From contig CBDCOH010000002.1 of assembly GCA_965219685.1 (NCBI GenBank), positions 1,120,001-1,184,000 of the forward strand: a DNA stretch of 64,000 nucleotides, given 5' to 3'. Made by a program: the position numbers and the translations under genes. This document shows positions 1 through 64,000 of the stretch, one piece after another (position 1 is the first letter of the stretch; each line of letters opens with the position of its first letter). This stretch comes from Candidatus Spongiisociaceae bacterium. GTDB lineage: Bacteria > Actinomycetota > Acidimicrobiia > Spongiisociales > Spongiisociaceae. The notes below the pieces were generated by a model. The model saw nothing but the letters and a program-made list of their open reading frames with translations. It searched no databases and was not told the origin of the DNA.

Positions 1-555
1 CGACTCCGAACCGGGAGTCTTGATGATCTCCCCGGCCACCGTCTGCAACCACTCGAAGCGCTCGCGGCTCATCCCCTCCGGGAGGATCGCCACCGACTCG
101 CAGCCCAGCAGGTTGGAGTCGTAGGCGCCGCCGCGGCAGTAGTTCCCCGTGGAAGGCCACACCGCCTTCTGGGTTGACGGGTCGAACTGTCCGGTGACCA
201 GGCGGGGAACCAGGCAGCCGAAAGCCGCTCCCACCTTGTGGGCGCCGGTCGGGAACCACTTGCCGATCAGGGAGATGATCCGGGCCTCGACACCGGTCAG
301 TTCGGACGGCCACTCGACGTAGTTGACTGGTCCGAACCCGCCCCCTTGGGCGACCGGTTCGTTGTGCCAGGTGATCCGGTACAGGTTGAGGGGGTGGAGA
401 TCCCACAGACCGATGCCCGCGAGGCCTGACCGGACCTCGGATGGGATCAGGTTCGGGTCCCGCATCTGGGCGAGGGTCGGGATGCGCACCCGGCGCTCCC
501 TGGTGTGGGCCGCCACCGACTCGAGGGCGGCCGCGTCAACGGTCAGATCGATCAT
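1..555 (-). CDS. PLP-dependent enzyme, fold type II (beta-subunit family); 3' end runs off the window
   Basis: Manual translation from ATG at 555: MIDLTVDAAALES...GKWFPTGAHKVGAAFG...AVWPSTGNYCRGG (PLP lysine motif GAHK, STGN motif); AAGGA RBS upstream; not in ORF track because truncated. Confidence 0.85.
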   Translation of the reverse strand, partial: MIDLTVDAAALESVAAHTRERRVRIPTLAQMRDPNLIPSEVRSGLAGIGLWDLHPLNLYRITWHNEPVAQGGGFGPVNYVEWPSELTGVEARIISLIGKWFPTGAHKVGAAFGCLVPRLVTGQFDPSTQKAVWPSTGNYCRGGAYDSNLLGCESVAILPEGMSRERFEWLQTVAGEIIKTPGSES

Positions 556-698
556 ATTCAGGCGTCCTTCGGCCCTGTTGGGCCGGGTAGTGGTCCATTA
601 CGGTCGATCCTCCTGCCTGTGCAGGGTGATCTGCTCTCCACAGTTCCGATCGGGCCAGGGCCGGTGCGGATCATCGAACAAGGTCGCAGTAGGACGGT

Positions 699-917
699 TT
701 ACGACCATACCCTCTCGTTGACCACGATCGCGCCAACATCGGTCTCGTCTATGTCGAGCGAACAGGCGATCAGGTCGCGTGCGGCATTCTCCACCTCGTC
801 GAAGTGCGCCGCCTGCGTGTAGCCGAACTTCAACCCGAGCACCCTGACTGCCCACCAGCCATCGGCCGTGTTGAACGCTTCAACCTGGTACATATCGGTC
901 GTACCTAGGGTTGTCAC
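699..917 (-). CDS. hicB: HicB-like antitoxin (short, N-terminal domain only)
   Basis: YQVEA..DGWWAVRV..L..GYTQA.HFDEVENAARDLIA resembles HicB; GTG start overlaps the hicA TGA (GTGA, 914-917). Confidence 0.7.
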   Translation of the reverse strand: MTTLGTTDMYQVEAFNTADGWWAVRVLGLKFGYTQAAHFDEVENAARDLIACSLDIDETDVGAIVVNERVWS

Positions 918-1111
918 CGGACGGCCTCCCTGGCTTCTCTGAGGATTGCTCTGGCAGTATGTTCGTTGACCTCGCGGTGACGGGGGATGTAGACCCGCTC
1001 GCCGCCAAACGTCCATATCTGATGGCTGCGACCCTCACGGAGGAAGCGGAACTCCACGTCGGCCGACTTGGCGATGATCCGGAGTTGCCTCACGAGGTTC
1101 CGCCTTTTCAT
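914..1111 (-). CDS. hicA: HicA-family mRNA interferase toxin
   Basis: 65 aa basic protein MKRRNLV...REGRSHQIW...IPRHREVNEHTARAIL, HicA pattern with catalytic His; upstream of a HicB-like gene. Confidence 0.8.
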   Translation of the reverse strand: MKRRNLVRQLRIIAKSADVEFRFLREGRSHQIWTFGGERVYIPRHREVNEHTARAILREAREAVR

Positions 1112-1345
1112 AAGAGGTTAACAGTCGTTATGTGCCGTGCGAGCCTGGCCACCCTGCCATGTGGCAGTGCTGGCTTCAATACCTACGCGGTGCGGGTGCC
1201 GGCCGGTCATACAGATGTTGTATCAACGACACATGGCCCCATCAACCCCTTCGTGTTGTGCCGAACCGGACTGGGCACGGTGCGGGTGCGACCTCCGAGT
1301 GGCAGTTCCTCCATATAAGTCGAGAGTGCCAAACAAGAGCGATCG

Positions 1346-1411
1346 CCTTTGGCTCCGCCAACGCCCGGCGCCCGATGCGAACTCGTTGTCGCCAATAGTC
1401 AGATCGATCAT
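1346..1411 (-). pseudogene. Decayed duplicate of the 5' end of the PLP beta-family gene that starts at 555
   Basis: 1398-1411 identical to 542-555 (GTCAGATCGATCAT); MIDLTIGDNEFASGAGRWRSQR aligns without gaps to MIDLTVDAAALESVAAHTRERR; ATG overlaps the upstream TGA, with AAGGAAG RBS. Confidence 0.7.
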
Positions 1412-2715
1412 GTCTGCTTCCTTAGCTTCCGGATCCACTGTTCCATTCTGGTGGCTATCTCGTCGGGGTCCAGCCCGTCCGGACCCGGACGGACCGGCAG
1501 GGGTACCGCGCCTGTCCTGTCGATCCCGCGCATCACCCCGCGGATGTCCTTCAGACCAGATCCGGTGGAGATGACCACCACCCGGTCGAGGGTCCCCTCC
1601 CCCCGCGGGTCTCCCTGCGATCCGTCCGCCACTTCGGCCAGCCCGGCGAAGGCGGCCGCCGCGGCCGGTTCGGGAAAGATGCCGGAGTCGGCCGACACAG
1701 TCGGGATCATCTCCAGGATGGCCTCGTCATCGACCGTCACCCATGCACCCCCGGTCTCGACTACCGCGGCCATCGCCTTGACTCGATCGCGGGGCAGGTC
1801 GGCGCTGATGGAGTCGGCGGCGGTGTCGGCGGCGACGGGCTGTTTGGTGACCACATCCTCCTCCTCCAGCCAGGCCTCGGCCAGATAGGAGCTGCCTTCG
1901 GCCTGCACTCCGTAGATGCGGGGCATGCGGTCGATCCATCCCAGTTTCAAGGCGTCCTTGAAGCCCTTGTGCACCCCTCCGATGATCGACCCGTCGCCCA
2001 CGCTTACGAACACCGCGTCCGGCGCCTCCCAGCCCAGTTGCTCGGCGATCTCCAGGGCCACGGTCTTCTTGCCTTCTCCCACGTAGGGATTGATCCCGGT
2101 GTTCCGGTTGTACCAACCGAAGCGTGCCACCGTTTCCTGGCATAACCGGAAGGCGTCGTCGTAGGTGCCCTCCACGAGCATCACGAACGCCCCGAAGGCG
2201 AGGAGTTGGGCGACCTTCGCCTCCGGTGCGGTGTCGGGGACGAAGATCACCGCGGTCTGGCCGGTTCCTGCCGCGAGACCGGCCAGGGCGGCGGCGGCGT
2301 TTCCCGTGGACGCGGTGGTGACCGTCTCGGCCCCTTCCTGGGCAGCTCTGGCCAGTGCGACCGCCGAGGCCCGGTCCTTGAGGGAAGCGGTCGGCTGGCG
2401 CCCCTCGTCCTTGATCCAGAGTCGCCCTACGCCCCAGCGCCGGGCCAGTCTCTCCGCCTCGACGAGCGGGGTCCCGCCCACTCCGAGAGCGGAGACAACC
2501 GTGGAGGACCCGACAGGAAGCAGGGGGCGGTAGCGCCACATGGACCGGTCCGGGTCTGCCGCCAGGCTCTCGCGTGTCAGCGTTTCGTTGATGGCGGCGT
2601 AGTCGTAGCGGGCGTCGAGGGTGCCCGCATCGCCGCAGCGGTCGCATACGTAGCGGCCCGGAGAGGGTTGGTACGACGCGGCGCAGACGGTGCATCGCAG
2701 CCCGGTCAGGTACAT
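1408..2715 (-). CDS. thrC: Threonine synthase-like PLP enzyme
   Basis: N-terminal CxxC..CxxC, SMWRY, PTASLKDR PLP lysine, ASTGNAA, VSVGDGS, STGSGLK; exact substrate uncertain. Confidence 0.85.
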   Translation of the reverse strand: MYLTGLRCTVCAASYQPSPGRYVCDRCGDAGTLDARYDYAAINETLTRESLAADPDRSMWRYRPLLPVGSSTVVSALGVGGTPLVEAERLARRWGVGRLWIKDEGRQPTASLKDRASAVALARAAQEGAETVTTASTGNAAAALAGLAAGTGQTAVIFVPDTAPEAKVAQLLAFGAFVMLVEGTYDDAFRLCQETVARFGWYNRNTGINPYVGEGKKTVALEIAEQLGWEAPDAVFVSVGDGSIIGGVHKGFKDALKLGWIDRMPRIYGVQAEGSSYLAEAWLEEEDVVTKQPVAADTAADSISADLPRDRVKAMAAVVETGGAWVTVDDEAILEMIPTVSADSGIFPEPAAAAAFAGLAEVADGSQGDPRGEGTLDRVVVISTGSGLKDIRGVMRGIDRTGAVPLPVRPGPDGLDPDEIATRMEQWIRKLRKQT

Positions 2716-2718
2716 CCG

Positions 2719-3657
2719 CTAGGCAGGTGGTACGGCGCCACGCCGCTCGGTGATCAGCCCGTAGTGCTCGTGCATCCGGTAGTAGTCGAAGTCGAACAAT
2801 GTCTGCTTGTAGGTGTCGCAGAAGTCGAGGTCGATGGTGGTCGAGATCACCTCGTCCTCGGTGGTGACCGCTTGGGCGATGATCTGCCCGGACGGGGCGA
2901 TGATGACGCTCTGGGCGAGGCTGTCCACCCCCTCCTCGATTCCCCCCTTGGCGACCCCGACCACGAAGGCGCCGTTCTGGTAGGCGCCGGCCTGCATCAC
3001 GAGGTGGTTGTGGAATCCGGACAGCGCGTTCTGGGTGGGGTCGGGCGCGTAGTGGAGCGGGGTGTTGTAACCGATCAGGATCAGCTCGGCTCCCTGCAGG
3101 CCGAGCACCCGGTAGGTCTCCGGCCAGCGGCGGTCGTTGCAGATCGCCATCCCTACGATCCCGCCGAAGGCGTTCCAGGCTCCGAACCCGTCCGGCCCCG
3201 GCTCGAAGTAGTGCCGCTCGGCGTGCTGGAACTCCCGCCACGGCTCGTATTGGGCGTGGCCGGGTATGTGTATCTTGCGGAACTTGGATACCACGGTCCC
3301 GTCGCGTTCCACCAGTATGTAGGTGTTGTAACGATGCTCGACGCCCTGGTCGTCGGTGGCGATCTCCGCGTACCCGAGCGCGAACCCGATCCCAAGGCGG
3401 CGCGCCTCGTCGAACAGCGGCTTGGTGTCGCGGTCGGGCATCTCCCGGTGGTAGTAGTGCTCGAACTCGGCGGGGTCCGCGACGAACCATCGCGGGAAGA
3501 AGGTCGTCATGGCCAGCTCCGGGTAAACCAGCAGGTCGACCCCTTGGTCGTGTGCATCGTGCAGCATCGTCATCAGGCGGTCCACCACTTCGCTCTTCGA
3601 CTCTTCCCGGGCGATGGGGCCCATCTGGCCCGCGCCGACGGTGATCCGTCTCGACAT
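2719..3657 (-). CDS. N-carbamoyl-D-amino-acid amidohydrolase (nitrilase superfamily)
   Basis: PELAMTTFFPRW, FRKIHIPGH, ICNDRRWPE, IGYNTP, MQAGAYQNG are D-carbamoylase signatures. Confidence 0.9.
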   Translation of the reverse strand: MSRRITVGAGQMGPIAREESKSEVVDRLMTMLHDAHDQGVDLLVYPELAMTTFFPRWFVADPAEFEHYYHREMPDRDTKPLFDEARRLGIGFALGYAEIATDDQGVEHRYNTYILVERDGTVVSKFRKIHIPGHAQYEPWREFQHAERHYFEPGPDGFGAWNAFGGIVGMAICNDRRWPETYRVLGLQGAELILIGYNTPLHYAPDPTQNALSGFHNHLVMQAGAYQNGAFVVGVAKGGIEEGVDSLAQSVIIAPSGQIIAQAVTTEDEVISTTIDLDFCDTYKQTLFDFDYYRMHEHYGLITERRGAVPPA

Positions 3658-3688
3658 CTGAGAATCCTCCTCGGTCTATCGCTGTTAT

Positions 3689-3706
3689 TTTACAGTTTGT
3701 AAACTG
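3689..3706. promoter_or_regulatory. Candidate operator: two overlapping AT-rich inverted repeats between divergent amidohydrolases
   Basis: TTTACA-gtt-TGTAAA (3689-3703) and CAGTTT-gt-AAACTG (3693-3706). Confidence 0.55.
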
Positions 3707-3750
3707 CGGTGCGGTCCCGAGGGTGGCCGTGTCGAGGCAAGGAGGTCAGG

Positions 3751-4593
3751 ATGGCGAATGTGGTGCGGGCGGCGCTGGTCCAGAGCGAGTGGACGGGCGA
3801 CAAGGAGTCCATGATCGAGAAGAACATCGGGTACGCCCGCGAGGCCGCCGCGCAGGGGGCGCAGATCCTGTGCTTCCAGGAGATCTTCAACACCCCGTAC
3901 TTCTGCACGCACCAGGAGAACGAGCACTTCGCAACCGCCGAACCCATCCCCGAGGGTCCCACCGTCTCCAGGATGATCGAGTTGTCTCGCGAGACCGGAA
4001 TGGTGCTGATCGTCCCGATCTTCGAGGTGGAGGACACCGGCCACTACTACAACGCCGCGGCGGTCATCGACGGCGACGGCACCTACCTCGGCAAGTACCG
4101 CAAGACCCACATTCCCCAGGTGGCCGGCTTCTGGGAGAAGTTCTACTTCCGGCCCGGCAATCTCGGCTATCCGGTCTTCGACACCACCGTGGGCCGCATC
4201 GGCATCTATATCTGCTACGACCGCCACTTTCCCGAGGGCTGGCGGGAGCTGGGTCTGGCCGGCGCAAAAATCGTCTTCAACCCCTCCGCCACCACCCGGG
4301 GCCACTCCAAGTATCTGTGGGAGTTGGAACAACCGGCCGCCGCGGTGGCCAACGAGTACTTCGTGGGCGCCATCAACCGGGTCGGAAGCGAGAACCTGGA
4401 GGGTACCGACTACTACGGCAGTTCCTACTTCGCCTCGCCCCGGGGGCAGATCATCGGGGGTACCGCCTCGGACACCGCCGACGAGGTGGTGGTGAGGGAT
4501 CTTGACCTCGACCTGATCGAGGAGGTTCGCCACCATTGGGCTTTCTACCGGGATCGCCGCCCCGAGATCTACGACCGGATCGCGACTCCCTGA
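3751..4593 (+). CDS. Beta-ureidopropionase-like carbon-nitrogen hydrolase
   Basis: FQEIF, YRKTHIP..GFWEKFYF, ICYDRHFPE, NPSAT, NRVG triad motifs; AAGGAGG RBS before ATG 3751. Confidence 0.85.
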   Translation: MANVVRAALVQSEWTGDKESMIEKNIGYAREAAAQGAQILCFQEIFNTPYFCTHQENEHFATAEPIPEGPTVSRMIELSRETGMVLIVPIFEVEDTGHYYNAAAVIDGDGTYLGKYRKTHIPQVAGFWEKFYFRPGNLGYPVFDTTVGRIGIYICYDRHFPEGWRELGLAGAKIVFNPSATTRGHSKYLWELEQPAAAVANEYFVGAINRVGSENLEGTDYYGSSYFASPRGQIIGGTASDTADEVVVRDLDLDLIEEVRHHWAFYRDRRPEIYDRIATP

Positions 4594-4615
4594 GGCCGGT
4601 GTCGGTGGCCGGTCG

Positions 4616-5542
4616 TCAGCCGTCCTGGTTCCTGGCGGCCGACCCCTCTGCCCAAGTAGCGAAGCCGACCACCACCAGGCAGGACCCGAGGGCGAGGGTA
4701 ACCGGGACCACTATGTCGGGTCCCGGAGTTCCGAGCATCGTGGCGCCGATCCCGTCCTCATCGCCGAGTCCGTTCGGCCAGGGCCACAGGATGCGGAAGG
4801 ATCCGGCCATCAGGCCAATCATGGTCGCCACCACCAGGTCGTGGTAGCGCTCCAGGAGCCACTCCAGGAGCCGGGAGAACAGGCCCAGGCCTGCCGCCGC
4901 GCCGGCGGCGAGACTCAAGAGCGCGCCGATCCGCAGGTCGGTCACCGCTCCGAGGGCGTGCTGGTACATGCCGATCGCCAGCAGCAGGAAGGATCCGCTC
5001 ACGCCGGGGAGTATGAAAGCACAGATGGCGAGGGCCCCGGCGGCCGCGAACACGTACCAGCCGGGGTCGTGGACGGCCGCACCACGCAAGCCGAAAAGGA
5101 CGAAGGCGGCGGCGCCGACGATGGCCGCCATGGCTCCGTGCACCACTCCGGGTGTCCGGATCTGCCACCAGGCGACCACGATCGCGCCGGCGATGAGCCC
5201 GAAGAAGACGGCTGCGATCCGGACGGGGTGATCCCGCAGCAGGTCCTCCACGACCCGCGCCAGGGCTGCAACCGAAACGACGGCGCCGGCCACCACCGCA
5301 AGCAGGAAGCGCCAGTCGATGCGTCGGAAGGCCCGGACGGCTCCACCCGGGTCGCCTCTGATGAGGCGTCCCGCACTCAGGGCTCCCGTACCGATCGCTG
5401 TGACGAGGCGTCCGTAGATGCCGGTGACGAGCGCCACCGTGCCGCCGGAGACACCCGGCACCAGGTCGGCCGTGCCTATGGCCAGCCCACGAACGACCAG
5501 CCCAGCGGTCTCCCGGGCCCCATAGATGCTGGATTTGTCCAT
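4616..5542 (-). CDS. DUF368 membrane protein (putative undecaprenyl-phosphate translocase)
   Basis: Two internal motifs GTADLVPGVSGGTVA and AFILPGVSGS; multiple TM helices; ILWPW. Confidence 0.88.
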   Translation of the reverse strand: MDKSSIYGARETAGLVVRGLAIGTADLVPGVSGGTVALVTGIYGRLVTAIGTGALSAGRLIRGDPGGAVRAFRRIDWRFLLAVVAGAVVSVAALARVVEDLLRDHPVRIAAVFFGLIAGAIVVAWWQIRTPGVVHGAMAAIVGAAAFVLFGLRGAAVHDPGWYVFAAAGALAICAFILPGVSGSFLLLAIGMYQHALGAVTDLRIGALLSLAAGAAAGLGLFSRLLEWLLERYHDLVVATMIGLMAGSFRILWPWPNGLGDEDGIGATMLGTPGPDIVVPVTLALGSCLVVVGFATWAEGSAARNQDG

Positions 5543-5704
5543 TCAGCGTGCACGCTACCGCCGGTTGCCGGACACCCGGTCATTTGCGCCTGCGAGGGAT
5601 TCGCACTCGTGCCGAACCGCACCCGGCCGCCAATCTCACCAACAGGAACCCTGATAGCACCCTCCCATGCTCACCGTCGCGGTCAACCGGCGACCGGAGA
5701 CCGG

Positions 5705-6769
5705 TCACACCGAGAACCTCACCAGCATCACGTCGCCATCTCGAAGCGGGTACTCCTGTCCCTCCACCCGCACCACGCCGGTGGCTTTCCGCGCCGCGTC
5801 CCACCCACCTCGACTGATCACGTCGTCGATGGTCGCCACCTCGGCCCGGATGAATCCCCTCTCCATGTCGGAGTGGACCTTCCCGGCCGCCGCCCGGGCG
5901 GTCGTGCCTGCCGGGACCGTCCAGGCACGGCACTCCCTCGGGCTGATCGTGTAGAAGGTGACCAGTCCGAGGGCGTCGTAGGCGGCCCGGGCGACGACCG
6001 CGGCAGCCCCCTCCCCCAGGCCCAGCCCCTCGTACAACTCCTCCCGCTCGGGCGGGTCCAGCCGGATGACCTCCTCCTCCAGCAGGGCGGACACGGCCAC
6101 AACCGGATCGGTCCCCGGCACCACCTTCCTCAACCTGTCCACGGGGGTTTCCCGGTCGAGGTCGTCCTCCGACAGGTTGATCACCCAGACGCACGGAACC
6201 AGGCTCACAGGCGCCAGATCCCGGAAGACTCTCAGTTCGGCTCCGGACCACGGCGCGACCCTCAAGGGGAGTCCATCGGCTAACTGGTCCGCAGCCCGGG
6301 AGATCGCTGCGGCGGTAGGGCGCAGGGCCGGATCGGCGGACGCCTCCTTGAGGATCCGCTCGCGCCGGCGGTCGAACACTTCGAAGTCGGCCACGGCCAA
6401 CTCGATCAGCAACTCCTCGGCCTGGGCAACCGGATCGGTCCCATGCGATCCCTCGGGCACCCAATCCGCTTCGTGGCCGCGGAGCACCATCAAAAGCAGA
6501 TCCGGCTCCCGTCTCGGACCGAGGCCCCTGACCGATCCGGGGCGGACGGCCGAAAGGTCGTGGATGTCCAAGGTCGCGTGGGTGGTCTTGCGGGACTTCT
6601 CCAATCCTGCGACCACGTCCAGGCGCCGGTCTGCGATCCTGACGACCCCGAGATTGGGCTCGACGGTGGTGTAGGGATGGGGGGCTGTGGGGGCCTCGAG
6701 ACCGGTGAGCGCGTTGAAGACCGTCGTTTTTCCGGAGTTGGCGAATCCGACGAGGCCGACACGAGTCAT
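5705..6769 (-). CDS. ychF: YchF/OLA1-family ATPase (divergent)
   Basis: P-loop GFANSGKTT, YTTVEPN, C-terminal RAWT..AAGKVHSDMERGFIRAEV..DGDVM. Confidence 0.8.
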   Translation of the reverse strand: MTRVGLVGFANSGKTTVFNALTGLEAPTAPHPYTTVEPNLGVVRIADRRLDVVAGLEKSRKTTHATLDIHDLSAVRPGSVRGLGPRREPDLLLMVLRGHEADWVPEGSHGTDPVAQAEELLIELAVADFEVFDRRRERILKEASADPALRPTAAAISRAADQLADGLPLRVAPWSGAELRVFRDLAPVSLVPCVWVINLSEDDLDRETPVDRLRKVVPGTDPVVAVSALLEEEVIRLDPPEREELYEGLGLGEGAAAVVARAAYDALGLVTFYTISPRECRAWTVPAGTTARAAAGKVHSDMERGFIRAEVATIDDVISRGGWDAARKATGVVRVEGQEYPLRDGDVMLVRFSV

Positions 6770-6786
6770 GCGACTCGCAGGCTAGT

Positions 6787-6925
6787 CAGTGAGTGGTGAA
6801 TGGTGAATGGTGAATGGTGGTAACTCTTGAGGGTATCCGACTGCTGAGCTGGTACCGGGCCACGACGAGCCGGGCGTGGCTGGTGGCTGCACGCGTTCCC
6901 GACACCCGACGCCCGATACCGGGTC
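6787..6925 (+). repeat. Heptamer-flanked dispersed element, copy 1
   Basis: (TGGTGAA)x3, 59-bp core 6822-6880, then CCCGACA/CCCGACG/CCCGATA; core matches 45343-45401 at 49/59 without gaps. Confidence 0.85.
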
Positions 6926-6938
6926 TACGATCCCGGTC

Positions 6939-7949
6939 ATGAGAGTGGCAGTCATCGGAGCCGGTTCGTGGGGGACGACCATCGCGGCGATCGCCTCCGC
7001 CAACGCCGATGTGATTATCTGGGCGCGCCGGCGCGAACTGGCCGACCGGATCAACACCGACCGTGCCAATCCCGACTACCTGCCCGGTTTCTTCCTGTCC
7101 GAGGATCTGGTCGCCACCTCGGACCTGGAGCGGGCTTTGGGCAACGCCGACCTGGTGGTGGTGGGGGTTCCTTCGCACGGATACCGGGCGGTCATGGAGC
7201 AGGCCAGGGGGTTGATCGCTCCCTCCACCCCGGTGATCAGCCTCACCAAGGGGATCGAGACGGACACGGGTCTGCGTATGTCGGAGCTGACCTTGGAAGT
7301 GCTGGAGGAGCACGAGCCGGCGGCGGTGGGAGTCCTGTCGGGCCCCAATCTCGCAGTGGAGATTATGGAGGGCCAACCGGCCGCGACCGTGGTCGCGATG
7401 GGCGACACGGATGCCGCCGCCAGGATCCAACCTGTGTTCAACACGCCGAGGTTCCGTGTCTATACCAACCCCGACATGGTGGGGGTGGAGTTGGCGGGCG
7501 CCATCAAGAACGTGATAGCCATCGCGGCGGGTGTCTCTACCGGGCTTGGTTTCGGCATGAACACGATGGCCACACTCGTGACGAGGGGTCTGGCCGAGAT
7601 GACCAGGCTCGGTATAGCGTTGGGGGGGCAGGCGTTGACGTTCGGGGGTCTGGCCGGGGTGGGCGACGTAATGGCGACCTGTGGGAGCCCGCGCAGCCGT
7701 AACAACCGGGTCGGTTACCAACTGGGCCGCGGTCGGACCATCGATGAGATCCTGGCGGATATGACCATGGTTGCCGAGGGAGTCAAGACGACACGACCGG
7801 TTCTCGACCTCGCCGCCCGGCACGGGGTGGAGATGCCCATCGCCGAGGCGGTGGGGAGGATCCTCCACGAGGGCGACACCGTCCAGCAGGCCATGGCCGC
7901 CCTGATGGGCCGGGCGCCGAAGTCGGAGGGACACGGAATCGTCCCTTGA
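6939..7949 (+). CDS. gpsA: NAD(P)H-dependent glycerol-3-phosphate dehydrogenase
   Basis: IGAGSWGT, LTKGIE, LSGPNLA, GAIKNVIAIAAG, SRNNRVG, VAEG; TACGAT -10 seven nt before ATG. Confidence 0.96.
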   Translation: MRVAVIGAGSWGTTIAAIASANADVIIWARRRELADRINTDRANPDYLPGFFLSEDLVATSDLERALGNADLVVVGVPSHGYRAVMEQARGLIAPSTPVISLTKGIETDTGLRMSELTLEVLEEHEPAAVGVLSGPNLAVEIMEGQPAATVVAMGDTDAAARIQPVFNTPRFRVYTNPDMVGVELAGAIKNVIAIAAGVSTGLGFGMNTMATLVTRGLAEMTRLGIALGGQALTFGGLAGVGDVMATCGSPRSRNNRVGYQLGRGRTIDEILADMTMVAEGVKTTRPVLDLAARHGVEMPIAEAVGRILHEGDTVQQAMAALMGRAPKSEGHGIVP

Positions 7950-8015
7950 TCTCGCTCGGGTGGGTGTTGTGGCGGCACCCGCGTGTCGGAACCAGCCCCG
8001 AGGTACGATGTCGGT

Positions 8016-8306
8016 ATGTCTGCTCAACTCCGCATCTATGACATCAAGCCGGGAACGATGGAAGAGTTCGCCTCCAAGGTCGACGAGGAGCTCATCCCGA
8101 TACGCCTCGATCACGGATTCCGCCGGAGCGGTCCTTGGATCGTCGAGGAGAACTACCAGTACGTCTGGATCGTCCACTACGACGGCGACGAACCGTTCGA
8201 AGAGGTCGACAGGCGCTACTACGCAGATCCGCGCCGCGGCGAGATGTCGTTCAATCCCATGGACTACATCGACAAGGTCGACGCCAGGATGCTTACTAGT
8301 CTATAG
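8016..8306 (+). CDS. NIPSNAP-family protein
   Basis: QLRIYDIKPG.MEEF...HGF...GPW...YVWIV pattern; TACGAT six nt before ATG 8016. Confidence 0.75.
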   Translation: MSAQLRIYDIKPGTMEEFASKVDEELIPIRLDHGFRRSGPWIVEENYQYVWIVHYDGDEPFEEVDRRYYADPRRGEMSFNPMDYIDKVDARMLTSL

Positions 8307-8308
8307 CC

Positions 8309-8422
8309 GGTGGTTTGTAGTTGGTGATGGTTGGTTAGCTCGTCCAGTTCGTGGTCCAGATGCGAGGTATGTAGTCGCTTGCCATCGAGTTACTACTAGA
8401 CCGACGCTAGATACACAACAAG
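8309..8422 (-). repeat. Heptamer-flanked dispersed element, diverged copy 3 (reverse orientation)
   Basis: Minus strand TAACTC...CGACTAC...CCT..A.CTGGACCACGA; TAACTC-to-CCACGA spacing 38 vs 39 in copy 1; degenerate G/T-rich heptamers 8309-8338. Confidence 0.55.
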
Positions 8423-8510
8423 ATCGACGGAGCCAAGGCTACAGTTACGACGCTATCGGAGCCTCCCCACTTTGCGAGGACTTGCTCGGCTCCCTCCCGG
8501 TTCTGGGCGA

Positions 8511-9542
8511 TCACCGAACCCGGCGGATCCGGGTGCCCGACCGTTTCTTGACCGCGAGGGCCGAGAGTGCCTCCATCACCACACGGTTGGCGGCCATCGA
8601 CGTCAGATCTGCATGGTCGAACGGAGGGGACACCTCGACGACATCCATACCCGCGAGGTCGACGGCGGACACTATCCGCCGGACTCCACGCAGCAGTTCC
8701 CTGCTGCTCATCCCGCCCGGCTCGGCCGTCCCGGTCCCCGGGGCGTGCGCGGGATCGAGAACGTCGATGTCGACGCTGAGATAGATAGCGTCGGCGCCGT
8801 CGAGCGCTTCGTCGATCGCCACGTCCACGACCGCCTCGGCGCCGTGCTCCTCGATCTCGGTGATGAAGTGCGACCGGATTCCCTTCTCCTTCATCCAGGC
8901 GAGGGTCTTCGCGCCGGGCCAGTAACCCCGGAGGCCGACCTGCACGAAGTTCGGTCCCGCTATCGCACCTGACTCCAGCAGCTTCCGCATCGGCGATCCG
9001 TGGCCCGCGATCGGTCCGGTTACCTCACCCGTGTCGGCGTGGGCGTCGAAGTGGACCATCCCGATCCTGGCCGGGTCGTTGACCTCGGCGATGGCGGTGG
9101 CCGACGGCCAGGTGATGCCGTGGTCGCCTCCGAGAACGATCGGGACGGCGCCGGTGCCCGCCAGGTCGCGGACCTTCCGGTAGATCATCGCGTAGCCCCG
9201 TTCCAGCCATACGGGTTCGATGTTGGCGTCGCCGGCGTCCACTACGTCGAGAACCTCGAAGACGTCGACCCCCAACTGGAGGGAGTGGAAGCCGCCGTAA
9301 TTGTTGTTGGCCGTCCGTATCGCCCTCGGCCCGAACCTGGCGCCCGGCCGGTACGTGGTGCCGTCATCGAGCGGCGCCCCGACGATGATCGCATCCGGGG
9401 CCCGGGCGGCGACCTCCCCGATGTCCGAGACGAGGGGCAGCTTGGCGAATGTGGTCGCGCCCATGTATGCGGGGAGATCGAAGTCCGGTCGCTCTACGAA
9501 CTCGCGGCTATCCCATCCGTGCATACCGGCGTAATCGGTCAT
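8511..9542 (-). CDS. speB: Agmatinase-family ureohydrolase
   Basis: RPGARFGPRAIR, LGGDHGIT, HFDAHAD, GHG, SVDIDVLDPAHAPGTGTAEPGG Mn-binding motifs; exact substrate not determinable. Confidence 0.85.
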   Translation of the reverse strand: MTDYAGMHGWDSREFVERPDFDLPAYMGATTFAKLPLVSDIGEVAARAPDAIIVGAPLDDGTTYRPGARFGPRAIRTANNNYGGFHSLQLGVDVFEVLDVVDAGDANIEPVWLERGYAMIYRKVRDLAGTGAVPIVLGGDHGITWPSATAIAEVNDPARIGMVHFDAHADTGEVTGPIAGHGSPMRKLLESGAIAGPNFVQVGLRGYWPGAKTLAWMKEKGIRSHFITEIEEHGAEAVVDVAIDEALDGADAIYLSVDIDVLDPAHAPGTGTAEPGGMSSRELLRGVRRIVSAVDLAGMDVVEVSPPFDHADLTSMAANRVVMEALSALAVKKRSGTRIRRVR

Positions 9543-9579
9543 CGCATGCCCACGGGAGACCGGCCCGCCCTAGTCACAA

Positions 9580-10527
9580 CTATCTCGAGATCTCGTTGAG
9601 CGCGGCCATCTCGTCATCGCTGAGTGTCATTCCGCAGGAGTCGATCAGCGCCTCGAGTTGCTCGGGGTTGCGGGCGCTCGCCATCGCCGCCCCCACCCCC
9701 GGCCGGTTGGCCACCCATGCCAGGGCCACCGACGCCAGCGCCACGCCGTGAGCCGCCGCAACCTCCTCCATCGCGGCGAGGATACGCCTCCCCTTGTCGT
9801 TGAGGAAGGCGGAGGCGGCGCCCGCCCGGGGGCTGTCGACCGGATCCCCTGACGAGTACTTGCCGGTGAGGAAACCGAGTCCCAGCGCGTAGTAGGGCAG
9901 GAAGGACCATCCCTCGCGGCGGGAGACGGGGAGGGTGGTCCCTTCAACCTCTCTATCCACGAGGCTGTACTTTTGCTGCAGCGCGATCGGCGGATGGAAC
10001 CCGCCAGACCGGGTGACCCGCGCCCACTCCTCCAAGCGTTCCGCCGAGTAGTTGGAGACGCCCAGGTACCGGACCTTGCCCTCGTCCACCAGCCCCGACA
10101 GGGTTCCGATGCTGTCCTCGAGCGGCGTGTCGGGATCGTCGAAGTGGGCGTAGTAGAGGTCGATCACGTCTACGCCCAGACGCCCGAGCGAGGCTTCGAC
10201 CGCGGCTCTGATGGTGGCCGGCGCCAGCCCCTTGAACTCGGGATGGTGGCTCACCTTGGTGGCGATCACCATGTCGTCGCGGTTGCCCCGCCTCTTCATC
10301 CAGCGGCCGATGATGGTCTCGCACTCCCCTCCCTCGTTTCCGGGTGCCCAGAACGGGTACGAGTCGGCGGTGTCCAAGAAGTTGCCGCCGGCCTCGAAGT
10401 AGGCGTCGAGGACCGCCCAGGAGGTGGGCTCGTCGGCCGTCCAACTGAACGGATTCGTCCCCAGAGCCAGCGGATATACGTCCAGATCGGAGCCGTCGAG
10501 CCTTCGTCGCGGTGGTGTCGTCGCCAT
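9580..10527 (-). CDS. Aldo/keto reductase
   Basis: LALGTN, NFLDTADSY, IATKV, IDLYYAH, GKVRYLGVSNY. Confidence 0.93.
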   Translation of the reverse strand: MATTPPRRRLDGSDLDVYPLALGTNPFSWTADEPTSWAVLDAYFEAGGNFLDTADSYPFWAPGNEGGECETIIGRWMKRRGNRDDMVIATKVSHHPEFKGLAPATIRAAVEASLGRLGVDVIDLYYAHFDDPDTPLEDSIGTLSGLVDEGKVRYLGVSNYSAERLEEWARVTRSGGFHPPIALQQKYSLVDREVEGTTLPVSRREGWSFLPYYALGLGFLTGKYSSGDPVDSPRAGAASAFLNDKGRRILAAMEEVAAAHGVALASVALAWVANRPGVGAAMASARNPEQLEALIDSCGMTLSDDEMAALNEISR

Positions 10528-10694
10528 GGCATCCTCCTGTAGTGATCATGGGCATTCAAGCAATGCCCTGCCCGACGTGGCAACAGTTGGGGGTGCGATG
10601 CCGGATCGGAACTCCCGGCTTCGATGGCAGCCATGCTCGACAGCTTGTGCGCCGGCCGTCGATCCGCGTCACAGGCGCATGTCATAATCGGCAG

Positions 10695-12422
10695 GTGGTG
10701 ACTCAGACTGTTGGAAGGGTGCTCGGCACCGAGGATTCGACACCGCTCGAGTTCTGGGTTGCGGTCGCGAGCGGCCACCATCTACAACTCGACGACATCG
10801 TCGCGCTCGACCGGATCTTGCCGACCGGGGAGACCGTCTCGATCTACGGAATCGTCGGACAGGTTCGGGCTCGCTTCGAAGGGGCGCGGTTCGACTCCGA
10901 TGTCTTCCTAATCGTTGATGGCGTCCTACCGGCAGAGGTCTCAGAGGCAGCACAGGTTCAGGTCACGCGGGTGGTCCCGGAGACCTTCGTGCCGCCGCTG
11001 CCGGGCTCCGAGGTGCGTAAGGCGGTGGGCGCGGAGCGCGACGAGGCGCTCGATATGGCCGAGGTCGAGCGCAGGTTGCCCGCCGGCCTCACACGGGACG
11101 GCCAACCGGTGATGCTCGATCTCGAGTTCATCGACGGCACCAAGGGGGCCCATGTCAACATCTCGGGTATCTCCGGTGTCGCCACCAAGACCAGTTATGC
11201 GACCTTCCTGCTCTACTCGCTGTTCAATTCGGGTGCACTCGGCGCGGCCGCGGCCAACACCAAGGGGCTCGTATTCAACGTCAAAGGAGAGGACCTGCTC
11301 TTCCTCGACTATGCCAATACCCGCTTGGACGAAACGGAGGCGGCCCGCTACCGCACGCTCGGACTCGAAGCGGGGCCGTTCCGGTCACTTCGGGTCCTTG
11401 CTCCACCCCGCAAAGGTGATCCCAGCGGAACACCGGCCACCGGTGCGCGTACCACCGGCGTCCGCCCCTTGTACTGGACGGTCGCACAGTTCTGCAAACA
11501 AGGGCTGTTGCCGTTCCTCTTCGCCGATGCCGAGGACGAACGCCAGCAGTACACGATCGTCGTGCAGTCGGTCACGGCGCAATTGCAGCGTTGCGCCAGG
11601 CAGTTCAAGACCTCTGACGGCGCCGTGCGGATCGACGGGAGGACGGCGCGTACATTCTCCCAACTCGTCAGGATCATCTGCGACAAACTGCTCCCGGAAG
11701 ATCCGGACGAGGACGCCGACCCGCAGTGGACCGGCCGAGCCATATACACAGGGACGATCAACGCGTTCGTCCGCCGCCTCTCGTCAGCGGAGCGGCACGT
11801 CGAGCATCTGATACGGGCTGACATCGACGACGCCGAAACATACGCTATCGATCTCGACTCCCAGCAGGTGACGGTGGTCGACCTGCACATGCTCCATGAC
11901 CGCGCGAAGCGCTTCGTGGTGGGCGTCGTGCTCAGGCAGGCATTCGAGGCGAAGGAAGCCGCGGGCACTGCCGAGCCGCTGCAGTTCGTGGTCCTGGACG
12001 AGTTGAACAAGTACGCGCCCCGTGATTCGTCGAGCCCGATCAAGGAAATCCTGCTCGACGTGGCGGAGCGGGGTCGCAGTCTCGGGATGATTCTCATCGG
12101 CGCCCAGCAGACGGCCAGCGAGGTAGAACGGCGGGTCGTCTCGAACTCCGCAGTGCGGGTGGTCGGCCGGCTTGACGCTGCGGAGGCCGGGCGCGAGCAG
12201 TACGGGTTCCTACCGGCGGTCCAGCGGCAGCGGGCCACGATACTCAAGCCCGGCTCGATGTTCGTTTCCCAACCGCGGCTGCCGGTGCCGGTACTGCTCG
12301 AGTTCCCGTTCCCGGCGTGGGCCACCCGGGTGGCCGAGGCCGACCTGAGCCGTGGAGCCGGCGATGGGCCGACAGGCGGACCGGCGGACCAGCCCGCCGA
12401 CCCGTTCGACGGGCTGGTCTGA
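10695..12422 (+). CDS. herA: HerA-like ATPase/helicase (N-terminal HAS barrel, DUF87-type)
   Basis: HAS-barrel-like N-terminus, variant Walker A HVNISGISGVATKTSY, FNVKGEDL, Walker B VVLDELNKYAP, AERGRSLG.ILIGAQQ; CATAAT six nt before GTG 10695. Confidence 0.88.
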   Translation: MVTQTVGRVLGTEDSTPLEFWVAVASGHHLQLDDIVALDRILPTGETVSIYGIVGQVRARFEGARFDSDVFLIVDGVLPAEVSEAAQVQVTRVVPETFVPPLPGSEVRKAVGAERDEALDMAEVERRLPAGLTRDGQPVMLDLEFIDGTKGAHVNISGISGVATKTSYATFLLYSLFNSGALGAAAANTKGLVFNVKGEDLLFLDYANTRLDETEAARYRTLGLEAGPFRSLRVLAPPRKGDPSGTPATGARTTGVRPLYWTVAQFCKQGLLPFLFADAEDERQQYTIVVQSVTAQLQRCARQFKTSDGAVRIDGRTARTFSQLVRIICDKLLPEDPDEDADPQWTGRAIYTGTINAFVRRLSSAERHVEHLIRADIDDAETYAIDLDSQQVTVVDLHMLHDRAKRFVVGVVLRQAFEAKEAAGTAEPLQFVVLDELNKYAPRDSSSPIKEILLDVAERGRSLGMILIGAQQTASEVERRVVSNSAVRVVGRLDAAEAGREQYGFLPAVQRQRATILKPGSMFVSQPRLPVPVLLEFPFPAWATRVAEADLSRGAGDGPTGGPADQPADPFDGLV

Positions 12423-12430
12423 GACCGGCA

Positions 12431-13588
12431 TTGAAGCTCCTCCACACTTCTGACTGGCACGTGGGGAAGACGATCCGGGGTGCGTCCCGGGCGGATGAAC
12501 ACACCGCAGTCCTGGCCGAGATCGCGCAAATCGCAGCCCGTGAGGAGGTCGATCTGGTCATTGTGGCCGGTGATCTGTTCGACTCGGCCGCCCCGTCCGC
12601 CGAGGCGGAGAGGATCGTATACCGGGCCCTTCTCGACCTGGCGGACACCGGGGCTCAGGTGGCCGTGATCGCCGGAAACCACGACAACCCGCGCCGGCTC
12701 CGCGCGGTCGCTCCGCTTCTACGGCTCGGGCAGATACACGTGGTTGCCGAGCCGGCCCGGCCCGATGACGGGGGCGTGATCGGGTTACGTACCCGCGACA
12801 GTACGGACGTAAGGGTGTCGATGCTTCCGTTCGTATCCAAGCGCGGCATCGTGCGAGCCAGACATCTCATGGCCGACCAGGCCTTCGAGAACGCCCAGAA
12901 CTACAGCCAACGGCTGCGCCTCTTGATCCAGCAACTGTGCGAACCGTTCCATGGCGACACGGTGAACATATTCACAACCCATGCCTTCGTGCTAGGCGGC
13001 CAAACCGGTGGCGGTGAGCGGCCGGCTCACCTGGTCGAGGAATACGCGGTCACGGCACAGTCCTTCCCCGTGTCCATCGGCTACGGGGCGTTGGGCCACC
13101 TCCACCGCCCCCAACGTGTCCTGGCACGACTCCACTACTGCGGTTCGCCGCTCCAGCTGGACTTCGGTGAGGCCGAACAGGCCAAGCAGGTGAACATCGT
13201 CAAGCTGGAACCGCGGGTACCCGCGGATGTCAGTGCGGTGCAGCTAACGGCCGGACGCCCCCTGCGGACGCTGACCGGCACCATCGAGGAACTGAGCTCC
13301 GTGAGCGTCGAAGACGACGCCTGGCTGAAAGTGGTCGTACAAGGCCCTGGCCGGGCCGGGCTTGCGCAGACCGTGCGGGAACTACTCGGACCTGGCGTGG
13401 TCGACGTCCGGGTCGAGTCGCCGGGATCGGCTGCCAGAAGGCGGAGACTCGATCATCGCAGCCGGTCGCCGCACGAGGTCTTCGGCGAGTACCTCAAACA
13501 CGAGAGCATCGAGGACACCCGCGTCCTCGACCTGTTCGGCGAACTCCTTGATGAGCAGAGCGACGTTTCAGCCGGGGTCGGTCCATGA
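12431..13588 (+). CDS. sbcD: SbcD/Mre11 nuclease
   Basis: LLHTSDWHVG, AGDLFD, IAGNHD, HAFV, LGHLH, YCGSPLQLDFGE; TTG start at 12431. Confidence 0.93.
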   Translation: MKLLHTSDWHVGKTIRGASRADEHTAVLAEIAQIAAREEVDLVIVAGDLFDSAAPSAEAERIVYRALLDLADTGAQVAVIAGNHDNPRRLRAVAPLLRLGQIHVVAEPARPDDGGVIGLRTRDSTDVRVSMLPFVSKRGIVRARHLMADQAFENAQNYSQRLRLLIQQLCEPFHGDTVNIFTTHAFVLGGQTGGGERPAHLVEEYAVTAQSFPVSIGYGALGHLHRPQRVLARLHYCGSPLQLDFGEAEQAKQVNIVKLEPRVPADVSAVQLTAGRPLRTLTGTIEELSSVSVEDDAWLKVVVQGPGRAGLAQTVRELLGPGVVDVRVESPGSAARRRRLDHRSRSPHEVFGEYLKHESIEDTRVLDLFGELLDEQSDVSAGVGP

Positions 13589-16449
13589 GACCGTTGCGGG
13601 TCTCGATGAAGGGCTTCGGGGCGTTCCGCAAGCTGACAGACATCGATCTTGCCGACGACGACCTCGTGGCCCTCGTAGGGCCGACCGGATCGGGCAAGTC
13701 GACGATCATCGACGCCATCACCTTCGCACTCTACGGTGCGGTCGCTCGCTACGAGGACAACCGGCTGGTAGCTCCCGTGATCAACCAGACCAGCAACGAG
13801 GCTCGGGTAGCCCTCGACTTCGAGCTCGGTGGGCAGGTCTTCACTGCTGCCCGCGTCGTGCGCCGGACCAAGGGCGGCGGAGCGACCACAAGAGAAGCCC
13901 GCTTCGAGCGGGGCGACGAGATCCTCGCCGGTGACGCCCGGTCCATGTCACAAGAAGTCGAGGGACTTCTCGGGCTGGACGTGGCGCAGTTCAACCGGAC
14001 GGTCGTGCTCCCGCAGGGCAAGTTCGCCACCTTCCTCCATGACAAGCCAGGCGACCGTCAATCCACCCTCGTCCGGCTACTCGGGATGGATCTGTACCGG
14101 CGGATAGGCCGGTCCGCCCGGCAGCGTGCAGCGCGGGCCAGGAACCAGATCGACGCCTTGCAGCCGGACCTCGAGAGGGAGGCCGGACAGCTGACCGGCG
14201 AGAGACGGGCCGCACTCGTGAACCGCATCGAGTCGCTCGATGCAGTACTTTCCCGGTTCAGGGCCGACCGCGGGATGATCGCCACCCTCGACGTCGAACT
14301 CCGCACGCTCGATGGCGACATCGAACGGCTCGACGATCAACTCGACCGGATGGACGGGGTCACGGCGCCGCCCGGCCTCGCCGAATTGGCCGGCCGGATC
14401 ACCGCGGCGACCACGGCCCGGATCGAGGCGGCGGATCACCGCAGGGAAACAAGCGCGAAGAGACGACTTGCCAAGGAGGCCCTTGAGAACGGTCCTGATA
14501 TCGCCGCCGTTCGCCTCGGATTGAAAGCACACGCCGAACTTGCCCAGCGAAGACAGGAACACGATGCCGTGGTCAGCCGGCTCGACACGGCGGCAAAAGC
14601 GTACGAGTCGGCCAAGCTCGCCGCCGACCGGGTCCGGGAGGGGCAAGACCAACTGGACCGGCGCGTTGGAGAAGCCCGTAGAGCCGAGACAGGCGCACGC
14701 GCCACCCGTGATGCCGGCGTAACAGTTGCCCAGGTCGCCACCTGGTCAGCGGCACACGCCCGCTATGAGGCCGCCTCCGAGGAGGCCGGTGCCACCGCGG
14801 CGGCCGCTCGGTCGGCCGAGACCGCGATCCGTCCGCTGCAGGAGGCACTCCAGGCCGCCGACTCCGGGGCGGCGGAGCGTTCGGTACGGGTTACGGAGCT
14901 CCGGCGCCGTGCGGGCGTGCTCGGTCACGCCGACCTGCTCGAGGTGGGTTCGGACTGCCCCTTGTGTTTGCAAGAGGTCCACGAACTCCCCGTTCATGAC
15001 CTCGACGCCGGCCTCCGGCAAGCCGTGGCGGACCACGAGACCGGACTCGCCGTCCTCGCTGACGCCAGGCAGGCATTCGACGACGCCGAAAAAACCCGGA
15101 TAACGCGGAGCGCCGAGCACGAGTCCGCGCTGAAGACCTTGGCCGGATACGAGTCCGACGTCGCTTCGATCCCGCCATCCGACCGGCTCGGAGCGCTGGC
15201 AACGAGGGCCGCGGAGTTGGCCGCGGCGGTTCGTGACGCAGAGAAGGCAACCCGGCAGGCCGAGGCCGTTGCCAACCAGCACCTGGAGTCCAGGTCCAAC
15301 ATCCAGGTGCTCGATGCCGAGCAGATCGCGGACCGGAGCGTCACCCGGCTAACCGAGTCGGTGAACATCCTCCGGGGACAGGTCACGGATCTCCGTGCCA
15401 CTGTCGCCGATCTGCCAGACGAGGACGAGCTGCGTGCTCAACTTGCCGAATGCGGGCGTTTGCATGCGGAAATGGCGCAGGCGGATTCCGGTTTCAACGA
15501 CGCCGAAGCGCGCTACGAAATGGCCACCGCCGAACTGAAGGCAGTGAACGAGCGGCACGCACAAGCCACCAAGCACCTGCAGGCCGGCCGCGACCGTGTC
15601 GCCGCCTTCGGCCCGCCCGCCATCGACCCGACCGACCTGGTGGCGGCCTGGGCCGTCCTGGCCGGCTGGATCCAGGACCAGTTGGAGGCGGCCACGACCA
15701 GCCGCGATGCTGCCATCGAGCAGCGGGCCGCCAAGGCGAACAGCCGATCTGCGACCGTGTCTGCCCTCAGAGACCTGTGCATCGATACCATCGACGGTGC
15801 CGATCCAGACGCGTCCGTGACGGAACTCGGCGAGCTACTCACCACACAGCGAGCAGCCTCCGCCGCAGGCCTCGAGCACTTCGACAAGCGCCGCACCGCA
15901 CTCAAGATCCTGCGGGAACGCGTCAGCGCCCTGACCGAACACGCCCAGGTGGCCGACCATCTCGGGCGGCTGCTACGCACCGACGGATTCGAGAGTTGGC
16001 TCATGGAAGCGGCGCTCGACCAGTTGGCCGAACGAGCAACCACGCGCCTTTTCGAACTATCCGAAGGCCAGTACTCGCTGGCGGTTGACAACCGTGACTT
16101 CGTCGTCCGTGATCACACCAACGCCGATGAGCTACGCAGCGCGCGGACACTGTCGGGGGGCGAGACGTTCCTGGCGTCTCTCTCGCTCGCTCTGGCCGTT
16201 GCCGACGCCACCGCGGAGATGGCTTCCGAGGATGCACCGAGAATGGAATCGGTCTTCCTCGACGAAGGATTCGGAACCCTTGATCCGTATACCCTCGACA
16301 CCGTGGCAACTGCGGTCGAAGAACTCGGAGCCACCGGGCGTTTCGTTGGGATTGTCACCCATATCCGGGAACTCGCTGATCGCATGCCGGTGCGGCTGGA
16401 AGTGACGAAGACAGGGGGAGCCGCCACCGTTGAACGGGTCGAGATCTGA
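13585..16449 (+). CDS. sbcC: SbcC/Rad50 SMC-like ATPase
   Basis: GPTGSGKS, Q-loop LPQGKF, central zinc hook CPLC, LSGGE signature, FLDEGFGTLD, VTH; long coiled coils. Confidence 0.95.
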   Translation: MRPLRVSMKGFGAFRKLTDIDLADDDLVALVGPTGSGKSTIIDAITFALYGAVARYEDNRLVAPVINQTSNEARVALDFELGGQVFTAARVVRRTKGGGATTREARFERGDEILAGDARSMSQEVEGLLGLDVAQFNRTVVLPQGKFATFLHDKPGDRQSTLVRLLGMDLYRRIGRSARQRAARARNQIDALQPDLEREAGQLTGERRAALVNRIESLDAVLSRFRADRGMIATLDVELRTLDGDIERLDDQLDRMDGVTAPPGLAELAGRITAATTARIEAADHRRETSAKRRLAKEALENGPDIAAVRLGLKAHAELAQRRQEHDAVVSRLDTAAKAYESAKLAADRVREGQDQLDRRVGEARRAETGARATRDAGVTVAQVATWSAAHARYEAASEEAGATAAAARSAETAIRPLQEALQAADSGAAERSVRVTELRRRAGVLGHADLLEVGSDCPLCLQEVHELPVHDLDAGLRQAVADHETGLAVLADARQAFDDAEKTRITRSAEHESALKTLAGYESDVASIPPSDRLGALATRAAELAAAVRDAEKATRQAEAVANQHLESRSNIQVLDAEQIADRSVTRLTESVNILRGQVTDLRATVADLPDEDELRAQLAECGRLHAEMAQADSGFNDAEARYEMATAELKAVNERHAQATKHLQAGRDRVAAFGPPAIDPTDLVAAWAVLAGWIQDQLEAATTSRDAAIEQRAAKANSRSATVSALRDLCIDTIDGADPDASVTELGELLTTQRAASAAGLEHFDKRRTALKILRERVSALTEHAQVADHLGRLLRTDGFESWLMEAALDQLAERATTRLFELSEGQYSLAVDNRDFVVRDHTNADELRSARTLSGGETFLASLSLALAVADATAEMASEDAPRMESVFLDEGFGTLDPYTLDTVATAVEELGATGRFVGIVTHIRELADRMPVRLEVTKTGGAATVERVEI

Positions 16450-17375
16450 TGGACTTCAGCGTCGAGTCATGGGCGCCCGAATACGGCTCGTCCATCAACC
16501 TGCCATCCACCGACGAGACCGAGGAGTTGGCCGATGCCACCGTAGAGCGCGCCCTCGGCGAGTGGGCTCCCATAGATCCGGCACCGTCGAGTCAACCCGG
16601 CGAGATAGCGTTCATCGACGGCATCCAGCGTATAGATGCAAGAATCTGGATTCACAGGAGCGGTATCTCCACACCCGCCGTCTGCGTGTCGCTGGCCGCC
16701 GGAGCAACCGTCTGCACGCACGGGGCCGCTACTACCCGAGGCGTGCAGGTCGCCCGTTCGCTCGTCGCTCCTGCCTCGGCTACTGCGGGCCCGATCATCA
16801 CTCGTCACGCTACCTACGAGTTCGTTCCGGCGCAGGATACGACACCCGAAGCCACCTACCTGGCCATTCACGGGCGGCGTACCGAACTCGAGGTCAGCGT
16901 CGCACGCGCGGTCGCCGCCGACCTCATCGTGTTCGACGGCCCGCTACGAGGGCACACAGACCACCAAGGCGTCGGCTACATCAAGACCCATCACAAGATC
17001 TACCTTCCACATGACGTACAGGCAATACTCGGTAGCCTCGGTGACGGACAGCGAACACCCCTCTTCTTCCTTGGCGGAGGCCCGGGCGGCGGCCGGTGGT
17101 CCTGGTACCTGCGACTACAAGGACCACGGGTTCACCCAATGTCAGGGATTGTCCGGCTCGAACTGCCCGGGACAGGTACAACAGCTGAGGCCATCGCGAG
17201 GGCCGAGTTTGTCAGCGCTTGCCTGCCGCGCTTCGCCAGCGAAACTCACAAGGAGGCGCGGGCACCGCAGAACCTGTATCCGATAAGCGGTGTCGAGAGG
17301 GAACTTCGTCGACGGCTCGGCGATGCTCCGTTGCTGGAGCGCGCGCTGCGCTTGGCCGCAGGCCGCCCGGTCTGA
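16449..17375 (+). CDS. nurA: NurA-like 5'-3' nuclease
   Basis: AFIDGIQR, DLIVFDGPL, GYIKT, GIVRLEL, PQNLYPI..VERELRRRLG; coupled to sbcC (TGATG); herA in the same operon. Confidence 0.72.
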   Translation: MDFSVESWAPEYGSSINLPSTDETEELADATVERALGEWAPIDPAPSSQPGEIAFIDGIQRIDARIWIHRSGISTPAVCVSLAAGATVCTHGAATTRGVQVARSLVAPASATAGPIITRHATYEFVPAQDTTPEATYLAIHGRRTELEVSVARAVAADLIVFDGPLRGHTDHQGVGYIKTHHKIYLPHDVQAILGSLGDGQRTPLFFLGGGPGGGRWSWYLRLQGPRVHPMSGIVRLELPGTGTTAEAIARAEFVSACLPRFASETHKEARAPQNLYPISGVERELRRRLGDAPLLERALRLAAGRPV

Positions 17376-17544
17376 GTTGCGATCCAGGGATCGGCGAGGG
17401 AGCCCGCGAAGCTTTCGGCAGAGTGGGCGGCGGGCTGTGTCAGAGGGCGTGCGGTTCAGATGGATCGACGGTGTTCCCGCCGAACATGCCGCCGGACGGG
17501 TGCTACGCGGCTTTGCGCGTTTCGACTCGCCGTTGCCCTCCGCG

Positions 17545-17733
17545 TCACTTGAGAAGGGCGATCATCAGACCGGCGACGCCGATACCGGTTCCGACTACGA
17601 ACCCGACGATCCGCCATGCTATCTGGTTGGTGCGCTTCTCGAACGAGTGCAGCGCCCCGGCGATATCGGTACGGACCTCGGCCTGCCGTGCCTCGTCTTT
17701 GGCGTCCACGAGCGACTCGGTGATGGTGGCCAT
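17545..17733 (-). CDS. Small coiled-coil plus C-terminal TM protein (DUF1640-like)
   Basis: MATITESL...EVRTDIA...WRIVGFVVGTGIGVAGLMIALLK; GAAAGG RBS and TACACT -10 upstream of ATG 17733. Confidence 0.55.
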   Translation of the reverse strand: MATITESLVDAKDEARQAEVRTDIAGALHSFEKRTNQIAWRIVGFVVGTGIGVAGLMIALLK

Positions 17734-17891
17734 CTGTTCGGCCTTTCGTTCTCCGTGATTAGATGCACGCTCAGTGTACCGGAACCTACCGTATAGTTGG
17801 TAACGATCGGATGGATTTGTCTGAAGTGCACCGGACTCTCCCACCACCCTGAACGAGGAGGCTCAAGGAGTTGGGCTCCGAGGTGTGGGAG

Positions 17892-19103
17892 CTACCAGAC
17901 ACGTTCCATGATCAGAGAGATGCCCTGACCCACGCCTATGCACATGGTGGCGAGTCCATATCGTCCCTCCCGCCTCTGGAGTTCGTGGACGAGGGTGGTG
18001 AGGATCCGCGCGCCCGAGCAGCCGAGCGGGTGCCCGAGGGCGATGGCTCCACCGTTGACGTTGATCGTCTCCGGGTCGAGGTCCAGTTCGTTGCGGCATG
18101 CCACTGCCTGGGCGGCGAAGGCCTCGTTGAGTTCCACCAGGTCGAGGTCGGCAACACGCAGTCCGGCGCGGTCCAAGGCCTTCTGCGTCGAGGGTACGGG
18201 GCCGATACCCATCAGGTCGGGATGGACTCCCGCGACGGCCGAGGAGATGAGGCGAGCCGTCGGGGTGAGACCGGCCTTCTCCAAGCCTTCAGACGTGGCG
18301 AGGATCACCCCGGCCGCGCCGTCGTTCATGGGCGACGAGTTCCCCGCTGTGACCGTCCCGCCCTTCCTGAACACGGGGCGGAGTCCGGCCAGGGCCTCCA
18401 TGGAGGTGTCCGGCCGGGGTCCTTGGTCGGATTTGATCAGGGCGGTGACACGTCCCCTTGGGCCGGATGGCGCCTCGATGGGGACGATCTCGGTGTCAAA
18501 CCTGCCTGCGGACTGGGCGGCGACCGCCCGGCGGTGGCTGGTCAGGGCGAATTCGTCCTGGTCGGTCCGCGAGACGCCGTACTTGGCCGCCACCTCCTCC
18601 GCGGTCTCCCCCAGCGTGATGGGCGGGTACATCATCTGCATCCGGGGGTTGGTGAGCCGCCAGCCCAGCACGGTGTCCACCATCCGGGGCGCCCCCACGC
18701 CGTAGGCCCGCTCCGGCTTGGTGACCACGAACGGGGCGCGGCTCATGGACTCCGAGCCCCCTGCGATCATCACGTCGCCCCAGCCGGACGCCAGCGCCTG
18801 GGCGGCAGTGACGACCGCTTGGAGACCTGATCCGCAGAGGCGGTTCACGGTCTGGCCGGTCGTCTCGATCCCCAGACCGGCCAGGAGCCCCGCCATGCGC
18901 GCAACGTTGCGGTTGTCCTCGCCTGCCTGATTCGCCGCGCCCCACACCACGTCCTCGATGTCCGATGGGTGCAGGCCGGGGTTGCGTTCCATTAGAGCCC
19001 CGACCACGTGGGCTGCCAGATCGTCGGGTCGGAGCGCTGCCAACTGACCGCCTATGCGGCCCATCGGGGTACGGCAGGCGTCGGCTACGTAGATGTCGGT
19101 CAC
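17892..19103 (-). CDS. Acetyl-CoA C-acyltransferase (thiolase, PaaJ/PcaF-like)
   Basis: RTPMG, ANQAGEDNRNVARM, NRLCGSG, ELNEAFA, GGAIALGHPLG, MCIGVGQG; GTG start 19103. Confidence 0.93.
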   Translation of the reverse strand: MTDIYVADACRTPMGRIGGQLAALRPDDLAAHVVGALMERNPGLHPSDIEDVVWGAANQAGEDNRNVARMAGLLAGLGIETTGQTVNRLCGSGLQAVVTAAQALASGWGDVMIAGGSESMSRAPFVVTKPERAYGVGAPRMVDTVLGWRLTNPRMQMMYPPITLGETAEEVAAKYGVSRTDQDEFALTSHRRAVAAQSAGRFDTEIVPIEAPSGPRGRVTALIKSDQGPRPDTSMEALAGLRPVFRKGGTVTAGNSSPMNDGAAGVILATSEGLEKAGLTPTARLISSAVAGVHPDLMGIGPVPSTQKALDRAGLRVADLDLVELNEAFAAQAVACRNELDLDPETINVNGGAIALGHPLGCSGARILTTLVHELQRREGRYGLATMCIGVGQGISLIMERVW

Positions 19104-19263
19104 TGTTGACGGCGGGCAGGCATGCCCGTACCGTACTCGCCCTTGAAGGTCTGACACAGTCCCGCACGATCGGATCGAGCTCCCCAAGACGCTTCGGGAG
19201 AGCGTTCTCAGCCTTCATCGCCTTACTGATCGGCACCGTAGGCATGCCGGGCGGCCCGGCGGT

Positions 19264-19830
19264 TCAGGAGAGGCTTTCCATCAACCGGTCCATCACGGCG
19301 GGTAGCTTGCGGAGAAAGAAGTCATCTGCCTGTGCGGTTCTGCATCTCGATTCGATCAGTGTCCAGTCGATTCGTTCCCTGGCCGCTCTTGCGAGCGAGA
19401 GTGCCTCCTCCCAAGTGATGGCCGTTCCGTCGGTTGCCTGTATAAGGCGATCCATCATGAGATCGTTGACCGAGATGACCCTCACGACGCTTCCCTCGAC
19501 AGCTACCAACTCCGGCGGATCCTCCCCTAACAGTGTGCTTCCGGGCACCTCAATGGCGACCTCGCGGTTGCCCGAGCCCCATACCCAATGACGTCCATCA
19601 CGGACGAATCCCACGCGGGCAAGTGCTGCCCTGTCTCCAGACTCGATCTGACCGACCATGTTGATGTCCGTTGGACGTTCGATGCCCGTGTGGATCACCT
19701 GAGCTGCGCCGCCGACCAGCACCAAGGGCGCCCGTAAGACAGCATCAAAGGCAGCCGCCGCCAAGAGCAACTGGTCAACGCTGTCGGGTGGCGCCCGCCG
19801 GGCCAGGGCGAGAAGTTCGGACGGTTTCAC
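19264..19830 (-). CDS. AbiEii/DUF6036-like nucleotidyltransferase (putative toxin)
   Basis: LVLVGGAA...G..RPTDINMV, RVISVNDLMMDRL, IDW; GTG overlaps the XRE gene stop (19827-19830). Confidence 0.6.
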   Translation of the reverse strand: MKPSELLALARRAPPDSVDQLLLAAAAFDAVLRAPLVLVGGAAQVIHTGIERPTDINMVGQIESGDRAALARVGFVRDGRHWVWGSGNREVAIEVPGSTLLGEDPPELVAVEGSVVRVISVNDLMMDRLIQATDGTAITWEEALSLARAARERIDWTLIESRCRTAQADDFFLRKLPAVMDRLMESLS

Positions 19831-20165
19831 CCCAGGAGCCGCCGCTCCACCCTCGTATCTATTCCCCGTGACTCCTTCCACGCCAGCCTCCGCTCGACAT
19901 CACGGGAATGGACTCCGTGCTCGGCGAGGCGTTGCCGACCCTCGTCCATCCGGGCCCTCACGTCGGCCATAGTAATGACAACCGGCTCAGACAGCACGAG
20001 TTTCACGCCCAGCGCACGGGCGATGCGCGCCAGCGTGGAGTACCTGGCATCCACCTTCCCCGACTCGATTCTCGACAGGTTGGGCTGCGCGATACCGGTC
20101 ATCGCCGACAACTGCGAGAGTGTGATCCCCTGCTCTGTGCGGAGCTTCCGCAATTCCCGGTACAT
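19827..20165 (-). CDS. XRE-family HTH regulator (putative antitoxin)
   Basis: LRKLRTEQGITLSQLSAMTGIAQPNLSRIESG..STLARIARALG; TATAGT -10 upstream of ATG 20165. Confidence 0.85.
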   Translation of the reverse strand: MYRELRKLRTEQGITLSQLSAMTGIAQPNLSRIESGKVDARYSTLARIARALGVKLVLSEPVVITMADVRARMDEGRQRLAEHGVHSRDVERRLAWKESRGIDTRVERRLLG

Positions 20166-20291
20166 GGTGATCAGACTATAGCGAATGTGATATAGGCAGT
20201 CGACCGTCGGACCGATCTCGACCCGGTCGGGCACGCATTGCCGAGCAGGACCGCGATCCGGCGGTGGTCGCCCGGGCGATGAAGATGGGGG

Positions 20292-21644
20292 TCACCCGCG
20301 TTCGGCAATGAGGCGCAGGACCGGGCCGGCGGCGGTCAGCACGTAGACCTCTCCGGCCGCGTCGGTACCGAAAGCCACCACCTGGCCGGCGTTGCCCACC
20401 TGATCGGTCCAGTCGAACGGTTCCTCGGAGAGATCGTCGAGCGGGAAGCTGCGCAGGTACCCGCCGCAGTAGTCGGAGAACAGGTAGTGCCCGTACAGTT
20501 CCGGGATCTCCGCTCCCCTGTACACGACTCCACCGGTGATCGAGCAGGTGCCCCCGTCCCCGTGCTCCACCTCCACGACCGGCAGGGTGATGCCCTCCGC
20601 GTCGCATCCGGATCGAGGCTGGAAACAGTGCAGCCCCTCGGTGACGGGCCAGCCGTAATTGAGGCCTGCCGCTTCGATCGGCGCCACCGACACCTCCTCG
20701 AAGAGGTTCTGGCCGACGTCGGCGATGACGACAAGGCCGGAAGGCTGGTCGATCACGAACCGCCAGGGGTTGCGAAGGCCGATCGCCCACACCTCCGGGG
20801 CCGGGAACGGATTGCCGGGCGCGGGTGAAGCCACACCAGGAGTCGAGACATCGAACCTTAGGAGGGCGGCAAGCGGGCTCCGGTCGTTCTGGCCGTGGCC
20901 GAACATGTCGTTCGCCCCACCACCGTCGCCGAGCCCCATGTACAGGTATCCGTCCGGGCCGAAGGTGATCGTGCCACCGTTGTGGTTGGGGGCGGGTTGA
21001 GGGAGCCTGAACAGCACGATCTCCCCATCCGGGTCCACGTGGCCCTCCGAGAGCGTGTACTCCGCCAGCACCGTGTCCCCGTCGAGGGCTGTGTAGTGGA
21101 CGAACAGCCGCCCAGGATCCGGATAGTCGGGGTGGAAGGCGAATCCCAGCAGGCCCTGCTCGCCCCGGTTGCGCACCCGATCCCTGATGTCGAGAAACGG
21201 CACGTCATGCAGTCCGTCGTCCCCGAGCAGCCACATTCGACCTTCCTTCGATGCGATGGCAAGCAGGGAGGTTCCGGGAATCGGTGCCAGGTCTATCGGA
21301 AATGCCAGGTCCGCAACCTCGCGATAGGCCAGCGAGCGAAGAGGGGCCAGCGTCGTGGTCGTGGTCATGGTCGTCGTCGTGGTCGTGGTGGTGCTCGAAG
21401 TCTCCGAGGGTGGCGCCACGGTCGTTGCGGGCGGCTCCTCCCCCGTCGCCGCTTTGGTCTCCACTGTCGTGACCGGCGTGGATGTGGTCGGCGCCGTCGT
21501 GGACGCCAGGTCCGGGGGTGCCGTGGTCGTTGTGGACAGGGATGTGGTCGCCGGCGGCGCGGTGACGGCCGCCGGCTCGTCGGGAGCGCTGCAGGCCGCG
21601 GCCGCCAACATGAGCACGGTCGCCAGGGTCGTCCATCGATGCAT
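20292..21644 (-). CDS. PQQ-dependent sugar dehydrogenase (GSDH/YliI family) lipoprotein with Thr-rich linker
   Basis: Lipobox AAAC, GEQGLLGFAFHP, NHNGG..FGPDGYLY.GLGDGG, GLRNPWR, DVGQ, NYGWP. Confidence 0.92.
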   Translation of the reverse strand: MHRWTTLATVLMLAAAACSAPDEPAAVTAPPATTSLSTTTTAPPDLASTTAPTTSTPVTTVETKAATGEEPPATTVAPPSETSSTTTTTTTTMTTTTTLAPLRSLAYREVADLAFPIDLAPIPGTSLLAIASKEGRMWLLGDDGLHDVPFLDIRDRVRNRGEQGLLGFAFHPDYPDPGRLFVHYTALDGDTVLAEYTLSEGHVDPDGEIVLFRLPQPAPNHNGGTITFGPDGYLYMGLGDGGGANDMFGHGQNDRSPLAALLRFDVSTPGVASPAPGNPFPAPEVWAIGLRNPWRFVIDQPSGLVVIADVGQNLFEEVSVAPIEAAGLNYGWPVTEGLHCFQPRSGCDAEGITLPVVEVEHGDGGTCSITGGVVYRGAEIPELYGHYLFSDYCGGYLRSFPLDDLSEEPFDWTDQVGNAGQVVAFGTDAAGEVYVLTAAGPVLRLIAERG

Positions 21645-21779
21645 GCCGGGAGAGTATCTCCCCTCGGCTGCTATCGCGGGTCCTGGTCGCCTCCTGGCCC
21701 GGCGGCCCGGTGCCGATGCACCGGCGAGTGACCCTGGCGGTGCTACCGTCGGAGGGTCCCCGACCTGGGTATATGGACT

Positions 21780-23111
21780 TTGACCGATCTGCTACGTAAC
21801 GATCGCAAGACGATCTTCGGCTGGGCCATGTACGACTGGGCCAACTCTGCCTTCGCGGTCACGCTGGGAGCGCTGATTGCCCCGTTCTTCGCCGAGGCGA
21901 TCGTTCCGGAAGGGGGCTGGAACGGCTGGTCGGCGGAGACCATCTGGGCGGGTGTGGTGTCCATCGGCTCGACGATCCTGTTCCTGCTGATGCCGGTGCT
22001 CGGAGCCATCGCCGACTTCAACTCGGCGAGGCGGAGGTTCCTGCGCTACTGCGCCACGGGTGGCGGCCTCATGGTGCTGGCGCTGCCCTTCGTGCCCGAC
22101 GGGATGGTGCCGTGGTTCCTGGTGGTTGCCGTGACTGCTCACATAGGATTCGTGGCGGCCAACGTCTTCTACGACGCCTTCCTCCCCGGCCTGACCACCG
22201 ACGACTCCGTCGACCGCGTGTCGTCCAAGGGGTACGCCTTCGGCTACGTGGGCGGCGGACTGTACCTGCTGCTGGGCTTGGCGCTGCTGCTGTCCAGCGG
22301 GGACGACGGTTTCACGGGTCTGTCGGTCAGCGGCGCGACCCGGGTCGTCATCTTCGGTTCCGGTCTGTGGTGGATGGGGTTCACCTTCTACGCGCTGCGC
22401 TACCTCCCGGAGATCGGAGAGGCATCCCCGGTTCCTCCGGGTTACCGGCACATGCGACCGTGGCGAGCGTACGCGACCATCGGCTTCGGCCGCACCCTCG
22501 GAACAGCGAGGAAGCTCGTCGGGTACCCGCAACTGATGCTCTTCGTGCTGGCCTTCATCTTCTACAACGACGGGGCCGTAACGGTCATCAACATCTCAGG
22601 GTCTTACGCTTCCGAGACCCTCGGTCTGGGGATCGCCCAGATATCCACGGCCTTCCTGATCGTGCAGTTCGTGGCGTTCGGGGGCGCTCTCTTCTTCGGG
22701 ATGCTGGCAGACAGGATCGGCGCGAAGCAGGCGATCCTCTGGTCGCTCGCGGTGTGGTCACTCATCGCGGTGGCGGCCTACTTCATGCCTGCCGGAGAAG
22801 CGCTCCCGTTCTATCTCATCGCCGTGGTGGTCGGCTGGGTCATGGGCGGTGTGCAAGCCCTGAGCCGCAGCCTGTACGCGACTATGATCCCGGAGGAGGC
22901 GTCCGCCGAGTTCTTCGGGTTCTTCAGCGTGTTCTCGAAGTTCTCGGCAATCTGGGGGCCCCTGGTGTTCAGCATCGTCAGTCACCGGACCGGCTCGGGC
23001 CGGCCGGCCATCCTCTCGATCGTCGCGTTCTTCGTGATCGGAGGGTTCTTGTTGGCCCGCGTGGATGTGGACGAAGCGAGGGCCGCACGCAGTCGATGGG
23101 AAGGCCACTGA
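21780..23111 (+). CDS. MFS transporter, UMF1/Atg22 family
   Basis: WAMYDWANSAF, ANVFYDAFLP, VSSKGYAFGYVGG, GGVQALSRSLY, EFFGF. Confidence 0.92.
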   Translation: MTDLLRNDRKTIFGWAMYDWANSAFAVTLGALIAPFFAEAIVPEGGWNGWSAETIWAGVVSIGSTILFLLMPVLGAIADFNSARRRFLRYCATGGGLMVLALPFVPDGMVPWFLVVAVTAHIGFVAANVFYDAFLPGLTTDDSVDRVSSKGYAFGYVGGGLYLLLGLALLLSSGDDGFTGLSVSGATRVVIFGSGLWWMGFTFYALRYLPEIGEASPVPPGYRHMRPWRAYATIGFGRTLGTARKLVGYPQLMLFVLAFIFYNDGAVTVINISGSYASETLGLGIAQISTAFLIVQFVAFGGALFFGMLADRIGAKQAILWSLAVWSLIAVAAYFMPAGEALPFYLIAVVVGWVMGGVQALSRSLYATMIPEEASAEFFGFFSVFSKFSAIWGPLVFSIVSHRTGSGRPAILSIVAFFVIGGFLLARVDVDEARAARSRWEGH

Positions 23112-23112
23112 G

Positions 23113-23460
23113 ATGAGCGAGGAGCCGACCAAGCCCCAAGAGGATGGCAGGAGTCCCCCGGCGACTCCGGTCACCGAATCCCCCGAGCGGCTGAGATCGC
23201 GTATCAGGTGGGGCCTGGTGGCCCTTGCTCTGCTGGCTGCGGCCACAGTGTTTCTCGCCTACCAGAACATCGAGGACGTGCCGGTCCGGGCGTTCTGGTG
23301 GGAGTTCAGTATCCCCTTACTGGTCGTCATCGTCGCGACGGCCGTGCTCACGCTGGTGATCCAAAGGCTCGCGGCATGGGTGTTCTGGTGGAGAAGGCGC
23401 AGGACGCGTCCCTATGACGGTCCCCTGCCACGGAGACGCAAGGGCAGGCGATGGAGGTGA
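23113..23460 (+). CDS. LapA/DUF1049-family small membrane protein
   Basis: TM-FLAYQN.EDVPV.AFWWEFSIPL-TM-basic tail. Confidence 0.75.
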   Translation: MSEEPTKPQEDGRSPPATPVTESPERLRSRIRWGLVALALLAAATVFLAYQNIEDVPVRAFWWEFSIPLLVVIVATAVLTLVIQRLAAWVFWWRRRRTRPYDGPLPRRRKGRRWR

Positions 23461-23565
23461 CGATCCGCAGTTGCGGACGGGAGTCGATACCCGCGGCCTG
23501 AGTCCGGAAACCCGGCATCCAGGGGGAAACACCAACTACGATGCTGACCGCATCGGGAGGTTCAG

Positions 23566-24117
23566 ATGAAGATCACGCAAGAGTTCGAGGTAGCCAGCAG
23601 CGCAGAGGCCGTGTTCCGGTTCTTCCAGGATGTGCCGGCGGTGGTTCAGTGCATGCCCGGGGCAGAGTTGACGGAAGACCGGGGAGACGGGGAGTACACG
23701 GGCAAGATCTCGGTCCGCCTAGGCCCGATGACGGCGGGTTTCGAAGGTCAGGCCACGGTGACTTCCGATGCAACGAATCACACCGGGCACATCGCCGGCA
23801 AGGGGGTTGATCGGCGCGGGGGTTCCCGCGGGCAGGTGGCTGTCGACTACGCCGTGTCGGCCACCGACGGCGGGTCTGCAGTGTCGGTGGACGCCGACAT
23901 CAAGATCTCGGGGGCTGCCGCCCAGTTCGGCCGCACCGGGCTGCTCAACCAGATCTCCCAGCGCCTCATCCAGGACTTCGTCAACTGCCTCGAGGCCAAA
24001 CTGGAGGCCGAGGACCAGGCGGCCGCGGCCGAGATCGAGGCAGAGGACGTCAAGGGGATCTCCCTGGTCGCCTCCACCGTTGCCTCGGGGGTCAAGAAGC
24101 TGTTCAGCCGGGGCTGA
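23566..24117 (+). CDS. coxG: CoxG/SRPBCC-family protein
   Basis: CMPGAEL, VRLGPM, GKGVD.RGG, GAAAQFGR; GGGAGG RBS. Confidence 0.85.
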   Translation: MKITQEFEVASSAEAVFRFFQDVPAVVQCMPGAELTEDRGDGEYTGKISVRLGPMTAGFEGQATVTSDATNHTGHIAGKGVDRRGGSRGQVAVDYAVSATDGGSAVSVDADIKISGAAAQFGRTGLLNQISQRLIQDFVNCLEAKLEAEDQAAAAEIEAEDVKGISLVASTVASGVKKLFSRG

Positions 24118-24130
24118 AGAGGAGTCCGCT

Positions 24131-24148
24131 CCGCCCCTGCCGGGGCGG
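24131..24148 (+). terminator. GC-rich hairpin after coxG (possible intrinsic terminator)
   Basis: CCGCCCC-TGCC-GGGGCGG; no U-tract. Confidence 0.4.
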
Positions 24149-24469
24149 GACGACGAGACCCGTCGCCAACGAGACACCGGCACGAAGGGGTTGACCGTGT
24201 CACAGGCGTGACGCACACTGGGAGCAGCCGCAAACACCGGCGGTCCGGAATCGGCCGATCAGGACCGCTATCGGGATCACTCAGTGGAAGCCGAACTCAC
24301 GGTGACGGAGAGACGCGTCCAAGCCTCGGAGGTGGTGGTCGGGGGAGGGCCCTTGGACGGGGCCGGTCGACTCGGATTTCGCGTTCTCGTACCCGATGCC
24401 CCGGCCGGTTCGATGCTCGGAAGGCGTCCACTGTGTCGGACCGGGTTCAGTGGCCGGCGCAACGGGGGC

Positions 24470-25594
24470 TCAACTCGATGTGGCTTCGATCACGTAGTCG
24501 AGGCAGGCCGTCAGGGCTTCCACATCCGAAGGCGGGATGGTCGGCCACAGTCCTATCCGCAGTTGGTTCCGTCCCAGCTTGCGGTAGGACTCCGTGTCCA
24601 CGACGCCGTTGGCCCGCAGCGTGGCGGCCAAATGGTCACCGGACACCGGTTGCTCGAAGTCGATGGTGGCGTTGACCCGTGAGCGTATGGAGGGATCCGC
24701 GACGAACGGATAGGCCATCGGATGGGCTTCCGCCCAGTCGTAGAGGATCGCCGCGTTCTCCGCGCAGCGCGAGGCTGACCAGGCAAGCCCGCCGCGGCTG
24801 TTGATCCACTCGACCGTGTCGGCCAGCATGAAGATGGTGGCCAGAGCCGGTGTGTTGTAGGTCTGGTCCTTGCGGGAGTTGGAAACCGCCGACGCCAGGG
24901 AGAGGAACGGAGGAATCCACCGATCGGAGGCGGCTATCCGCTCTATCCGTTCGATCGCCCGCGGCGAGCACAACGCAACGAACAGGCCCCCATCCCCGCC
25001 GAAGGCCTTCTGGGGAGAGAAGTAGTAGACATCCAGCTCCTCCGGATCCACGGGCGTGCCGCCGGCCGCGGACGTGGCGTCGACCACGGTCAGCCCCTCC
25101 CCGGACACTCGCTTGATCGGCATGGTCACGCCGGTGGAGGTCTCGTTGTGGGTAAGCCCGTAGAGGTCGATGCGGTCCGAAGGCACCGGCACGGGATGCG
25201 TCCCCGGAGGCGCTTCGATGAGTTCGGGAGCGTCGAGGTGCGGAGCCCCGTTCACAGCCCGCGCGAACTTGGACGAGAACTCACCGAAGCAGAGATGCTG
25301 GCTCCTGCGTTCGATCAGGCCGAAGGTGGCGGCATCCCAGAAACCGGTCGCGCCCCCGTTGCCGAGCACCACCTCGTAGCGGTCAGGAAGCCCGAACAGG
25401 GCTGCCAAGCCTTCCCGGACTCGCCCCACCATGGCCCGGACGGTCGGCCGGCGGTGAGAGGTCCCCATGTACGTGCGCCCTGCGTCGGCCAAGGCCGCGA
25501 GCGTCTCGGCCCGTACCTTCGTGGGGCCGCTTCCGAACCGGCCGTCGGCGGGCAGCAGTTCGGGCGGTATCCGGATCGAGGTGTGTTCTGGCAT
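24470..25594 (-). CDS. serC: Phosphoserine aminotransferase (actinobacterial type)
   Basis: [52 protein letters not shown]; ATG 25594. Confidence 0.95.
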
Positions 25595-25634
25595 GTCTAT
25601 CGTTCCCTCTCCAGGACCCGATACGGAGAACGTG

Positions 25635-26831
25635 ATGTCAGGAGTATCGCAGCGAATCGAATCGATGGCCGAATCGGCCACCATGGCGATCACCGCCAAG
25701 GCGAGGGCCTTGCGGGCGGCCGGCCACGACGTGATCGGCTACGGCGCGGGCGAGCCCGACTTCCCGACTCCCGAACCGATAGTGGCCGCGGCCAGGGCCG
25801 CTGCCGCCGACCCTGCCATGCACAAGTACACGCCGGCGCCCGGGCTCCCGGCGCTGCGGGAGGCGGTGGCCGCCAAGACCCGGCGGGACTCGGGCTACGA
25901 GGTGACACCGTCGCAGGTGATCATCACCAACGGCGGCAAGCAAGGTGTCTACACGGGGATCCACTGCCTGGTCGATCCTGGCGACGAGGTACTGCTGCCG
26001 GCCCCCTACTGGGTCACCTACCCGGCGGTGGTGGAGTTGGCCGGTGGGACCACCATCCCCATCGAGACCGACGAGAGCAGCGGGTTCAAGGTGACGGTTG
26101 ACCAACTGGAGGCCGCCAGCACGCCTCGCACCAAGCTGCTGATCTTCGTCTCACCCTCGAATCCGACCGGGGCGGTCTACAGCGCGGCCGAGGTGGCCGA
26201 GATCGGCCGTTGGGCGGTGGATCGCGGTGTCTGGGTCCTCACCGACGAGATCTACGAACATCTGGTGTATGGCGGAGCATCGTTCGCGTCGCTGCCGGTG
26301 GAAGTTCCGGAACTGGCCGAACGGTGCCTGATCGTCAACGGAGTGGCCAAGACCTACGCGATGACCGGATGGAGGGTGGGCTGGATGATCGGGCCGGCCC
26401 ATGTGATCGCCGGGGCGACCAAGCTCCAGGGCCACCTGACATCCAACGTGTCGAACATCGCACAGGCGGGCGCGATCGAGGCCGTGTCAGGACCCCTCGA
26501 CGACGTCTACATGATGCGGGAGGCGTTCGACCGCCGCAGGCGGATGATGCACCGGATGCTCAACGAGACGAGAGGCATCGACTGCATCGAGCCACTAGGA
26601 GCCTTCTATTGCTTCGCGTCGGTACGCGGAGCGCTCGGGAGCCGGATCGGCGATGCCCGGCCCGCCACCGCCCTGGAACTGGCCGATGTCTGCATCGACC
26701 AGGCCGGGGTGGCCTTCGTTCCCGGCGAGGCCTTCGGAGCACCCGGCTACGCCCGGTTCTCCTACGCCCTGGGCGACGAGGACCTCGTGACCGGTCTGAC
26801 CAGACTCCAGGACCTACTGGGACCCTCTTGA
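25635..26831 (+). CDS. aspC: Class I aminotransferase (aspartate aminotransferase-like)
   Basis: [42 protein letters not shown]. Confidence 0.9.
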
Positions 26832-26861
26832 GGCCACTGGGTTACGTTTTGCTCGTCAGAC

Positions 26862-26889
26862 TGAGTAAAACTACTCACCGTCCTGAGTA
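26862..26889. promoter_or_regulatory. Candidate regulator binding site upstream of the protease gene
   Basis: TGAGTA-aaac-TACTCA (26862-26877) plus a third TGAGTA at 26884, 22 bp after the first. Confidence 0.5.
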
Positions 26890-27021
26890 AATCGCACGGG
26901 TCGTGGCGGTGGTGGTCAAGAGCGGCCGGGCTCCCACGAGCAGGCGAGGGATGAGCGCCCTCGTCGCCGCCCACGGACCGGCGCGAACCCTGCTTCTGGG
27001 CAGCGGTGGCTTCGACATCGG

Positions 27022-28791
27022 ATGGTTCCTCTCGACACCCGTGATGGAGTGGTTGTGATCCCGCCGGCGGGCTCCTCGCGTGCGTTGAGGAAGGAACGGC
27101 GGAACCTGTGTTCCCGCTTACCGGCTGCGTGCTCTGCCGCGCTCGTTCTCCTGGTTTTGGCCGGCTGCGGGGACGACCGGGGGTACACACCACCGCTGAC
27201 CACCGTGACCTCCCCCACACATGTCGAGCCGGGCACCGAGTCCTCCCCGGAGTCCGGACCGACCACGGCCGGTTCCAGCACGGTGCCCGTCCCGTCGTCG
27301 GCGCCTGCCGAAACAACGGTCGCTACAACACGCGCCACCACGACTTCGTTGGTCGGTAGCACCTCGAGTTCGGTGCCGGTGGGTTCGACCACTACGCCAC
27401 CCCCGCCTTCGACCACTTCGCTACCTCCGCCTCCCACCACCGCCGAGCAGACAGATACGGGACTCCTGATCGAGGGAGTGTTCGTCTCGGTGATCGTTTC
27501 GGCAACCACCGAGGCAGGAGCGAGAGCCGCGCTCGCGGATCTCGAAGACAGATTCGGTAACGAGTTCGGCATCCTACGAAGCGATGAATTCAAGAGCCTC
27601 AATCCCGGCTACTGGGTGGTGTATGCCGGACCGTTCGCCACCGCAGCGGAGTCTCAGATCGCTTGCTGGTCCGCCTTGGACATGCGGACCGCCTCGCTCT
27701 GTTACGGCCGGCGTCTCTCCCAGGATCCCGACGACGTGGCGGTCGTCTACCCGCCTGCGTCTGCCGGTCGCGAGCCGGCGCCCACTGTTACATCGAGCAC
27801 CAACTCCACTCTCGCATCGAGCCCCGACAGGGTGTCGTCAGCGCAAGACGTGTACGAGATCGTTGCGCCATCGCTCGCCCACATAGTCAATGGGGATCGC
27901 ACGGGAGCGGGCAGCGGCATCTTGATCGACGGGGGCTACATCATCACCAACTACCACGTCGTCGAGCCATACAGCGTGGTCGCGAGGGTTGTGTTCCCGG
28001 ACGGAACCGAATTGTGGAACGTGCCGGTAGTGGGATGGGAACCTTGGGCAGACCTCGCGGTGCTGGGGCCGGTGAGCGTCCCGATCCCACCGCTGACTCT
28101 CCGGGACGGGGAGCGCATGGTCGCCGGGAGCGATCTGTTCCTGGTCGGCTACCCCGCCGAACCCGAGTTCTATCCGCAACCATCGATCACGCAGGGAGTC
28201 CTGTCCCGTTCCTACGAAGAATCGACTACAGGCCTGACGGTACTGCGTACCGACGCAGCAGCTATGGGTGGACAGAGCGGAGGAGCGATGGTCGATGCTC
28301 GGGGTCAGCTAGTCGGTGTGACAATGCGGGGTATCGCTCAGAGCGGAATTGGTGTCGTTTTCACCGAGGCGTATTCCGCGGTTGACTACCAGGAACTCGT
28401 CGACTGGATCATCCGAGCCGCGGGTCCTCGTCCGGATGGAGGTACCGGCACGCCGGGCGAACCGCGGACGCAGCCCGAATCTCCAGCGCTGTTGGAGGGC
28501 AGGTTCGTGTCCGTGGTGGTGTCGGCCACGTCCGCAGCGGCTGCCGAGGAGAGACGGGAGGAGCTGGAGCGCCGGTTCGGCGTGCGGTTCGGGATACTCG
28601 TGAGTACTGACTTCGCGAGTCTTAATCCGGGGTATTGGGTGGTCTATGCGGGACCGTTCGTTACCGCTGCGGAGGCTCAGGACGCTTGCTGGTCGGTGCT
28701 GGGGATGCGGACCGCCTCCCTCTGTTACGGCCGGCGCCTCTCACAGGATCTGGCTGATAGGGAGATCGTGTATCCACCAGCGCCTGGTTGA
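27022..28791 (+). CDS. Lipoprotein: trypsin-like (S1C/HtrA-type) protease flanked by two copies of a 96-aa SPOR-like domain; start uncertain (TTG 27085 possible)
   Basis: Lipobox LAGC, Thr/Pro linker, triad TNYHVV / ADLAVL / GQSGG; repeats 27472-27759 and 28495-28782. Confidence 0.82.
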   Translation: MVPLDTRDGVVVIPPAGSSRALRKERRNLCSRLPAACSAALVLLVLAGCGDDRGYTPPLTTVTSPTHVEPGTESSPESGPTTAGSSTVPVPSSAPAETTVATTRATTTSLVGSTSSSVPVGSTTTPPPPSTTSLPPPPTTAEQTDTGLLIEGVFVSVIVSATTEAGARAALADLEDRFGNEFGILRSDEFKSLNPGYWVVYAGPFATAAESQIACWSALDMRTASLCYGRRLSQDPDDVAVVYPPASAGREPAPTVTSSTNSTLASSPDRVSSAQDVYEIVAPSLAHIVNGDRTGAGSGILIDGGYIITNYHVVEPYSVVARVVFPDGTELWNVPVVGWEPWADLAVLGPVSVPIPPLTLRDGERMVAGSDLFLVGYPAEPEFYPQPSITQGVLSRSYEESTTGLTVLRTDAAAMGGQSGGAMVDARGQLVGVTMRGIAQSGIGVVFTEAYSAVDYQELVDWIIRAAGPRPDGGTGTPGEPRTQPESPALLEGRFVSVVVSATSAAAAEERREELERRFGVRFGILVSTDFASLNPGYWVVYAGPFVTAAEAQDACWSVLGMRTASLCYGRRLSQDLADREIVYPPAPG

Positions 28792-28875
28792 GTCGAGCCA
28801 GCGCTGCCGGAGCCTTCCGTGGGCGGCCCATCAGACATCGGATTCGGTGCACGTGGACCATGACGTCGGACCGGC

Positions 28876-30039
28876 TCACGGCTCCGGTGGGCGTCGGGTG
28901 CTCAGGTCGAGGCGGCGGCGGAGCCAGAGAGCTCCTCCAAGGGCCAGGGTGCCCAGGCCCGCCCACACCATCTCCAGGACTCGTCCGGATCGGCCACCAG
29001 GAGGATCGGTGTTCGGATCCACGGGACCGGGGGCTCGAGCAGCGGCTTCGGCAACGGGCTCGGTTGCGGGGACAGTCTTTGATGGAGTTGGCGGGTCATC
29101 GGGTTCTATCGGTGCAAACGACGGCTGGCTGGAGGGCGGGACCGTCGCGAGGGTGGTTCCTGCGGATACCTCGCTGGTCGTCACCGGAGTTCCCGTCGGC
29201 TGGGTCTGAACCGGTGCTGCGACTGTTGTCGTGGATGCCAGGGATGTGGTGGACGCAGTCGACGGCGGGCGGGAATCCGATCCGGTCGATGAGAGGGCCG
29301 TTACCTGCCGGGGAAAGCTGTTCTCCACGAGGTCGAATTCTCTGTCGCCCGGACACGTGGTCCGCGACATGGTCCTGTGGCCCGTGATGGTCGGGGTCAC
29401 CACCACCTTTCCCTCCGGATGGAGGTTCGAACCGCGGGAGACGAACTCGGCGGTTGACCCGGGGCTTGGGTCAATGCCGTATCCGACTGCCAGCCAGGTG
29501 AGGAGCGCGACCATGGCCGACTGAGCAGCCTTGGTGGGGGCGACATCCTGGTGATCGCCAATGAAACACGTCAGGAGAGCGAACCCCTGACTTCCGCCGG
29601 TGGCGTCACCCCGGACCGGTGACTCGAGGCTGCCATGCCGTCCCTCGAAGATCTTCCCGTGCCTGTCCACCAGGAAGTTGTAGGCGATGTCGGGCCAGCC
29701 TTTTTCGGTGGATGTGTGGTAGTGGTAGAAGGACCTGAGGTACCGGATCGATTGTTCGGGCGAGTAGTCGTTGGGAGAGGCGCTGTGATGTACGAGGAGG
29801 AACCGTACGTCGTCGACTGCTTCCGAATCCATCGGTCCTGTCGGTGGTAGGTCCGCTCCCCAGACGTCGCGGCGGAGGATGACGTGGCTCCCTCCGATGG
29901 GGAGACCGTCGGTCTGAGCGGCGGCCCGGATCGAGAGAGTTCTGGGCAGGAGTAGTCCGGCCGCCGTCCCCAGTCCACCCAACGCAAGGAACCCACGGCG
30001 CGTGAGTGGGGCTCCGGACTGCGGGTGATCCACTTCCAT
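28876..30039 (-). CDS. PGRP-like N-acetylmuramoyl-L-alanine amidase, Tat-exported with C-terminal TM anchor
   Basis: LTRRGFL Tat motif, VHHSA, KGWPDIAYNFLVD, GHR...TCPG zinc ligands; GGAAGG RBS before ATG 30039. Confidence 0.88.
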   Translation of the reverse strand: MEVDHPQSGAPLTRRGFLALGGLGTAAGLLLPRTLSIRAAAQTDGLPIGGSHVILRRDVWGADLPPTGPMDSEAVDDVRFLLVHHSASPNDYSPEQSIRYLRSFYHYHTSTEKGWPDIAYNFLVDRHGKIFEGRHGSLESPVRGDATGGSQGFALLTCFIGDHQDVAPTKAAQSAMVALLTWLAVGYGIDPSPGSTAEFVSRGSNLHPEGKVVVTPTITGHRTMSRTTCPGDREFDLVENSFPRQVTALSSTGSDSRPPSTASTTSLASTTTVAAPVQTQPTGTPVTTSEVSAGTTLATVPPSSQPSFAPIEPDDPPTPSKTVPATEPVAEAAARAPGPVDPNTDPPGGRSGRVLEMVWAGLGTLALGGALWLRRRLDLSTRRPPEP

Positions 30040-30115
30040 CGATCTCACCTTCCTACTGTGCGTGGACCGGGAGCTCGCACCGGCAGCCACGTAACACCAG
30101 CAGGCCGGTTATCCG

Positions 30116-32344
30116 TCAGCGAGAACTGAGTGCCACGTGCTCGGGCCTGACCGGGGTGCGGCCTAATTCGAGGCCGGTGGCCTCGCGGATGGCAGCCACT
30201 ACCGCTGCCGTGGAGGATACGGTGGGTGGTTCTCCGACGCCTTTGGCGCCGAACGGGCCGAAGGAGCTGGGTTCCTCGATCACCTCTATGTCGATGGGCG
30301 GGGCGTCCAGGAAGGTGGGCAGCAGGTAGTCGGTGAAGGTGGGGTTCTTGATCACCCCGTCCTCGACGACGACCTCCTCGAGGGTGGCGAGACCGATCCC
30401 CTGCATGGTCCCGCCCTCTATCTGGCCGACCACCGAGCGGGGGTTGATCATGAAGCCGACATCCTGGACCGTGTCGACCTGCACCACCCGGAACAGTCCC
30501 AACTCCTGGTCCACATCGACGACAGCCCGGTGGGCGGCGAAGGCGAAGTCCACGTGGAGGTCGCCCTGGCCTCTCTCGTCCGGCTCCTCGGTCTGCGGGT
30601 GGTGGAACCGGGTGTGGTACTCGATGTTCTCCCGGCCGACCAGGTCCCGCATCGGGGTCACCAGGACGCCGTCCTTCCAGACCCCCTCCCCGTCCAACCG
30701 GTCGCCGCCGCCTCTCTGCAGCGCGATCTCGCGCGCCATCCGGGCAGCCTCCATGACCGCTCCCCCGGTCATCTGCGTCTGGCGGGACGCCGAAGTGGAA
30801 CCGGCCGACCCGATCTTGGACGTGTCGTCGTAGTAGACGACCACATCCTCGATCCCCAGGACGGTCCGGGCGATCTGGGCGCACGCCATTCCGAGTCCCT
30901 GGCCCACCTCGACCGCGGCGGTGTGCACCTCCACGCCGAACGGCGTGATGACCACCCGGGCCTCCGAGTAGTCGTCGAAGCCGGCGGAGAAGCACAGGTT
31001 CTTGATACCGACGGCGTAGCCGACCCCGCGTCTCACCACCGGTCGGGAGGTGGTGAGGCCGGTGCCGCCCGGGAGGAGGCGCGGGTCGTCGCTATGGTTC
31101 TGCGGCGGCAGGGGCACCCGGCGCAGCCGCTCGAGGATCTCCACCACCGGCGCCGATGTGTCGATCACCTGGCCGGACGTGGCGAGCGGGTCCCCCCGGC
31201 GCAACGCGTTACTGATCCGGAGTTCCACGCGGTCCATTCCCAGGGCGTCGGCCAGCTTGTCCATCTGCGCCTCGTGGCCGAAGCAGGCCTGCACCGCTCC
31301 GAAACCGCGCATCGCCCCGCACGGGGGGTTGTTGGTCTTGACGGCAACTCCGTCGACGGCCACCGAGTCGCAGCGGTACGGTCCGGCGGCGTGATAGACG
31401 GCGTTGCCGATCACAGAGTTGCTCGTGGACTGGAAGGCGCCCCCGTCGATGATGATCCTCGCCTCGATACGGCGCAGCGTTCCGTCCGGGTCCGCCTCGT
31501 GGCGCATCCACAACTGCGCCGGGTGGCGGTGGACATGGCCGACGAAGCTCTCGGCCCGGCTGTAGACCATCTTCACGGGCCTCCCCGTGTACAGGGCCAG
31601 CAGGCAGAGATGGATCTGGAGGCTCACGTCTTCCCTGGCGCCGAAGGCCCCTCCCACACCGGCGTGATGGACCCGCACCGCGTCGTCGGCCACTCCTAGG
31701 CCCGCCACGATCTGCTCGTGGTCGACGTGCGTCCACTGGGTGGCGATGTGCAGGTCGACCCCGCCCCGGTCGTCGGGGATGGCCAGGCCCGACTCGGTTC
31801 CGAGTGGCGCCTGATCCTGCATCCCGACCTCGTAGTAGCCCTCCACGACTACCGAACCCCCGGCGTCCTGGGGGCCTCTCCGGCAACTGATCCGATGGAA
31901 CACGGAGTCGACGGCGTCGGCCTCCTCGGGATCGGTCAGCGGTGCCAACACGTCGTAGTCGATGTCGATTGCCTCCACCGCGAGGCGGGCCGTCTCGGGA
32001 TCGTCGGCCGCCACGAGGGCGATGGGTTGACCCCAGTACTCCACAGCCTGCGAGCCGAGGATGGGCTGGTCTGCGTCCTCGAGTCCGAAGGTCTTGCGGC
32101 CCGGAACATCATCTCCGGTGAGAACGGCGTGCACGCCCGTCATGGCCACGGCGGGACCGATGTCCAGCTTGGTGATGATTGCCTTGGGGTGGGGGCTCCG
32201 CAGCGTCGCCCCCCAGAGCATCCTGTCCATGTAGAGATCGGACGAGTAGGTGTAGGTGCCGTCCACCTTCGGGATCCCGTCGGTCCGGTGGGTCGACTCG
32301 CCGACGCCACCCCGAACGGTGGGGGTCCTCACGCGGGTGGTCAT
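30116..32344 (-). CDS. Xanthine dehydrogenase-family molybdopterin-binding subunit (PucD-like)
   Basis: DGIPKV.G...Y, LRSPH, GGAFGARED, GAMRGFG, GSTSASRQ, GAKGVGEPP; ATG 32344 overlaps upstream stop. Confidence 0.92.
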   Translation of the reverse strand: MTTRVRTPTVRGGVGESTHRTDGIPKVDGTYTYSSDLYMDRMLWGATLRSPHPKAIITKLDIGPAVAMTGVHAVLTGDDVPGRKTFGLEDADQPILGSQAVEYWGQPIALVAADDPETARLAVEAIDIDYDVLAPLTDPEEADAVDSVFHRISCRRGPQDAGGSVVVEGYYEVGMQDQAPLGTESGLAIPDDRGGVDLHIATQWTHVDHEQIVAGLGVADDAVRVHHAGVGGAFGAREDVSLQIHLCLLALYTGRPVKMVYSRAESFVGHVHRHPAQLWMRHEADPDGTLRRIEARIIIDGGAFQSTSNSVIGNAVYHAAGPYRCDSVAVDGVAVKTNNPPCGAMRGFGAVQACFGHEAQMDKLADALGMDRVELRISNALRRGDPLATSGQVIDTSAPVVEILERLRRVPLPPQNHSDDPRLLPGGTGLTTSRPVVRRGVGYAVGIKNLCFSAGFDDYSEARVVITPFGVEVHTAAVEVGQGLGMACAQIARTVLGIEDVVVYYDDTSKIGSAGSTSASRQTQMTGGAVMEAARMAREIALQRGGGDRLDGEGVWKDGVLVTPMRDLVGRENIEYHTRFHHPQTEEPDERGQGDLHVDFAFAAHRAVVDVDQELGLFRVVQVDTVQDVGFMINPRSVVGQIEGGTMQGIGLATLEEVVVEDGVIKNPTFTDYLLPTFLDAPPIDIEVIEEPSSFGPFGAKGVGEPPTVSSTAAVVAAIREATGLELGRTPVRPEHVALSSR

Positions 32345-32808
32345 CGGCTCTTCACCAGAGTCTCGAGGCCGCGGAGGATGGCCCCGTACCCGGTGCAGCG
32401 GCAGATGTTCCCTGCCAGCGCCTCCCGTATCTCGTCCGACGAGGGAGCCGGGTTCTCGTCGAGGAGGGCGGCAGCGGCGACCACGAACCCGGGGGTGCAG
32501 AATCCGCACTGGACCGCACCCGAGTCAACCAGTGCCTTCTGAACCGGATGGAGTTCCGGTCCGCCCAGCCCTTCGACCGTCACGATCTCCGATCCCTCGA
32601 CGTCCACTGCCATAACGAGGCAGGCGCACACGAGGGCGCCGTCGAGGATAACCGAGCACGACCCGCACTCCCCTTGCTCGCACGCGCCCTTCGACCCGGG
32701 AAGGCCGAGTTGTTCCCTCAGCACGAACAGGAGGCTCTCCGGCCCCTTGACGTCGCACACCCGCGGTTCCCCGTTGATCGTGGCTCGTACCCTCACGATG
32801 TCAGGCAC
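32341..32808 (-). CDS. Xanthine dehydrogenase-family 2Fe-2S subunit (PucE-like)
   Basis: CEQGECGSC, QCGFCTPG, GNICRCTGY. Confidence 0.93.
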   Translation of the reverse strand: MPDIVRVRATINGEPRVCDVKGPESLLFVLREQLGLPGSKGACEQGECGSCSVILDGALVCACLVMAVDVEGSEIVTVEGLGGPELHPVQKALVDSGAVQCGFCTPGFVVAAAALLDENPAPSSDEIREALAGNICRCTGYGAILRGLETLVKSR

Positions 32809-33596
32809 CTTTCGAGGAGGCGCCGCGCCAGCACGCCCGAGGCGTGGCGGCGGTAGTCCTCCGTACCCCGGTGGTCTGTTATCGGGCGCACCTCTTTGGA
32901 CACCAGGCGGGCGAAGTGGTCGAGGGCAGCCGGTCCGGGACGTCTCTCCGAGGAGATCATCCGCTCGGCGCGCCTGGCCCTGATCGGGGTCGGCCCGACG
33001 GAACCGAGAGCCACCCGTGTGCGACCGTCGTGCCAGCGGAACACGCAGGCGGACACCATCGAGATGACCATCGCGCTGCGCTGCCCTATCTTGGCGAACT
33101 CCTGGCGGTCCGGTAGATCGTCAGGCAGCAGGACCGCGGTGATCAGTTCGTCCGGCCGCCTCGAGGTGCGTTTGACGCCTGTGAAGAACCTGTCCCAGCG
33201 CACCGTCCGGGTACCGGCGACGGAGTGGAGTTCGATCTCCGCGTCGAGCCCGGCCAGGAACGGCAAGGCGTCTCCTGCGGGGCTGGCCGTGCCGACGTTC
33301 CCGCCGATGGTTCCCGCCGCCCGTATCTGAGGCGAGCCGATCGTGCGGGCCAGTTGCGCCAAGGCGTTGTGATCGCCCGATTCGAGCCGCCTGAAGGTGA
33401 CGCCCGCTCCGATCCGCGTGCGCGAGACCTCCTGTAACTCCCTGACCCGGCGTAGCGTGATCACTGACTGCGGGCGCAGCGTGCCGAAGTTGACCTCCAC
33501 CATGAGGTCGGTGCCTCCGGCGAGCGGGACAGCATCGGGGTTGGCAGCCAGGGCTTGGGTGGCGTCCTGGATGCCGACTGGGTGAACTACCTCCAC
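32793..33596 (-). CDS. Xanthine dehydrogenase-family FAD-binding subunit (PucC-like)
   Basis: LAGGTDLMV, GSPQIR..GTIGGN..ASPAGD, PITDHRGTEDYR. Confidence 0.93.
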   Translation of the reverse strand: MEVVHPVGIQDATQALAANPDAVPLAGGTDLMVEVNFGTLRPQSVITLRRVRELQEVSRTRIGAGVTFRRLESGDHNALAQLARTIGSPQIRAAGTIGGNVGTASPAGDALPFLAGLDAEIELHSVAGTRTVRWDRFFTGVKRTSRRPDELITAVLLPDDLPDRQEFAKIGQRSAMVISMVSACVFRWHDGRTRVALGSVGPTPIRARRAERMISSERRPGPAALDHFARLVSKEVRPITDHRGTEDYRRHASGVLARRLLERCLTS

Positions 33597-33766
33597 TTAT
33601 CGCTACTCCGCATCGAGTTTTCTTTGGTCCGTCGGATAGCAGAGGTTAGTCCATCTTCGACTCACCGCTGTTTAACGGGGATACCGGCCTCCCTTGCAAC
33701 GTCCGCCGGGAAACGTGTATCTGCCCGTATTTCCGATGGTTGGCTCGGCTATCTACGCTGCTCGCC

Positions 33767-34693
33767 GTGAAGCGTATCCTGCTGTGTGCCAACCCTGCGG
33801 CTTCGGGTTTCACCGGGGGGCTCCATCGCGCGGTCGTCTCCCGCCTTCGGCGGACCTTCGATGTCGAGGCGGAGTGGCCGAGGAGCGCTTCCGACACCCG
33901 GGCGGTGAGTGCGGCTGCCCAGGCCGAGGGGTTCGATCTCGTGGTCGCGATGGGAGGCGACGGGATGGTCCACCACGTGGCCAACGGGATTGGCGGCACC
34001 GGTCCTCCCCTGGGCATCGTCCCCGTGGGTACGACCAACGTACTGGCGAGATTGCTCGGCATCCCTTCGAGGGCCACCAAGGCCGCGGATCTCATCTGCA
34101 GCCGTCCCCCGCCCCGGCCGGCCCCTGCCGCGATGCTGGCCATGGACCACGGAAGCGGGCGTCTGGAAACCCGGCTCGCAACCTTCGCGTGCGGCGCCGG
34201 GTTCGACGCCGCAGTCGTGCAGCGGGCGGAGCAGGAACCCTATCGCAAGTACCGGCTCGGCGGCCTTCACTTCGCGCGGTCCGCCGCTGCATTGGCATGG
34301 AGTGACTTCGCAGGCCGCCCGGCCGGGCTGGTGGTGAGGTCCGGGGACCGGAAGGTGTCCGCCGCGGCGGTTTTCGTCCGCCTCTACGACCGGTACACGT
34401 ATTTCGGACGTGTACCGGTGCGTTTCGGGGCCCGCGTCCCGGACACGTTGGGCGTGCTGGTGGCTCGGTCCATGAGCCGCCGGCGGATCCCCGCAGTGCT
34501 CTTGCGGGCCATGGCTGGGCGCGACATCGGGAAGGTCGACGGATTCGAGGCATGGAGCGGAGTGTCGGCGTTGGAGGTAAGTGCGTATTCCACCGGGTTT
34601 CCGGCCCAGGCGGACGGTGAGTTGCTCGGGTCGGGCCGGAGCCTCTCGGTCTCGATCCAGCCCGACCACCTGCGTGTTCTCATGCCCGTCTGA
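33767..34693 (+). CDS. Diacylglycerol/lipid kinase family protein
   Basis: ANPAASG, AMGGDG, PVGTTNVLAR, GAGFDA, QADGE; TACGCT seven nt before GTG 33767. Confidence 0.87.
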   Translation: MKRILLCANPAASGFTGGLHRAVVSRLRRTFDVEAEWPRSASDTRAVSAAAQAEGFDLVVAMGGDGMVHHVANGIGGTGPPLGIVPVGTTNVLARLLGIPSRATKAADLICSRPPPRPAPAAMLAMDHGSGRLETRLATFACGAGFDAAVVQRAEQEPYRKYRLGGLHFARSAAALAWSDFAGRPAGLVVRSGDRKVSAAAVFVRLYDRYTYFGRVPVRFGARVPDTLGVLVARSMSRRRIPAVLLRAMAGRDIGKVDGFEAWSGVSALEVSAYSTGFPAQADGELLGSGRSLSVSIQPDHLRVLMPV

Positions 34694-34782
34694 AACGTCC
34701 GTTCTCCTCCTATGAGATCGTCGGAGGTGCGCGGTTAGTTGTTGCCCGGCACTAGTATCGCGCTCGGTGGCGCCTCGTTCAC

Positions 34783-36657
34783 ATGTCTGAGAAGTCGTTT
34801 CGGGTAGGTCTTTCCGCGCTTGGGCTCGTAGCCGTTGCAGTGGCGGTCCTCCTGCTGGTGAGGGGATCCGACCGCGACGTGTCGGGGCCTGCAACCAGCG
34901 ATCCGGCCGCCACCGGCGAGCAGTCGGCCGGTCATCAATCCGCCCTGGGCGCATTGATGGACCTGGAGTTCCGCCTGGCCAACCAGCCGATCTGGATCGA
35001 CGTAGCGGGAACCCGCTTCAACCTGGTCCCTGCATCGATCGGCTTCGACCTCGATGAGCAGTCCGTGGCGCAGAGCGCGCTCGCTGCCCACTCACCCGAG
35101 GATGTGATCGAGATTGCCTCGTCATGGGACGAGCACGACGACACGCCTGCAGACCTGGCGCTGGTCGGGACTATCGACGAGGAGGCTCTGTCCAGGGTGC
35201 TGGACCGTTACGACGCGGCCCTCGACGGTCCGTTCGAAGGGGGGATCGTCATGGAGGGCACGACCCCGATCCCCGTCTATCCCCGCCCGGGACTGGTGAT
35301 CGATCGGAGCACCGCGGCGCAACTGATCCTGGCGGAGTTGCTGCAACGTCCGATGCCCGAAGTGGTCGCGCTCGACACCCTGCAACAGCTACCGATCCTG
35401 TCCGCCGAGGCTGTCGACACCGCTCTCCACGAGGCGCTCCAACTCGTGGGGGCCCCGATCATCCTGAGCCGCAGCGATCCGGATGCGACCCTCTACCTGG
35501 ACGAGGGGCGACTGGCCAGAGCCCTGCTCACCCGGGCGGAACGGGATCCGAGCCCCCACATCGTGGTCACGTTCGACCCGGTGGTGTTCGACGAGTACCT
35601 CCATCCCCTCAGGGCGGGGTTCGAGGCGCCGCCCGTCGACGCCCGGATCGTCATCGACACGGATGACAACGTGACCATCCTCCCGGGCTTCCCCGGCGCC
35701 CGGATCGATACCGATCTGGTGGTCGAGGCGGCGATGGACGCGGCCCGCCGGGCGTCCAGGACCAACGTGCTGCCGCTTGACACCGGTGTGCAGCCCACCA
35801 TCAGATCCCAGGACCTCCTCCGGGTGAAGGAGAAGATCAGCGAGTTCACGACCCACCACCCCTGCTGCCAGCCGCGGGTCGGCAACATCCAGCGGTTTGC
35901 GGCCGAGATGGATGGGAGGATGCTGCTACCGGGAGAGGTGATGTCCCTCAACGATACGGTGGGCAAACGAACCAGGGAGAGGGGATACGTACCGGCGCCC
36001 ACGATTATCAAGGGTGAGATCACCGATACGGTGGGCGGAGGGGTGAGCCAGTTCGCGACCACCTTCTACAACGCGGTGTTCTGGGCCGGGTTGGAGATCC
36101 TGGAGCACCAGCCCCACAGCTACTACTTCTCGCGCTACCCGGAGGGAATCGAGGCCACTATCAGTTGGAGAGAGCCCGATCTGGTGTTCCGCAACGACAC
36201 GGACACGCCGGTGGTGATCAAGACCTCCTCCACGGGCACGTCGATCACTGTCAAGTTGTTCGGCGACAACTCCGACCGGGAAGTGAGTGCCTCGGTGTCC
36301 GGCCGGTACGACTGGACCGAGTTCCCCACCGAGTACGTGCCGAACCCCGAGATGATGCCGTGGGACGAGGAGGCTGAGGTCCAGGAGGGTGCCAACGGGT
36401 GGTCGGTCACGGTCACCCGGCAACTGGACTTCACGGACGGGTCCTCCACCAGCCAGAAGTGGACCGTGCGCTACCGGCCGTGGCCGCGCCAGTTCGAGGT
36501 GCATCCGTGCCTGCTTTCCGAGGAGCACGAGGAGTACACCGGCGAGGAGTGCCCCGTCAACCCGGACGGCCCGTCCGAACCGGGCACGGAGCAGCAGGAC
36601 GGAACCAACGTACCCACCGACGACCCGCCGGACTCAGGCGACGGCGACGACTCGTGA
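34783..36657 (+). CDS. VanW-family protein with peptidoglycan-binding (PG_binding_4-like) region
   Basis: N-terminal TM; SLNDTVGKRT..RGY..AP, GGGVSQFATTFYNA, HSYYFSRYPEG.EAT, DLVFRNDT. Confidence 0.9.
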   Translation: MSEKSFRVGLSALGLVAVAVAVLLLVRGSDRDVSGPATSDPAATGEQSAGHQSALGALMDLEFRLANQPIWIDVAGTRFNLVPASIGFDLDEQSVAQSALAAHSPEDVIEIASSWDEHDDTPADLALVGTIDEEALSRVLDRYDAALDGPFEGGIVMEGTTPIPVYPRPGLVIDRSTAAQLILAELLQRPMPEVVALDTLQQLPILSAEAVDTALHEALQLVGAPIILSRSDPDATLYLDEGRLARALLTRAERDPSPHIVVTFDPVVFDEYLHPLRAGFEAPPVDARIVIDTDDNVTILPGFPGARIDTDLVVEAAMDAARRASRTNVLPLDTGVQPTIRSQDLLRVKEKISEFTTHHPCCQPRVGNIQRFAAEMDGRMLLPGEVMSLNDTVGKRTRERGYVPAPTIIKGEITDTVGGGVSQFATTFYNAVFWAGLEILEHQPHSYYFSRYPEGIEATISWREPDLVFRNDTDTPVVIKTSSTGTSITVKLFGDNSDREVSASVSGRYDWTEFPTEYVPNPEMMPWDEEAEVQEGANGWSVTVTRQLDFTDGSSTSQKWTVRYRPWPRQFEVHPCLLSEEHEEYTGEECPVNPDGPSEPGTEQQDGTNVPTDDPPDSGDGDDS

Positions 36658-36681
36658 GCCGGATCCCGGCGTCAGTAACCG

Positions 36682-36987
36682 TTACTGCCGGTTGCTCGCG
36701 TAGTACACCAGGGAGTTGCGGATGATCCCGGCCGCGGCTTTCGCCCGGTCCTCGCTCCAGCCACCCGAACTCCTGACGGAAACGGTGTTCGAAAACACGT
36801 ACACCGACACTATCGAGGGGAACTCGGAGAAGAGCGCGCTCGCCACCAGGCCGGGGAAGGTACCCGAGGCGTCGGCGGCTGCGGCGCTGGCGTAGGTCTC
36901 GCCTTCCTGGCCGGAGAAGCTCCGGTCGGTGTCGAACACGGCTACGTCGCCCAGCACGACGCTGTCCACTTCGATCAACTGGCCCAC
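36682..36987 (-). CDS. Small conserved protein, NifU N-terminal-like
   Basis: FDTDRSFSGQ..E.Y, VSVYVFSNTVSV...GW; GAAAGGA RBS before GTG. Confidence 0.6.
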   Translation of the reverse strand: MGQLIEVDSVVLGDVAVFDTDRSFSGQEGETYASAAAADASGTFPGLVASALFSEFPSIVSVYVFSNTVSVRSSGGWSEDRAKAAAGIIRNSLVYYASNRQ

Positions 36988-37123
36988 ATTCGTCCTTTCA
37001 CGACCGGCCGGGTCTCCCGGGAACCTCTGAAGTGCCCGCCGCCGGCGCGGGCCACTCTAGTCAATGTCCGGCAGACCCGACTTGCGTCTGCGCCCATGCG
37101 CGCCAGGGGAGGCGCCGCGGGGA

Positions 37124-38605
37124 TCACCGGGGGACGGTCCCGAGCCGGCCTGCCCGCCTGTCCCGGCGCCTGGGCTGGAAGCTGAGACGCTCACCGATCA
37201 CGTGAAGTTTCACCATGTTGGTACGGGCACGGCTGTTCGGGGGGACGCCGGCCACCATCACGACGCCTTCGCCGCGCTCGCATATCCCGGTCTTCTCCAG
37301 GTGCTTCTCGGCAGCTGCGAACATCAACTCGATCGACTCCCGCGGTTCGAACGGGATCGGTCTCACCCCCCAGTAGAGGGCCATCCGGCGGCGGATCCGG
37401 GCGCTCGGAGCGAAGACCATGATGTCGGCCGATGGCCGGTACTTGGACAGGAGTCGGGCGGTACCGCCCGACTCGGTGAAGGCCACGATCGTGCGGAATC
37501 CGAGGTCGCGGGCTGCCTCGGTGGCTGCTTTGGCGGTTGCCGAGGCGAAGTTCATCGAACTTTCGAGGAACTCGATCTCCTCATGGTCGGCGATGTTGGT
37601 GTCGCGATGCTGCTCCGCCTCCCTGCAGATGGCCGACATAGCCTCGACGACGGGTACGGGGTGGCGCCCGATGGCGGTCTCGGCGGAGAGCATCACGGCG
37701 TCGGTTCCCGAGGCCACTGCGTTCGCCACGTCGGTCACTTCCGCCCGCGTGGGGCGCTGGGCTGTGATCATCGACTCCAGCATTTCGGTAGCGGTTATCG
37801 AGATCAGCCCGGCACGGTTGGTACGTCTCAGGATGTCGGCCTGGATGTGGGGTATCGACTCCAGGGGGAGTTGCACCCCCAGGTCGCCGCGCGCCACCAT
37901 CACCCCGTCGGCCGCATCGAGGATGGAGTCCAGATTCTGGTAGGCCAGGGCGAGTTCGACCTTGGCGATGACCGGCACGTCGGGTCCGGCCAACTCCCGC
38001 ACCTCGTTGATGTCGTCACCCTCCTTCACGAAGGAGGCGGCGACGTAGTCGACGCCCAGTTCCCGTCCCAGTTCGAGGTCCCGCCGGTCCTTCTCGGTGA
38101 CCGGGCCGACCTGCAGGTCGCTGTCCGGGAACGCGACACCCTTGCGATCTCTGAGCGTGCCGCCGCGCCGGATCAGCAGCTTCAGGGTCTCGCCGGTGAG
38201 ATCGGTGACCTGACCGGCGATCAACCCGTCCGACATGACGACACGGTCACCCACCCCTACGTCGGCCGCCAGCCGGGGATAGTCGACCGGGATGAGACCC
38301 GGCTTCCCCTGCATCACCGTGGAGGTCATCCATACCTCGTCGCCTTGACTCAACTCCACCGCTCCCGCGGCGAACCGACCCACCCTGGTCTTCGGTCCCT
38401 GGATGTCCTGGAGAACCGCGATGGAGCGGCCGGCTTCGGCGGCCGCCTGACGCAGCCACCGGATCATCCAGAGATGGGAGTTGTGATCGCCATGGCTGAA
38501 GTTGAGTCTGGCAACATCCATACCGGCCTCTACTAGGGCCTTCACCGTGTCGGCATCGGCGACAGCCGGGCCCATGGTGGCCACGATCTTCGTTCTGCGT
38601 AACAC
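37124..38605 (-). CDS. pyk: Pyruvate kinase
   Basis: RRTKIVATMGP, ARLNFSHG, DIQGPK, AKVE, MVARGDLG, RPTRAEVTDVANA, MLSAETA. Confidence 0.96.
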   Translation of the reverse strand: MLRRTKIVATMGPAVADADTVKALVEAGMDVARLNFSHGDHNSHLWMIRWLRQAAAEAGRSIAVLQDIQGPKTRVGRFAAGAVELSQGDEVWMTSTVMQGKPGLIPVDYPRLAADVGVGDRVVMSDGLIAGQVTDLTGETLKLLIRRGGTLRDRKGVAFPDSDLQVGPVTEKDRRDLELGRELGVDYVAASFVKEGDDINEVRELAGPDVPVIAKVELALAYQNLDSILDAADGVMVARGDLGVQLPLESIPHIQADILRRTNRAGLISITATEMLESMITAQRPTRAEVTDVANAVASGTDAVMLSAETAIGRHPVPVVEAMSAICREAEQHRDTNIADHEEIEFLESSMNFASATAKAATEAARDLGFRTIVAFTESGGTARLLSKYRPSADIMVFAPSARIRRRMALYWGVRPIPFEPRESIELMFAAAEKHLEKTGICERGEGVVMVAGVPPNSRARTNMVKLHVIGERLSFQPRRRDRRAGRLGTVPR

Positions 38606-38729
38606 CGGTCCCCAAGGTAACCGGCCGGGTCTACACGTCAAAGCCTCTTGGTCGGCGCTGGTTGCCGCACGGCGATGCAGTGCACACCCAATCCGGCTCG
38701 TGCGCCGATCAACCGTGGAAGCGGGCTGG

Positions 38730-38754
38730 GCTCCGGGGGTGGGACTTGACCCCA
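38730..38754 (-). repeat. att site (displaced tRNA-Asn 3' fragment)
   Basis: 24/25 match to 42256-42280, covering the T-arm and acceptor 3' strand. Confidence 0.88.
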
Positions 38755-38797
38755 AAATGGCTCATCCCGTCGAGGCGGGTCAACCTCAGTGGCTCCT

Positions 38798-40831
38798 TCA
38801 GTTTGGTAGCCAACCTAAGAGCGTGATTCGGCCGTATTCAGGTTGGGCAACAACCCTCCATCGGTTACTGCCGTCGCTATCCGTTATCCATAGCGAGGAG
38901 ACAGAGCCTGGTAAGGGTCCGGCTTCATCGAATCTGACTGGGGCTAGCATCGAGTAGGCTATACGGTTACCGTCGGGGGACCAACGAAAGTCATGTCCTA
39001 CGTTGTCAACCAGTTTCCTCTTGTTCTGTCCATCAGCGTCCGCTATCCATAGCTGCGTAGAAACGGGGAAATATGGTTCGGTCCACAATTCCCTGGAGAT
39101 GTCGGATACTTCTGTGAAAACGTCGGATGGTAGTACTGGACTGTTGGGGTCTTCTTCTTCCAGAATGTAAGCAAAGGACTGATTGTCAGGCGACCATCGG
39201 ACATTCAGAATCCGACCGTATCTCGGGTCTCCTGTGTAGAGGTCGCGCTGCCTTATCGTATCCCCGGTTAGCGTGTTGAACACGAACCCTTCACTGTTGT
39301 CAGATACTAGATGTGCACTATCCGGTGCCCAGTCCAGGTAGTTACACTTGCTTATACCTAGGTTCATGATCGTTTCACCGTTGGTGGCGTCCGCCACGAG
39401 GAACTGGGTTCCGATACCATAACCCTTCACGTAGGCGAATCGGCTACCGTCGGGCGACCAGCGTAGCTTGGCCGAGCCGGGAAGGTCGCCCAAGCCTGCC
39501 GTCAGTAACTTGACCCTGTTGCTACCGTCGATGTCCATTATCCAGAGATCCTGGTGAACACCGTTGGGATTCTGCGCTATCCAGGACACTCTCCGGCCAT
39601 CGGGTGTGAACTCCACGTATCGGGCATTGGACTCATCAACATCGATCGTGACCTGGCTACCGCTCTCAAGGTTCTCGACAACGGTATGGGAGTAGACACG
39701 TTCGTTACTGATCTCATCGAAGACACTGTAGAGACCTAACGTCCCGTCAGGAGAGAACCGCCAGAAAAGACCGATGGACCGCTTGTCCTCCCCATCACTA
39801 CCCTCGATCCAGCTCGTGCCTCCGGTACCTTCAGCAGGGTTGTACACCAGGTATCTGCTGTCGGGCGACCACCGGAAATTAAAGGACCATCGGCCCCGAG
39901 CACGGACCTCGCGAACGTTGCGCCCATCAGTGCCCATAACAAGGCCCTTATCGCTTGCCCCGTAGGCGACCCACCTACCGTCCGGTGAGAATATCGGATG
40001 AGCACCACCATGACTGCTGTACGATCCTATAGCCTCCCTGCCGCCCTGCAGCCGGACCATCCATATTCGGTTCCCGAACCCATAACTGTCCACGTAGTTC
40101 GGGTCTGCCGTGGAGTAGGCAAGGCGGTAGCCGCCGGCAAGCGACGTGGCGGCGGGAAGGGGCACGAGCTTCAGGGCGCGAGCCAGGAAAGTCGCCATCT
40201 CGGCCCGGGTCACCGACCGGTCGGGACAGTAACGCCCCTCACCGCATCCGGCGGTGATCCCCGCCGCGGCGAGCTTGTCGATGTTCTCCGCGTGTGCGCT
40301 GCTCGCAGTGTCCGAGAACCGACCGGGCGTCCCGCCGGGCAACTCAAACGCCCGCGCCAAGAAACTCGCCATCTCAGCGCGGGTCACCGGCCGGTCCGGG
40401 CAGTAAAGTGGAGGGGCGTCAGAGCACCCTCTGGTGACTTCGAGATCGGCCAGCCGGTTCGTATAAGGCGCCCACCATAGAGCGGGACTCACATCGGTGA
40501 AGCTCGACACGCCGGACGGACCAGGATCCGTCCCATCCAAGGCCCGCACCAGCCACACGGCCATCACCCATCTCAGCAGCGGATCTTCAGGACAGAACAA
40601 ACCCCCGTCGCAGTCGGTGCCCGCGAGGATGCGCCGACCATCAGAAGCCACGGCAGCGATCGACCTCGCATGAACCCCTCCCTCAACATCGGGATAGCCG
40701 CCCGCCTGGGCCGCCGCGGGCAGACCGGGCGCCAGCGGTACCATCATCACCACGATCACGGCCCCGATCAGCCGACCACGCGCTTTCGGTCGATCACCCC
40801 TGCGCCCCGGCAGGAACAGTTGACTAGGCAC
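38798..40831 (-). CDS. Secreted protein: three SLH domains plus TolB/PD40-like beta-propeller
   Basis: Signal peptide ...PAAAQA; three F/Y.DV...G....CP...TR.EMA.FL repeats; many (W/F)SPDG repeats; GAGGGAG RBS before GTG 40831. Confidence 0.85.
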   Translation of the reverse strand: MPSQLFLPGRRGDRPKARGRLIGAVIVVMMVPLAPGLPAAAQAGGYPDVEGGVHARSIAAVASDGRRILAGTDCDGGLFCPEDPLLRWVMAVWLVRALDGTDPGPSGVSSFTDVSPALWWAPYTNRLADLEVTRGCSDAPPLYCPDRPVTRAEMASFLARAFELPGGTPGRFSDTASSAHAENIDKLAAAGITAGCGEGRYCPDRSVTRAEMATFLARALKLVPLPAATSLAGGYRLAYSTADPNYVDSYGFGNRIWMVRLQGGREAIGSYSSHGGAHPIFSPDGRWVAYGASDKGLVMGTDGRNVREVRARGRWSFNFRWSPDSRYLVYNPAEGTGGTSWIEGSDGEDKRSIGLFWRFSPDGTLGLYSVFDEISNERVYSHTVVENLESGSQVTIDVDESNARYVEFTPDGRRVSWIAQNPNGVHQDLWIMDIDGSNRVKLLTAGLGDLPGSAKLRWSPDGSRFAYVKGYGIGTQFLVADATNGETIMNLGISKCNYLDWAPDSAHLVSDNSEGFVFNTLTGDTIRQRDLYTGDPRYGRILNVRWSPDNQSFAYILEEEDPNSPVLPSDVFTEVSDISRELWTEPYFPVSTQLWIADADGQNKRKLVDNVGHDFRWSPDGNRIAYSMLAPVRFDEAGPLPGSVSSLWITDSDGSNRWRVVAQPEYGRITLLGWLPN

Positions 40832-41455
40832 TGAATGTTCTCCCTCAGTGATCCAACTACCGCATCGGCCCCCCAGCCACAACCTCCGTCTCCGAGGCCC
40901 GCCGCAGTCTAGCCAACCGCACCCAACGACACTACGACAACCCCAGGAGGGGACGACGCCGACCCCTACGGCTAGTCCTCCGAAGTGTCCTCGGACAGAA
41001 AACCGGCAACGTCCAGGGATGTGATCATCACCTGAACCATACGTACCGGCCAAGACGCACAGTTTCAGTTGGCCCTGACACTCCTTTCCTCAATACTGTC
41101 CCCCGTCCCCCAAAGCCTCCAGTCCGGCAAACGGTCAACTGCGGGGGTGATAGCAGCAACGGGAGCCGGGTTAGCAGAAGGGTTCGGGGCTGTTATCGAG
41201 ATGTTGTCCCGGATGAGTGTGGTACTAGAAGTGGGACGTATCCTCGTGATCGTCGTCTAATCTGTCGATCTAGCTCAATGTTTCAATAACCTGGGCAAGG
41301 GACAGTCCTTCCGCTGTGCACCCGAGTCGAACACTGCGCCTACGACGAGGGCTCTGTGCCGGCGGTCCTGTTCGGCATAGAGCCACATTCGTGATGCGAC
41401 CAAGACCGGCTTCGAGAGCATGAGTCGAACATCGGACGACTAGCGCCTTGATGTG

Positions 41456-42060
41456 CTAGCGCTCGGAAGGTGTTTTCTGGCTCCGGTTTGTTTCGGCAAA
41501 GCGGCGGTCACCGCGTCGCCTGCTGGGTTGTCCTGGCGGTGTCCCTGGGCGATGGCCCATTTCATGACGGCTGCAATGCGTTGGCGCACCCGCTTGGCTG
41601 TCTCCGGGCGGCTGGTCCAGATCGGAGGCAGACAGTCCATCACATCTGCGGACGTGACCTCGTCCACCCGCATCGAGCCGATGGCTGGCAGCACATGGGT
41701 GCCCAGGAAGGATCGCTACTGCGCCTCGGACTTGCCGCCCGGGTTTCCACTTTCCCGCATACAGGGCGAGCACTGCTTCGGTGGCGGTTGCGAAAGTGGG
41801 AATGGCCCCGTCACGCAGGGTGGTGGGATCGATGTCTTCGTGGGCTGCTTTGCGGTACTCGAAGGCTTGCTGGCGTGCTTGGGCGAGGCTGACATAGGGG
41901 TAGCGGCCCAGGCCGAGGTCGCGGCGGCGGCCGTTGACTGTCCCCCGCCATATCCACGCCTTGGAGCCGGAGGGTTGTACTCGGAGGATCAGGCCGTGCT
42001 GGTCTCCGTACTTTCCTGGTCTGGTTTCTGATCGGACCCGGCTGCTGCCAGTTTTGGCAA
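41456..42060 (-). pseudogene. P4-type tyrosine integrase remnant (arm-binding and core-binding domains only)
   Basis: MPKLAAA/VRSETRPGKYGDQHGL.LRV..SGSK.W...GLGRYP.VSLAQAR; frameshifts near 42040 and 41740, TAG at 41716-41718; then IW..RPETA.RVRQRI..V..WA; catalytic domain absent. Confidence 0.88.
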
Positions 42061-42256
42061 TTCCCTCTCCTTCCGCCCCTCTGAGCGTCCCGCACCTGAT
42101 TGAACTACCGCCCCAATAGGAAGAGTCAAGCAACCAGCGTGAAGCTGACGGGTCTGGGCTGTGCGTGGATGAGGTCGGTCGGAAAAGGTATCTGACCTGG
42201 GAGTATGTTCAGTCCTGAAACGACCGGGGACTACAAGGAACGTCGTGGAATGGGAG

Positions 42257-42330
42257 CTCCGGGGGTGGGACTTGAACCCACAACCAACGGATTAACAGTC
42301 CGCTGCTCTGCCGAATTGAGCTACCCCGGA
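42257..42330 (-). tRNA. tRNA-Asn(GTT)
   Basis: TCCGGGGTAGCTCAATTCGGCAGAGCAGCGGACT-GTT-AATCCGTTGGTTGTGGGTTCAAGTCCCACCCCCGGAG cloverleaf; CCA not encoded. Confidence 0.97.
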
Positions 42331-42379
42331 TAGTGGATCGGGCTGAGATGGTACCAGTCTCCCGGCCGGTGCCGGAACA

Positions 42380-43525
42380 TCACCCGTCCCTCAGGTAACT
42401 CTCCAGGCGGCGGCCCTCACTCTTCCTACGGAGCTTGTACAGCGCCCGGGTCTCGAGTTGGCGTATCCGCTCGCGGGTGACGTCGAAATGGGTGCTCAAC
42501 TCTCCCAGGGTCCGGACCCGGCCGTCCTCGAGACCGAAACGCATCAGGATGATCTGGCGTTCCCGCTCGGTGAGTCCCTCGAGAGCGAGGGCGACGTACT
42601 CCTGTAGCAGCTTGAAGGCTGCTCCCTCCACGGCGACCTCCGCTGCCTTGTCCGGCACGAAGTCACCGAGGGTCGACTCCCCCTTGTCGCTCACGGGCGT
42701 TTCCAACGAGACGGTTCCCTGGGAGATCCTGGAGAGTTCCCGGACACGGCCGGGGGTCAGCTCTATCTCGTGGGCAATCTCCTCGACGGTCGGTTCCCGG
42801 CCTAGTTCCTGGAACAGACGGCGCTGTGCCTTCGACACGTTGTAGATGGTCTCGACCAGGTGGACCGGCACGCGGATGGTCCGTGACTGGTCTGCGAGCG
42901 CCCTGCTGACCGCCTGGCGGATCCACCATGTGGCATAGGTCGAGAATCTGTAGCCCTTCCGGTAGTCGAACTTCTCCACGGCCTTCATGAGGCCCAGGTT
43001 TCCCTCCTGGATCAGGTCGAGCAGGGGCATGCCGTTGCCCACGTAGCGCTTGGCGATCGACACCACCAGCCGGAGGTTGGCTTCGACGAGGCGCTTCTCG
43101 GCGCGTTCGCCGGTTCGCACGGTGCGTAGCAGGCGCACCGTGCCGTCCGAGGGCCGAGGCTTGGCCTTCGGACCGGACTGCGACAGCTTTGTCCCGGCCT
43201 GCCTTCCGGCCTCCAAGGCCATCGCCAGCTCCACCTCCTGCTGGGGTGTGAGGAGAGGGACCCGGCCTATCTGCCTCAGATACATGCTGACCGGGTCCGA
43301 CAGGCCGACCGCGCCCTGGTCGATGTGCAGGGAGTCGAAGTCGTCGTCGCTGTCCTCCCGAACGTCCAGGCCGCGTTCGCGGATCGCTTCCATCGCTTCG
43401 TCGAACGCGGATCCAGGCGCTTCGGCCTCTTCGAGTTCCTGCTGGATCTCGGCCATCGTCACGAAGCCGCGCCGACCGGCGCGGGTCAGGAGCTCATCGA
43501 TTGCGGCCTTGACTACAGGCTCCAC
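42380..43525 (-). CDS. rpoD: RpoD/SigA-type sigma-70 factor
   Basis: Region 1.1-like N-terminus, [55 protein letters not shown]; directly after dnaG. Confidence 0.88.
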
Positions 43526-43527
43526 GC

Positions 43528-45285
43528 CTACTCCTCAGCGATCCGGGGTTCCCTTTGCAACAAAGCTATCAACTCCGCCACCCTTTGTGAATACCCTTCA
43601 GGGTCGGCGCCGGGATCCATCGACTCGAGTCGCCGGCCCAGTTCATCCTTCCGGCGGTCCCTGTAGCGGGTCTCCAGATGGGCCAGCACGTCCTCGACGG
43701 GGTCGGGCGGTTCCTCCATGACGGTCAGGCGCCTTGCCGTAGCCGCCATCCCATGATCCTCCATGCCGTCGAGGGGGATCGGGACTCCCGGCTCGAGGTG
43801 TCGGCCCGCGTCCAGAAGCCAGGCTGCGAGGCGGTATGCATGCTCATCCTGAAAGAGATTCTGGGTGATCCGTTCTCGCGGTGCGTTGCCCGCAAGGAGA
43901 TGGCGCAGCAACTCCCGTTCGGATCGGTCCAGCCGGTGCCTCGTCCCCCGCCCGACCGGGACCATTCCCTCGTCCGGCGGAGCCTGGTCGTTGCGGCCAA
44001 GGATGTTCTGGATCTCCCGCAGGACCCTGTCGCTCTCGAAATGGGTCCTCCCGGCCACGTCGATGGCATGCTGGTGGCGGTCGTCACGGTCGGGGTGGCG
44101 GGCGATCAGAGCCGCCGCCTCGCGCATGGCTCGGGTCCGAGCGGCCAACTCGCGAAGATCGTGACGGCCGAGAACCTGGTTGATACGGAACTCGGTGATG
44201 GGTCTCGAGCGTTCCACCGCTTGCTTCAATCGTTCCGTCCCTCCCTCCTGGACGAGGTCGGCAGGGTCCTTGCCCTCCGGCATCTCGGCGACCCGCAGAT
44301 CGAGTTCCAGTTCAGAGGTGATCCTCAGTTCGTCCCCGCGGATGGCCGCCCCCGCTCCGGCCGCGTCGGCATCGAAGGCGAGGACGATGCGGGAGGCGAA
44401 CCGGCGTAGCAGATCGAAGTGTTCCTCCCCGAGGGCCGTACCGCAGGTGGCCACCGCCAGCGGCATCTCAGCCAGGTGGAAGGCGATGACATCGGTGTAT
44501 CCCTCCACAACCACCGCGGTGTCAACCCGGCTGATGGCGGACCGGGCCCGGTCCAGCCCGTACAGCAGTTCGCTCTTCTTGTAGAGCGGCGTCTCGGCCG
44601 TGTTCAGGTACTTCGGGCCATCCCCCTGCAGCAGGCGGCCCCCGAAGCCCACCATCTCGCCGCGCACGTTGTGGATCGGGAACATCAACCGGCCCCGCAT
44701 CTGATCGAAGAGGCGCCCGGTCTGCGCCCGCCGTCCAAGGCCGGAGTCATGGATCTCTCGTTCTGTGAAGCCCTGGCCTCGGAGATGGCTGATCAGGGCG
44801 TCGAACTCGTCGGGGGCGTAACCGATCAGGAACTGGTCCACGACATCGACGTCGTAGTCCCGGCTCCTGACGTAGGCCCGGGCGTGGCCGGCGTCTGCGC
44901 CTCCCTTCAGCCGCGAGTGGTAGAACCGCCCGGCCGCTTCCACCGCTTCCACCAAGCGCCCACGCCGCTCCCTCCGGCGGGCGGCGCCGGGGTCTCGGCG
45001 GACGACGATGCCCACCCGATCCGCCAGCATCTCCACCGTCTCCCCGAAGTCCAGACCCTGGGTCTCCTGGACGAAGGTGAACACGTCTCCGCCCACCCCG
45101 CACCCGAAGCAGTGGTAGAGCCCCCGAGCAGGATCGATGGACACCGACGGGGTCTTCTCGGTGTGGAACGGGCAGAGCGCCTTGAAGGTGCCGCGGACCT
45201 TCCGCACCGTCGTCACTCCCTCGAACAACTCGACCAGGTTCACGGCTTGGCGAATGCGCTCCAGGTCATCTCGGTCGGCAGCCAT
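43528..45285 (-). CDS. dnaG: DNA primase
   Basis: [49 protein letters not shown]. Confidence 0.97.
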
Positions 45286-45307
45286 ACCGCCCTGAGTGTA
45301 CGCGGGG

Positions 45308-45441
45308 TGGTGAATGGTGAATGGTGAATGGTGAATGGTGCCAACTCTTGACGGTACTCGACTGCCGAGCTAAGACCGGGCCACGACGAGCCGGATGTGG
45401 TAGCCGTTCACTGGCACCTGGCACCTGGCACCTGGCACCTA
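45308..45441 (+). repeat. Heptamer-flanked dispersed element, copy 2
   Basis: (TGGTGAA)x4 at 45308-45335, core 45343-45401, ACTGGCA plus (CCTGGCA)x3 at 45410-45437 abutting the yceI-family stop. Confidence 0.85.
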
Positions 45442-46284
45442 GCCTGCCACTGCCACCAACTCGATTGCGAGGGTCACTTCGTCGTCGACGTCGCTGACGC
45501 TCGGAACATCGGGGACGGTCAATCCGAAGTCCGACCTGAGGACGGTGGCGGTGCCGCTCACCTCGATACGCTCGGTCGACGCCACGGCGACCTCGACCGC
45601 GAACTCCACTGGAAGGGTCACGCCGCTCAGCGTGAAGTTCCCTGACACCGTCAGAGACACCCGATCCCCCACCGCAACCTGGTCCGGGACGCCCGCGATA
45701 CTGGTCGGCTCGAACGTGGCGAACTCGTTCTCGTCCCTGGCCGAGCCGAGGATGGGACCGCGCATCGCCCGGTCGCGGAAGCTGGAATCGGTCTGGAGGG
45801 TGCGGACGTTGATCACGACTGCGCCGAGGCTGGAGGCGGGCGGGTTGTCGAAGTCGATCAGGATTTCGCCGGCCACCTCGCTGGTGGTTCCGACGACCCG
45901 CTTGGGACTTCCGTTCAGGATCTCGTCGATCTCGAAGCGGACCGTGGACTCGGCCTTCTCGATCCGGTAGACGACGGCCGCCGACTCCTCGCCCGGATCC
46001 TCCGCCGGAGCCGCGGAGGTGGAAGTGGTTGCCGCTGACGTCGCGGTGGTGGTCGCGGCGGTGGGGTCCGGCTCGGCGGCCCCGGTGTCCGCGACCTCGG
46101 TGTCCGCGGCGGTCTGCTCTTCCTCCGCCTCGGTGTCGGGCGGGGCCGGAGGCGCGGTGGTCACGGGCGGAGCGGTGACCTCGGTGCTGGGTTCGCCGCT
46201 CCCGCCCGAGAACCAGACGTAGGCGAGTCCCGTCACTACCAGCACCATGACGATGCCTATCCCTATTACCAACTTCTTCACCAT
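45439..46284 (-). CDS. YceI-family protein with N-terminal TM and Thr/Ala-rich linker
   Basis: S.VRFEIDE, L.TD...RD.AM, A.F, G.FTL.GVT, RSDFGL. Confidence 0.88.
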
Positions 46285-47615
46285 ATCCCCCTTCCTGCGC
46301 CGGGAACATCAACCAGACGTCGGGTCAAGTGTTCGACCAAGGAGTCAATTGCGACCCGATCCTGATGCATCAGGTCCCTGTCACGGACCGTAACCGCGCC
46401 GTCGTCGAGAGTCTGGAAGTCGACGGTCACGCAGAGCGGAGTCCCGATCTCGTCCTGGCGCCGGTAGCGCCTGCCGATCGCCTGGGTGACATCGACCTCT
46501 ATGTCCCAGTGGGAGCGGAGCAGGGACGCAACTCGGTCCGCCACTTCCAGCAGGTCTGCCTTGCGGGACAGCGGGAGGACCGCCACCTTGATGGGCGCCA
46601 GCCGGGCATCGAGGCGCAGCACGGTCCTGGTGGCGCCCCTGACGATGTCCTCATCGTAGGCGTCGATCAGGAAGGCGAAGGCGGCCCGGGTGACGCCGGC
46701 GGCCGGCTCGATCACGTACGGGTAGAACCGCTTCCCCTGGGCCGGGTCGAAGTAGCGGAGGTCCTTTCCGGAGTGTTCCGAGTGCCTGCGGAGGTCGAAG
46801 TTGGTCCGGTTGGCGATACCCTCCAACTCGTCCCAGCCCCACGGGAACCGATACTCCACGTCGTAGGTGCCGGCTGCGTAGTGGGCCAGTTCGTCGTCCA
46901 GATGTTCCCTCAGCCTGAGGTTGGAGGGCTGGATGCCCAGATCCAGGTACCATGCCTGACGCGCTTCAACCCAGTAGTCGAACCAGCGGTCCGCGTCTTT
47001 GGGGTGGGTGAAGAACTCCATCTCCATCTGCTCGAACTCGCGGGTCCGGAACACGAACTGGCCGGGCGTGATCTCGTTACGGAAGGACTTGCCGACCTGG
47101 GCTATTCCGAACGGGAGCTTGCGTCGCATCACCCTCCGGACGTTCTCGAAGTTGGTGAAGATGCCCTGCGCGGTCTCCGGCCGGAGGTAGACGAGGTTTC
47201 CCTCGCCCGCCACCGGTCCCATGTGGGTCCGGAACATGAGATTGAAGTCCCGCGCCTCGGTGAAGGAGCCCCGGATGCCACACCTCGGGCACTGGTCCCG
47301 GTCATCGAGCTTGTCCAGCCGGTGCCGGCTATGGCAGGAGGTGCACTCGACCAGTGGATCGTGGAACTGGGAGACATGACCCGACGCCTCCCATACCAGC
47401 GGCGACTGGATTATGGCCGAGTCCAGTCCGACCACGTCGTCCCTTGACCGGACCATGGATCTCCACCAGGCCTCCTTCACGTTGCGCAACAGGGCGACGC
47501 CTAGCGGTCCGTAGTCGTAGGCCGAACGGAGTCCCCCGTAGATCTCGGACGCCTGGAAGACGAACCCGCGTTTCTTGGCCAGGTTTACGATCGTGGCGAA
47601 GGTGGGTTCCGGCAT
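46278..47615 (-). CDS. glyQS: Glycine--tRNA ligase (homodimeric)
   Basis: [64 protein letters not shown]. Confidence 0.96.
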
Positions 47616-47659
47616 CGGCGGTCTCCTAGGCGAGGCGCAGGGATGGTACCCGACCCCGG

Positions 47660-48448
47660 TCACCCATCTGTTTCCTCAGGATTGCCGGGCGCGACGGCCC
47701 CTCCGAACCGCCGCCCGCGCATCTGGAATTCGATGACGGCGTCCACCAGATCCTGCGCGCCGAAGTCGGGCCATAGGGTGTCGGTGAAGACCAACTCGGC
47801 ATAGGCGCTGCCCCACAGCAGAAAGTTCGAGATCCGCATCTCCCCTGAAGTCCGAACGATCACATCCGGGTCGGGCATGCCGGGTACGTAGAAGTGACCG
47901 GCCAGATCGCTCTCCCCGATGGAACAGGCATCCCGGTGACCGGCGGCCACCTCGGTTGCCAGGATCCTGATAGCTCTTATGATCTCCGCCCGGCCTCCGT
48001 AGTTGAAGGCCAGGACCAGGTCGAGCCGCTCGTTGCCGCAAGTCCGGGCAACCGCGTCCCGCATGTGGCGCCGGTTCCGTTCCGGAATGCGCTCATCGGC
48101 CAGGTCTCCGGCGAAGTGCAGCCTCACGCCCATCCCGTCGAGCGAGTCGAGGCGGCGCAGCAGGATGTCCTCGTTGAACCACATCAGGAAGGAGACCTCG
48201 TCGGGCGACCGGGCCCAGTTCTCGGTGGAGAACGTGTAGGCGGACAGCCAGCGCAGTCCGACCGCCACCGCTCCTTCCACGCATTCGAAGAGAACGGCCT
48301 CCCCTGCCGCATGTCCGGCGGTCCTGGGCAGGTTGCGCGCGGTTGCCCACCTGCCGTTGCCGTCCATGATGAGTCCGAGATGAGCCGGGATCCGGTCCGG
48401 GTCTACCCTCGTCAGGTCGAGGCGGGCTGCGGTTTCCTCGGCGCCCAT
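47660..48448 (-). CDS. uppS: Polyprenyl diphosphate synthase
   Basis: [40 protein letters not shown]. Confidence 0.95.
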
Positions 48449-48451
48449 GGT

Positions 48452-49180
48452 TCATACCCCTTTGACGTTGCTGTAGGCGAGGCCGGACAGGCCCACCTCG
48501 ATGTGGAACTCGACGAAGCGCCTGGCCAGGCCCACTGCATCCGCTGCGAGGTCGCTGTCAGGCTCCTTGAGGTCGAGGAAATCGGCATCGGACAGCCGGG
48601 CCAGGTGAAGTGTGAGTCCCTCGCGCAGTCGAAACGCACCCCCGATGTCACATGTGTTGCATACGAGTCCCCCTCCCACCAGGCTGAACCGGTCCAGCGT
48701 GTTCTTCCCGCCACAGGCGGCGCAGTGGCGCAGGGCCGGGGCCTGTCCGAGTGCATCCATCAGCTTGAGAAGGAAGGAGGCGACCAGGTCCAGTCCCCCC
48801 GATCCGTGCTCCAGCGCCTGCAATCCCCTCTGCAGGAGGAGGAAGAGCCGGTGGGAGGGCTCACCTTCCACGATCACCTTGCCGATCGCCTCCGCCATGG
48901 TCCCCGCGACCAGTACCGCGTCGAGATCGCCGCGTAGCCGCGGGAAGGGCTCTATGACGGCGACCTGTGTGATGGTGGCGAGGTTACGTCCCTGGAAGAG
49001 CACCAGATCAACATGGGTGAGGGGTTCCAGGCGACCCCCGAAGCGACTCTTCGTCCTGCGGACACCCTTGGCCACCGCCCTGACCAACCCGTGGTTGGGG
49101 CTGATCAGGAGGACGATCCGGTCGGCCTCTCCGAACGGGTAGCCGCGGAGGACGATTCCCTGGTCACGCCGGAGCGTCAT
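48452..49180 (-). CDS. recO: DNA repair protein RecO
   Basis: GIVLR..FGEADRI, AKGVRRTKSRFGGRLEP, CAACG..GG.VC..C; ATG 49180. Confidence 0.94.
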   Translation of the reverse strand: MTLRRDQGIVLRGYPFGEADRIVLLISPNHGLVRAVAKGVRRTKSRFGGRLEPLTHVDLVLFQGRNLATITQVAVIEPFPRLRGDLDAVLVAGTMAEAIGKVIVEGEPSHRLFLLLQRGLQALEHGSGGLDLVASFLLKLMDALGQAPALRHCAACGGKNTLDRFSLVGGGLVCNTCDIGGAFRLREGLTLHLARLSDADFLDLKEPDSDLAADAVGLARRFVEFHIEVGLSGLAYSNVKGV

Positions 49181-49259
49181 CGTCGGCCGGGGCGACGGAG
49201 TGCGGACATCATCCGGCAGGGTACCCGGCGATGGGCGATCCGAGGGTAGGGTGAGCCCC

Positions 49260-49547
49260 GTGGCCCTACTCGACGAATCCGCCCGCCGGGAGTTCCTGGG
49301 TTCCCACCCCGGGTGGGAACTCTCGGGCCAAACCATCACCAAGACCTACCGGTTCGCAGGCTTCGCGAGGTCGATCGGCTTCGTGGCGTCGGTCGGCGTG
49401 CTGGCGGAGAAGGCCTTTCACCATCCGGACATCGACATCCGCTACAACCGGGTGAAGATTTCGCTCACCACCCATGACCAGGGAGGCCTCACCCGAAAGG
49501 ACACGACGCTGGCCGCCCGCATCGACTTGCTAGTTGCTAGTTGCTAG
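49260..49547 (+). CDS. phhB: Pterin-4-alpha-carbinolamine dehydratase
   Basis: AE..FHHPDIDIRYN.V..L.THD.GGLT.KD; TAGGGT seven nt before GTG 49260. Confidence 0.92.
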   Translation: MALLDESARREFLGSHPGWELSGQTITKTYRFAGFARSIGFVASVGVLAEKAFHHPDIDIRYNRVKISLTTHDQGGLTRKDTTLAARIDLLVASC

Positions 49548-49613
49548 TTGCTAGGTATATTACTTAGCACTTCCGAACGATATGTAGAACCCATTCACCA
49601 CTCACCACCCCTA
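49527..49613. repeat. Inward-facing heptamer arrays between convergent phhB and era
   Basis: (TTGCTAG)x4 at 49527-49554; AT-rich 36-nt spacer; CCATTCA/CCACTCA/CCACCCC at 49591-49611. Confidence 0.8.
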
Positions 49614-50501
49614 GAGTCCCAGCCGTCTGATCCGGTCGGGGTAACGCTGCCAGTCCTTCTCGACCTTCACTCGAAGGTCCAGGTACACCGGGCTGGCGAG
49701 GGTCTCCTCGAGCTCCAGGCGGGCTTCCATTCCCACCTGGCGGATCATCGATCCGCCCGCGCCGATGACGATTCCCTTCTGGGACAGACGCTCCACGTAG
49801 ATGGAGGCCTCGATCCTGATCGAGCCGCCTTTCCGTCGCTCGATGGTATCGGTCTTGACCGCCACCGAGTGGGGAAGCTCTTCACGCATCACGGCCAGCA
49901 ACTTCTCGCGCACCGTCTCGGCTACCAGCACCTCCTCCGGCTGGTCCGTGCTCGTGCCCGCCGGATAGTGGGCAGGCCCTTCGGGTAGCCGGGGCACCAG
50001 TTCGCCGACCACACGGTCGAGGCCGTCGCCCGTCAATGCCGAGATCGGCACGTAGGCTCCGAAGTCCCACGGAGCGGCTTCGCTCAGGCGCTCTGCGACC
50101 CGGCCCTTTCGTACCAGGTCGATCTTGTTCACGATCACTATCACCTTGTCGGCCGGACCGATCCTGATCAGGCGTTCTGCGATCCGGCGGTCACCGGGAC
50201 CGACCTTGCCGGTAGCTTCTATGACGAAGAGGAAGCAATCGGCCTCGGCCAGGCTCCGGTACGCAATCGAGTTGAGGCGCTCTCCCAGCGCAGTGCGCGG
50301 GCGGTGCAGCCCGGGCGTGTCGACCAGGACTATCTGGGCTCCCCCATCCGGACCTTCGATGGTCAGTATCCCGCGTGCCACCAGGCGGGTGGTCTGCGGG
50401 CGCTTGGAGGTGATCGATACCTTGCTACCCACCAAGCCGTTGATGAGAGTCGACTTGCCGACGTTGGGGCGGCCGACCACGGCCGCGAAGCCCGTCTTCA
50501 T
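49611..50501 (-). CDS. era: GTPase Era
   Basis: GRPNVGKSTL, PQTTR, DTPG, NKID, ISA, KH motif SQKGIVIG. Confidence 0.97.
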   Translation of the reverse strand: MKTGFAAVVGRPNVGKSTLINGLVGSKVSITSKRPQTTRLVARGILTIEGPDGGAQIVLVDTPGLHRPRTALGERLNSIAYRSLAEADCFLFVIEATGKVGPGDRRIAERLIRIGPADKVIVIVNKIDLVRKGRVAERLSEAAPWDFGAYVPISALTGDGLDRVVGELVPRLPEGPAHYPAGTSTDQPEEVLVAETVREKLLAVMREELPHSVAVKTDTIERRKGGSIRIEASIYVERLSQKGIVIGAGGSMIRQVGMEARLELEETLASPVYLDLRVKVEKDWQRYPDRIRRLGL

Positions 50502-50518
50502 CCATCAACCGGAGCGGA

Positions 50519-51715
50519 TCATCGCTGGGTGCCCACCAGGTGACTTACGCGGACCCTCTCCACCCGCCGACCCTGCACGCGTTCGGGGATCAGAACGGCG
50601 CCGTCGAACTCGAATCGCTCACCCACGATCGGAACCCTCCCGGCCATACCGAGCACCAGTCCGCCTACCGTATCCCATTCGCCGTCCGGTAGCTGGGTGT
50701 CGAGCAGGCCGGCCAGGTCGTCCACCGGGAGACGAGCATCCACCAGGAAGACGCCCGCCTCGAGGGGTTCCACCATGGGCGGTTCGGTGTCGTACTCATC
50801 CACGATCTCTCCTACGAGCTCCTCGATGAGATCCTCGATCGTCACGAGGCCGGCGGTACCGCCGAACTCGTCCACGGCGACCGCCATGTGGAACTGCGAC
50901 GACTGCATCTCTCTGAGCAGATCTCGGACCGGTTTCGTCTCGGGAACGAAGTAGGCCTGCCTTATGATCTCGGCGAGGGGTGTGGCCTCGGGGGGCTCTC
51001 CCACCAGGTGGAGCAGGTCTTTGGCATACACCAGACCTACGATGTCGTCCGCTCCCCGCCCCGTAACCGGCACCCTTGAGAATCCGTACTCGAGGATCAG
51101 GTCAAGGGCTTCGGTCGTGGTGAGGTCGGCGCCGATGGTCACCATGTCGGTGCGTGGGGTCATGACCTCCCTCACGATGGCATCGGAGAACTCCAGTACG
51201 GACGAGATCATCCTTATCTCCTCGCGATCGGAGGCGTCGTGGTCTCCGTTCGCATCGACGCGCGAGTTGGCGTCGTCCTCTTCGTCGTTTATGAGGTCCA
51301 CCGCGCGCTCGCCCGCCCTGACGGCCACCCGGAGTAGGCGAGCCAACCGGTAGGCGATGACCCTCGGGCGTTCACGCCCGAGGGATCGCGGTAGCCACTC
51401 CCCGAATACGACGAGCGCCACTCCGGTGAGGATCAGAGCCGTGACGAGTATCCAGCCGCTTGAGAGGGTGGCGATGGCCCATGCGGCGCTCAGCGCGGAA
51501 GCCACCAGCAGCGCGGAGTGGATCAGCGAGATCGACGGCTGGATGCTGGCACGGTCCTCGAGCAACTCGGCCACGCTGACCGCGCCCGGTACGCCGTCGG
51601 CGGCGTCGTGTAAAGCGTCGGCTCGCGGCGTCCGGACGAGCGAGGCGCCCGCAACCCGGAGGGCGGCCGCCAGGATCAGCACTCCGCACGAGATGCCCCA
51701 TGCCAGTTCGATCAT
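50519..51715 (-). CDS. Hemolysin/CNNM-family protein (DUF21-CBS-CorC)
   Basis: FGEWLPRSLG, VREVMTPRTDM, FSRVPV, VDEFGGTAGLVTIEDLIEELVGEI.DEYD. Confidence 0.92.
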   Translation of the reverse strand: MIELAWGISCGVLILAAALRVAGASLVRTPRADALHDAADGVPGAVSVAELLEDRASIQPSISLIHSALLVASALSAAWAIATLSSGWILVTALILTGVALVVFGEWLPRSLGRERPRVIAYRLARLLRVAVRAGERAVDLINDEEDDANSRVDANGDHDASDREEIRMISSVLEFSDAIVREVMTPRTDMVTIGADLTTTEALDLILEYGFSRVPVTGRGADDIVGLVYAKDLLHLVGEPPEATPLAEIIRQAYFVPETKPVRDLLREMQSSQFHMAVAVDEFGGTAGLVTIEDLIEELVGEIVDEYDTEPPMVEPLEAGVFLVDARLPVDDLAGLLDTQLPDGEWDTVGGLVLGMAGRVPIVGERFEFDGAVLIPERVQGRRVERVRVSHLVGTQR

Positions 51716-52182
51716 CGTCGGTCGACTCCCACCAATGCCAGCAAGGAACGCTCCCTCTCCTCCATCACCTCCGCCTCGGGCTCAGACTCGTGGTCGTAAC
51801 CGACCAGGTGGAGCAACCCGTGCGTGATCATCAGGGAGATCTCGTCGTCGGGATCCGATCCGAGGTCACGGGCTTGCCGATGCACGAACCGGGGCGCCAC
51901 GAATACGTCGCCGAGGCCGAAAGGAACCCCGTCGGCGGTGTCGCTCCCCGCCTTCGAAGGTTCGTATCCTTCAGGCGAGATGGGCAGGGCCAGCACGTCG
52001 GTCGGTCCCTCCTTTCCGAGGAACCGCCGGTTGTACCGCGCCATGGTCTCGTCGGTCACGAACATGATGCCGACCTCGGTCCTGTGTGGAAGCCGTTCCT
52101 CTTCCAGCACGATGCGGGCCAGCCGCCGGAGCGGCTCGATCGATAAGGGAACGTCCTGTTCGTCTTCCATGTAGATGTCCAC
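51712..52182 (-). CDS. ybeY: rRNA maturation RNase YbeY
   Basis: PTDVLA.P, LGDV, HGLLHLVGYDH. Confidence 0.95.
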   Translation of the reverse strand: MDIYMEDEQDVPLSIEPLRRLARIVLEEERLPHRTEVGIMFVTDETMARYNRRFLGKEGPTDVLALPISPEGYEPSKAGSDTADGVPFGLGDVFVAPRFVHRQARDLGSDPDDEISLMITHGLLHLVGYDHESEPEAEVMEERERSLLALVGVDRR

Positions 52183-52228
52183 GGGCTGTCCTCACCCTAC
52201 CCGAGTAGACGGGGGTATCGGGCGACAA

Positions 52229-54844
52229 TCACTCGGCGTCGGGAAAATTGGGATAGGGAATACGCTGGTGGTAGTGACCCACCAGGGCATCCACCATGGC
52301 GGCCTTGGCGCTGGTCAGGTCTCCCAGCGTGAGATGGGACTCCGACAGCTGCCCGTCGCTCACCTTCTCGCTCACCACCCGTTCCACCAGTTGTTCGATC
52401 CGTTCCGGCGAGGGCTCCTCGTTCTGGAACACTGCACGGCATGCGCCCTCGACCGAGTCGGCCATCATGACGATGGCCATCTCCTTGCGGACCGGTTTAC
52501 GACCCGCGTGACGGTAGTCCTCCATGTCCACGACGTCGGGTCCGTAGCGTTCCTTTGCCCGGTTGTAGAAGAAGTGCATGATTCCGTCGCCGTGGTGAGT
52601 GATGACCGACTCCGCAACCTCACCGGGGATGCGGAACTTCCGGGCCAGGGTGATCCCATCCAGCACATGACGGCGGATCACGTCGGCAGAGCGTTCCGGT
52701 GCCAACTGGTCGTGGGGATTCTGGATACCGAACTGGTTCTCGATGAAGAACTGCGGGTTCTCGGTCTTCCCCAGGTCGTGGTAGTAGGCGGCGGCCCGGG
52801 CCAGCAGCGGATTGGCGTCCACCGCCCGCGCGGCCCGGTCGGCGAGGGTTCCCACCATCAGGGAATGGTTGAACGAACCGATCGCCTTCTGCTCCAGTAA
52901 CCGGAGAGCGGGATGGTTGCGGTCGGTCAGGTCGAGCAGTCGCAGGGAGGTGGTGATGTCGAACATGATCTCGAGTACCGACAGCAGCGAGCTCCCTACC
53001 AGCCACGAGATGGCGCCGTTCCCCAGCGCGAACGCCGCCGCCTCGTAGACGGGTAGGTTCTCGTGGAAGAACCAAGCAATCACCGAGGCAAGAGCAGCGG
53101 AGATGATCATGATGTACAGGGCCGCCCGGCGCAGGTCGCGACGCGCCGAGATGGATGAAACGAACGGCACCGGGGCCAGGGTGGACAGGAGCGCGAAGAG
53201 GGTGTAGCCGGGATCGGTTGTGGCAACGGCCGTCATTGAACCGACCGCCACCGCCATCAGCACCGCAGTGCGGGCGTCGAACAGTATCGCCGTCATCAGG
53301 CCGAACGCCGCAGCAGGAACCAGGTATCCGATCGCCGGGTTGGTGTCCACGAAGACCGCCACTCCCCGGGCGGCCAACGCGGAGAGCATGATCAGGAGGC
53401 CCAGCAGGGCGATCCGGCGCATCGAGGCCCACACCGGAGCCTGGAAGCGGTACACGTACAGCATGATCAGGCCGACTATGAACAGGGCGGCGAGAGCGAG
53501 GGCCACACGATGCGGAGTCTTGAGACCGAGCAGTCCTCCGGCCACCAGGGCCCGTTCTATCTGTTCGGTGATCTCCTCGCCCTGCTCGACGATTATGGTG
53601 CCTGCCGGGTACTCGATCTGCTCCGCTTCCACCTGCTCGGCCGCCTCGGCTCTGCTGCCGGCCATCGCTACGTCGTCGAGGGATTTGTTGGCAGCCAGGA
53701 ACTCTGCGGCGACTTCGTAGACCACCGGCGCCACGGCCTCCCATGCGGCCGAGTCGACATCGGGGATTGGAATCAGGATCGTCCGGGATCGGATGCCTCT
53801 CTTAACCTCGAGAAGGTCCTCGCTGAGAATGCCTGCGTCGAGTGTCTCGGTAGCCAGGCGGACGACATCCTGCTCGATCGACGGAAGCCAGGCCGCCTGT
53901 CCGAGTATCTCCCGCACCACGTCGCCGGTGGCGATCCTGACCAGCAACTGGATAGTGGTGTCCGAGAGCGAGTACCCGGCTCCGCGCAGGTTGGCGACCT
54001 GGATGTCCTGCGAGACGACCACCGGCTCCATCCGGAGCGCCTCGAGTTCCAGTTCTCGCTCGCCGACCAGGACGACCTCTCGCAGGAGGAGGTCCTCGTG
54101 AGCGGTGAGTCGCTGGGGTACCGACTCGGTATCCACGAGGATCGTGGCCGGTCCCGCAGCCATGCCGGTGAACGAGAAACGGCCGCTGTCCAGCGTCCGG
54201 TCCACGAACTGCATACCCGTCGAGTCGTAAGCCACCAATCGGATGTCACCGAGCCCCTGATCCCTTGGAACGAGAACACCGTCTCCGCCGGTTCTGATCA
54301 GCACCTGGCCGGTTACACCCGAGGTTCGCGGGACCTCGGGGACGGTCGTAGGCGGTACCGTGGTCGGCGGCGTGGTGGTCGTCGCGGCGGGCTCCTGGCT
54401 CTCCACGAATCCGGGCACCGTGGTCGTGAGTTCTGCAGGTATCGAGGTTGTGGTGGTCGGAGGGGTCGTGGCGGTGGATGTACTCGTGGTGGAAGGCGGG
54501 ATCGTGCTGCTGGTGGTGACGACCGGGAGTGGCACGGCTCGCTGGTCGACGGTGGCGGTCCTCACGGACGCGAAGAACCCGAGGATGTTCTCCACCACCA
54601 GCGCGTCGATCGCGTCGTCGGTCTTGTACTCGGAAGCTACCGCCGCCATCGCCTCCTGACGTTTCTGTTCGGTCGCCTCGGCATCCTCGACGCGGAATGG
54701 GGTCTCGGCGATGAACGTCTCGGGGGAAGGCTCGCCGACAGTCACGTCCACCGATTGCTGCAAGATCAGGAGGGCAGCCCAAGAGAGGGCGACCGTGGCC
54801 AGGAGGATCACTCCCCTGATCAAGATCCGGACTTTGGGGCTCAT
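52229..54844 (-). CDS. 7TM-HD family phosphohydrolase (PgpH-like)
   Basis: Large extracellular domain, TM bundle, HSLMV, AYYHDLGK, FIENQ, HV.DG, HHG, MMADSVE, RIPYP. Confidence 0.9.
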   Translation of the reverse strand: MSPKVRILIRGVILLATVALSWAALLILQQSVDVTVGEPSPETFIAETPFRVEDAEATEQKRQEAMAAVASEYKTDDAIDALVVENILGFFASVRTATVDQRAVPLPVVTTSSTIPPSTTSTSTATTPPTTTTSIPAELTTTVPGFVESQEPAATTTTPPTTVPPTTVPEVPRTSGVTGQVLIRTGGDGVLVPRDQGLGDIRLVAYDSTGMQFVDRTLDSGRFSFTGMAAGPATILVDTESVPQRLTAHEDLLLREVVLVGERELELEALRMEPVVVSQDIQVANLRGAGYSLSDTTIQLLVRIATGDVVREILGQAAWLPSIEQDVVRLATETLDAGILSEDLLEVKRGIRSRTILIPIPDVDSAAWEAVAPVVYEVAAEFLAANKSLDDVAMAGSRAEAAEQVEAEQIEYPAGTIIVEQGEEITEQIERALVAGGLLGLKTPHRVALALAALFIVGLIMLYVYRFQAPVWASMRRIALLGLLIMLSALAARGVAVFVDTNPAIGYLVPAAAFGLMTAILFDARTAVLMAVAVGSMTAVATTDPGYTLFALLSTLAPVPFVSSISARRDLRRAALYIMIISAALASVIAWFFHENLPVYEAAAFALGNGAISWLVGSSLLSVLEIMFDITTSLRLLDLTDRNHPALRLLEQKAIGSFNHSLMVGTLADRAARAVDANPLLARAAAYYHDLGKTENPQFFIENQFGIQNPHDQLAPERSADVIRRHVLDGITLARKFRIPGEVAESVITHHGDGIMHFFYNRAKERYGPDVVDMEDYRHAGRKPVRKEMAIVMMADSVEGACRAVFQNEEPSPERIEQLVERVVSEKVSDGQLSESHLTLGDLTSAKAAMVDALVGHYHQRIPYPNFPDAE

Positions 54845-55818
54845 CGCCTCTCCCGCGCCGCCCCGGCTGCTTCGTAGGCCTGGACTATGGCGGCGACTAT
54901 TCGATGACGGATCACGTCGGCGGCCGTCAGGTGGACGACCGCCACGTCTCGAACGTTACGAAGTATGGACTCCGCGTGCCTCAGGCCGGAGTGGCGCTCC
55001 CTCGGCAGGTCCACCTGGGTGACGTCGCCGGTGATGATCATCTTCGAGTTGAACCCGAGCCTGGTCAGGAACATCTTCATCTGTGCACGCGAGGTGTTCT
55101 GGGCCTCGTCAAGCACCACGACCGCGTCGTTTAGCGTCCGTCCCCGCATGTAGGCGAGGGGTGCTATCTCGATGGCTCCCTTCTCACTGTAGGCCGCTAC
55201 GTCGTCGGATCCCAGCATCTCGTAGAGAGCGTCGTAGAGAGGGCGCAGATACGGGTTGAACTTGGCTTCGAGGTCGCCCGGGAGGAATCCGAGCCGTTCG
55301 CCGGCCTCCACGGCCGGCCTCGTGAGGACGATCCTCCTCACCTTGCCCGTGGTGAGAGCCTCCACCGCTGCTGCCATGGCCAGGTAGGTCTTCCCGGTAC
55401 CGGCCGGACCGATGCCGAACACCAGGGTGTGATCGCGGATGGCTTCGACGTAGCGGAGTTGGCCGACAGTCTTCGGGCGGATGACCTTGCCACGCCCGAC
55501 CTGGATCGCCGTCCCCAGAACCCCGCTCGGTGAGGGAACCGATGCGTTGACCATCTCGATCACCCGGTCCACAGCCTGCGGTTCGAGACTGACTCCTTGC
55601 TGGATCAGCATCAGCAGCTCTTCGACCGCCTTGTAGGCGTTGGCGGCAGACCGCTCCTCGCCACCGAAAGTGATCTCGTCGCCGCGCGCCACGATGACAG
55701 CCTCCGGGTAGGCGGACTCCACCTTCCTCAAGTGACGGTCACGTTCCCCGAGCAGGTCGAGCATCAGTCCGGTACCGGGAACGTGCAGGAGGAGACGCGA
55801 GGCGACGGGACCCATCAT
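54841..55818 (-). CDS. phoH: PhoH-family ATPase
   Basis: GIGPAGTGKTYLA, LTRPAVEAGERLGFLPG, YMRGRTL, DEAQN, GDVTQVDLP. Confidence 0.94.
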   Translation of the reverse strand: MMGPVASRLLLHVPGTGLMLDLLGERDRHLRKVESAYPEAVIVARGDEITFGGEERSAANAYKAVEELLMLIQQGVSLEPQAVDRVIEMVNASVPSPSGVLGTAIQVGRGKVIRPKTVGQLRYVEAIRDHTLVFGIGPAGTGKTYLAMAAAVEALTTGKVRRIVLTRPAVEAGERLGFLPGDLEAKFNPYLRPLYDALYEMLGSDDVAAYSEKGAIEIAPLAYMRGRTLNDAVVVLDEAQNTSRAQMKMFLTRLGFNSKMIITGDVTQVDLPRERHSGLRHAESILRNVRDVAVVHLTAADVIRHRIVAAIVQAYEAAGAARERR

Positions 55819-56014
55819 TGACCCATGATGGACGTGCAGAGCCTCGAGTCGATCGCGGTTGGCGAGACGGTCAACGGTGATCCCTGGACCCCGGGCGAGC
55901 GCCGCCACCGGACCCGTGTGGCCGAAAGCACGCCAAAAACGATTAGGGCCGGCATGATCGCCTCCCCGCCGGCCGTCGATCGGGCGACCGCTCCAGGGTG
56001 TTCGCCCACCCGTT

Positions 56015-57088
56015 TCATAGTACGTTCTCACCTCGAGCTTCCGCGTACCGGCGTAGGATCTTCCGCTCCGCCCGGCTCAGTCTGGTCGGTACTTCGATCC
56101 CGACCATGACGAGCAGATCGCCGCGGCCCCGCCGCCTGAGGCGTCCGCTCCCCCTGTTCCTCACTCTGATCACCTGCCCGTGCTGGGTACCCGCGGGGAC
56201 CTTCACGCGCTCGGAGCCGCCCTCCAACAGCGGTACGTCAGCCGCCGTTCCCAGGGCGGCCGCCGCGATACCGAGCGGCAGTTCGTACATCAGGTCGTCA
56301 CCGTGCCGGGTGAAGGTCGGGTGTGGTTGCACAGCGAGTTCGATGTACAGGTCCCCGGACGGGCTCCCCCGCCTACCGGCTTCACCGTCGCCGATCTTCC
56401 GGAGGCGGCTGTCGCCGGTGACCCCAGCCGGAATCTCGACGGTGACCGTTTTCTCACCTTCGGTGACGCCTTCCCCCCGGCAGTCGCCACACGGGTCGGC
56501 AATGACCGATCCGGCGCCGCGGCAGGCGCTGCATGTGGTCACGGTCATCAGGGATCCGAACGCGCTCCTCCGGGCCATCCTGACCTGGCCTGTCCCTGCG
56601 CAGATATTGCAGACACGGGTTCCCGAGCCCGACCGCGCGCCCGAGCCGGAGCATGTCTCGCATGCGACCGCCGCCCGGAATCTCACCGTTCTTTCCGCTC
56701 CGAACACCGCTTCCTTCAGATCGACGGAGAGCTGTACCCGGATGTCGTGACCGCGTCCGTTAGCCGGATCCCTCGCGCCTCCGCCGAACATTCCGGCGCC
56801 GAACAGGCCGCTGTCTCCGAACACCGAGCTGAGTAGGTCATCGAACGACCCGGCGCCATGGAACAACCCGCTCAGGTCGAGGTCATCGCCGCGATCGTAA
56901 CGGGCGCGCTTCTCCGGGTCCGAGAGCACCTCGTACGCCTCTGCGACCTGGCGGAACCGCGCCTCCGCACCAGGGTCATCGGGATTGGCGTCGGGATGCG
57001 TGGCGCGTGCCAGGCGCCGGAACGCCCTCTTTATCTCTCCGGGCGTAGCCTCCCTGTCGACCCCTAGGACTTCGTAATGGTCTGCCAC
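56015..57088 (-). CDS. dnaJ: Chaperone DnaJ
   Basis: HPD J-domain, G/F region, four CxxCxGxG repeats. Confidence 0.96.
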   Translation of the reverse strand: MADHYEVLGVDREATPGEIKRAFRRLARATHPDANPDDPGAEARFRQVAEAYEVLSDPEKRARYDRGDDLDLSGLFHGAGSFDDLLSSVFGDSGLFGAGMFGGGARDPANGRGHDIRVQLSVDLKEAVFGAERTVRFRAAVACETCSGSGARSGSGTRVCNICAGTGQVRMARRSAFGSLMTVTTCSACRGAGSVIADPCGDCRGEGVTEGEKTVTVEIPAGVTGDSRLRKIGDGEAGRRGSPSGDLYIELAVQPHPTFTRHGDDLMYELPLGIAAAALGTAADVPLLEGGSERVKVPAGTQHGQVIRVRNRGSGRLRRRGRGDLLVMVGIEVPTRLSRAERKILRRYAEARGENVL

Positions 57089-57188
57089 GGTCAGGCGACG
57101 CCGCGCATTCCCGCCCGGCCGCTTCTCCGGACGTGATCCCTTGCCTTGTCAGCAAGGTTACGGATGGGTCGGCGAGGCAGGGAGGTGA

Positions 57189-58202
57189 TCACGCCTCGGT
57201 GCTCCCGAGGCTCTCCCCCAAGCCTCCGCTGATCTCCTCCACGACTGAGATCGTCCGTCCGTAGTCCATCCTCATCGGGCCCAGAACGCCGATCCGGCCC
57301 TGCGGCGCACCCTGGTCGCCACCGTAGCTACTCGAGACCAGCGAGATGTCGGTAGTCGAGTCGATCCCCAGTTCTCGTCCGATGCGCACCTCGGTACCCT
57401 CCGGAAGGTGCGCCATCACCTCGAACAGAGCGGCCTCGCGTTCGAGTACCTCGAGAACGCCGCGTACCTTCGAGATCTCCCCCCACGCATCGGTCAGGTA
57501 GCTGGCAGGTCCGACATACAGTTCACGATCGGTCGAACCCGCCCTACCGATAGCCTCGGTGGCCTTCCAGATGATCGCCTCCGCGCCGCTACCGATCTCA
57601 CCGGCTGTAACCTGGTCCCGACCGAGCCCTCGGGGCATGCTCTGGCCGATGTGGTGGCGCCGTAGGAAGAGTTCGGCATCCTCGACCTCCGCCGGGCCGA
57701 CGGGGTTGGGGAAGTCGAGCAGGGACTTCGAGACCCTTCCACCCTGGGTTACAACCACCATGACCACTGCGTCCGCCCTAATCTGGACCAGGTGGATGGC
57801 GCGGACGGTCTCCTGCGAGAGGCCGGGACCGGTGACCACGGAGGGGTAGTGGGTGATCTCGCTGAGGAGTGAAGAAGTCGCCTTGAGCAGCCGGCCCAAC
57901 TCGTTGTGGACCGATGCGAAGAACTCGGACACGCGGGCCGAGGCGTTGGGGAACCGGCTCGGCCGGATCAACTGGTCGACGTAGTACCGGTAGGCGTGTG
58001 CGGTCGGAATCCGGCCGGCGGACGTGTGCGGTTGCACGGCATAACCTTCAGCTTCGAGGATGGCAAGCTCGTTTCGCACGGTTGCGGCCGACACCCCGAG
58101 GTGACCATATTGAAGGATGGCGCGAGAACTTACCGGTTCACCGGTCCGCACGTGTTCCTCGACCAAGATTCGGAGGATCCTGGATTTTCGATCGTCCAGC
58201 AC
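57189..58202 (-). CDS. hrcA: Heat-inducible transcription repressor HrcA
   Basis: VSAATVRNEL..LE..GY..QPHTSAGRIPT, GVLGPMRMDY; TATGAT six nt before GTG 58202. Confidence 0.94.
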   Translation of the reverse strand: MLDDRKSRILRILVEEHVRTGEPVSSRAILQYGHLGVSAATVRNELAILEAEGYAVQPHTSAGRIPTAHAYRYYVDQLIRPSRFPNASARVSEFFASVHNELGRLLKATSSLLSEITHYPSVVTGPGLSQETVRAIHLVQIRADAVVMVVVTQGGRVSKSLLDFPNPVGPAEVEDAELFLRRHHIGQSMPRGLGRDQVTAGEIGSGAEAIIWKATEAIGRAGSTDRELYVGPASYLTDAWGEISKVRGVLEVLEREAALFEVMAHLPEGTEVRIGRELGIDSTTDISLVSSSYGGDQGAPQGRIGVLGPMRMDYGRTISVVEEISGGLGESLGSTEA

Positions 58203-58369
58203 GGGGCCATCATATATGGATGGGGAGCGTTGACGCCCGTCGGTTGCCGATCGAGGCCTGCGTTGGAGTCGCCTCTCCGGCCTGTTAGCCTTGAGCGGCT
58301 CCCGGACGGGTTTTCGGGGGTTTTCGTAGCCGGCGCCAGTTCGGGTCGGCCTTATCCCGGGTTCACAGG

Positions 58370-58645
58370 ATGGCACACAACAAATCACAAGAGAAGCGCA
58401 ACCGTCAGACGGTCGTCCGGACCGCTCGTAACAGGTCCTTGCGGTCGGAGCTGAAGACCCGTGCCAGGAGCGCTGTGTCCGCGGCCCGGCAGGGTGATGA
58501 GACCGCGGCCGCCGAGGCCCTGCGGATGGCACAGAAGCGCATCGACCAAGCCGCCGCCAAGGGTGTGCTGAAGAAGAACACCGCAGCCCGTCGGAAGCGC
58601 AAGCTGGTCCGGCGGGTCAGCGAGGCATCACAGAACTCGATCTAG
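58370..58645 (+). CDS. rpsT: 30S ribosomal protein S20
   Basis: MAHNKSQEKRNRQ...RN...RSELKT...ID.AA.KGV.KKNTAARRK. Confidence 0.96.
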   Translation: MAHNKSQEKRNRQTVVRTARNRSLRSELKTRARSAVSAARQGDETAAAEALRMAQKRIDQAAAKGVLKKNTAARRKRKLVRRVSEASQNSI

Positions 58646-58677
58646 GTGTTTGGTACTTGGTGCTGGGTGATCGATGA
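58643..58677 (+). repeat. Degenerate heptamer array starting at the rpsT stop codon
   Basis: TAGGTGT TTGGTAC TTGGTGC TGGGTGA TCGATGA. Confidence 0.55.
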
Positions 58678-58683
58678 CCTCGG

Positions 58684-59673
58684 TCAGCTACGGTACCAGT
58701 AGCAGAGGGAGACCGTAAGCCGTTCCATCGTCACCAGGTGGGTCTCCTCGGGAAGTGTCTTCAGGGTGGCGTCCGCTCGGCGAACCGCATCCAGCGCCCT
58801 GCTCAGGTTGTCGCCGCTCACGCTATTCCCCGCCCGCCAGATCTTGCGGGTCGGGAAGGCGTCCGGTTTCGATCCGATCCACTTCGCCAACGTTTCGATG
58901 TCAGGCGCGGCCGAGGCTAGTGACCTCCTGCGCAGGTCGTTCTCGATGGCCGCGAGCAGGAACAGGGGATGGATGTGGGTGAGCAGGTCGTGCAGCCTGC
59001 GCAGTGCCTCGTCCACCCGGCCGCCGGCGAGCGCATCGGTGAAGTGCCAGACGGGCTCTTCCGGACGGTTGCGGAAGCGATCGCGGATCAACTCAGCAGT
59101 GATCGGCTCCACGGACATCACCAGTTGTTCCAGAGCCTGGTCCAATGCCTCTATGTCGGACCCGAACCGTTCCACCAGTGCCTCAGCGGCCTTCCCCGGC
59201 AGCCGAAGCTTCCGCTTCCGGGCTGCGCGGCGGATCCAGTCCAGGGCGTCACGCTCCCGGAGCTTCCGTATCGACACCGACTGGCCGTTGTTCTTGATGT
59301 ATGCGCCGAGCGGCGCAGGCAACCTCGCGGTCGAAACGAATACGACTTGGAGACCGGCGGCGTGCGGCTGGGAGAGCAGGTCTGCGACGGCCGTGGCCTC
59401 CGAAGCCCGGAGAAGGTGGGCGTCCTGCACCATCACGCCGGTCCGACCGCCGAACAGGGAACCGGATTGCAGGGCAGGAACGACCGGTTCCACCTCCGGC
59501 CTGATGGTCGCATCCCCCGATTCCGACTGACCCCGGCCGGGCACATGGATCCTGACGATGTCGCCCGGCGCGATCCCGGCCGAGGCGAAGACCTCGGCGG
59601 CCCGGTCCAGCATGTGTTTGCGCTCCCCCGGCCCCGGTTCTCTCGGTCCGCTGATGTGAACGAGGCTCTTCAG
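58684..59673 (-). CDS. holA: DNA polymerase III delta subunit; start uncertain (CTG 59673 or ATG 59613)
   Basis: SGSLFGG, AAEALVERFG.D...L.Q.LEQL, VW.FTDAL..G, ADATLK; comEC..holA/rpsT synteny. Confidence 0.85.
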   Translation of the reverse strand: MKSLVHISGPREPGPGERKHMLDRAAEVFASAGIAPGDIVRIHVPGRGQSESGDATIRPEVEPVVPALQSGSLFGGRTGVMVQDAHLLRASEATAVADLLSQPHAAGLQVVFVSTARLPAPLGAYIKNNGQSVSIRKLRERDALDWIRRAARKRKLRLPGKAAEALVERFGSDIEALDQALEQLVMSVEPITAELIRDRFRNRPEEPVWHFTDALAGGRVDEALRRLHDLLTHIHPLFLLAAIENDLRRRSLASAAPDIETLAKWIGSKPDAFPTRKIWRAGNSVSGDNLSRALDAVRRADATLKTLPEETHLVTMERLTVSLCYWYRS

Positions 59674-60377
59674 AGGTTCCAGCCTCCCCCTACCTGGATG
59701 AACGACCCGCTGATGTAGTCGGTCTGCTCGCCGAGCAGGAACCTCACCGCGGCTGAGACGTCCTCGAACCTCCCGTGCCTGCGCGCCGGGATCCGGGCGA
59801 CTCCGGGTAACGGGTCGGAGTTCTCGAGAGCCCCCGGGAGGACGGCATTGACCGTTATGCCGTACGGTGCCTCGGTCACCGCCATCGTCTTGGTGACGAT
59901 CAGAACCCCGGTCTTGCCGACGTAGTACGGAAGGCTGCGCGGCCGGGCCGAGAGCCGATCGGCTCCCGAGTCGGAAATGTTGATGATCCTGCCCCCGCCG
60001 TCTCGCAGCATCGGGAGCATGGCCCTCGTCACGTAGTAGGTGGCCGAGACGGTGGATGCTATCTGGGCATCCCACTCCTGCACGGTGAGATCGTCCAGGT
60101 GCTTGAGGATGAACTGCCCGACGTTGTTGACCAGAGCGTCGAGGTGCCCGACCTCGGTCCGGATCACGTCGGCCATGGCCTCCACCTCCGCCGGTGCGGT
60201 CACGTCGGCGCTTACGCAGTGGGCACGGCCACCCCCCTCGCGGATGGCTGCCACCGCGGATCGGGCGGCGTTGCGGCTCGATCTGTAGTGGACGATCACT
60301 TCGTGACCTTCGAGACCGAGATCCACGGCGAGGTGGCGGCCCAGACCCCGGGCAGACCCGGTTATGAGAATCTTCAT
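59670..60377 (-). CDS. SDR-family oxidoreductase
   Basis: ITGSARGLG, VHYRSS, LVNNVG, YYVGK (YxxxK), ITVNAVLPG. Confidence 0.93.
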   Translation of the reverse strand: MKILITGSARGLGRHLAVDLGLEGHEVIVHYRSSRNAARSAVAAIREGGGRAHCVSADVTAPAEVEAMADVIRTEVGHLDALVNNVGQFILKHLDDLTVQEWDAQIASTVSATYYVTRAMLPMLRDGGGRIINISDSGADRLSARPRSLPYYVGKTGVLIVTKTMAVTEAPYGITVNAVLPGALENSDPLPGVARIPARRHGRFEDVSAAVRFLLGEQTDYISGSFIQVGGGWNL

Positions 60378-60382
60378 GGGAG

Positions 60383-60476
60383 TCCGTGGCCCGTGGCCCG
60401 TCGCCCGTGGTCTGTGGACGGTTGCGAGGCCCTCATGGACATCGATCCACGCGCTGATGGTTCGTGGTTCTTGTGG
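60383..60476 (+). repeat. Heptamer arrays between comEC and the SDR gene
   Basis: TCCGTGG CCCGTGG CCCGTCG CCCGTGG TCTGTGG (60383-60417) and CTGATGG TTCGTGG TTCTTGTGG (60454-60476). Confidence 0.7.
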
Positions 60477-60488
60477 TCGCCGGACCTT

Positions 60489-62636
60489 TCATAGACGTCC
60501 TTCTCCCCGGTTACCCACGTCCGGAGATGGTAGTGCGGTCGGACCGGGACCGGCTCGGATCACGACATCCCCTTCGAGGTCGGTGCGCCTCACCTCCATA
60601 CCGGCGTTGTCCAGTTGTGCAAGAAGTTCCGGGGACGGATGTCCGAATCTATTGGGGCCGACGCTGACGACGGCGCTGGAGGCCCCGGTGGCGACGAGCC
60701 AGCCCGGATCCGATGTGGCAGCGCCCTGATGGGGAACCTTGAGGATGTCCACCCGGGGCGGTTCGATCTCGCGCTGGGCTACCCGCTCGATGTCGCCGGA
60801 GAGGAGGACGCGCATCCCTCCCAGCGTGGCCACCAGGACGATGGACTGGTCGTTTAGGGATGCGTAGCGCCGGATCGGGCCTATGACCTCGAGGCCGATC
60901 GAACCCACCCGGTACCGTCCGAGTCCGGGCGTAAGGATGGGCGTGGCGGCGGATGCATCCTCGACCAGGTTGAGGAACCCAGGTCCCTGACCCGGGAACG
61001 GCGCGTACCACAGGGCGCCGACGGGTACGGAGCCGATCACTTCGTCCAGTCCCCCGTAGTGGTCGTGGTGAGCATGGGAGATCACCAGCAGGTCGATGGC
61101 CCTGATGCCGAATCTTGCCAGCCCGTCCCGTATCCCCAGTCCGCTGCTACCCCCGTCGATGAGGACGGTCTCTCCCCCTTCACCGAGGAGTAGGAGGGCG
61201 TCACCCTGACCGACGTCCAGGGCCACGAAGGCAGGCCGCAGTGAGGAGTCCCCGAGTGCATGAGGGGTGGCTAGCAGCGTGACCGCGGCTGCAACGGTCC
61301 CCGCAGCAATGAGAGCAGCGGGTCGGAGCCGCTGCCGCGTCGATGCGAGGCCCATGGCGGCCAGGAACGCGCAGACGGCCCAACCTACCTGGGGTAGACG
61401 AGCCGCCAGGTGGGCGATGCCCAGCACGGCGCGGGCGGATACCGCTCCCACGGCGATCAGCAGGTCGGCGCCGATGACCGACCCGGCCGCTCCGAGACCG
61501 GTGGCGGCAACGACCAGGGGACCGGAGACGAGGTTGGCGAGAGGGGACCAGAGAGGGACGGATCCGAAGCTCATCAGGAGTACGGGGGCGACCGCCACCT
61601 GGGCGCCACAGGAAGCCCCGAGTGATACCCGCAGCCACTCCGGTCTGAGCTGGCCGAACCACCCGGTGCCGACCACGACTCCCACCGTGGCGGCGACCGA
61701 GAGTTGGAAGGCCAGGCTGAAGGCGAGTTCGGGAGCAGCCAGCAGCAAGACGCCTACTCCTGTGGCTATGACCGTCCAGGTGTCCGGCCGGAGGCCGAAG
61801 GGTCGAGCGAGCAGCACCAATCCCGCCATCACGGCGGCCCTGAGAACCGACGCATCCGGGCCTATCAGGACCACGAAGAAGGCCAGTCCTGCGAGGCCGA
61901 GAACGGCACGGCGTCGCGAACTCCATCCGAGTGGGCCGGCGATCACGAAGAGGGCGCCGAGGAACAGCGCGACGTTGCTCCCGGATACAGCGACGAAATG
62001 GGACAGCCCGGCGCGGCGCATCGATTCGTGGTCGGTCTCGCTCAACTGCGAGGTGTCGCCCAGTAGGAATCCGGCCAGCAGCGCTCGTCCGGGATCCCGG
62101 TCGGGCCTCAGCCGCTCGATGACGAGCGTGCGGACTGCGACGATCCTCGCTCCGATCCAGCCACCCGCCACGCCCGCCGGCCGGGCTCTTGACACGTGTC
62201 CTGACCAGGCCGGGTAACCGGTCGGGACCGCTCGCCCGGACGGGTCGGTGATCGGCTCCATTACCGTCCCAACCCACCATCGGGTCGTGCGTCGCCAATC
62301 GGATACGTCCCCGCGGAGCCAGCCGGCCGGACCCTTCCAGGATCGGATCCGACCGCGGTCCGCCACCGCCAGGACCCGGGCTCGGACCCACCCGTCGCCC
62401 GGCGCGCCACCCCCTCCGGAAAGGACCTCCACCAGGACTTCCACGTCACCGGTGGGAAGGTCGACCTGGAGCGCCCGTTCGGTGCGGGAGGCGAGGAGCG
62501 CACCGCTGACCATCCCAACTGCGGCGAGCCCGACGACCAGGGCGGTGTTCCATCTCCTGGTGGCAAGGACCAGGCCGAACGCGGCGATCCCCAATGCGGG
62601 TCCCCACGGACCGCGCACGCCGGCGGCGATCCCCAA
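60489..62636 (-). CDS. comEC: ComEC/Rec2 competence protein; true start may be up to ~60 nt further upstream
   Basis: GLSHFVAVSGSN, SVLRAAVM, FQLS, LDVGQGDA, SHAHHDHYGG, KVPHQG, N.FGHP, RTD..G. Confidence 0.93.
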   Translation of the reverse strand: MGIAAGVRGPWGPALGIAAFGLVLATRRWNTALVVGLAAVGMVSGALLASRTERALQVDLPTGDVEVLVEVLSGGGGAPGDGWVRARVLAVADRGRIRSWKGPAGWLRGDVSDWRRTTRWWVGTVMEPITDPSGRAVPTGYPAWSGHVSRARPAGVAGGWIGARIVAVRTLVIERLRPDRDPGRALLAGFLLGDTSQLSETDHESMRRAGLSHFVAVSGSNVALFLGALFVIAGPLGWSSRRRAVLGLAGLAFFVVLIGPDASVLRAAVMAGLVLLARPFGLRPDTWTVIATGVGVLLLAAPELAFSLAFQLSVAATVGVVVGTGWFGQLRPEWLRVSLGASCGAQVAVAPVLLMSFGSVPLWSPLANLVSGPLVVAATGLGAAGSVIGADLLIAVGAVSARAVLGIAHLAARLPQVGWAVCAFLAAMGLASTRQRLRPAALIAAGTVAAAVTLLATPHALGDSSLRPAFVALDVGQGDALLLLGEGGETVLIDGGSSGLGIRDGLARFGIRAIDLLVISHAHHDHYGGLDEVIGSVPVGALWYAPFPGQGPGFLNLVEDASAATPILTPGLGRYRVGSIGLEVIGPIRRYASLNDQSIVLVATLGGMRVLLSGDIERVAQREIEPPRVDILKVPHQGAATSDPGWLVATGASSAVVSVGPNRFGHPSPELLAQLDNAGMEVRRTDLEGDVVIRAGPGPTALPSPDVGNRGEGRL

Positions 62637-62692
62637 CCAGACGGCCGCGGCTCCCGCCAGGTACAGGCGGGCTCGGGGATCCGGGAGCCTCC

Positions 62693-63313
62693 CTATCGCT
62701 TCACCGCTGCGTAGTCACGGAGGCCGGCGAGCCTCCCCTCCCCGATGCCCGGCACGTCAAGCAGGTCCTCCAGAGTCTCGAATGGTCCGTGGGTCTCCCG
62801 GTAGGTGAGGATCCGGGCGGCCAGTACCTCACCCACGCCGGGGAGCTCGGTCAAGCGCTCCACTCCCGCACTGTTGACATCCACGGGGAAGCCCGGAGAA
62901 GTCCCGGAGGGGTCACCGGGCCCGGCCGCGACACCGTCGCCGATCCATGGGACGACGATGTGCATCCCATCCGCCAACAGGGCGGCGAGGTTGATGCTCC
63001 CCAGTTCCCCACCTGGTCGAACGCCGCCGGCTGCTGCCAATGCGTCCGCTACCCGTTCCCCTTCCGGAACCGTCACCAACCCGGGGTGGGACACGGCCCC
63101 GGAAACGTGGACGGTCACGTAGACGATGCCGGTGGTTGCGGGGGTGGCGACGGGCGCGGTTGCGGGAGGGACGGAACTGCTCGGTGGAGGCTGTGGTCGG
63201 TGCCAGAACGCGAACGCCATTACCAGAGCGATCGCGGCGCCCACCACCGCGACCACCCGCCGCGGGACAGTGCCGGAGGGTGGAAGGGGTATGCCGGGCG
63301 GTTCGGGCATCAC
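62693..63313 (-). CDS. comEA: ComEA DNA-binding competence protein
   Basis: TM, VHVSGAV..PG, RVADAL.AAGG, INLA..L.DG, VDVNSA, LPGVG..LA.RI..YR..GPF, VPGIG. Confidence 0.94.
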   Translation of the reverse strand: MMPEPPGIPLPPSGTVPRRVVAVVGAAIALVMAFAFWHRPQPPPSSSVPPATAPVATPATTGIVYVTVHVSGAVSHPGLVTVPEGERVADALAAAGGVRPGGELGSINLAALLADGMHIVVPWIGDGVAAGPGDPSGTSPGFPVDVNSAGVERLTELPGVGEVLAARILTYRETHGPFETLEDLLDVPGIGEGRLAGLRDYAAVKR

Positions 63314-63373
63314 TCGCCTTTCTGAGTAGGCCTCTCGAACGACCTTGTATCAGAAGGTGGGCCGGCGGAGAAG

Positions 63374-63422
63374 GGGGTTGGTGGTTGGTGCTTGGCAGTT
63401 GGTGGATGGTAGGTGGTGGATA
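63374..63422 (+). repeat. Seven-unit degenerate heptamer array upstream of comEA
   Basis: GGGGTTG GTGGTTG GTGCTTG GCAGTTG GTGGATG GTAGGTG GTGGATA. Confidence 0.7.
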
Positions 63423-63529
63423 GTGAGAGCAGCCTGTAATAATAATTGGAGGTTTACAGTCTCACTTGCCGATGCCCGCTGCGCGATGCCGGCCGGTACC
63501 CTACTGGAACACACGAGGCGGGGACCTGG

Positions 63530-64000
63530 TTGCTGGAACTGGTAGGGCTCAGAAAGCGTTACGGCGAGGTCGTCGCCCTCGACGGGTGTGACCTCGCCGT
63601 CAGGGCAGGGCGCTTGGTGGGGTTTCTCGGTCCCAACGGCGCCGGAAAGACCAGCGCGATGCGGGCGATCTTCGGACTGTTGCGGCTTGATGACGGTGGC
63701 GTGATGTGGAACGGGACGCCGGTTGGGCCGGAAGTCCGGCGGCGCTTCGGCTACATGCCGGAGGCGCGCGGGCTGTATCCCCGGATGAAGGTCCGCGCCC
63801 AGCTGACCTACCTCGGACGCCTGCACGGTCTGGACCGGAAGCGGGCGTCCGGGGCAGCTGATCGCTGGCTCGGGACGATGGGTCTCGAGGAGCGGGCGGA
63901 GTCCAGGCTGGAGGAACTGTCGCACGGCAACCAGCAGAGGGTCCAGTTGGCAGCCTCCCTGGTCCACGATCCGGAACTCCTGGTCCTCGACGAGCCGTTC
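63530..64000 (+). CDS. ABC transporter ATP-binding protein (ABC-2 type); runs off the window
   Basis: Manual translation from TTG 63530: LLELVGLRKRYG...GFLGPNGAGKTS...GYMPEARGLYP...LSHGNQQRVQLAA...LVLDEPF. Confidence 0.92.
   Translation, partial: MLELVGLRKRYGEVVALDGCDLAVRAGRLVGFLGPNGAGKTSAMRAIFGLLRLDDGGVMWNGTPVGPEVRRRFGYMPEARGLYPRMKVRAQLTYLGRLHGLDRKRASGAADRWLGTMGLEERAESRLEELSHGNQQRVQLAASLVHDPELLVLDEPF

Follow-up and report, generated by a model that had tools for sequence, protein, structure and literature searches.

The window analyzed here, a stretch of 64,000 nucleotides from a Candidatus Spongiisociaceae bacterium, contains five junctions between same-strand genes at which a first-pass annotation had seen a decayed copy of the downstream gene's 5' end on the upstream stop codon, and all five were found where it had placed them. 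At the thrC/PLP junction, on the minus strand, a thrC-like PLP-dependent gene (1408..2715; Pfam PALP, E = 3.3e-74) with orthologues in 35 of the 41 genomes searched ends in a TGA (1410-1408) that overlaps an ATG. The segment at 1390..1411 is a relic of the start of the PLP-dependent gene that follows. Compared with the true start at 555-534, this stub (1411-1390) is identical at 19 of 22 positions, including all of the first 14, and its score of 14.5 was reached by 0.04% of 29,515 shuffled gene pairs. The functional PLP-dependent gene (1..555, minus strand) runs past the window and encodes 486 amino acids in full (Pfam PALP, E = 1e-13 for the full protein). The stub is the left copy of a target duplication whose right copy (534..569, minus strand) carries the ribosome-binding site GAAGGA and the functional start, with its ATG at 555. 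Because the right copy in genome G001 retains AAGGAAG, identical to the thrC end, the duplication probably spanned about -14 to +26; its clear part measures ~22-26 nt, and a length of ~40 is reached only when the decayed ribosome-binding region is counted.

The insert between these copies is a HicA-like two-gene cassette of 852 nt, annotated at 570..1389 (minus strand) as a promoter/operator-like region, a HicA-like gene and a gene for a 72-amino acid partner. The label of the putative toxin gene (914..1111, minus strand) is provisional and draws on a weak Pfam HicA_toxin match (23.4 bits, under the 27-bit cut-off) together with a fold match. The predicted structure has an alpha-beta-beta-beta-alpha order (pLDDT 70.5), and its best solved counterpart was E. 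coli HicA (6hpb_A; E = 0.017, probability 0.97, TM 0.43-0.48). The partner open reading frame (699..917, minus strand), a presumed antitoxin, begins with a GTG that overlaps the HicA-like stop and is conserved across 6 genomes (mean column identity 88%). For the partner, no match to HicB or any other family was obtained in Pfam, PADLOC or the sequences of solved structures, and none in a fold search, the last being a weak test with a model of pLDDT 64.

Among 28 genomes, the thrC/PLP site holds the cassette in 6, a thrC TGA overlapping the PLP ATG in 13 and spacers of 12-129 nt in 9. Where both genes overlap directly, as in those 13 genomes, the true PLP start occupies the position of the stub. 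The cassette is missing from 22 of the 28 and present as a single copy in G000; homologous cassettes with the same right junction were found in G001, G020, G021, G022 and G024, with G001 carrying an extra ~530 nt beside the same cassette family. Cassette and flanks have diverged in step (identities of 78-82% and 81-88%, respectively, for G000 against the other genus). In a flank tree of 27 genomes, from which G001 was left out, sister tips differ in cassette presence (G000/G007, G022/G013, and G024 with G020 against G023). The insertion is old, of single origin and patchy at the tips of this tree, and its distribution therefore implies repeated precise loss. Horizontal transfer of the G021 stub from a G022-like donor was considered and dropped, as the stubs are orthologous and shared descent explains their likeness.

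At the comEC/SDR junction, also on the minus strand, comEC (60489..62636; Pfam Competence and Lactamase_B; stop TGA 60491-60489) is separated by a 111-nt spacer from a functional SDR gene (59670..60377; Pfam adh_short and adh_short_C2), and a relic of the SDR start sits on the comEC stop. This relic translation start (60473..60507) consists of a GGAGAAGGA ribosome-binding site, an ATG (60492-60490) over the comEC stop and ~17 nt more. The rest of the spacer (60378..60472) includes a heptamer array at 60384-60410 detected by TRF. Within the genome the match scored 8.0, which 20% of shuffled pairs reach (p = 0.20) and which is not significant alone. The two genes are neighbours in 11 genomes; two of these, G002 and G010, show a 4-nt overlap of TGA over ATG and lack the spacer. 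Measured from a conserved landmark, the relic ATG of G000 and G007 stands just as far off as the true SDR start does in G002 and G004; by position, the relic is the orthologue of the true start in G002, G004 and G010. By hand count, 13 of 19 positions agree between the relic and the SDR start of a relative once one extra A is removed. On this positional orthology in relatives the event can be taken as real, with a duplication of 20 nt or less. The spacer has no second copy in the genome and no detectable homology to any cargo; across genomes the site carries unrelated inserts of 8-925 nt.

The stubs claimed for the three remaining junctions are chance matches, because they match no better than shuffled pairs and because the relatives are not coupled there. 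The supposed thiolase stub after the GSDH stop (20268..20294, minus strand), which had been regarded as a strong case, matches at 15 of 21 positions with a score of 8.5 that 11% of shuffled pairs attain (p = 0.11), and the two genes are coupled in no relative. Even in G007, G005 and G003, which have no XRE cassette, ~100 nt or more separate the GSDH stop from the thiolase start, and the thiolase gene has its own conserved upstream region. The coxG stub at the lapA-like stop (23414..23440, plus strand) and the vanW stub at the lipid-kinase stop (34686..34712, plus strand) each score 7.0, which 51% of shuffled pairs reach (p = 0.51). Overlap was seen in none of the 10 genomes with a lapA-like gene, and lipid kinase and vanW are coupled in none of 8 genomes; their spacer bears conserved promoter-like boxes.

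Genome-wide, 10 in-register matches with scores of at least 13 were observed among 5762 same-strand stop/start pairs, against 1.8 expected. Only two of the ten are real events; three are neighbouring paralogues, one was refuted by synteny and four are short and GC-rich. A start codon over a stop is no signal alone, since 1386 of 3590 predicted genes terminate in a TGA with A, G or T just before it. The final shuffled-pair test was restricted to gaps of at least 80 nt; an excess at scores 12-15 in the initial version was an artefact of regions that physically overlap at gaps of 60-63 nt. A first scan, in which 65 nt around stops were compared with 3 kb downstream, yielded an excess that consisted mostly of heptamer tandem arrays and paralogues. 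Candidate C2:917453 was rejected because every relative with this region has kept the gene order, and candidates C2:501193, 1409728, 3586208, 2051580 and 2012952 are neighbouring paralogues.

Two further events were validated outside the window. At G000:C2:3221700-3223000, where an ABC ATPase gene is followed by a PLP enzyme gene, a 1.17-kb cassette is accompanied by a ~71-75-nt duplication of the junction. In G007, G001, G003 and G005 the matches to the flanks share an overlap of 75 nt, which equals the length of the duplicated segment, and the two repeat copies are identical at 61 of 71 positions, both with a G000-specific variant. The occupied form is bridged by contigs in four runs from four studies; no joint that skips the insert is listed in these runs, which as contigs give no verdict on excision. 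Family and fold searches with the two open reading frames of the cassette gave no match. Contig loose ends at L082:2541 fall in a conserved ABC-ATPase region. A homologue of the cassette in G002 was set aside; it lies in a variable region and has no detectable flanking duplication. The other event concerns the 3' end of a gene: a second copy of the final 47 nt of the SDR gene at C2:3657875-3658663 lies 955 nt downstream, across a 0.9-kb insert that is absent from G007, G002 and G001. After this relic of the SDR 3' end comes the heptamer array that in G007 stands behind the stop. Repeat-flanked inserts at C2:272460, 3833684 and 3624588 were not validated, their cargo being present also in the relatives searched or the result ambiguous; further candidate repeats surround inserts that lie between genes.

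As the first-pass annotation had stated, the inserts hold no recombinase or transposase gene: Pfam detected neither domain in any of the four (0.1-1.2 kb). Neither terminal inverted repeats nor shared ends were detected among them (every z-score <1.4), each is present in the genome as a single copy, and the four targets have no common core, with repeats of about 20 to 75 nt. The cargo comprises a HicA-like gene with its partner, two family-less open reading frames, a HATPase_c-like gene with an unknown open reading frame, and non-coding DNA; its description as toxin-antitoxin-like held. Cassette G+C is 0.55-0.62 against about 0.67-0.70 in the flanks, a composition that indicates foreign DNA.

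We favor, with a probability of about 0.7, recombinase-free insertion with target duplication at the real loci, the three remaining junctions being chance matches. Where a stop codon and the next start overlap, only an insertion whose duplication spans the overlap would keep both genes whole: the left copy would retain the stop of the upstream gene, and the right copy the ribosome-binding site and start of the downstream gene. The two redundant halves would then decay, leaving a stub. The first insertion may have been made by host DNA repair or recombination, with foreign DNA captured at a staggered break that was then filled in, or a replication template switch, as candidate routes. Later spread and loss would run through homology, either by recombination between the repeat copies or by uptake of an empty allele from kin. 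Genes for Ku, ComEA and ComEC are present, so that repair and uptake routes are both feasible. Of the original insertion-scar proposal, thrC/PLP and comEC/SDR survive, with cargo inside tightly coupled genes and between junction copies at these two of the five, plus the operon junction of the 1.17-kb cassette. At the real events one copy of the junction has indeed decayed to a stub. Empty coupled sites were recovered in relatives at thrC/PLP (13 of 28), at comEC/SDR (2 of 11) and at the 1.17-kb site, but at none of the other three junctions.

Entry of the Campbell type, in which a cassette circle bearing one junction copy, formed in a donor cell by recombination between both repeats, integrates by a single homologous crossover, appears unlikely as the full account, though no other simple route makes a direct duplication on one chromosome in a single event. 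It would explain why the same site is reused across genera and why losses are precise, and a same-population donor would fit the G000-lineage variant that the right-hand copy of the 1.17-kb insert carries; it cannot, however, account for the initial insertion. Repeats of 20-26 nt lie near the lower limit for RecA-dependent crossover. The divergence of the HicA-like cassette, moreover, matches that of its flanks, so that vertical descent with loss suffices, and a circular junction is not among the contig joints, which again allow no verdict. By sequence alone, a staggered break with fill-in, a template switch and a Campbell-type crossover would look the same. A recombinase of the integrase or Xer type encoded elsewhere might instead move the cassettes in trans, with the repeats as att sites. 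Integrase elements that rebuild the end of the targeted gene do exist, even in the window: the 28-nt 3' end of a tRNA-Asn gene (42256-42283) has a second copy at 38730-38757, and the two enclose an island with an integrase arm-binding fragment. Action in trans is nevertheless very improbable given four targets without a common core, repeats of such variable length, unshared ends and single-copy inserts.

The idea of a dedicated mechanism that targets small cargo just inside coupled genes, with the ~100-bp cases as scars of lost cargo, draws on the three validated events at tightly linked stop/start junctions, on the toxin-antitoxin-like cargo and on the excess of in-register matches. We consider it quite improbable. 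Three of the five cases and eight of the ten matches fell away, no cargo remnant was detected in the comEC/SDR spacer, and the event at the SDR 3' end involves no coupling, which together with the intergenic repeats contradicts a process specific to gene starts or coupled junctions. Selection alone explains why surviving insertions at an overlap duplicate the overlap, and the pattern has already been published (PMC2853133). It is also most doubtful that the junction was first duplicated in tandem and that the inner part was later replaced or filled, even though such a pathway has been drawn for a similar pattern at rRNA genes (PMC3457768) and heptamer arrays expand freely in spacers of this genome, one of them within the comEC/SDR spacer. 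A decayed long copy of the downstream gene in the spacer or post-stub DNA found no support, as that DNA bears no likeness to the downstream gene beyond ~22 nt (z -0.8 to 1.3). The low cassette G+C also speaks against this order of events, and a bare tandem duplication without an insert is absent from the 28 genomes compared at thrC/PLP and the 11 at comEC/SDR.

The favored insertion with target duplication is not an unrecognised mechanism, as had been suggested. It was named 'insertion with long target duplication' by Nobusato in 2000 and surveyed by Furuta, Abe and Kobayashi in 2010 (PMC2853133), who describe long, variable duplications without another mobile element, mainly for restriction-modification genes. 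Common to both sets are addiction-type cassettes free of integrase or transposase genes between direct repeats of tens of bases that are long, variable, unique in the genome and sometimes placed over gene ends, and that align with a single copy in an insert-free related genome. All four events here show this alignment, comEC/SDR by positional orthology, with inserts of <20 kb that lack mobility genes. The survey screened restriction-modification genes, a choice of search rather than of mechanism, and suggested DNA breaks made by the cargo; such genes are absent from our four events, where the cargo is HicA-like, unknown or, once, non-coding. Its threshold of >30 bp is exceeded by the ~71-75-nt and 47-nt duplications; comEC/SDR falls below it, and so does thrC/PLP in its clear part. 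Length does vary between our events. Unlike the cases of the survey, three of our four events lie exactly on a stop/start junction, so that the duplication preserves two genes. In the literature covered, which lay outside subscription journals, we found no report of long target duplication with toxin-antitoxin cargo. Integrase-borne islands, for example in tRNA genes, likewise have a direct repeat of a gene end flanking the insert and leave the gene intact, but depend on an integrase and a fixed core; the four events have no recombinase gene and no att core shared by all sites. Transposons and MITEs share a direct target duplication, yet theirs are short and fixed in length, and such elements have terminal inverted repeats and occur in many copies; the four events show none of these features. 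The minimal mobile element, a term used for Neisseria (PMC1797815, PMC3787668), is not known to require a target duplication, whereas duplication is the defining mark of the present events. In such elements, as at the present loci, mobility-gene-free cassettes lie between conserved genes; their content varies by strain, and exchange is thought to follow DNA uptake through flanking homologous recombination.

How small addiction and defence modules enter conserved operons without mobility genes is poorly understood. Because their cargo differs from restriction-modification genes, the cases described here argue for a host-driven process over DNA cutting by the cargo itself. In the decaying stub the insertion has left a datable fossil, and duplication at the overlap keeps both genes alive. 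Stubs also offer a cheap annotation marker of past insertions, for which comparison with relatives is needed because only about 2 of 10 in-register matches are real. The thrC/PLP site, with 6 occupied and 13 cleanly empty genomes from several genera, provides a natural test bed for precise loss. We further put forward, tentatively and at somewhat less than even odds, that insertion with long target duplication may be independent of DNA-cutting cargo: in this lineage of the Acidimicrobiia, toxin-antitoxin-like, other addiction-type or non-coding cargo would be inserted by the work of host repair and uptake, and the repeats would make it a reversible, recombinase-free on/off polymorphism inside an operon that leaves its neighbours unbroken.

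The five junctions lie in a window (C2:1120001–1184000) of a genome of 4.42 Mb and ~66% G+C (G000; its relatives carry other G numbers and their loci L numbers). The nearest named records with an orthologue of the PLP gene are metagenome-assembled Acidimicrobiia. A rough, codon-usage-based gene map gave 3590 genes on contig C2 (CBDCOH010000002.1), with those of the window named by Pfam, and all five junctions were found where the first-pass annotation had placed them. That annotation saw, at each, a decayed copy of the downstream gene's start (a stub or relic) on the upstream stop codon. As that annotation had suggested, we compared stop regions (−30 to +60) with the regions (−15 to +60) around same-strand starts located 60–3000 nt downstream of the stop by local alignment, using 29,515 shuffled pairs as control. 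The match at thrC/PLP (score 14.5) was reached by a share of 0.0004 of the shuffled pairs and stood clear of chance, whereas those at GSDH/thiolase (8.5; 0.11), comEC/SDR (8.0; 0.20), lapA/coxG (7.0; 0.51) and lipid kinase/vanW (7.0; 0.51) did not. Because 1386 of the 3590 predicted genes end in TGA with A, G or T in front of it, a start codon overlapping a stop is no signal by itself.

The event at thrC/PLP is real. Among the 28 genomes examined, the thrC TGA overlaps the PLP ATG in 13 (...AAGGAAGCAGACATGATCGATCTGACC...), so that these relatives, devoid of the insert, have the genes coupled at the very position of the stub. Nine others have a spacer of 12–129 nt, and six (G000, G001, G020, G021, G022 and G024) carry a homologous cassette of 0.73–1.38 kb exactly at the overlap site. 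The ATG on the thrC stop of G000 is followed by 14 exact bases and then by 5 of 8 matching; the stub of G022 is identical to its own PLP start at 25 of 26 positions. The right-hand copy has kept a GAAGGA ribosome-binding site, and in G001 it has kept AAGGAAG, the same sequence as at the thrC end, which puts the probable extent of the duplicated target at about −14 to +26. In G020 and G024 the stub is gone and the thrC end is remodelled.

Besides a conserved promoter/operator-like stretch, the cassette comprises a HicA-like gene and a gene for a conserved 72-amino acid partner. The HicA-like gene scored 23.4 bits in Pfam, below the 27-bit cut-off, and the partner had no match in family or fold searches; the label HicAB is therefore provisional. 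The best fold match of the HicA-like protein was E. coli HicA (E = 0.017; model pLDDT 70.5). In G020 (L011) this gene has a one-base deletion that shifts the frame over the last ~12 codons, and the cassette may be decaying there. Between G000 and the other genus the cassette is 78–82% identical and its flanks (600 nt each of thrC and the PLP gene) 81–88%; since cassette identity tracks flank identity, the comparison fits one old insertion that was inherited vertically. A tree of the flanks from 27 genomes (G001 was left out, its locus holding too little of the PLP gene) places occupied and empty sites as sisters three times (G000/G007, G022/G013 and G024+G020/G023). These pairs indicate precise loss of the cassette, or its replacement by an empty allele, on several occasions, and every inferred loss restored the 4-nt overlap.

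Comparison with relatives, the only setting in which it is visible, indicates that the comEC/SDR event is also real. The comEC TGA overlaps the SDR ATG in two (G002 and G010) of the 11 genomes in which the genes are adjacent, again giving coupled genes at empty sites, and the gap is 8–925 nt in the other nine. The relic on the comEC stop of G000 and G007 consists of a ribosome-binding site plus ATGAAAGG..., and its start lies 39–40 nt from the conserved landmark CTACCATC; in G002 and G004 the true SDR start is 42 and 39 nt, respectively, from this landmark. In G005 and G006 the relic seems to persist in a more decayed form. The spacer between relic and working start (111 nt in G000, 133 nt in G007) includes a heptamer array; it has no second copy in the genome and shows no sign of a lost-cargo remnant or a decayed SDR-gene copy. 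On the 4.39-Mb chromosome, Tandem Repeats Finder detected 358 arrays with a period of 7, of which 340 are intergenic; those in the window are at 6789–6819, 45308–45340, 45411–45440, 49527–49554 and 60384–60410. The units seen most often are GGTGAAT (95 arrays) and GGTGAGT (85), and the first unit frequently includes the stop codon. PMC4679880 describes the heptamer arrays of Beggiatoaceae as lying upstream of start codons, whereas in G000 far more arrays are close to a stop codon (162 at a distance of up to 10 nt) than to a start codon (8 at that distance).

The remaining three junctions were not borne out by the relatives. In genomes free of the XRE cassette (G007, G005 and G003) the GSDH stop is still ~100 nt or more from the thiolase start, and the thiolase gene has a conserved upstream region of its own; in the other genus it sits at a different locus. 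The cassette itself (window 19264–20234) pairs an XRE-family gene with a gene for a 188-amino acid partner, which had no family match, through a GTGA overlap. It also follows GSDH in G021 (L018, a different genus; 81% identity), with no thiolase nearby, and is found elsewhere in the genomes of G002, G013, G022 and G017. Overlap of lapA and coxG was seen in none of the ten genomes, out of 13 examined, that have the lapA-like gene (a small membrane protein; window 23115–23417, between an MFS transporter gene and coxG); G004, G010 and G014 have 48–97 nt in its place. Lipid kinase and vanW are coupled in none of eight genomes, and conserved promoter-like boxes occupy their spacer. Repeated non-coding elements of about 250–500 nt, which look like MITEs, directly follow stop codons at several of the studied junctions in relatives (L075/L050 in G006, L074 in G005, L076/L026 in G003 and L010/L060 in G001), and in G006 one element is common to the lapA-coxG and lipid kinase-vanW intervals. 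Elsewhere in the window, 38730–42330 is what is left of an integrase-type island: a tRNA-Asn (42256–42330, minus strand) has its 28-nt 3′ end repeated at 38730–38757, and the lower-G+C DNA between holds an SLH/PD40-repeat protein gene (38798–41053) and an integrase arm-binding fragment (41456–42133).

The genome-wide count was restricted to gaps of at least 80 nt (5762 pairs), as a first count was inflated by the physical overlap of the compared regions at gaps of 60–63 nt. Ten in-register matches scored at least 13 (1.8 expected) and six at least 14 (0.8 expected). Two of the ten are real events, thrC/PLP and C2:3222973; three are neighbouring paralogue pairs, four are GC-rich 13-nt matches of chance size, and one was refuted by a gene order conserved in all relatives holding the region. 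The second event is a 1.17-kb insert of lower G+C (C2:3221700–3223000) that lies between genes for an ABC ATPase and a PLP enzyme and holds two ORFs without a known family. A copy of the junction, about 71–75 nt long and covering the stop, the start and the 4 nt between them, borders it on each side, and the site is empty in G007, G001, G003 and G005. The copies are identical at 61 of 71 positions and share a G000-specific variant, which indicates that the duplication arose in the G000 lineage. Contigs that bridge the occupied junctions come from four runs of four studies. Further candidates came from a k-mer scan for unique direct repeats 22–130 nt long and separated by 150 nt to 6 kb, and one was validated: an SDR gene (C2:3657875–3658663) whose final 47 nt recur 955 nt downstream, followed by the heptamer array that stands after the stop in G007; the insert is absent from G007, G002 and G001. 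Among the cargo carried by the other candidates are XRE, Fic/DOC (three), AbiEii with DUF6088 and PIN-like proteins; an empty site was not found for three of these candidates. C2:2874221–2875850 holds a CRISPR-like array whose repeats, 36 nt long, recur about every 72 nt.

The four validated inserts, with duplications of about 20 to 75 nt, are instances of a pattern known as 'insertion with long target duplication', whose founding paper is reportedly Nobusato 2000. None of the four contains a recombinase or transposase domain, as the first-pass annotation had noted for its inserts, and none has terminal inverted repeats, shared ends or second copies. That annotation's proposal of an unrecognised mechanism does not hold, the pattern being already named in PMC2853133. 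That paper, PMC3874152 and PMC3457768 describe it from restriction-modification genes across several phyla, for the most part in species with natural competence, and leave the mechanism there unresolved. The annotation's observation survives at thrC/PLP and comEC/SDR and falls at the other three junctions, and its interpretation is supported in part. G000 encodes Ku and ComEA/ComEC, which makes two routes feasible: insertion in which foreign DNA is captured as a break is filled in, and spread and curing of inserts driven by homology; the sequence fits either. At a stop/start overlap, selection would admit an insertion only if its duplication spans the overlap, and this would explain the recurrent pattern without any targeting.
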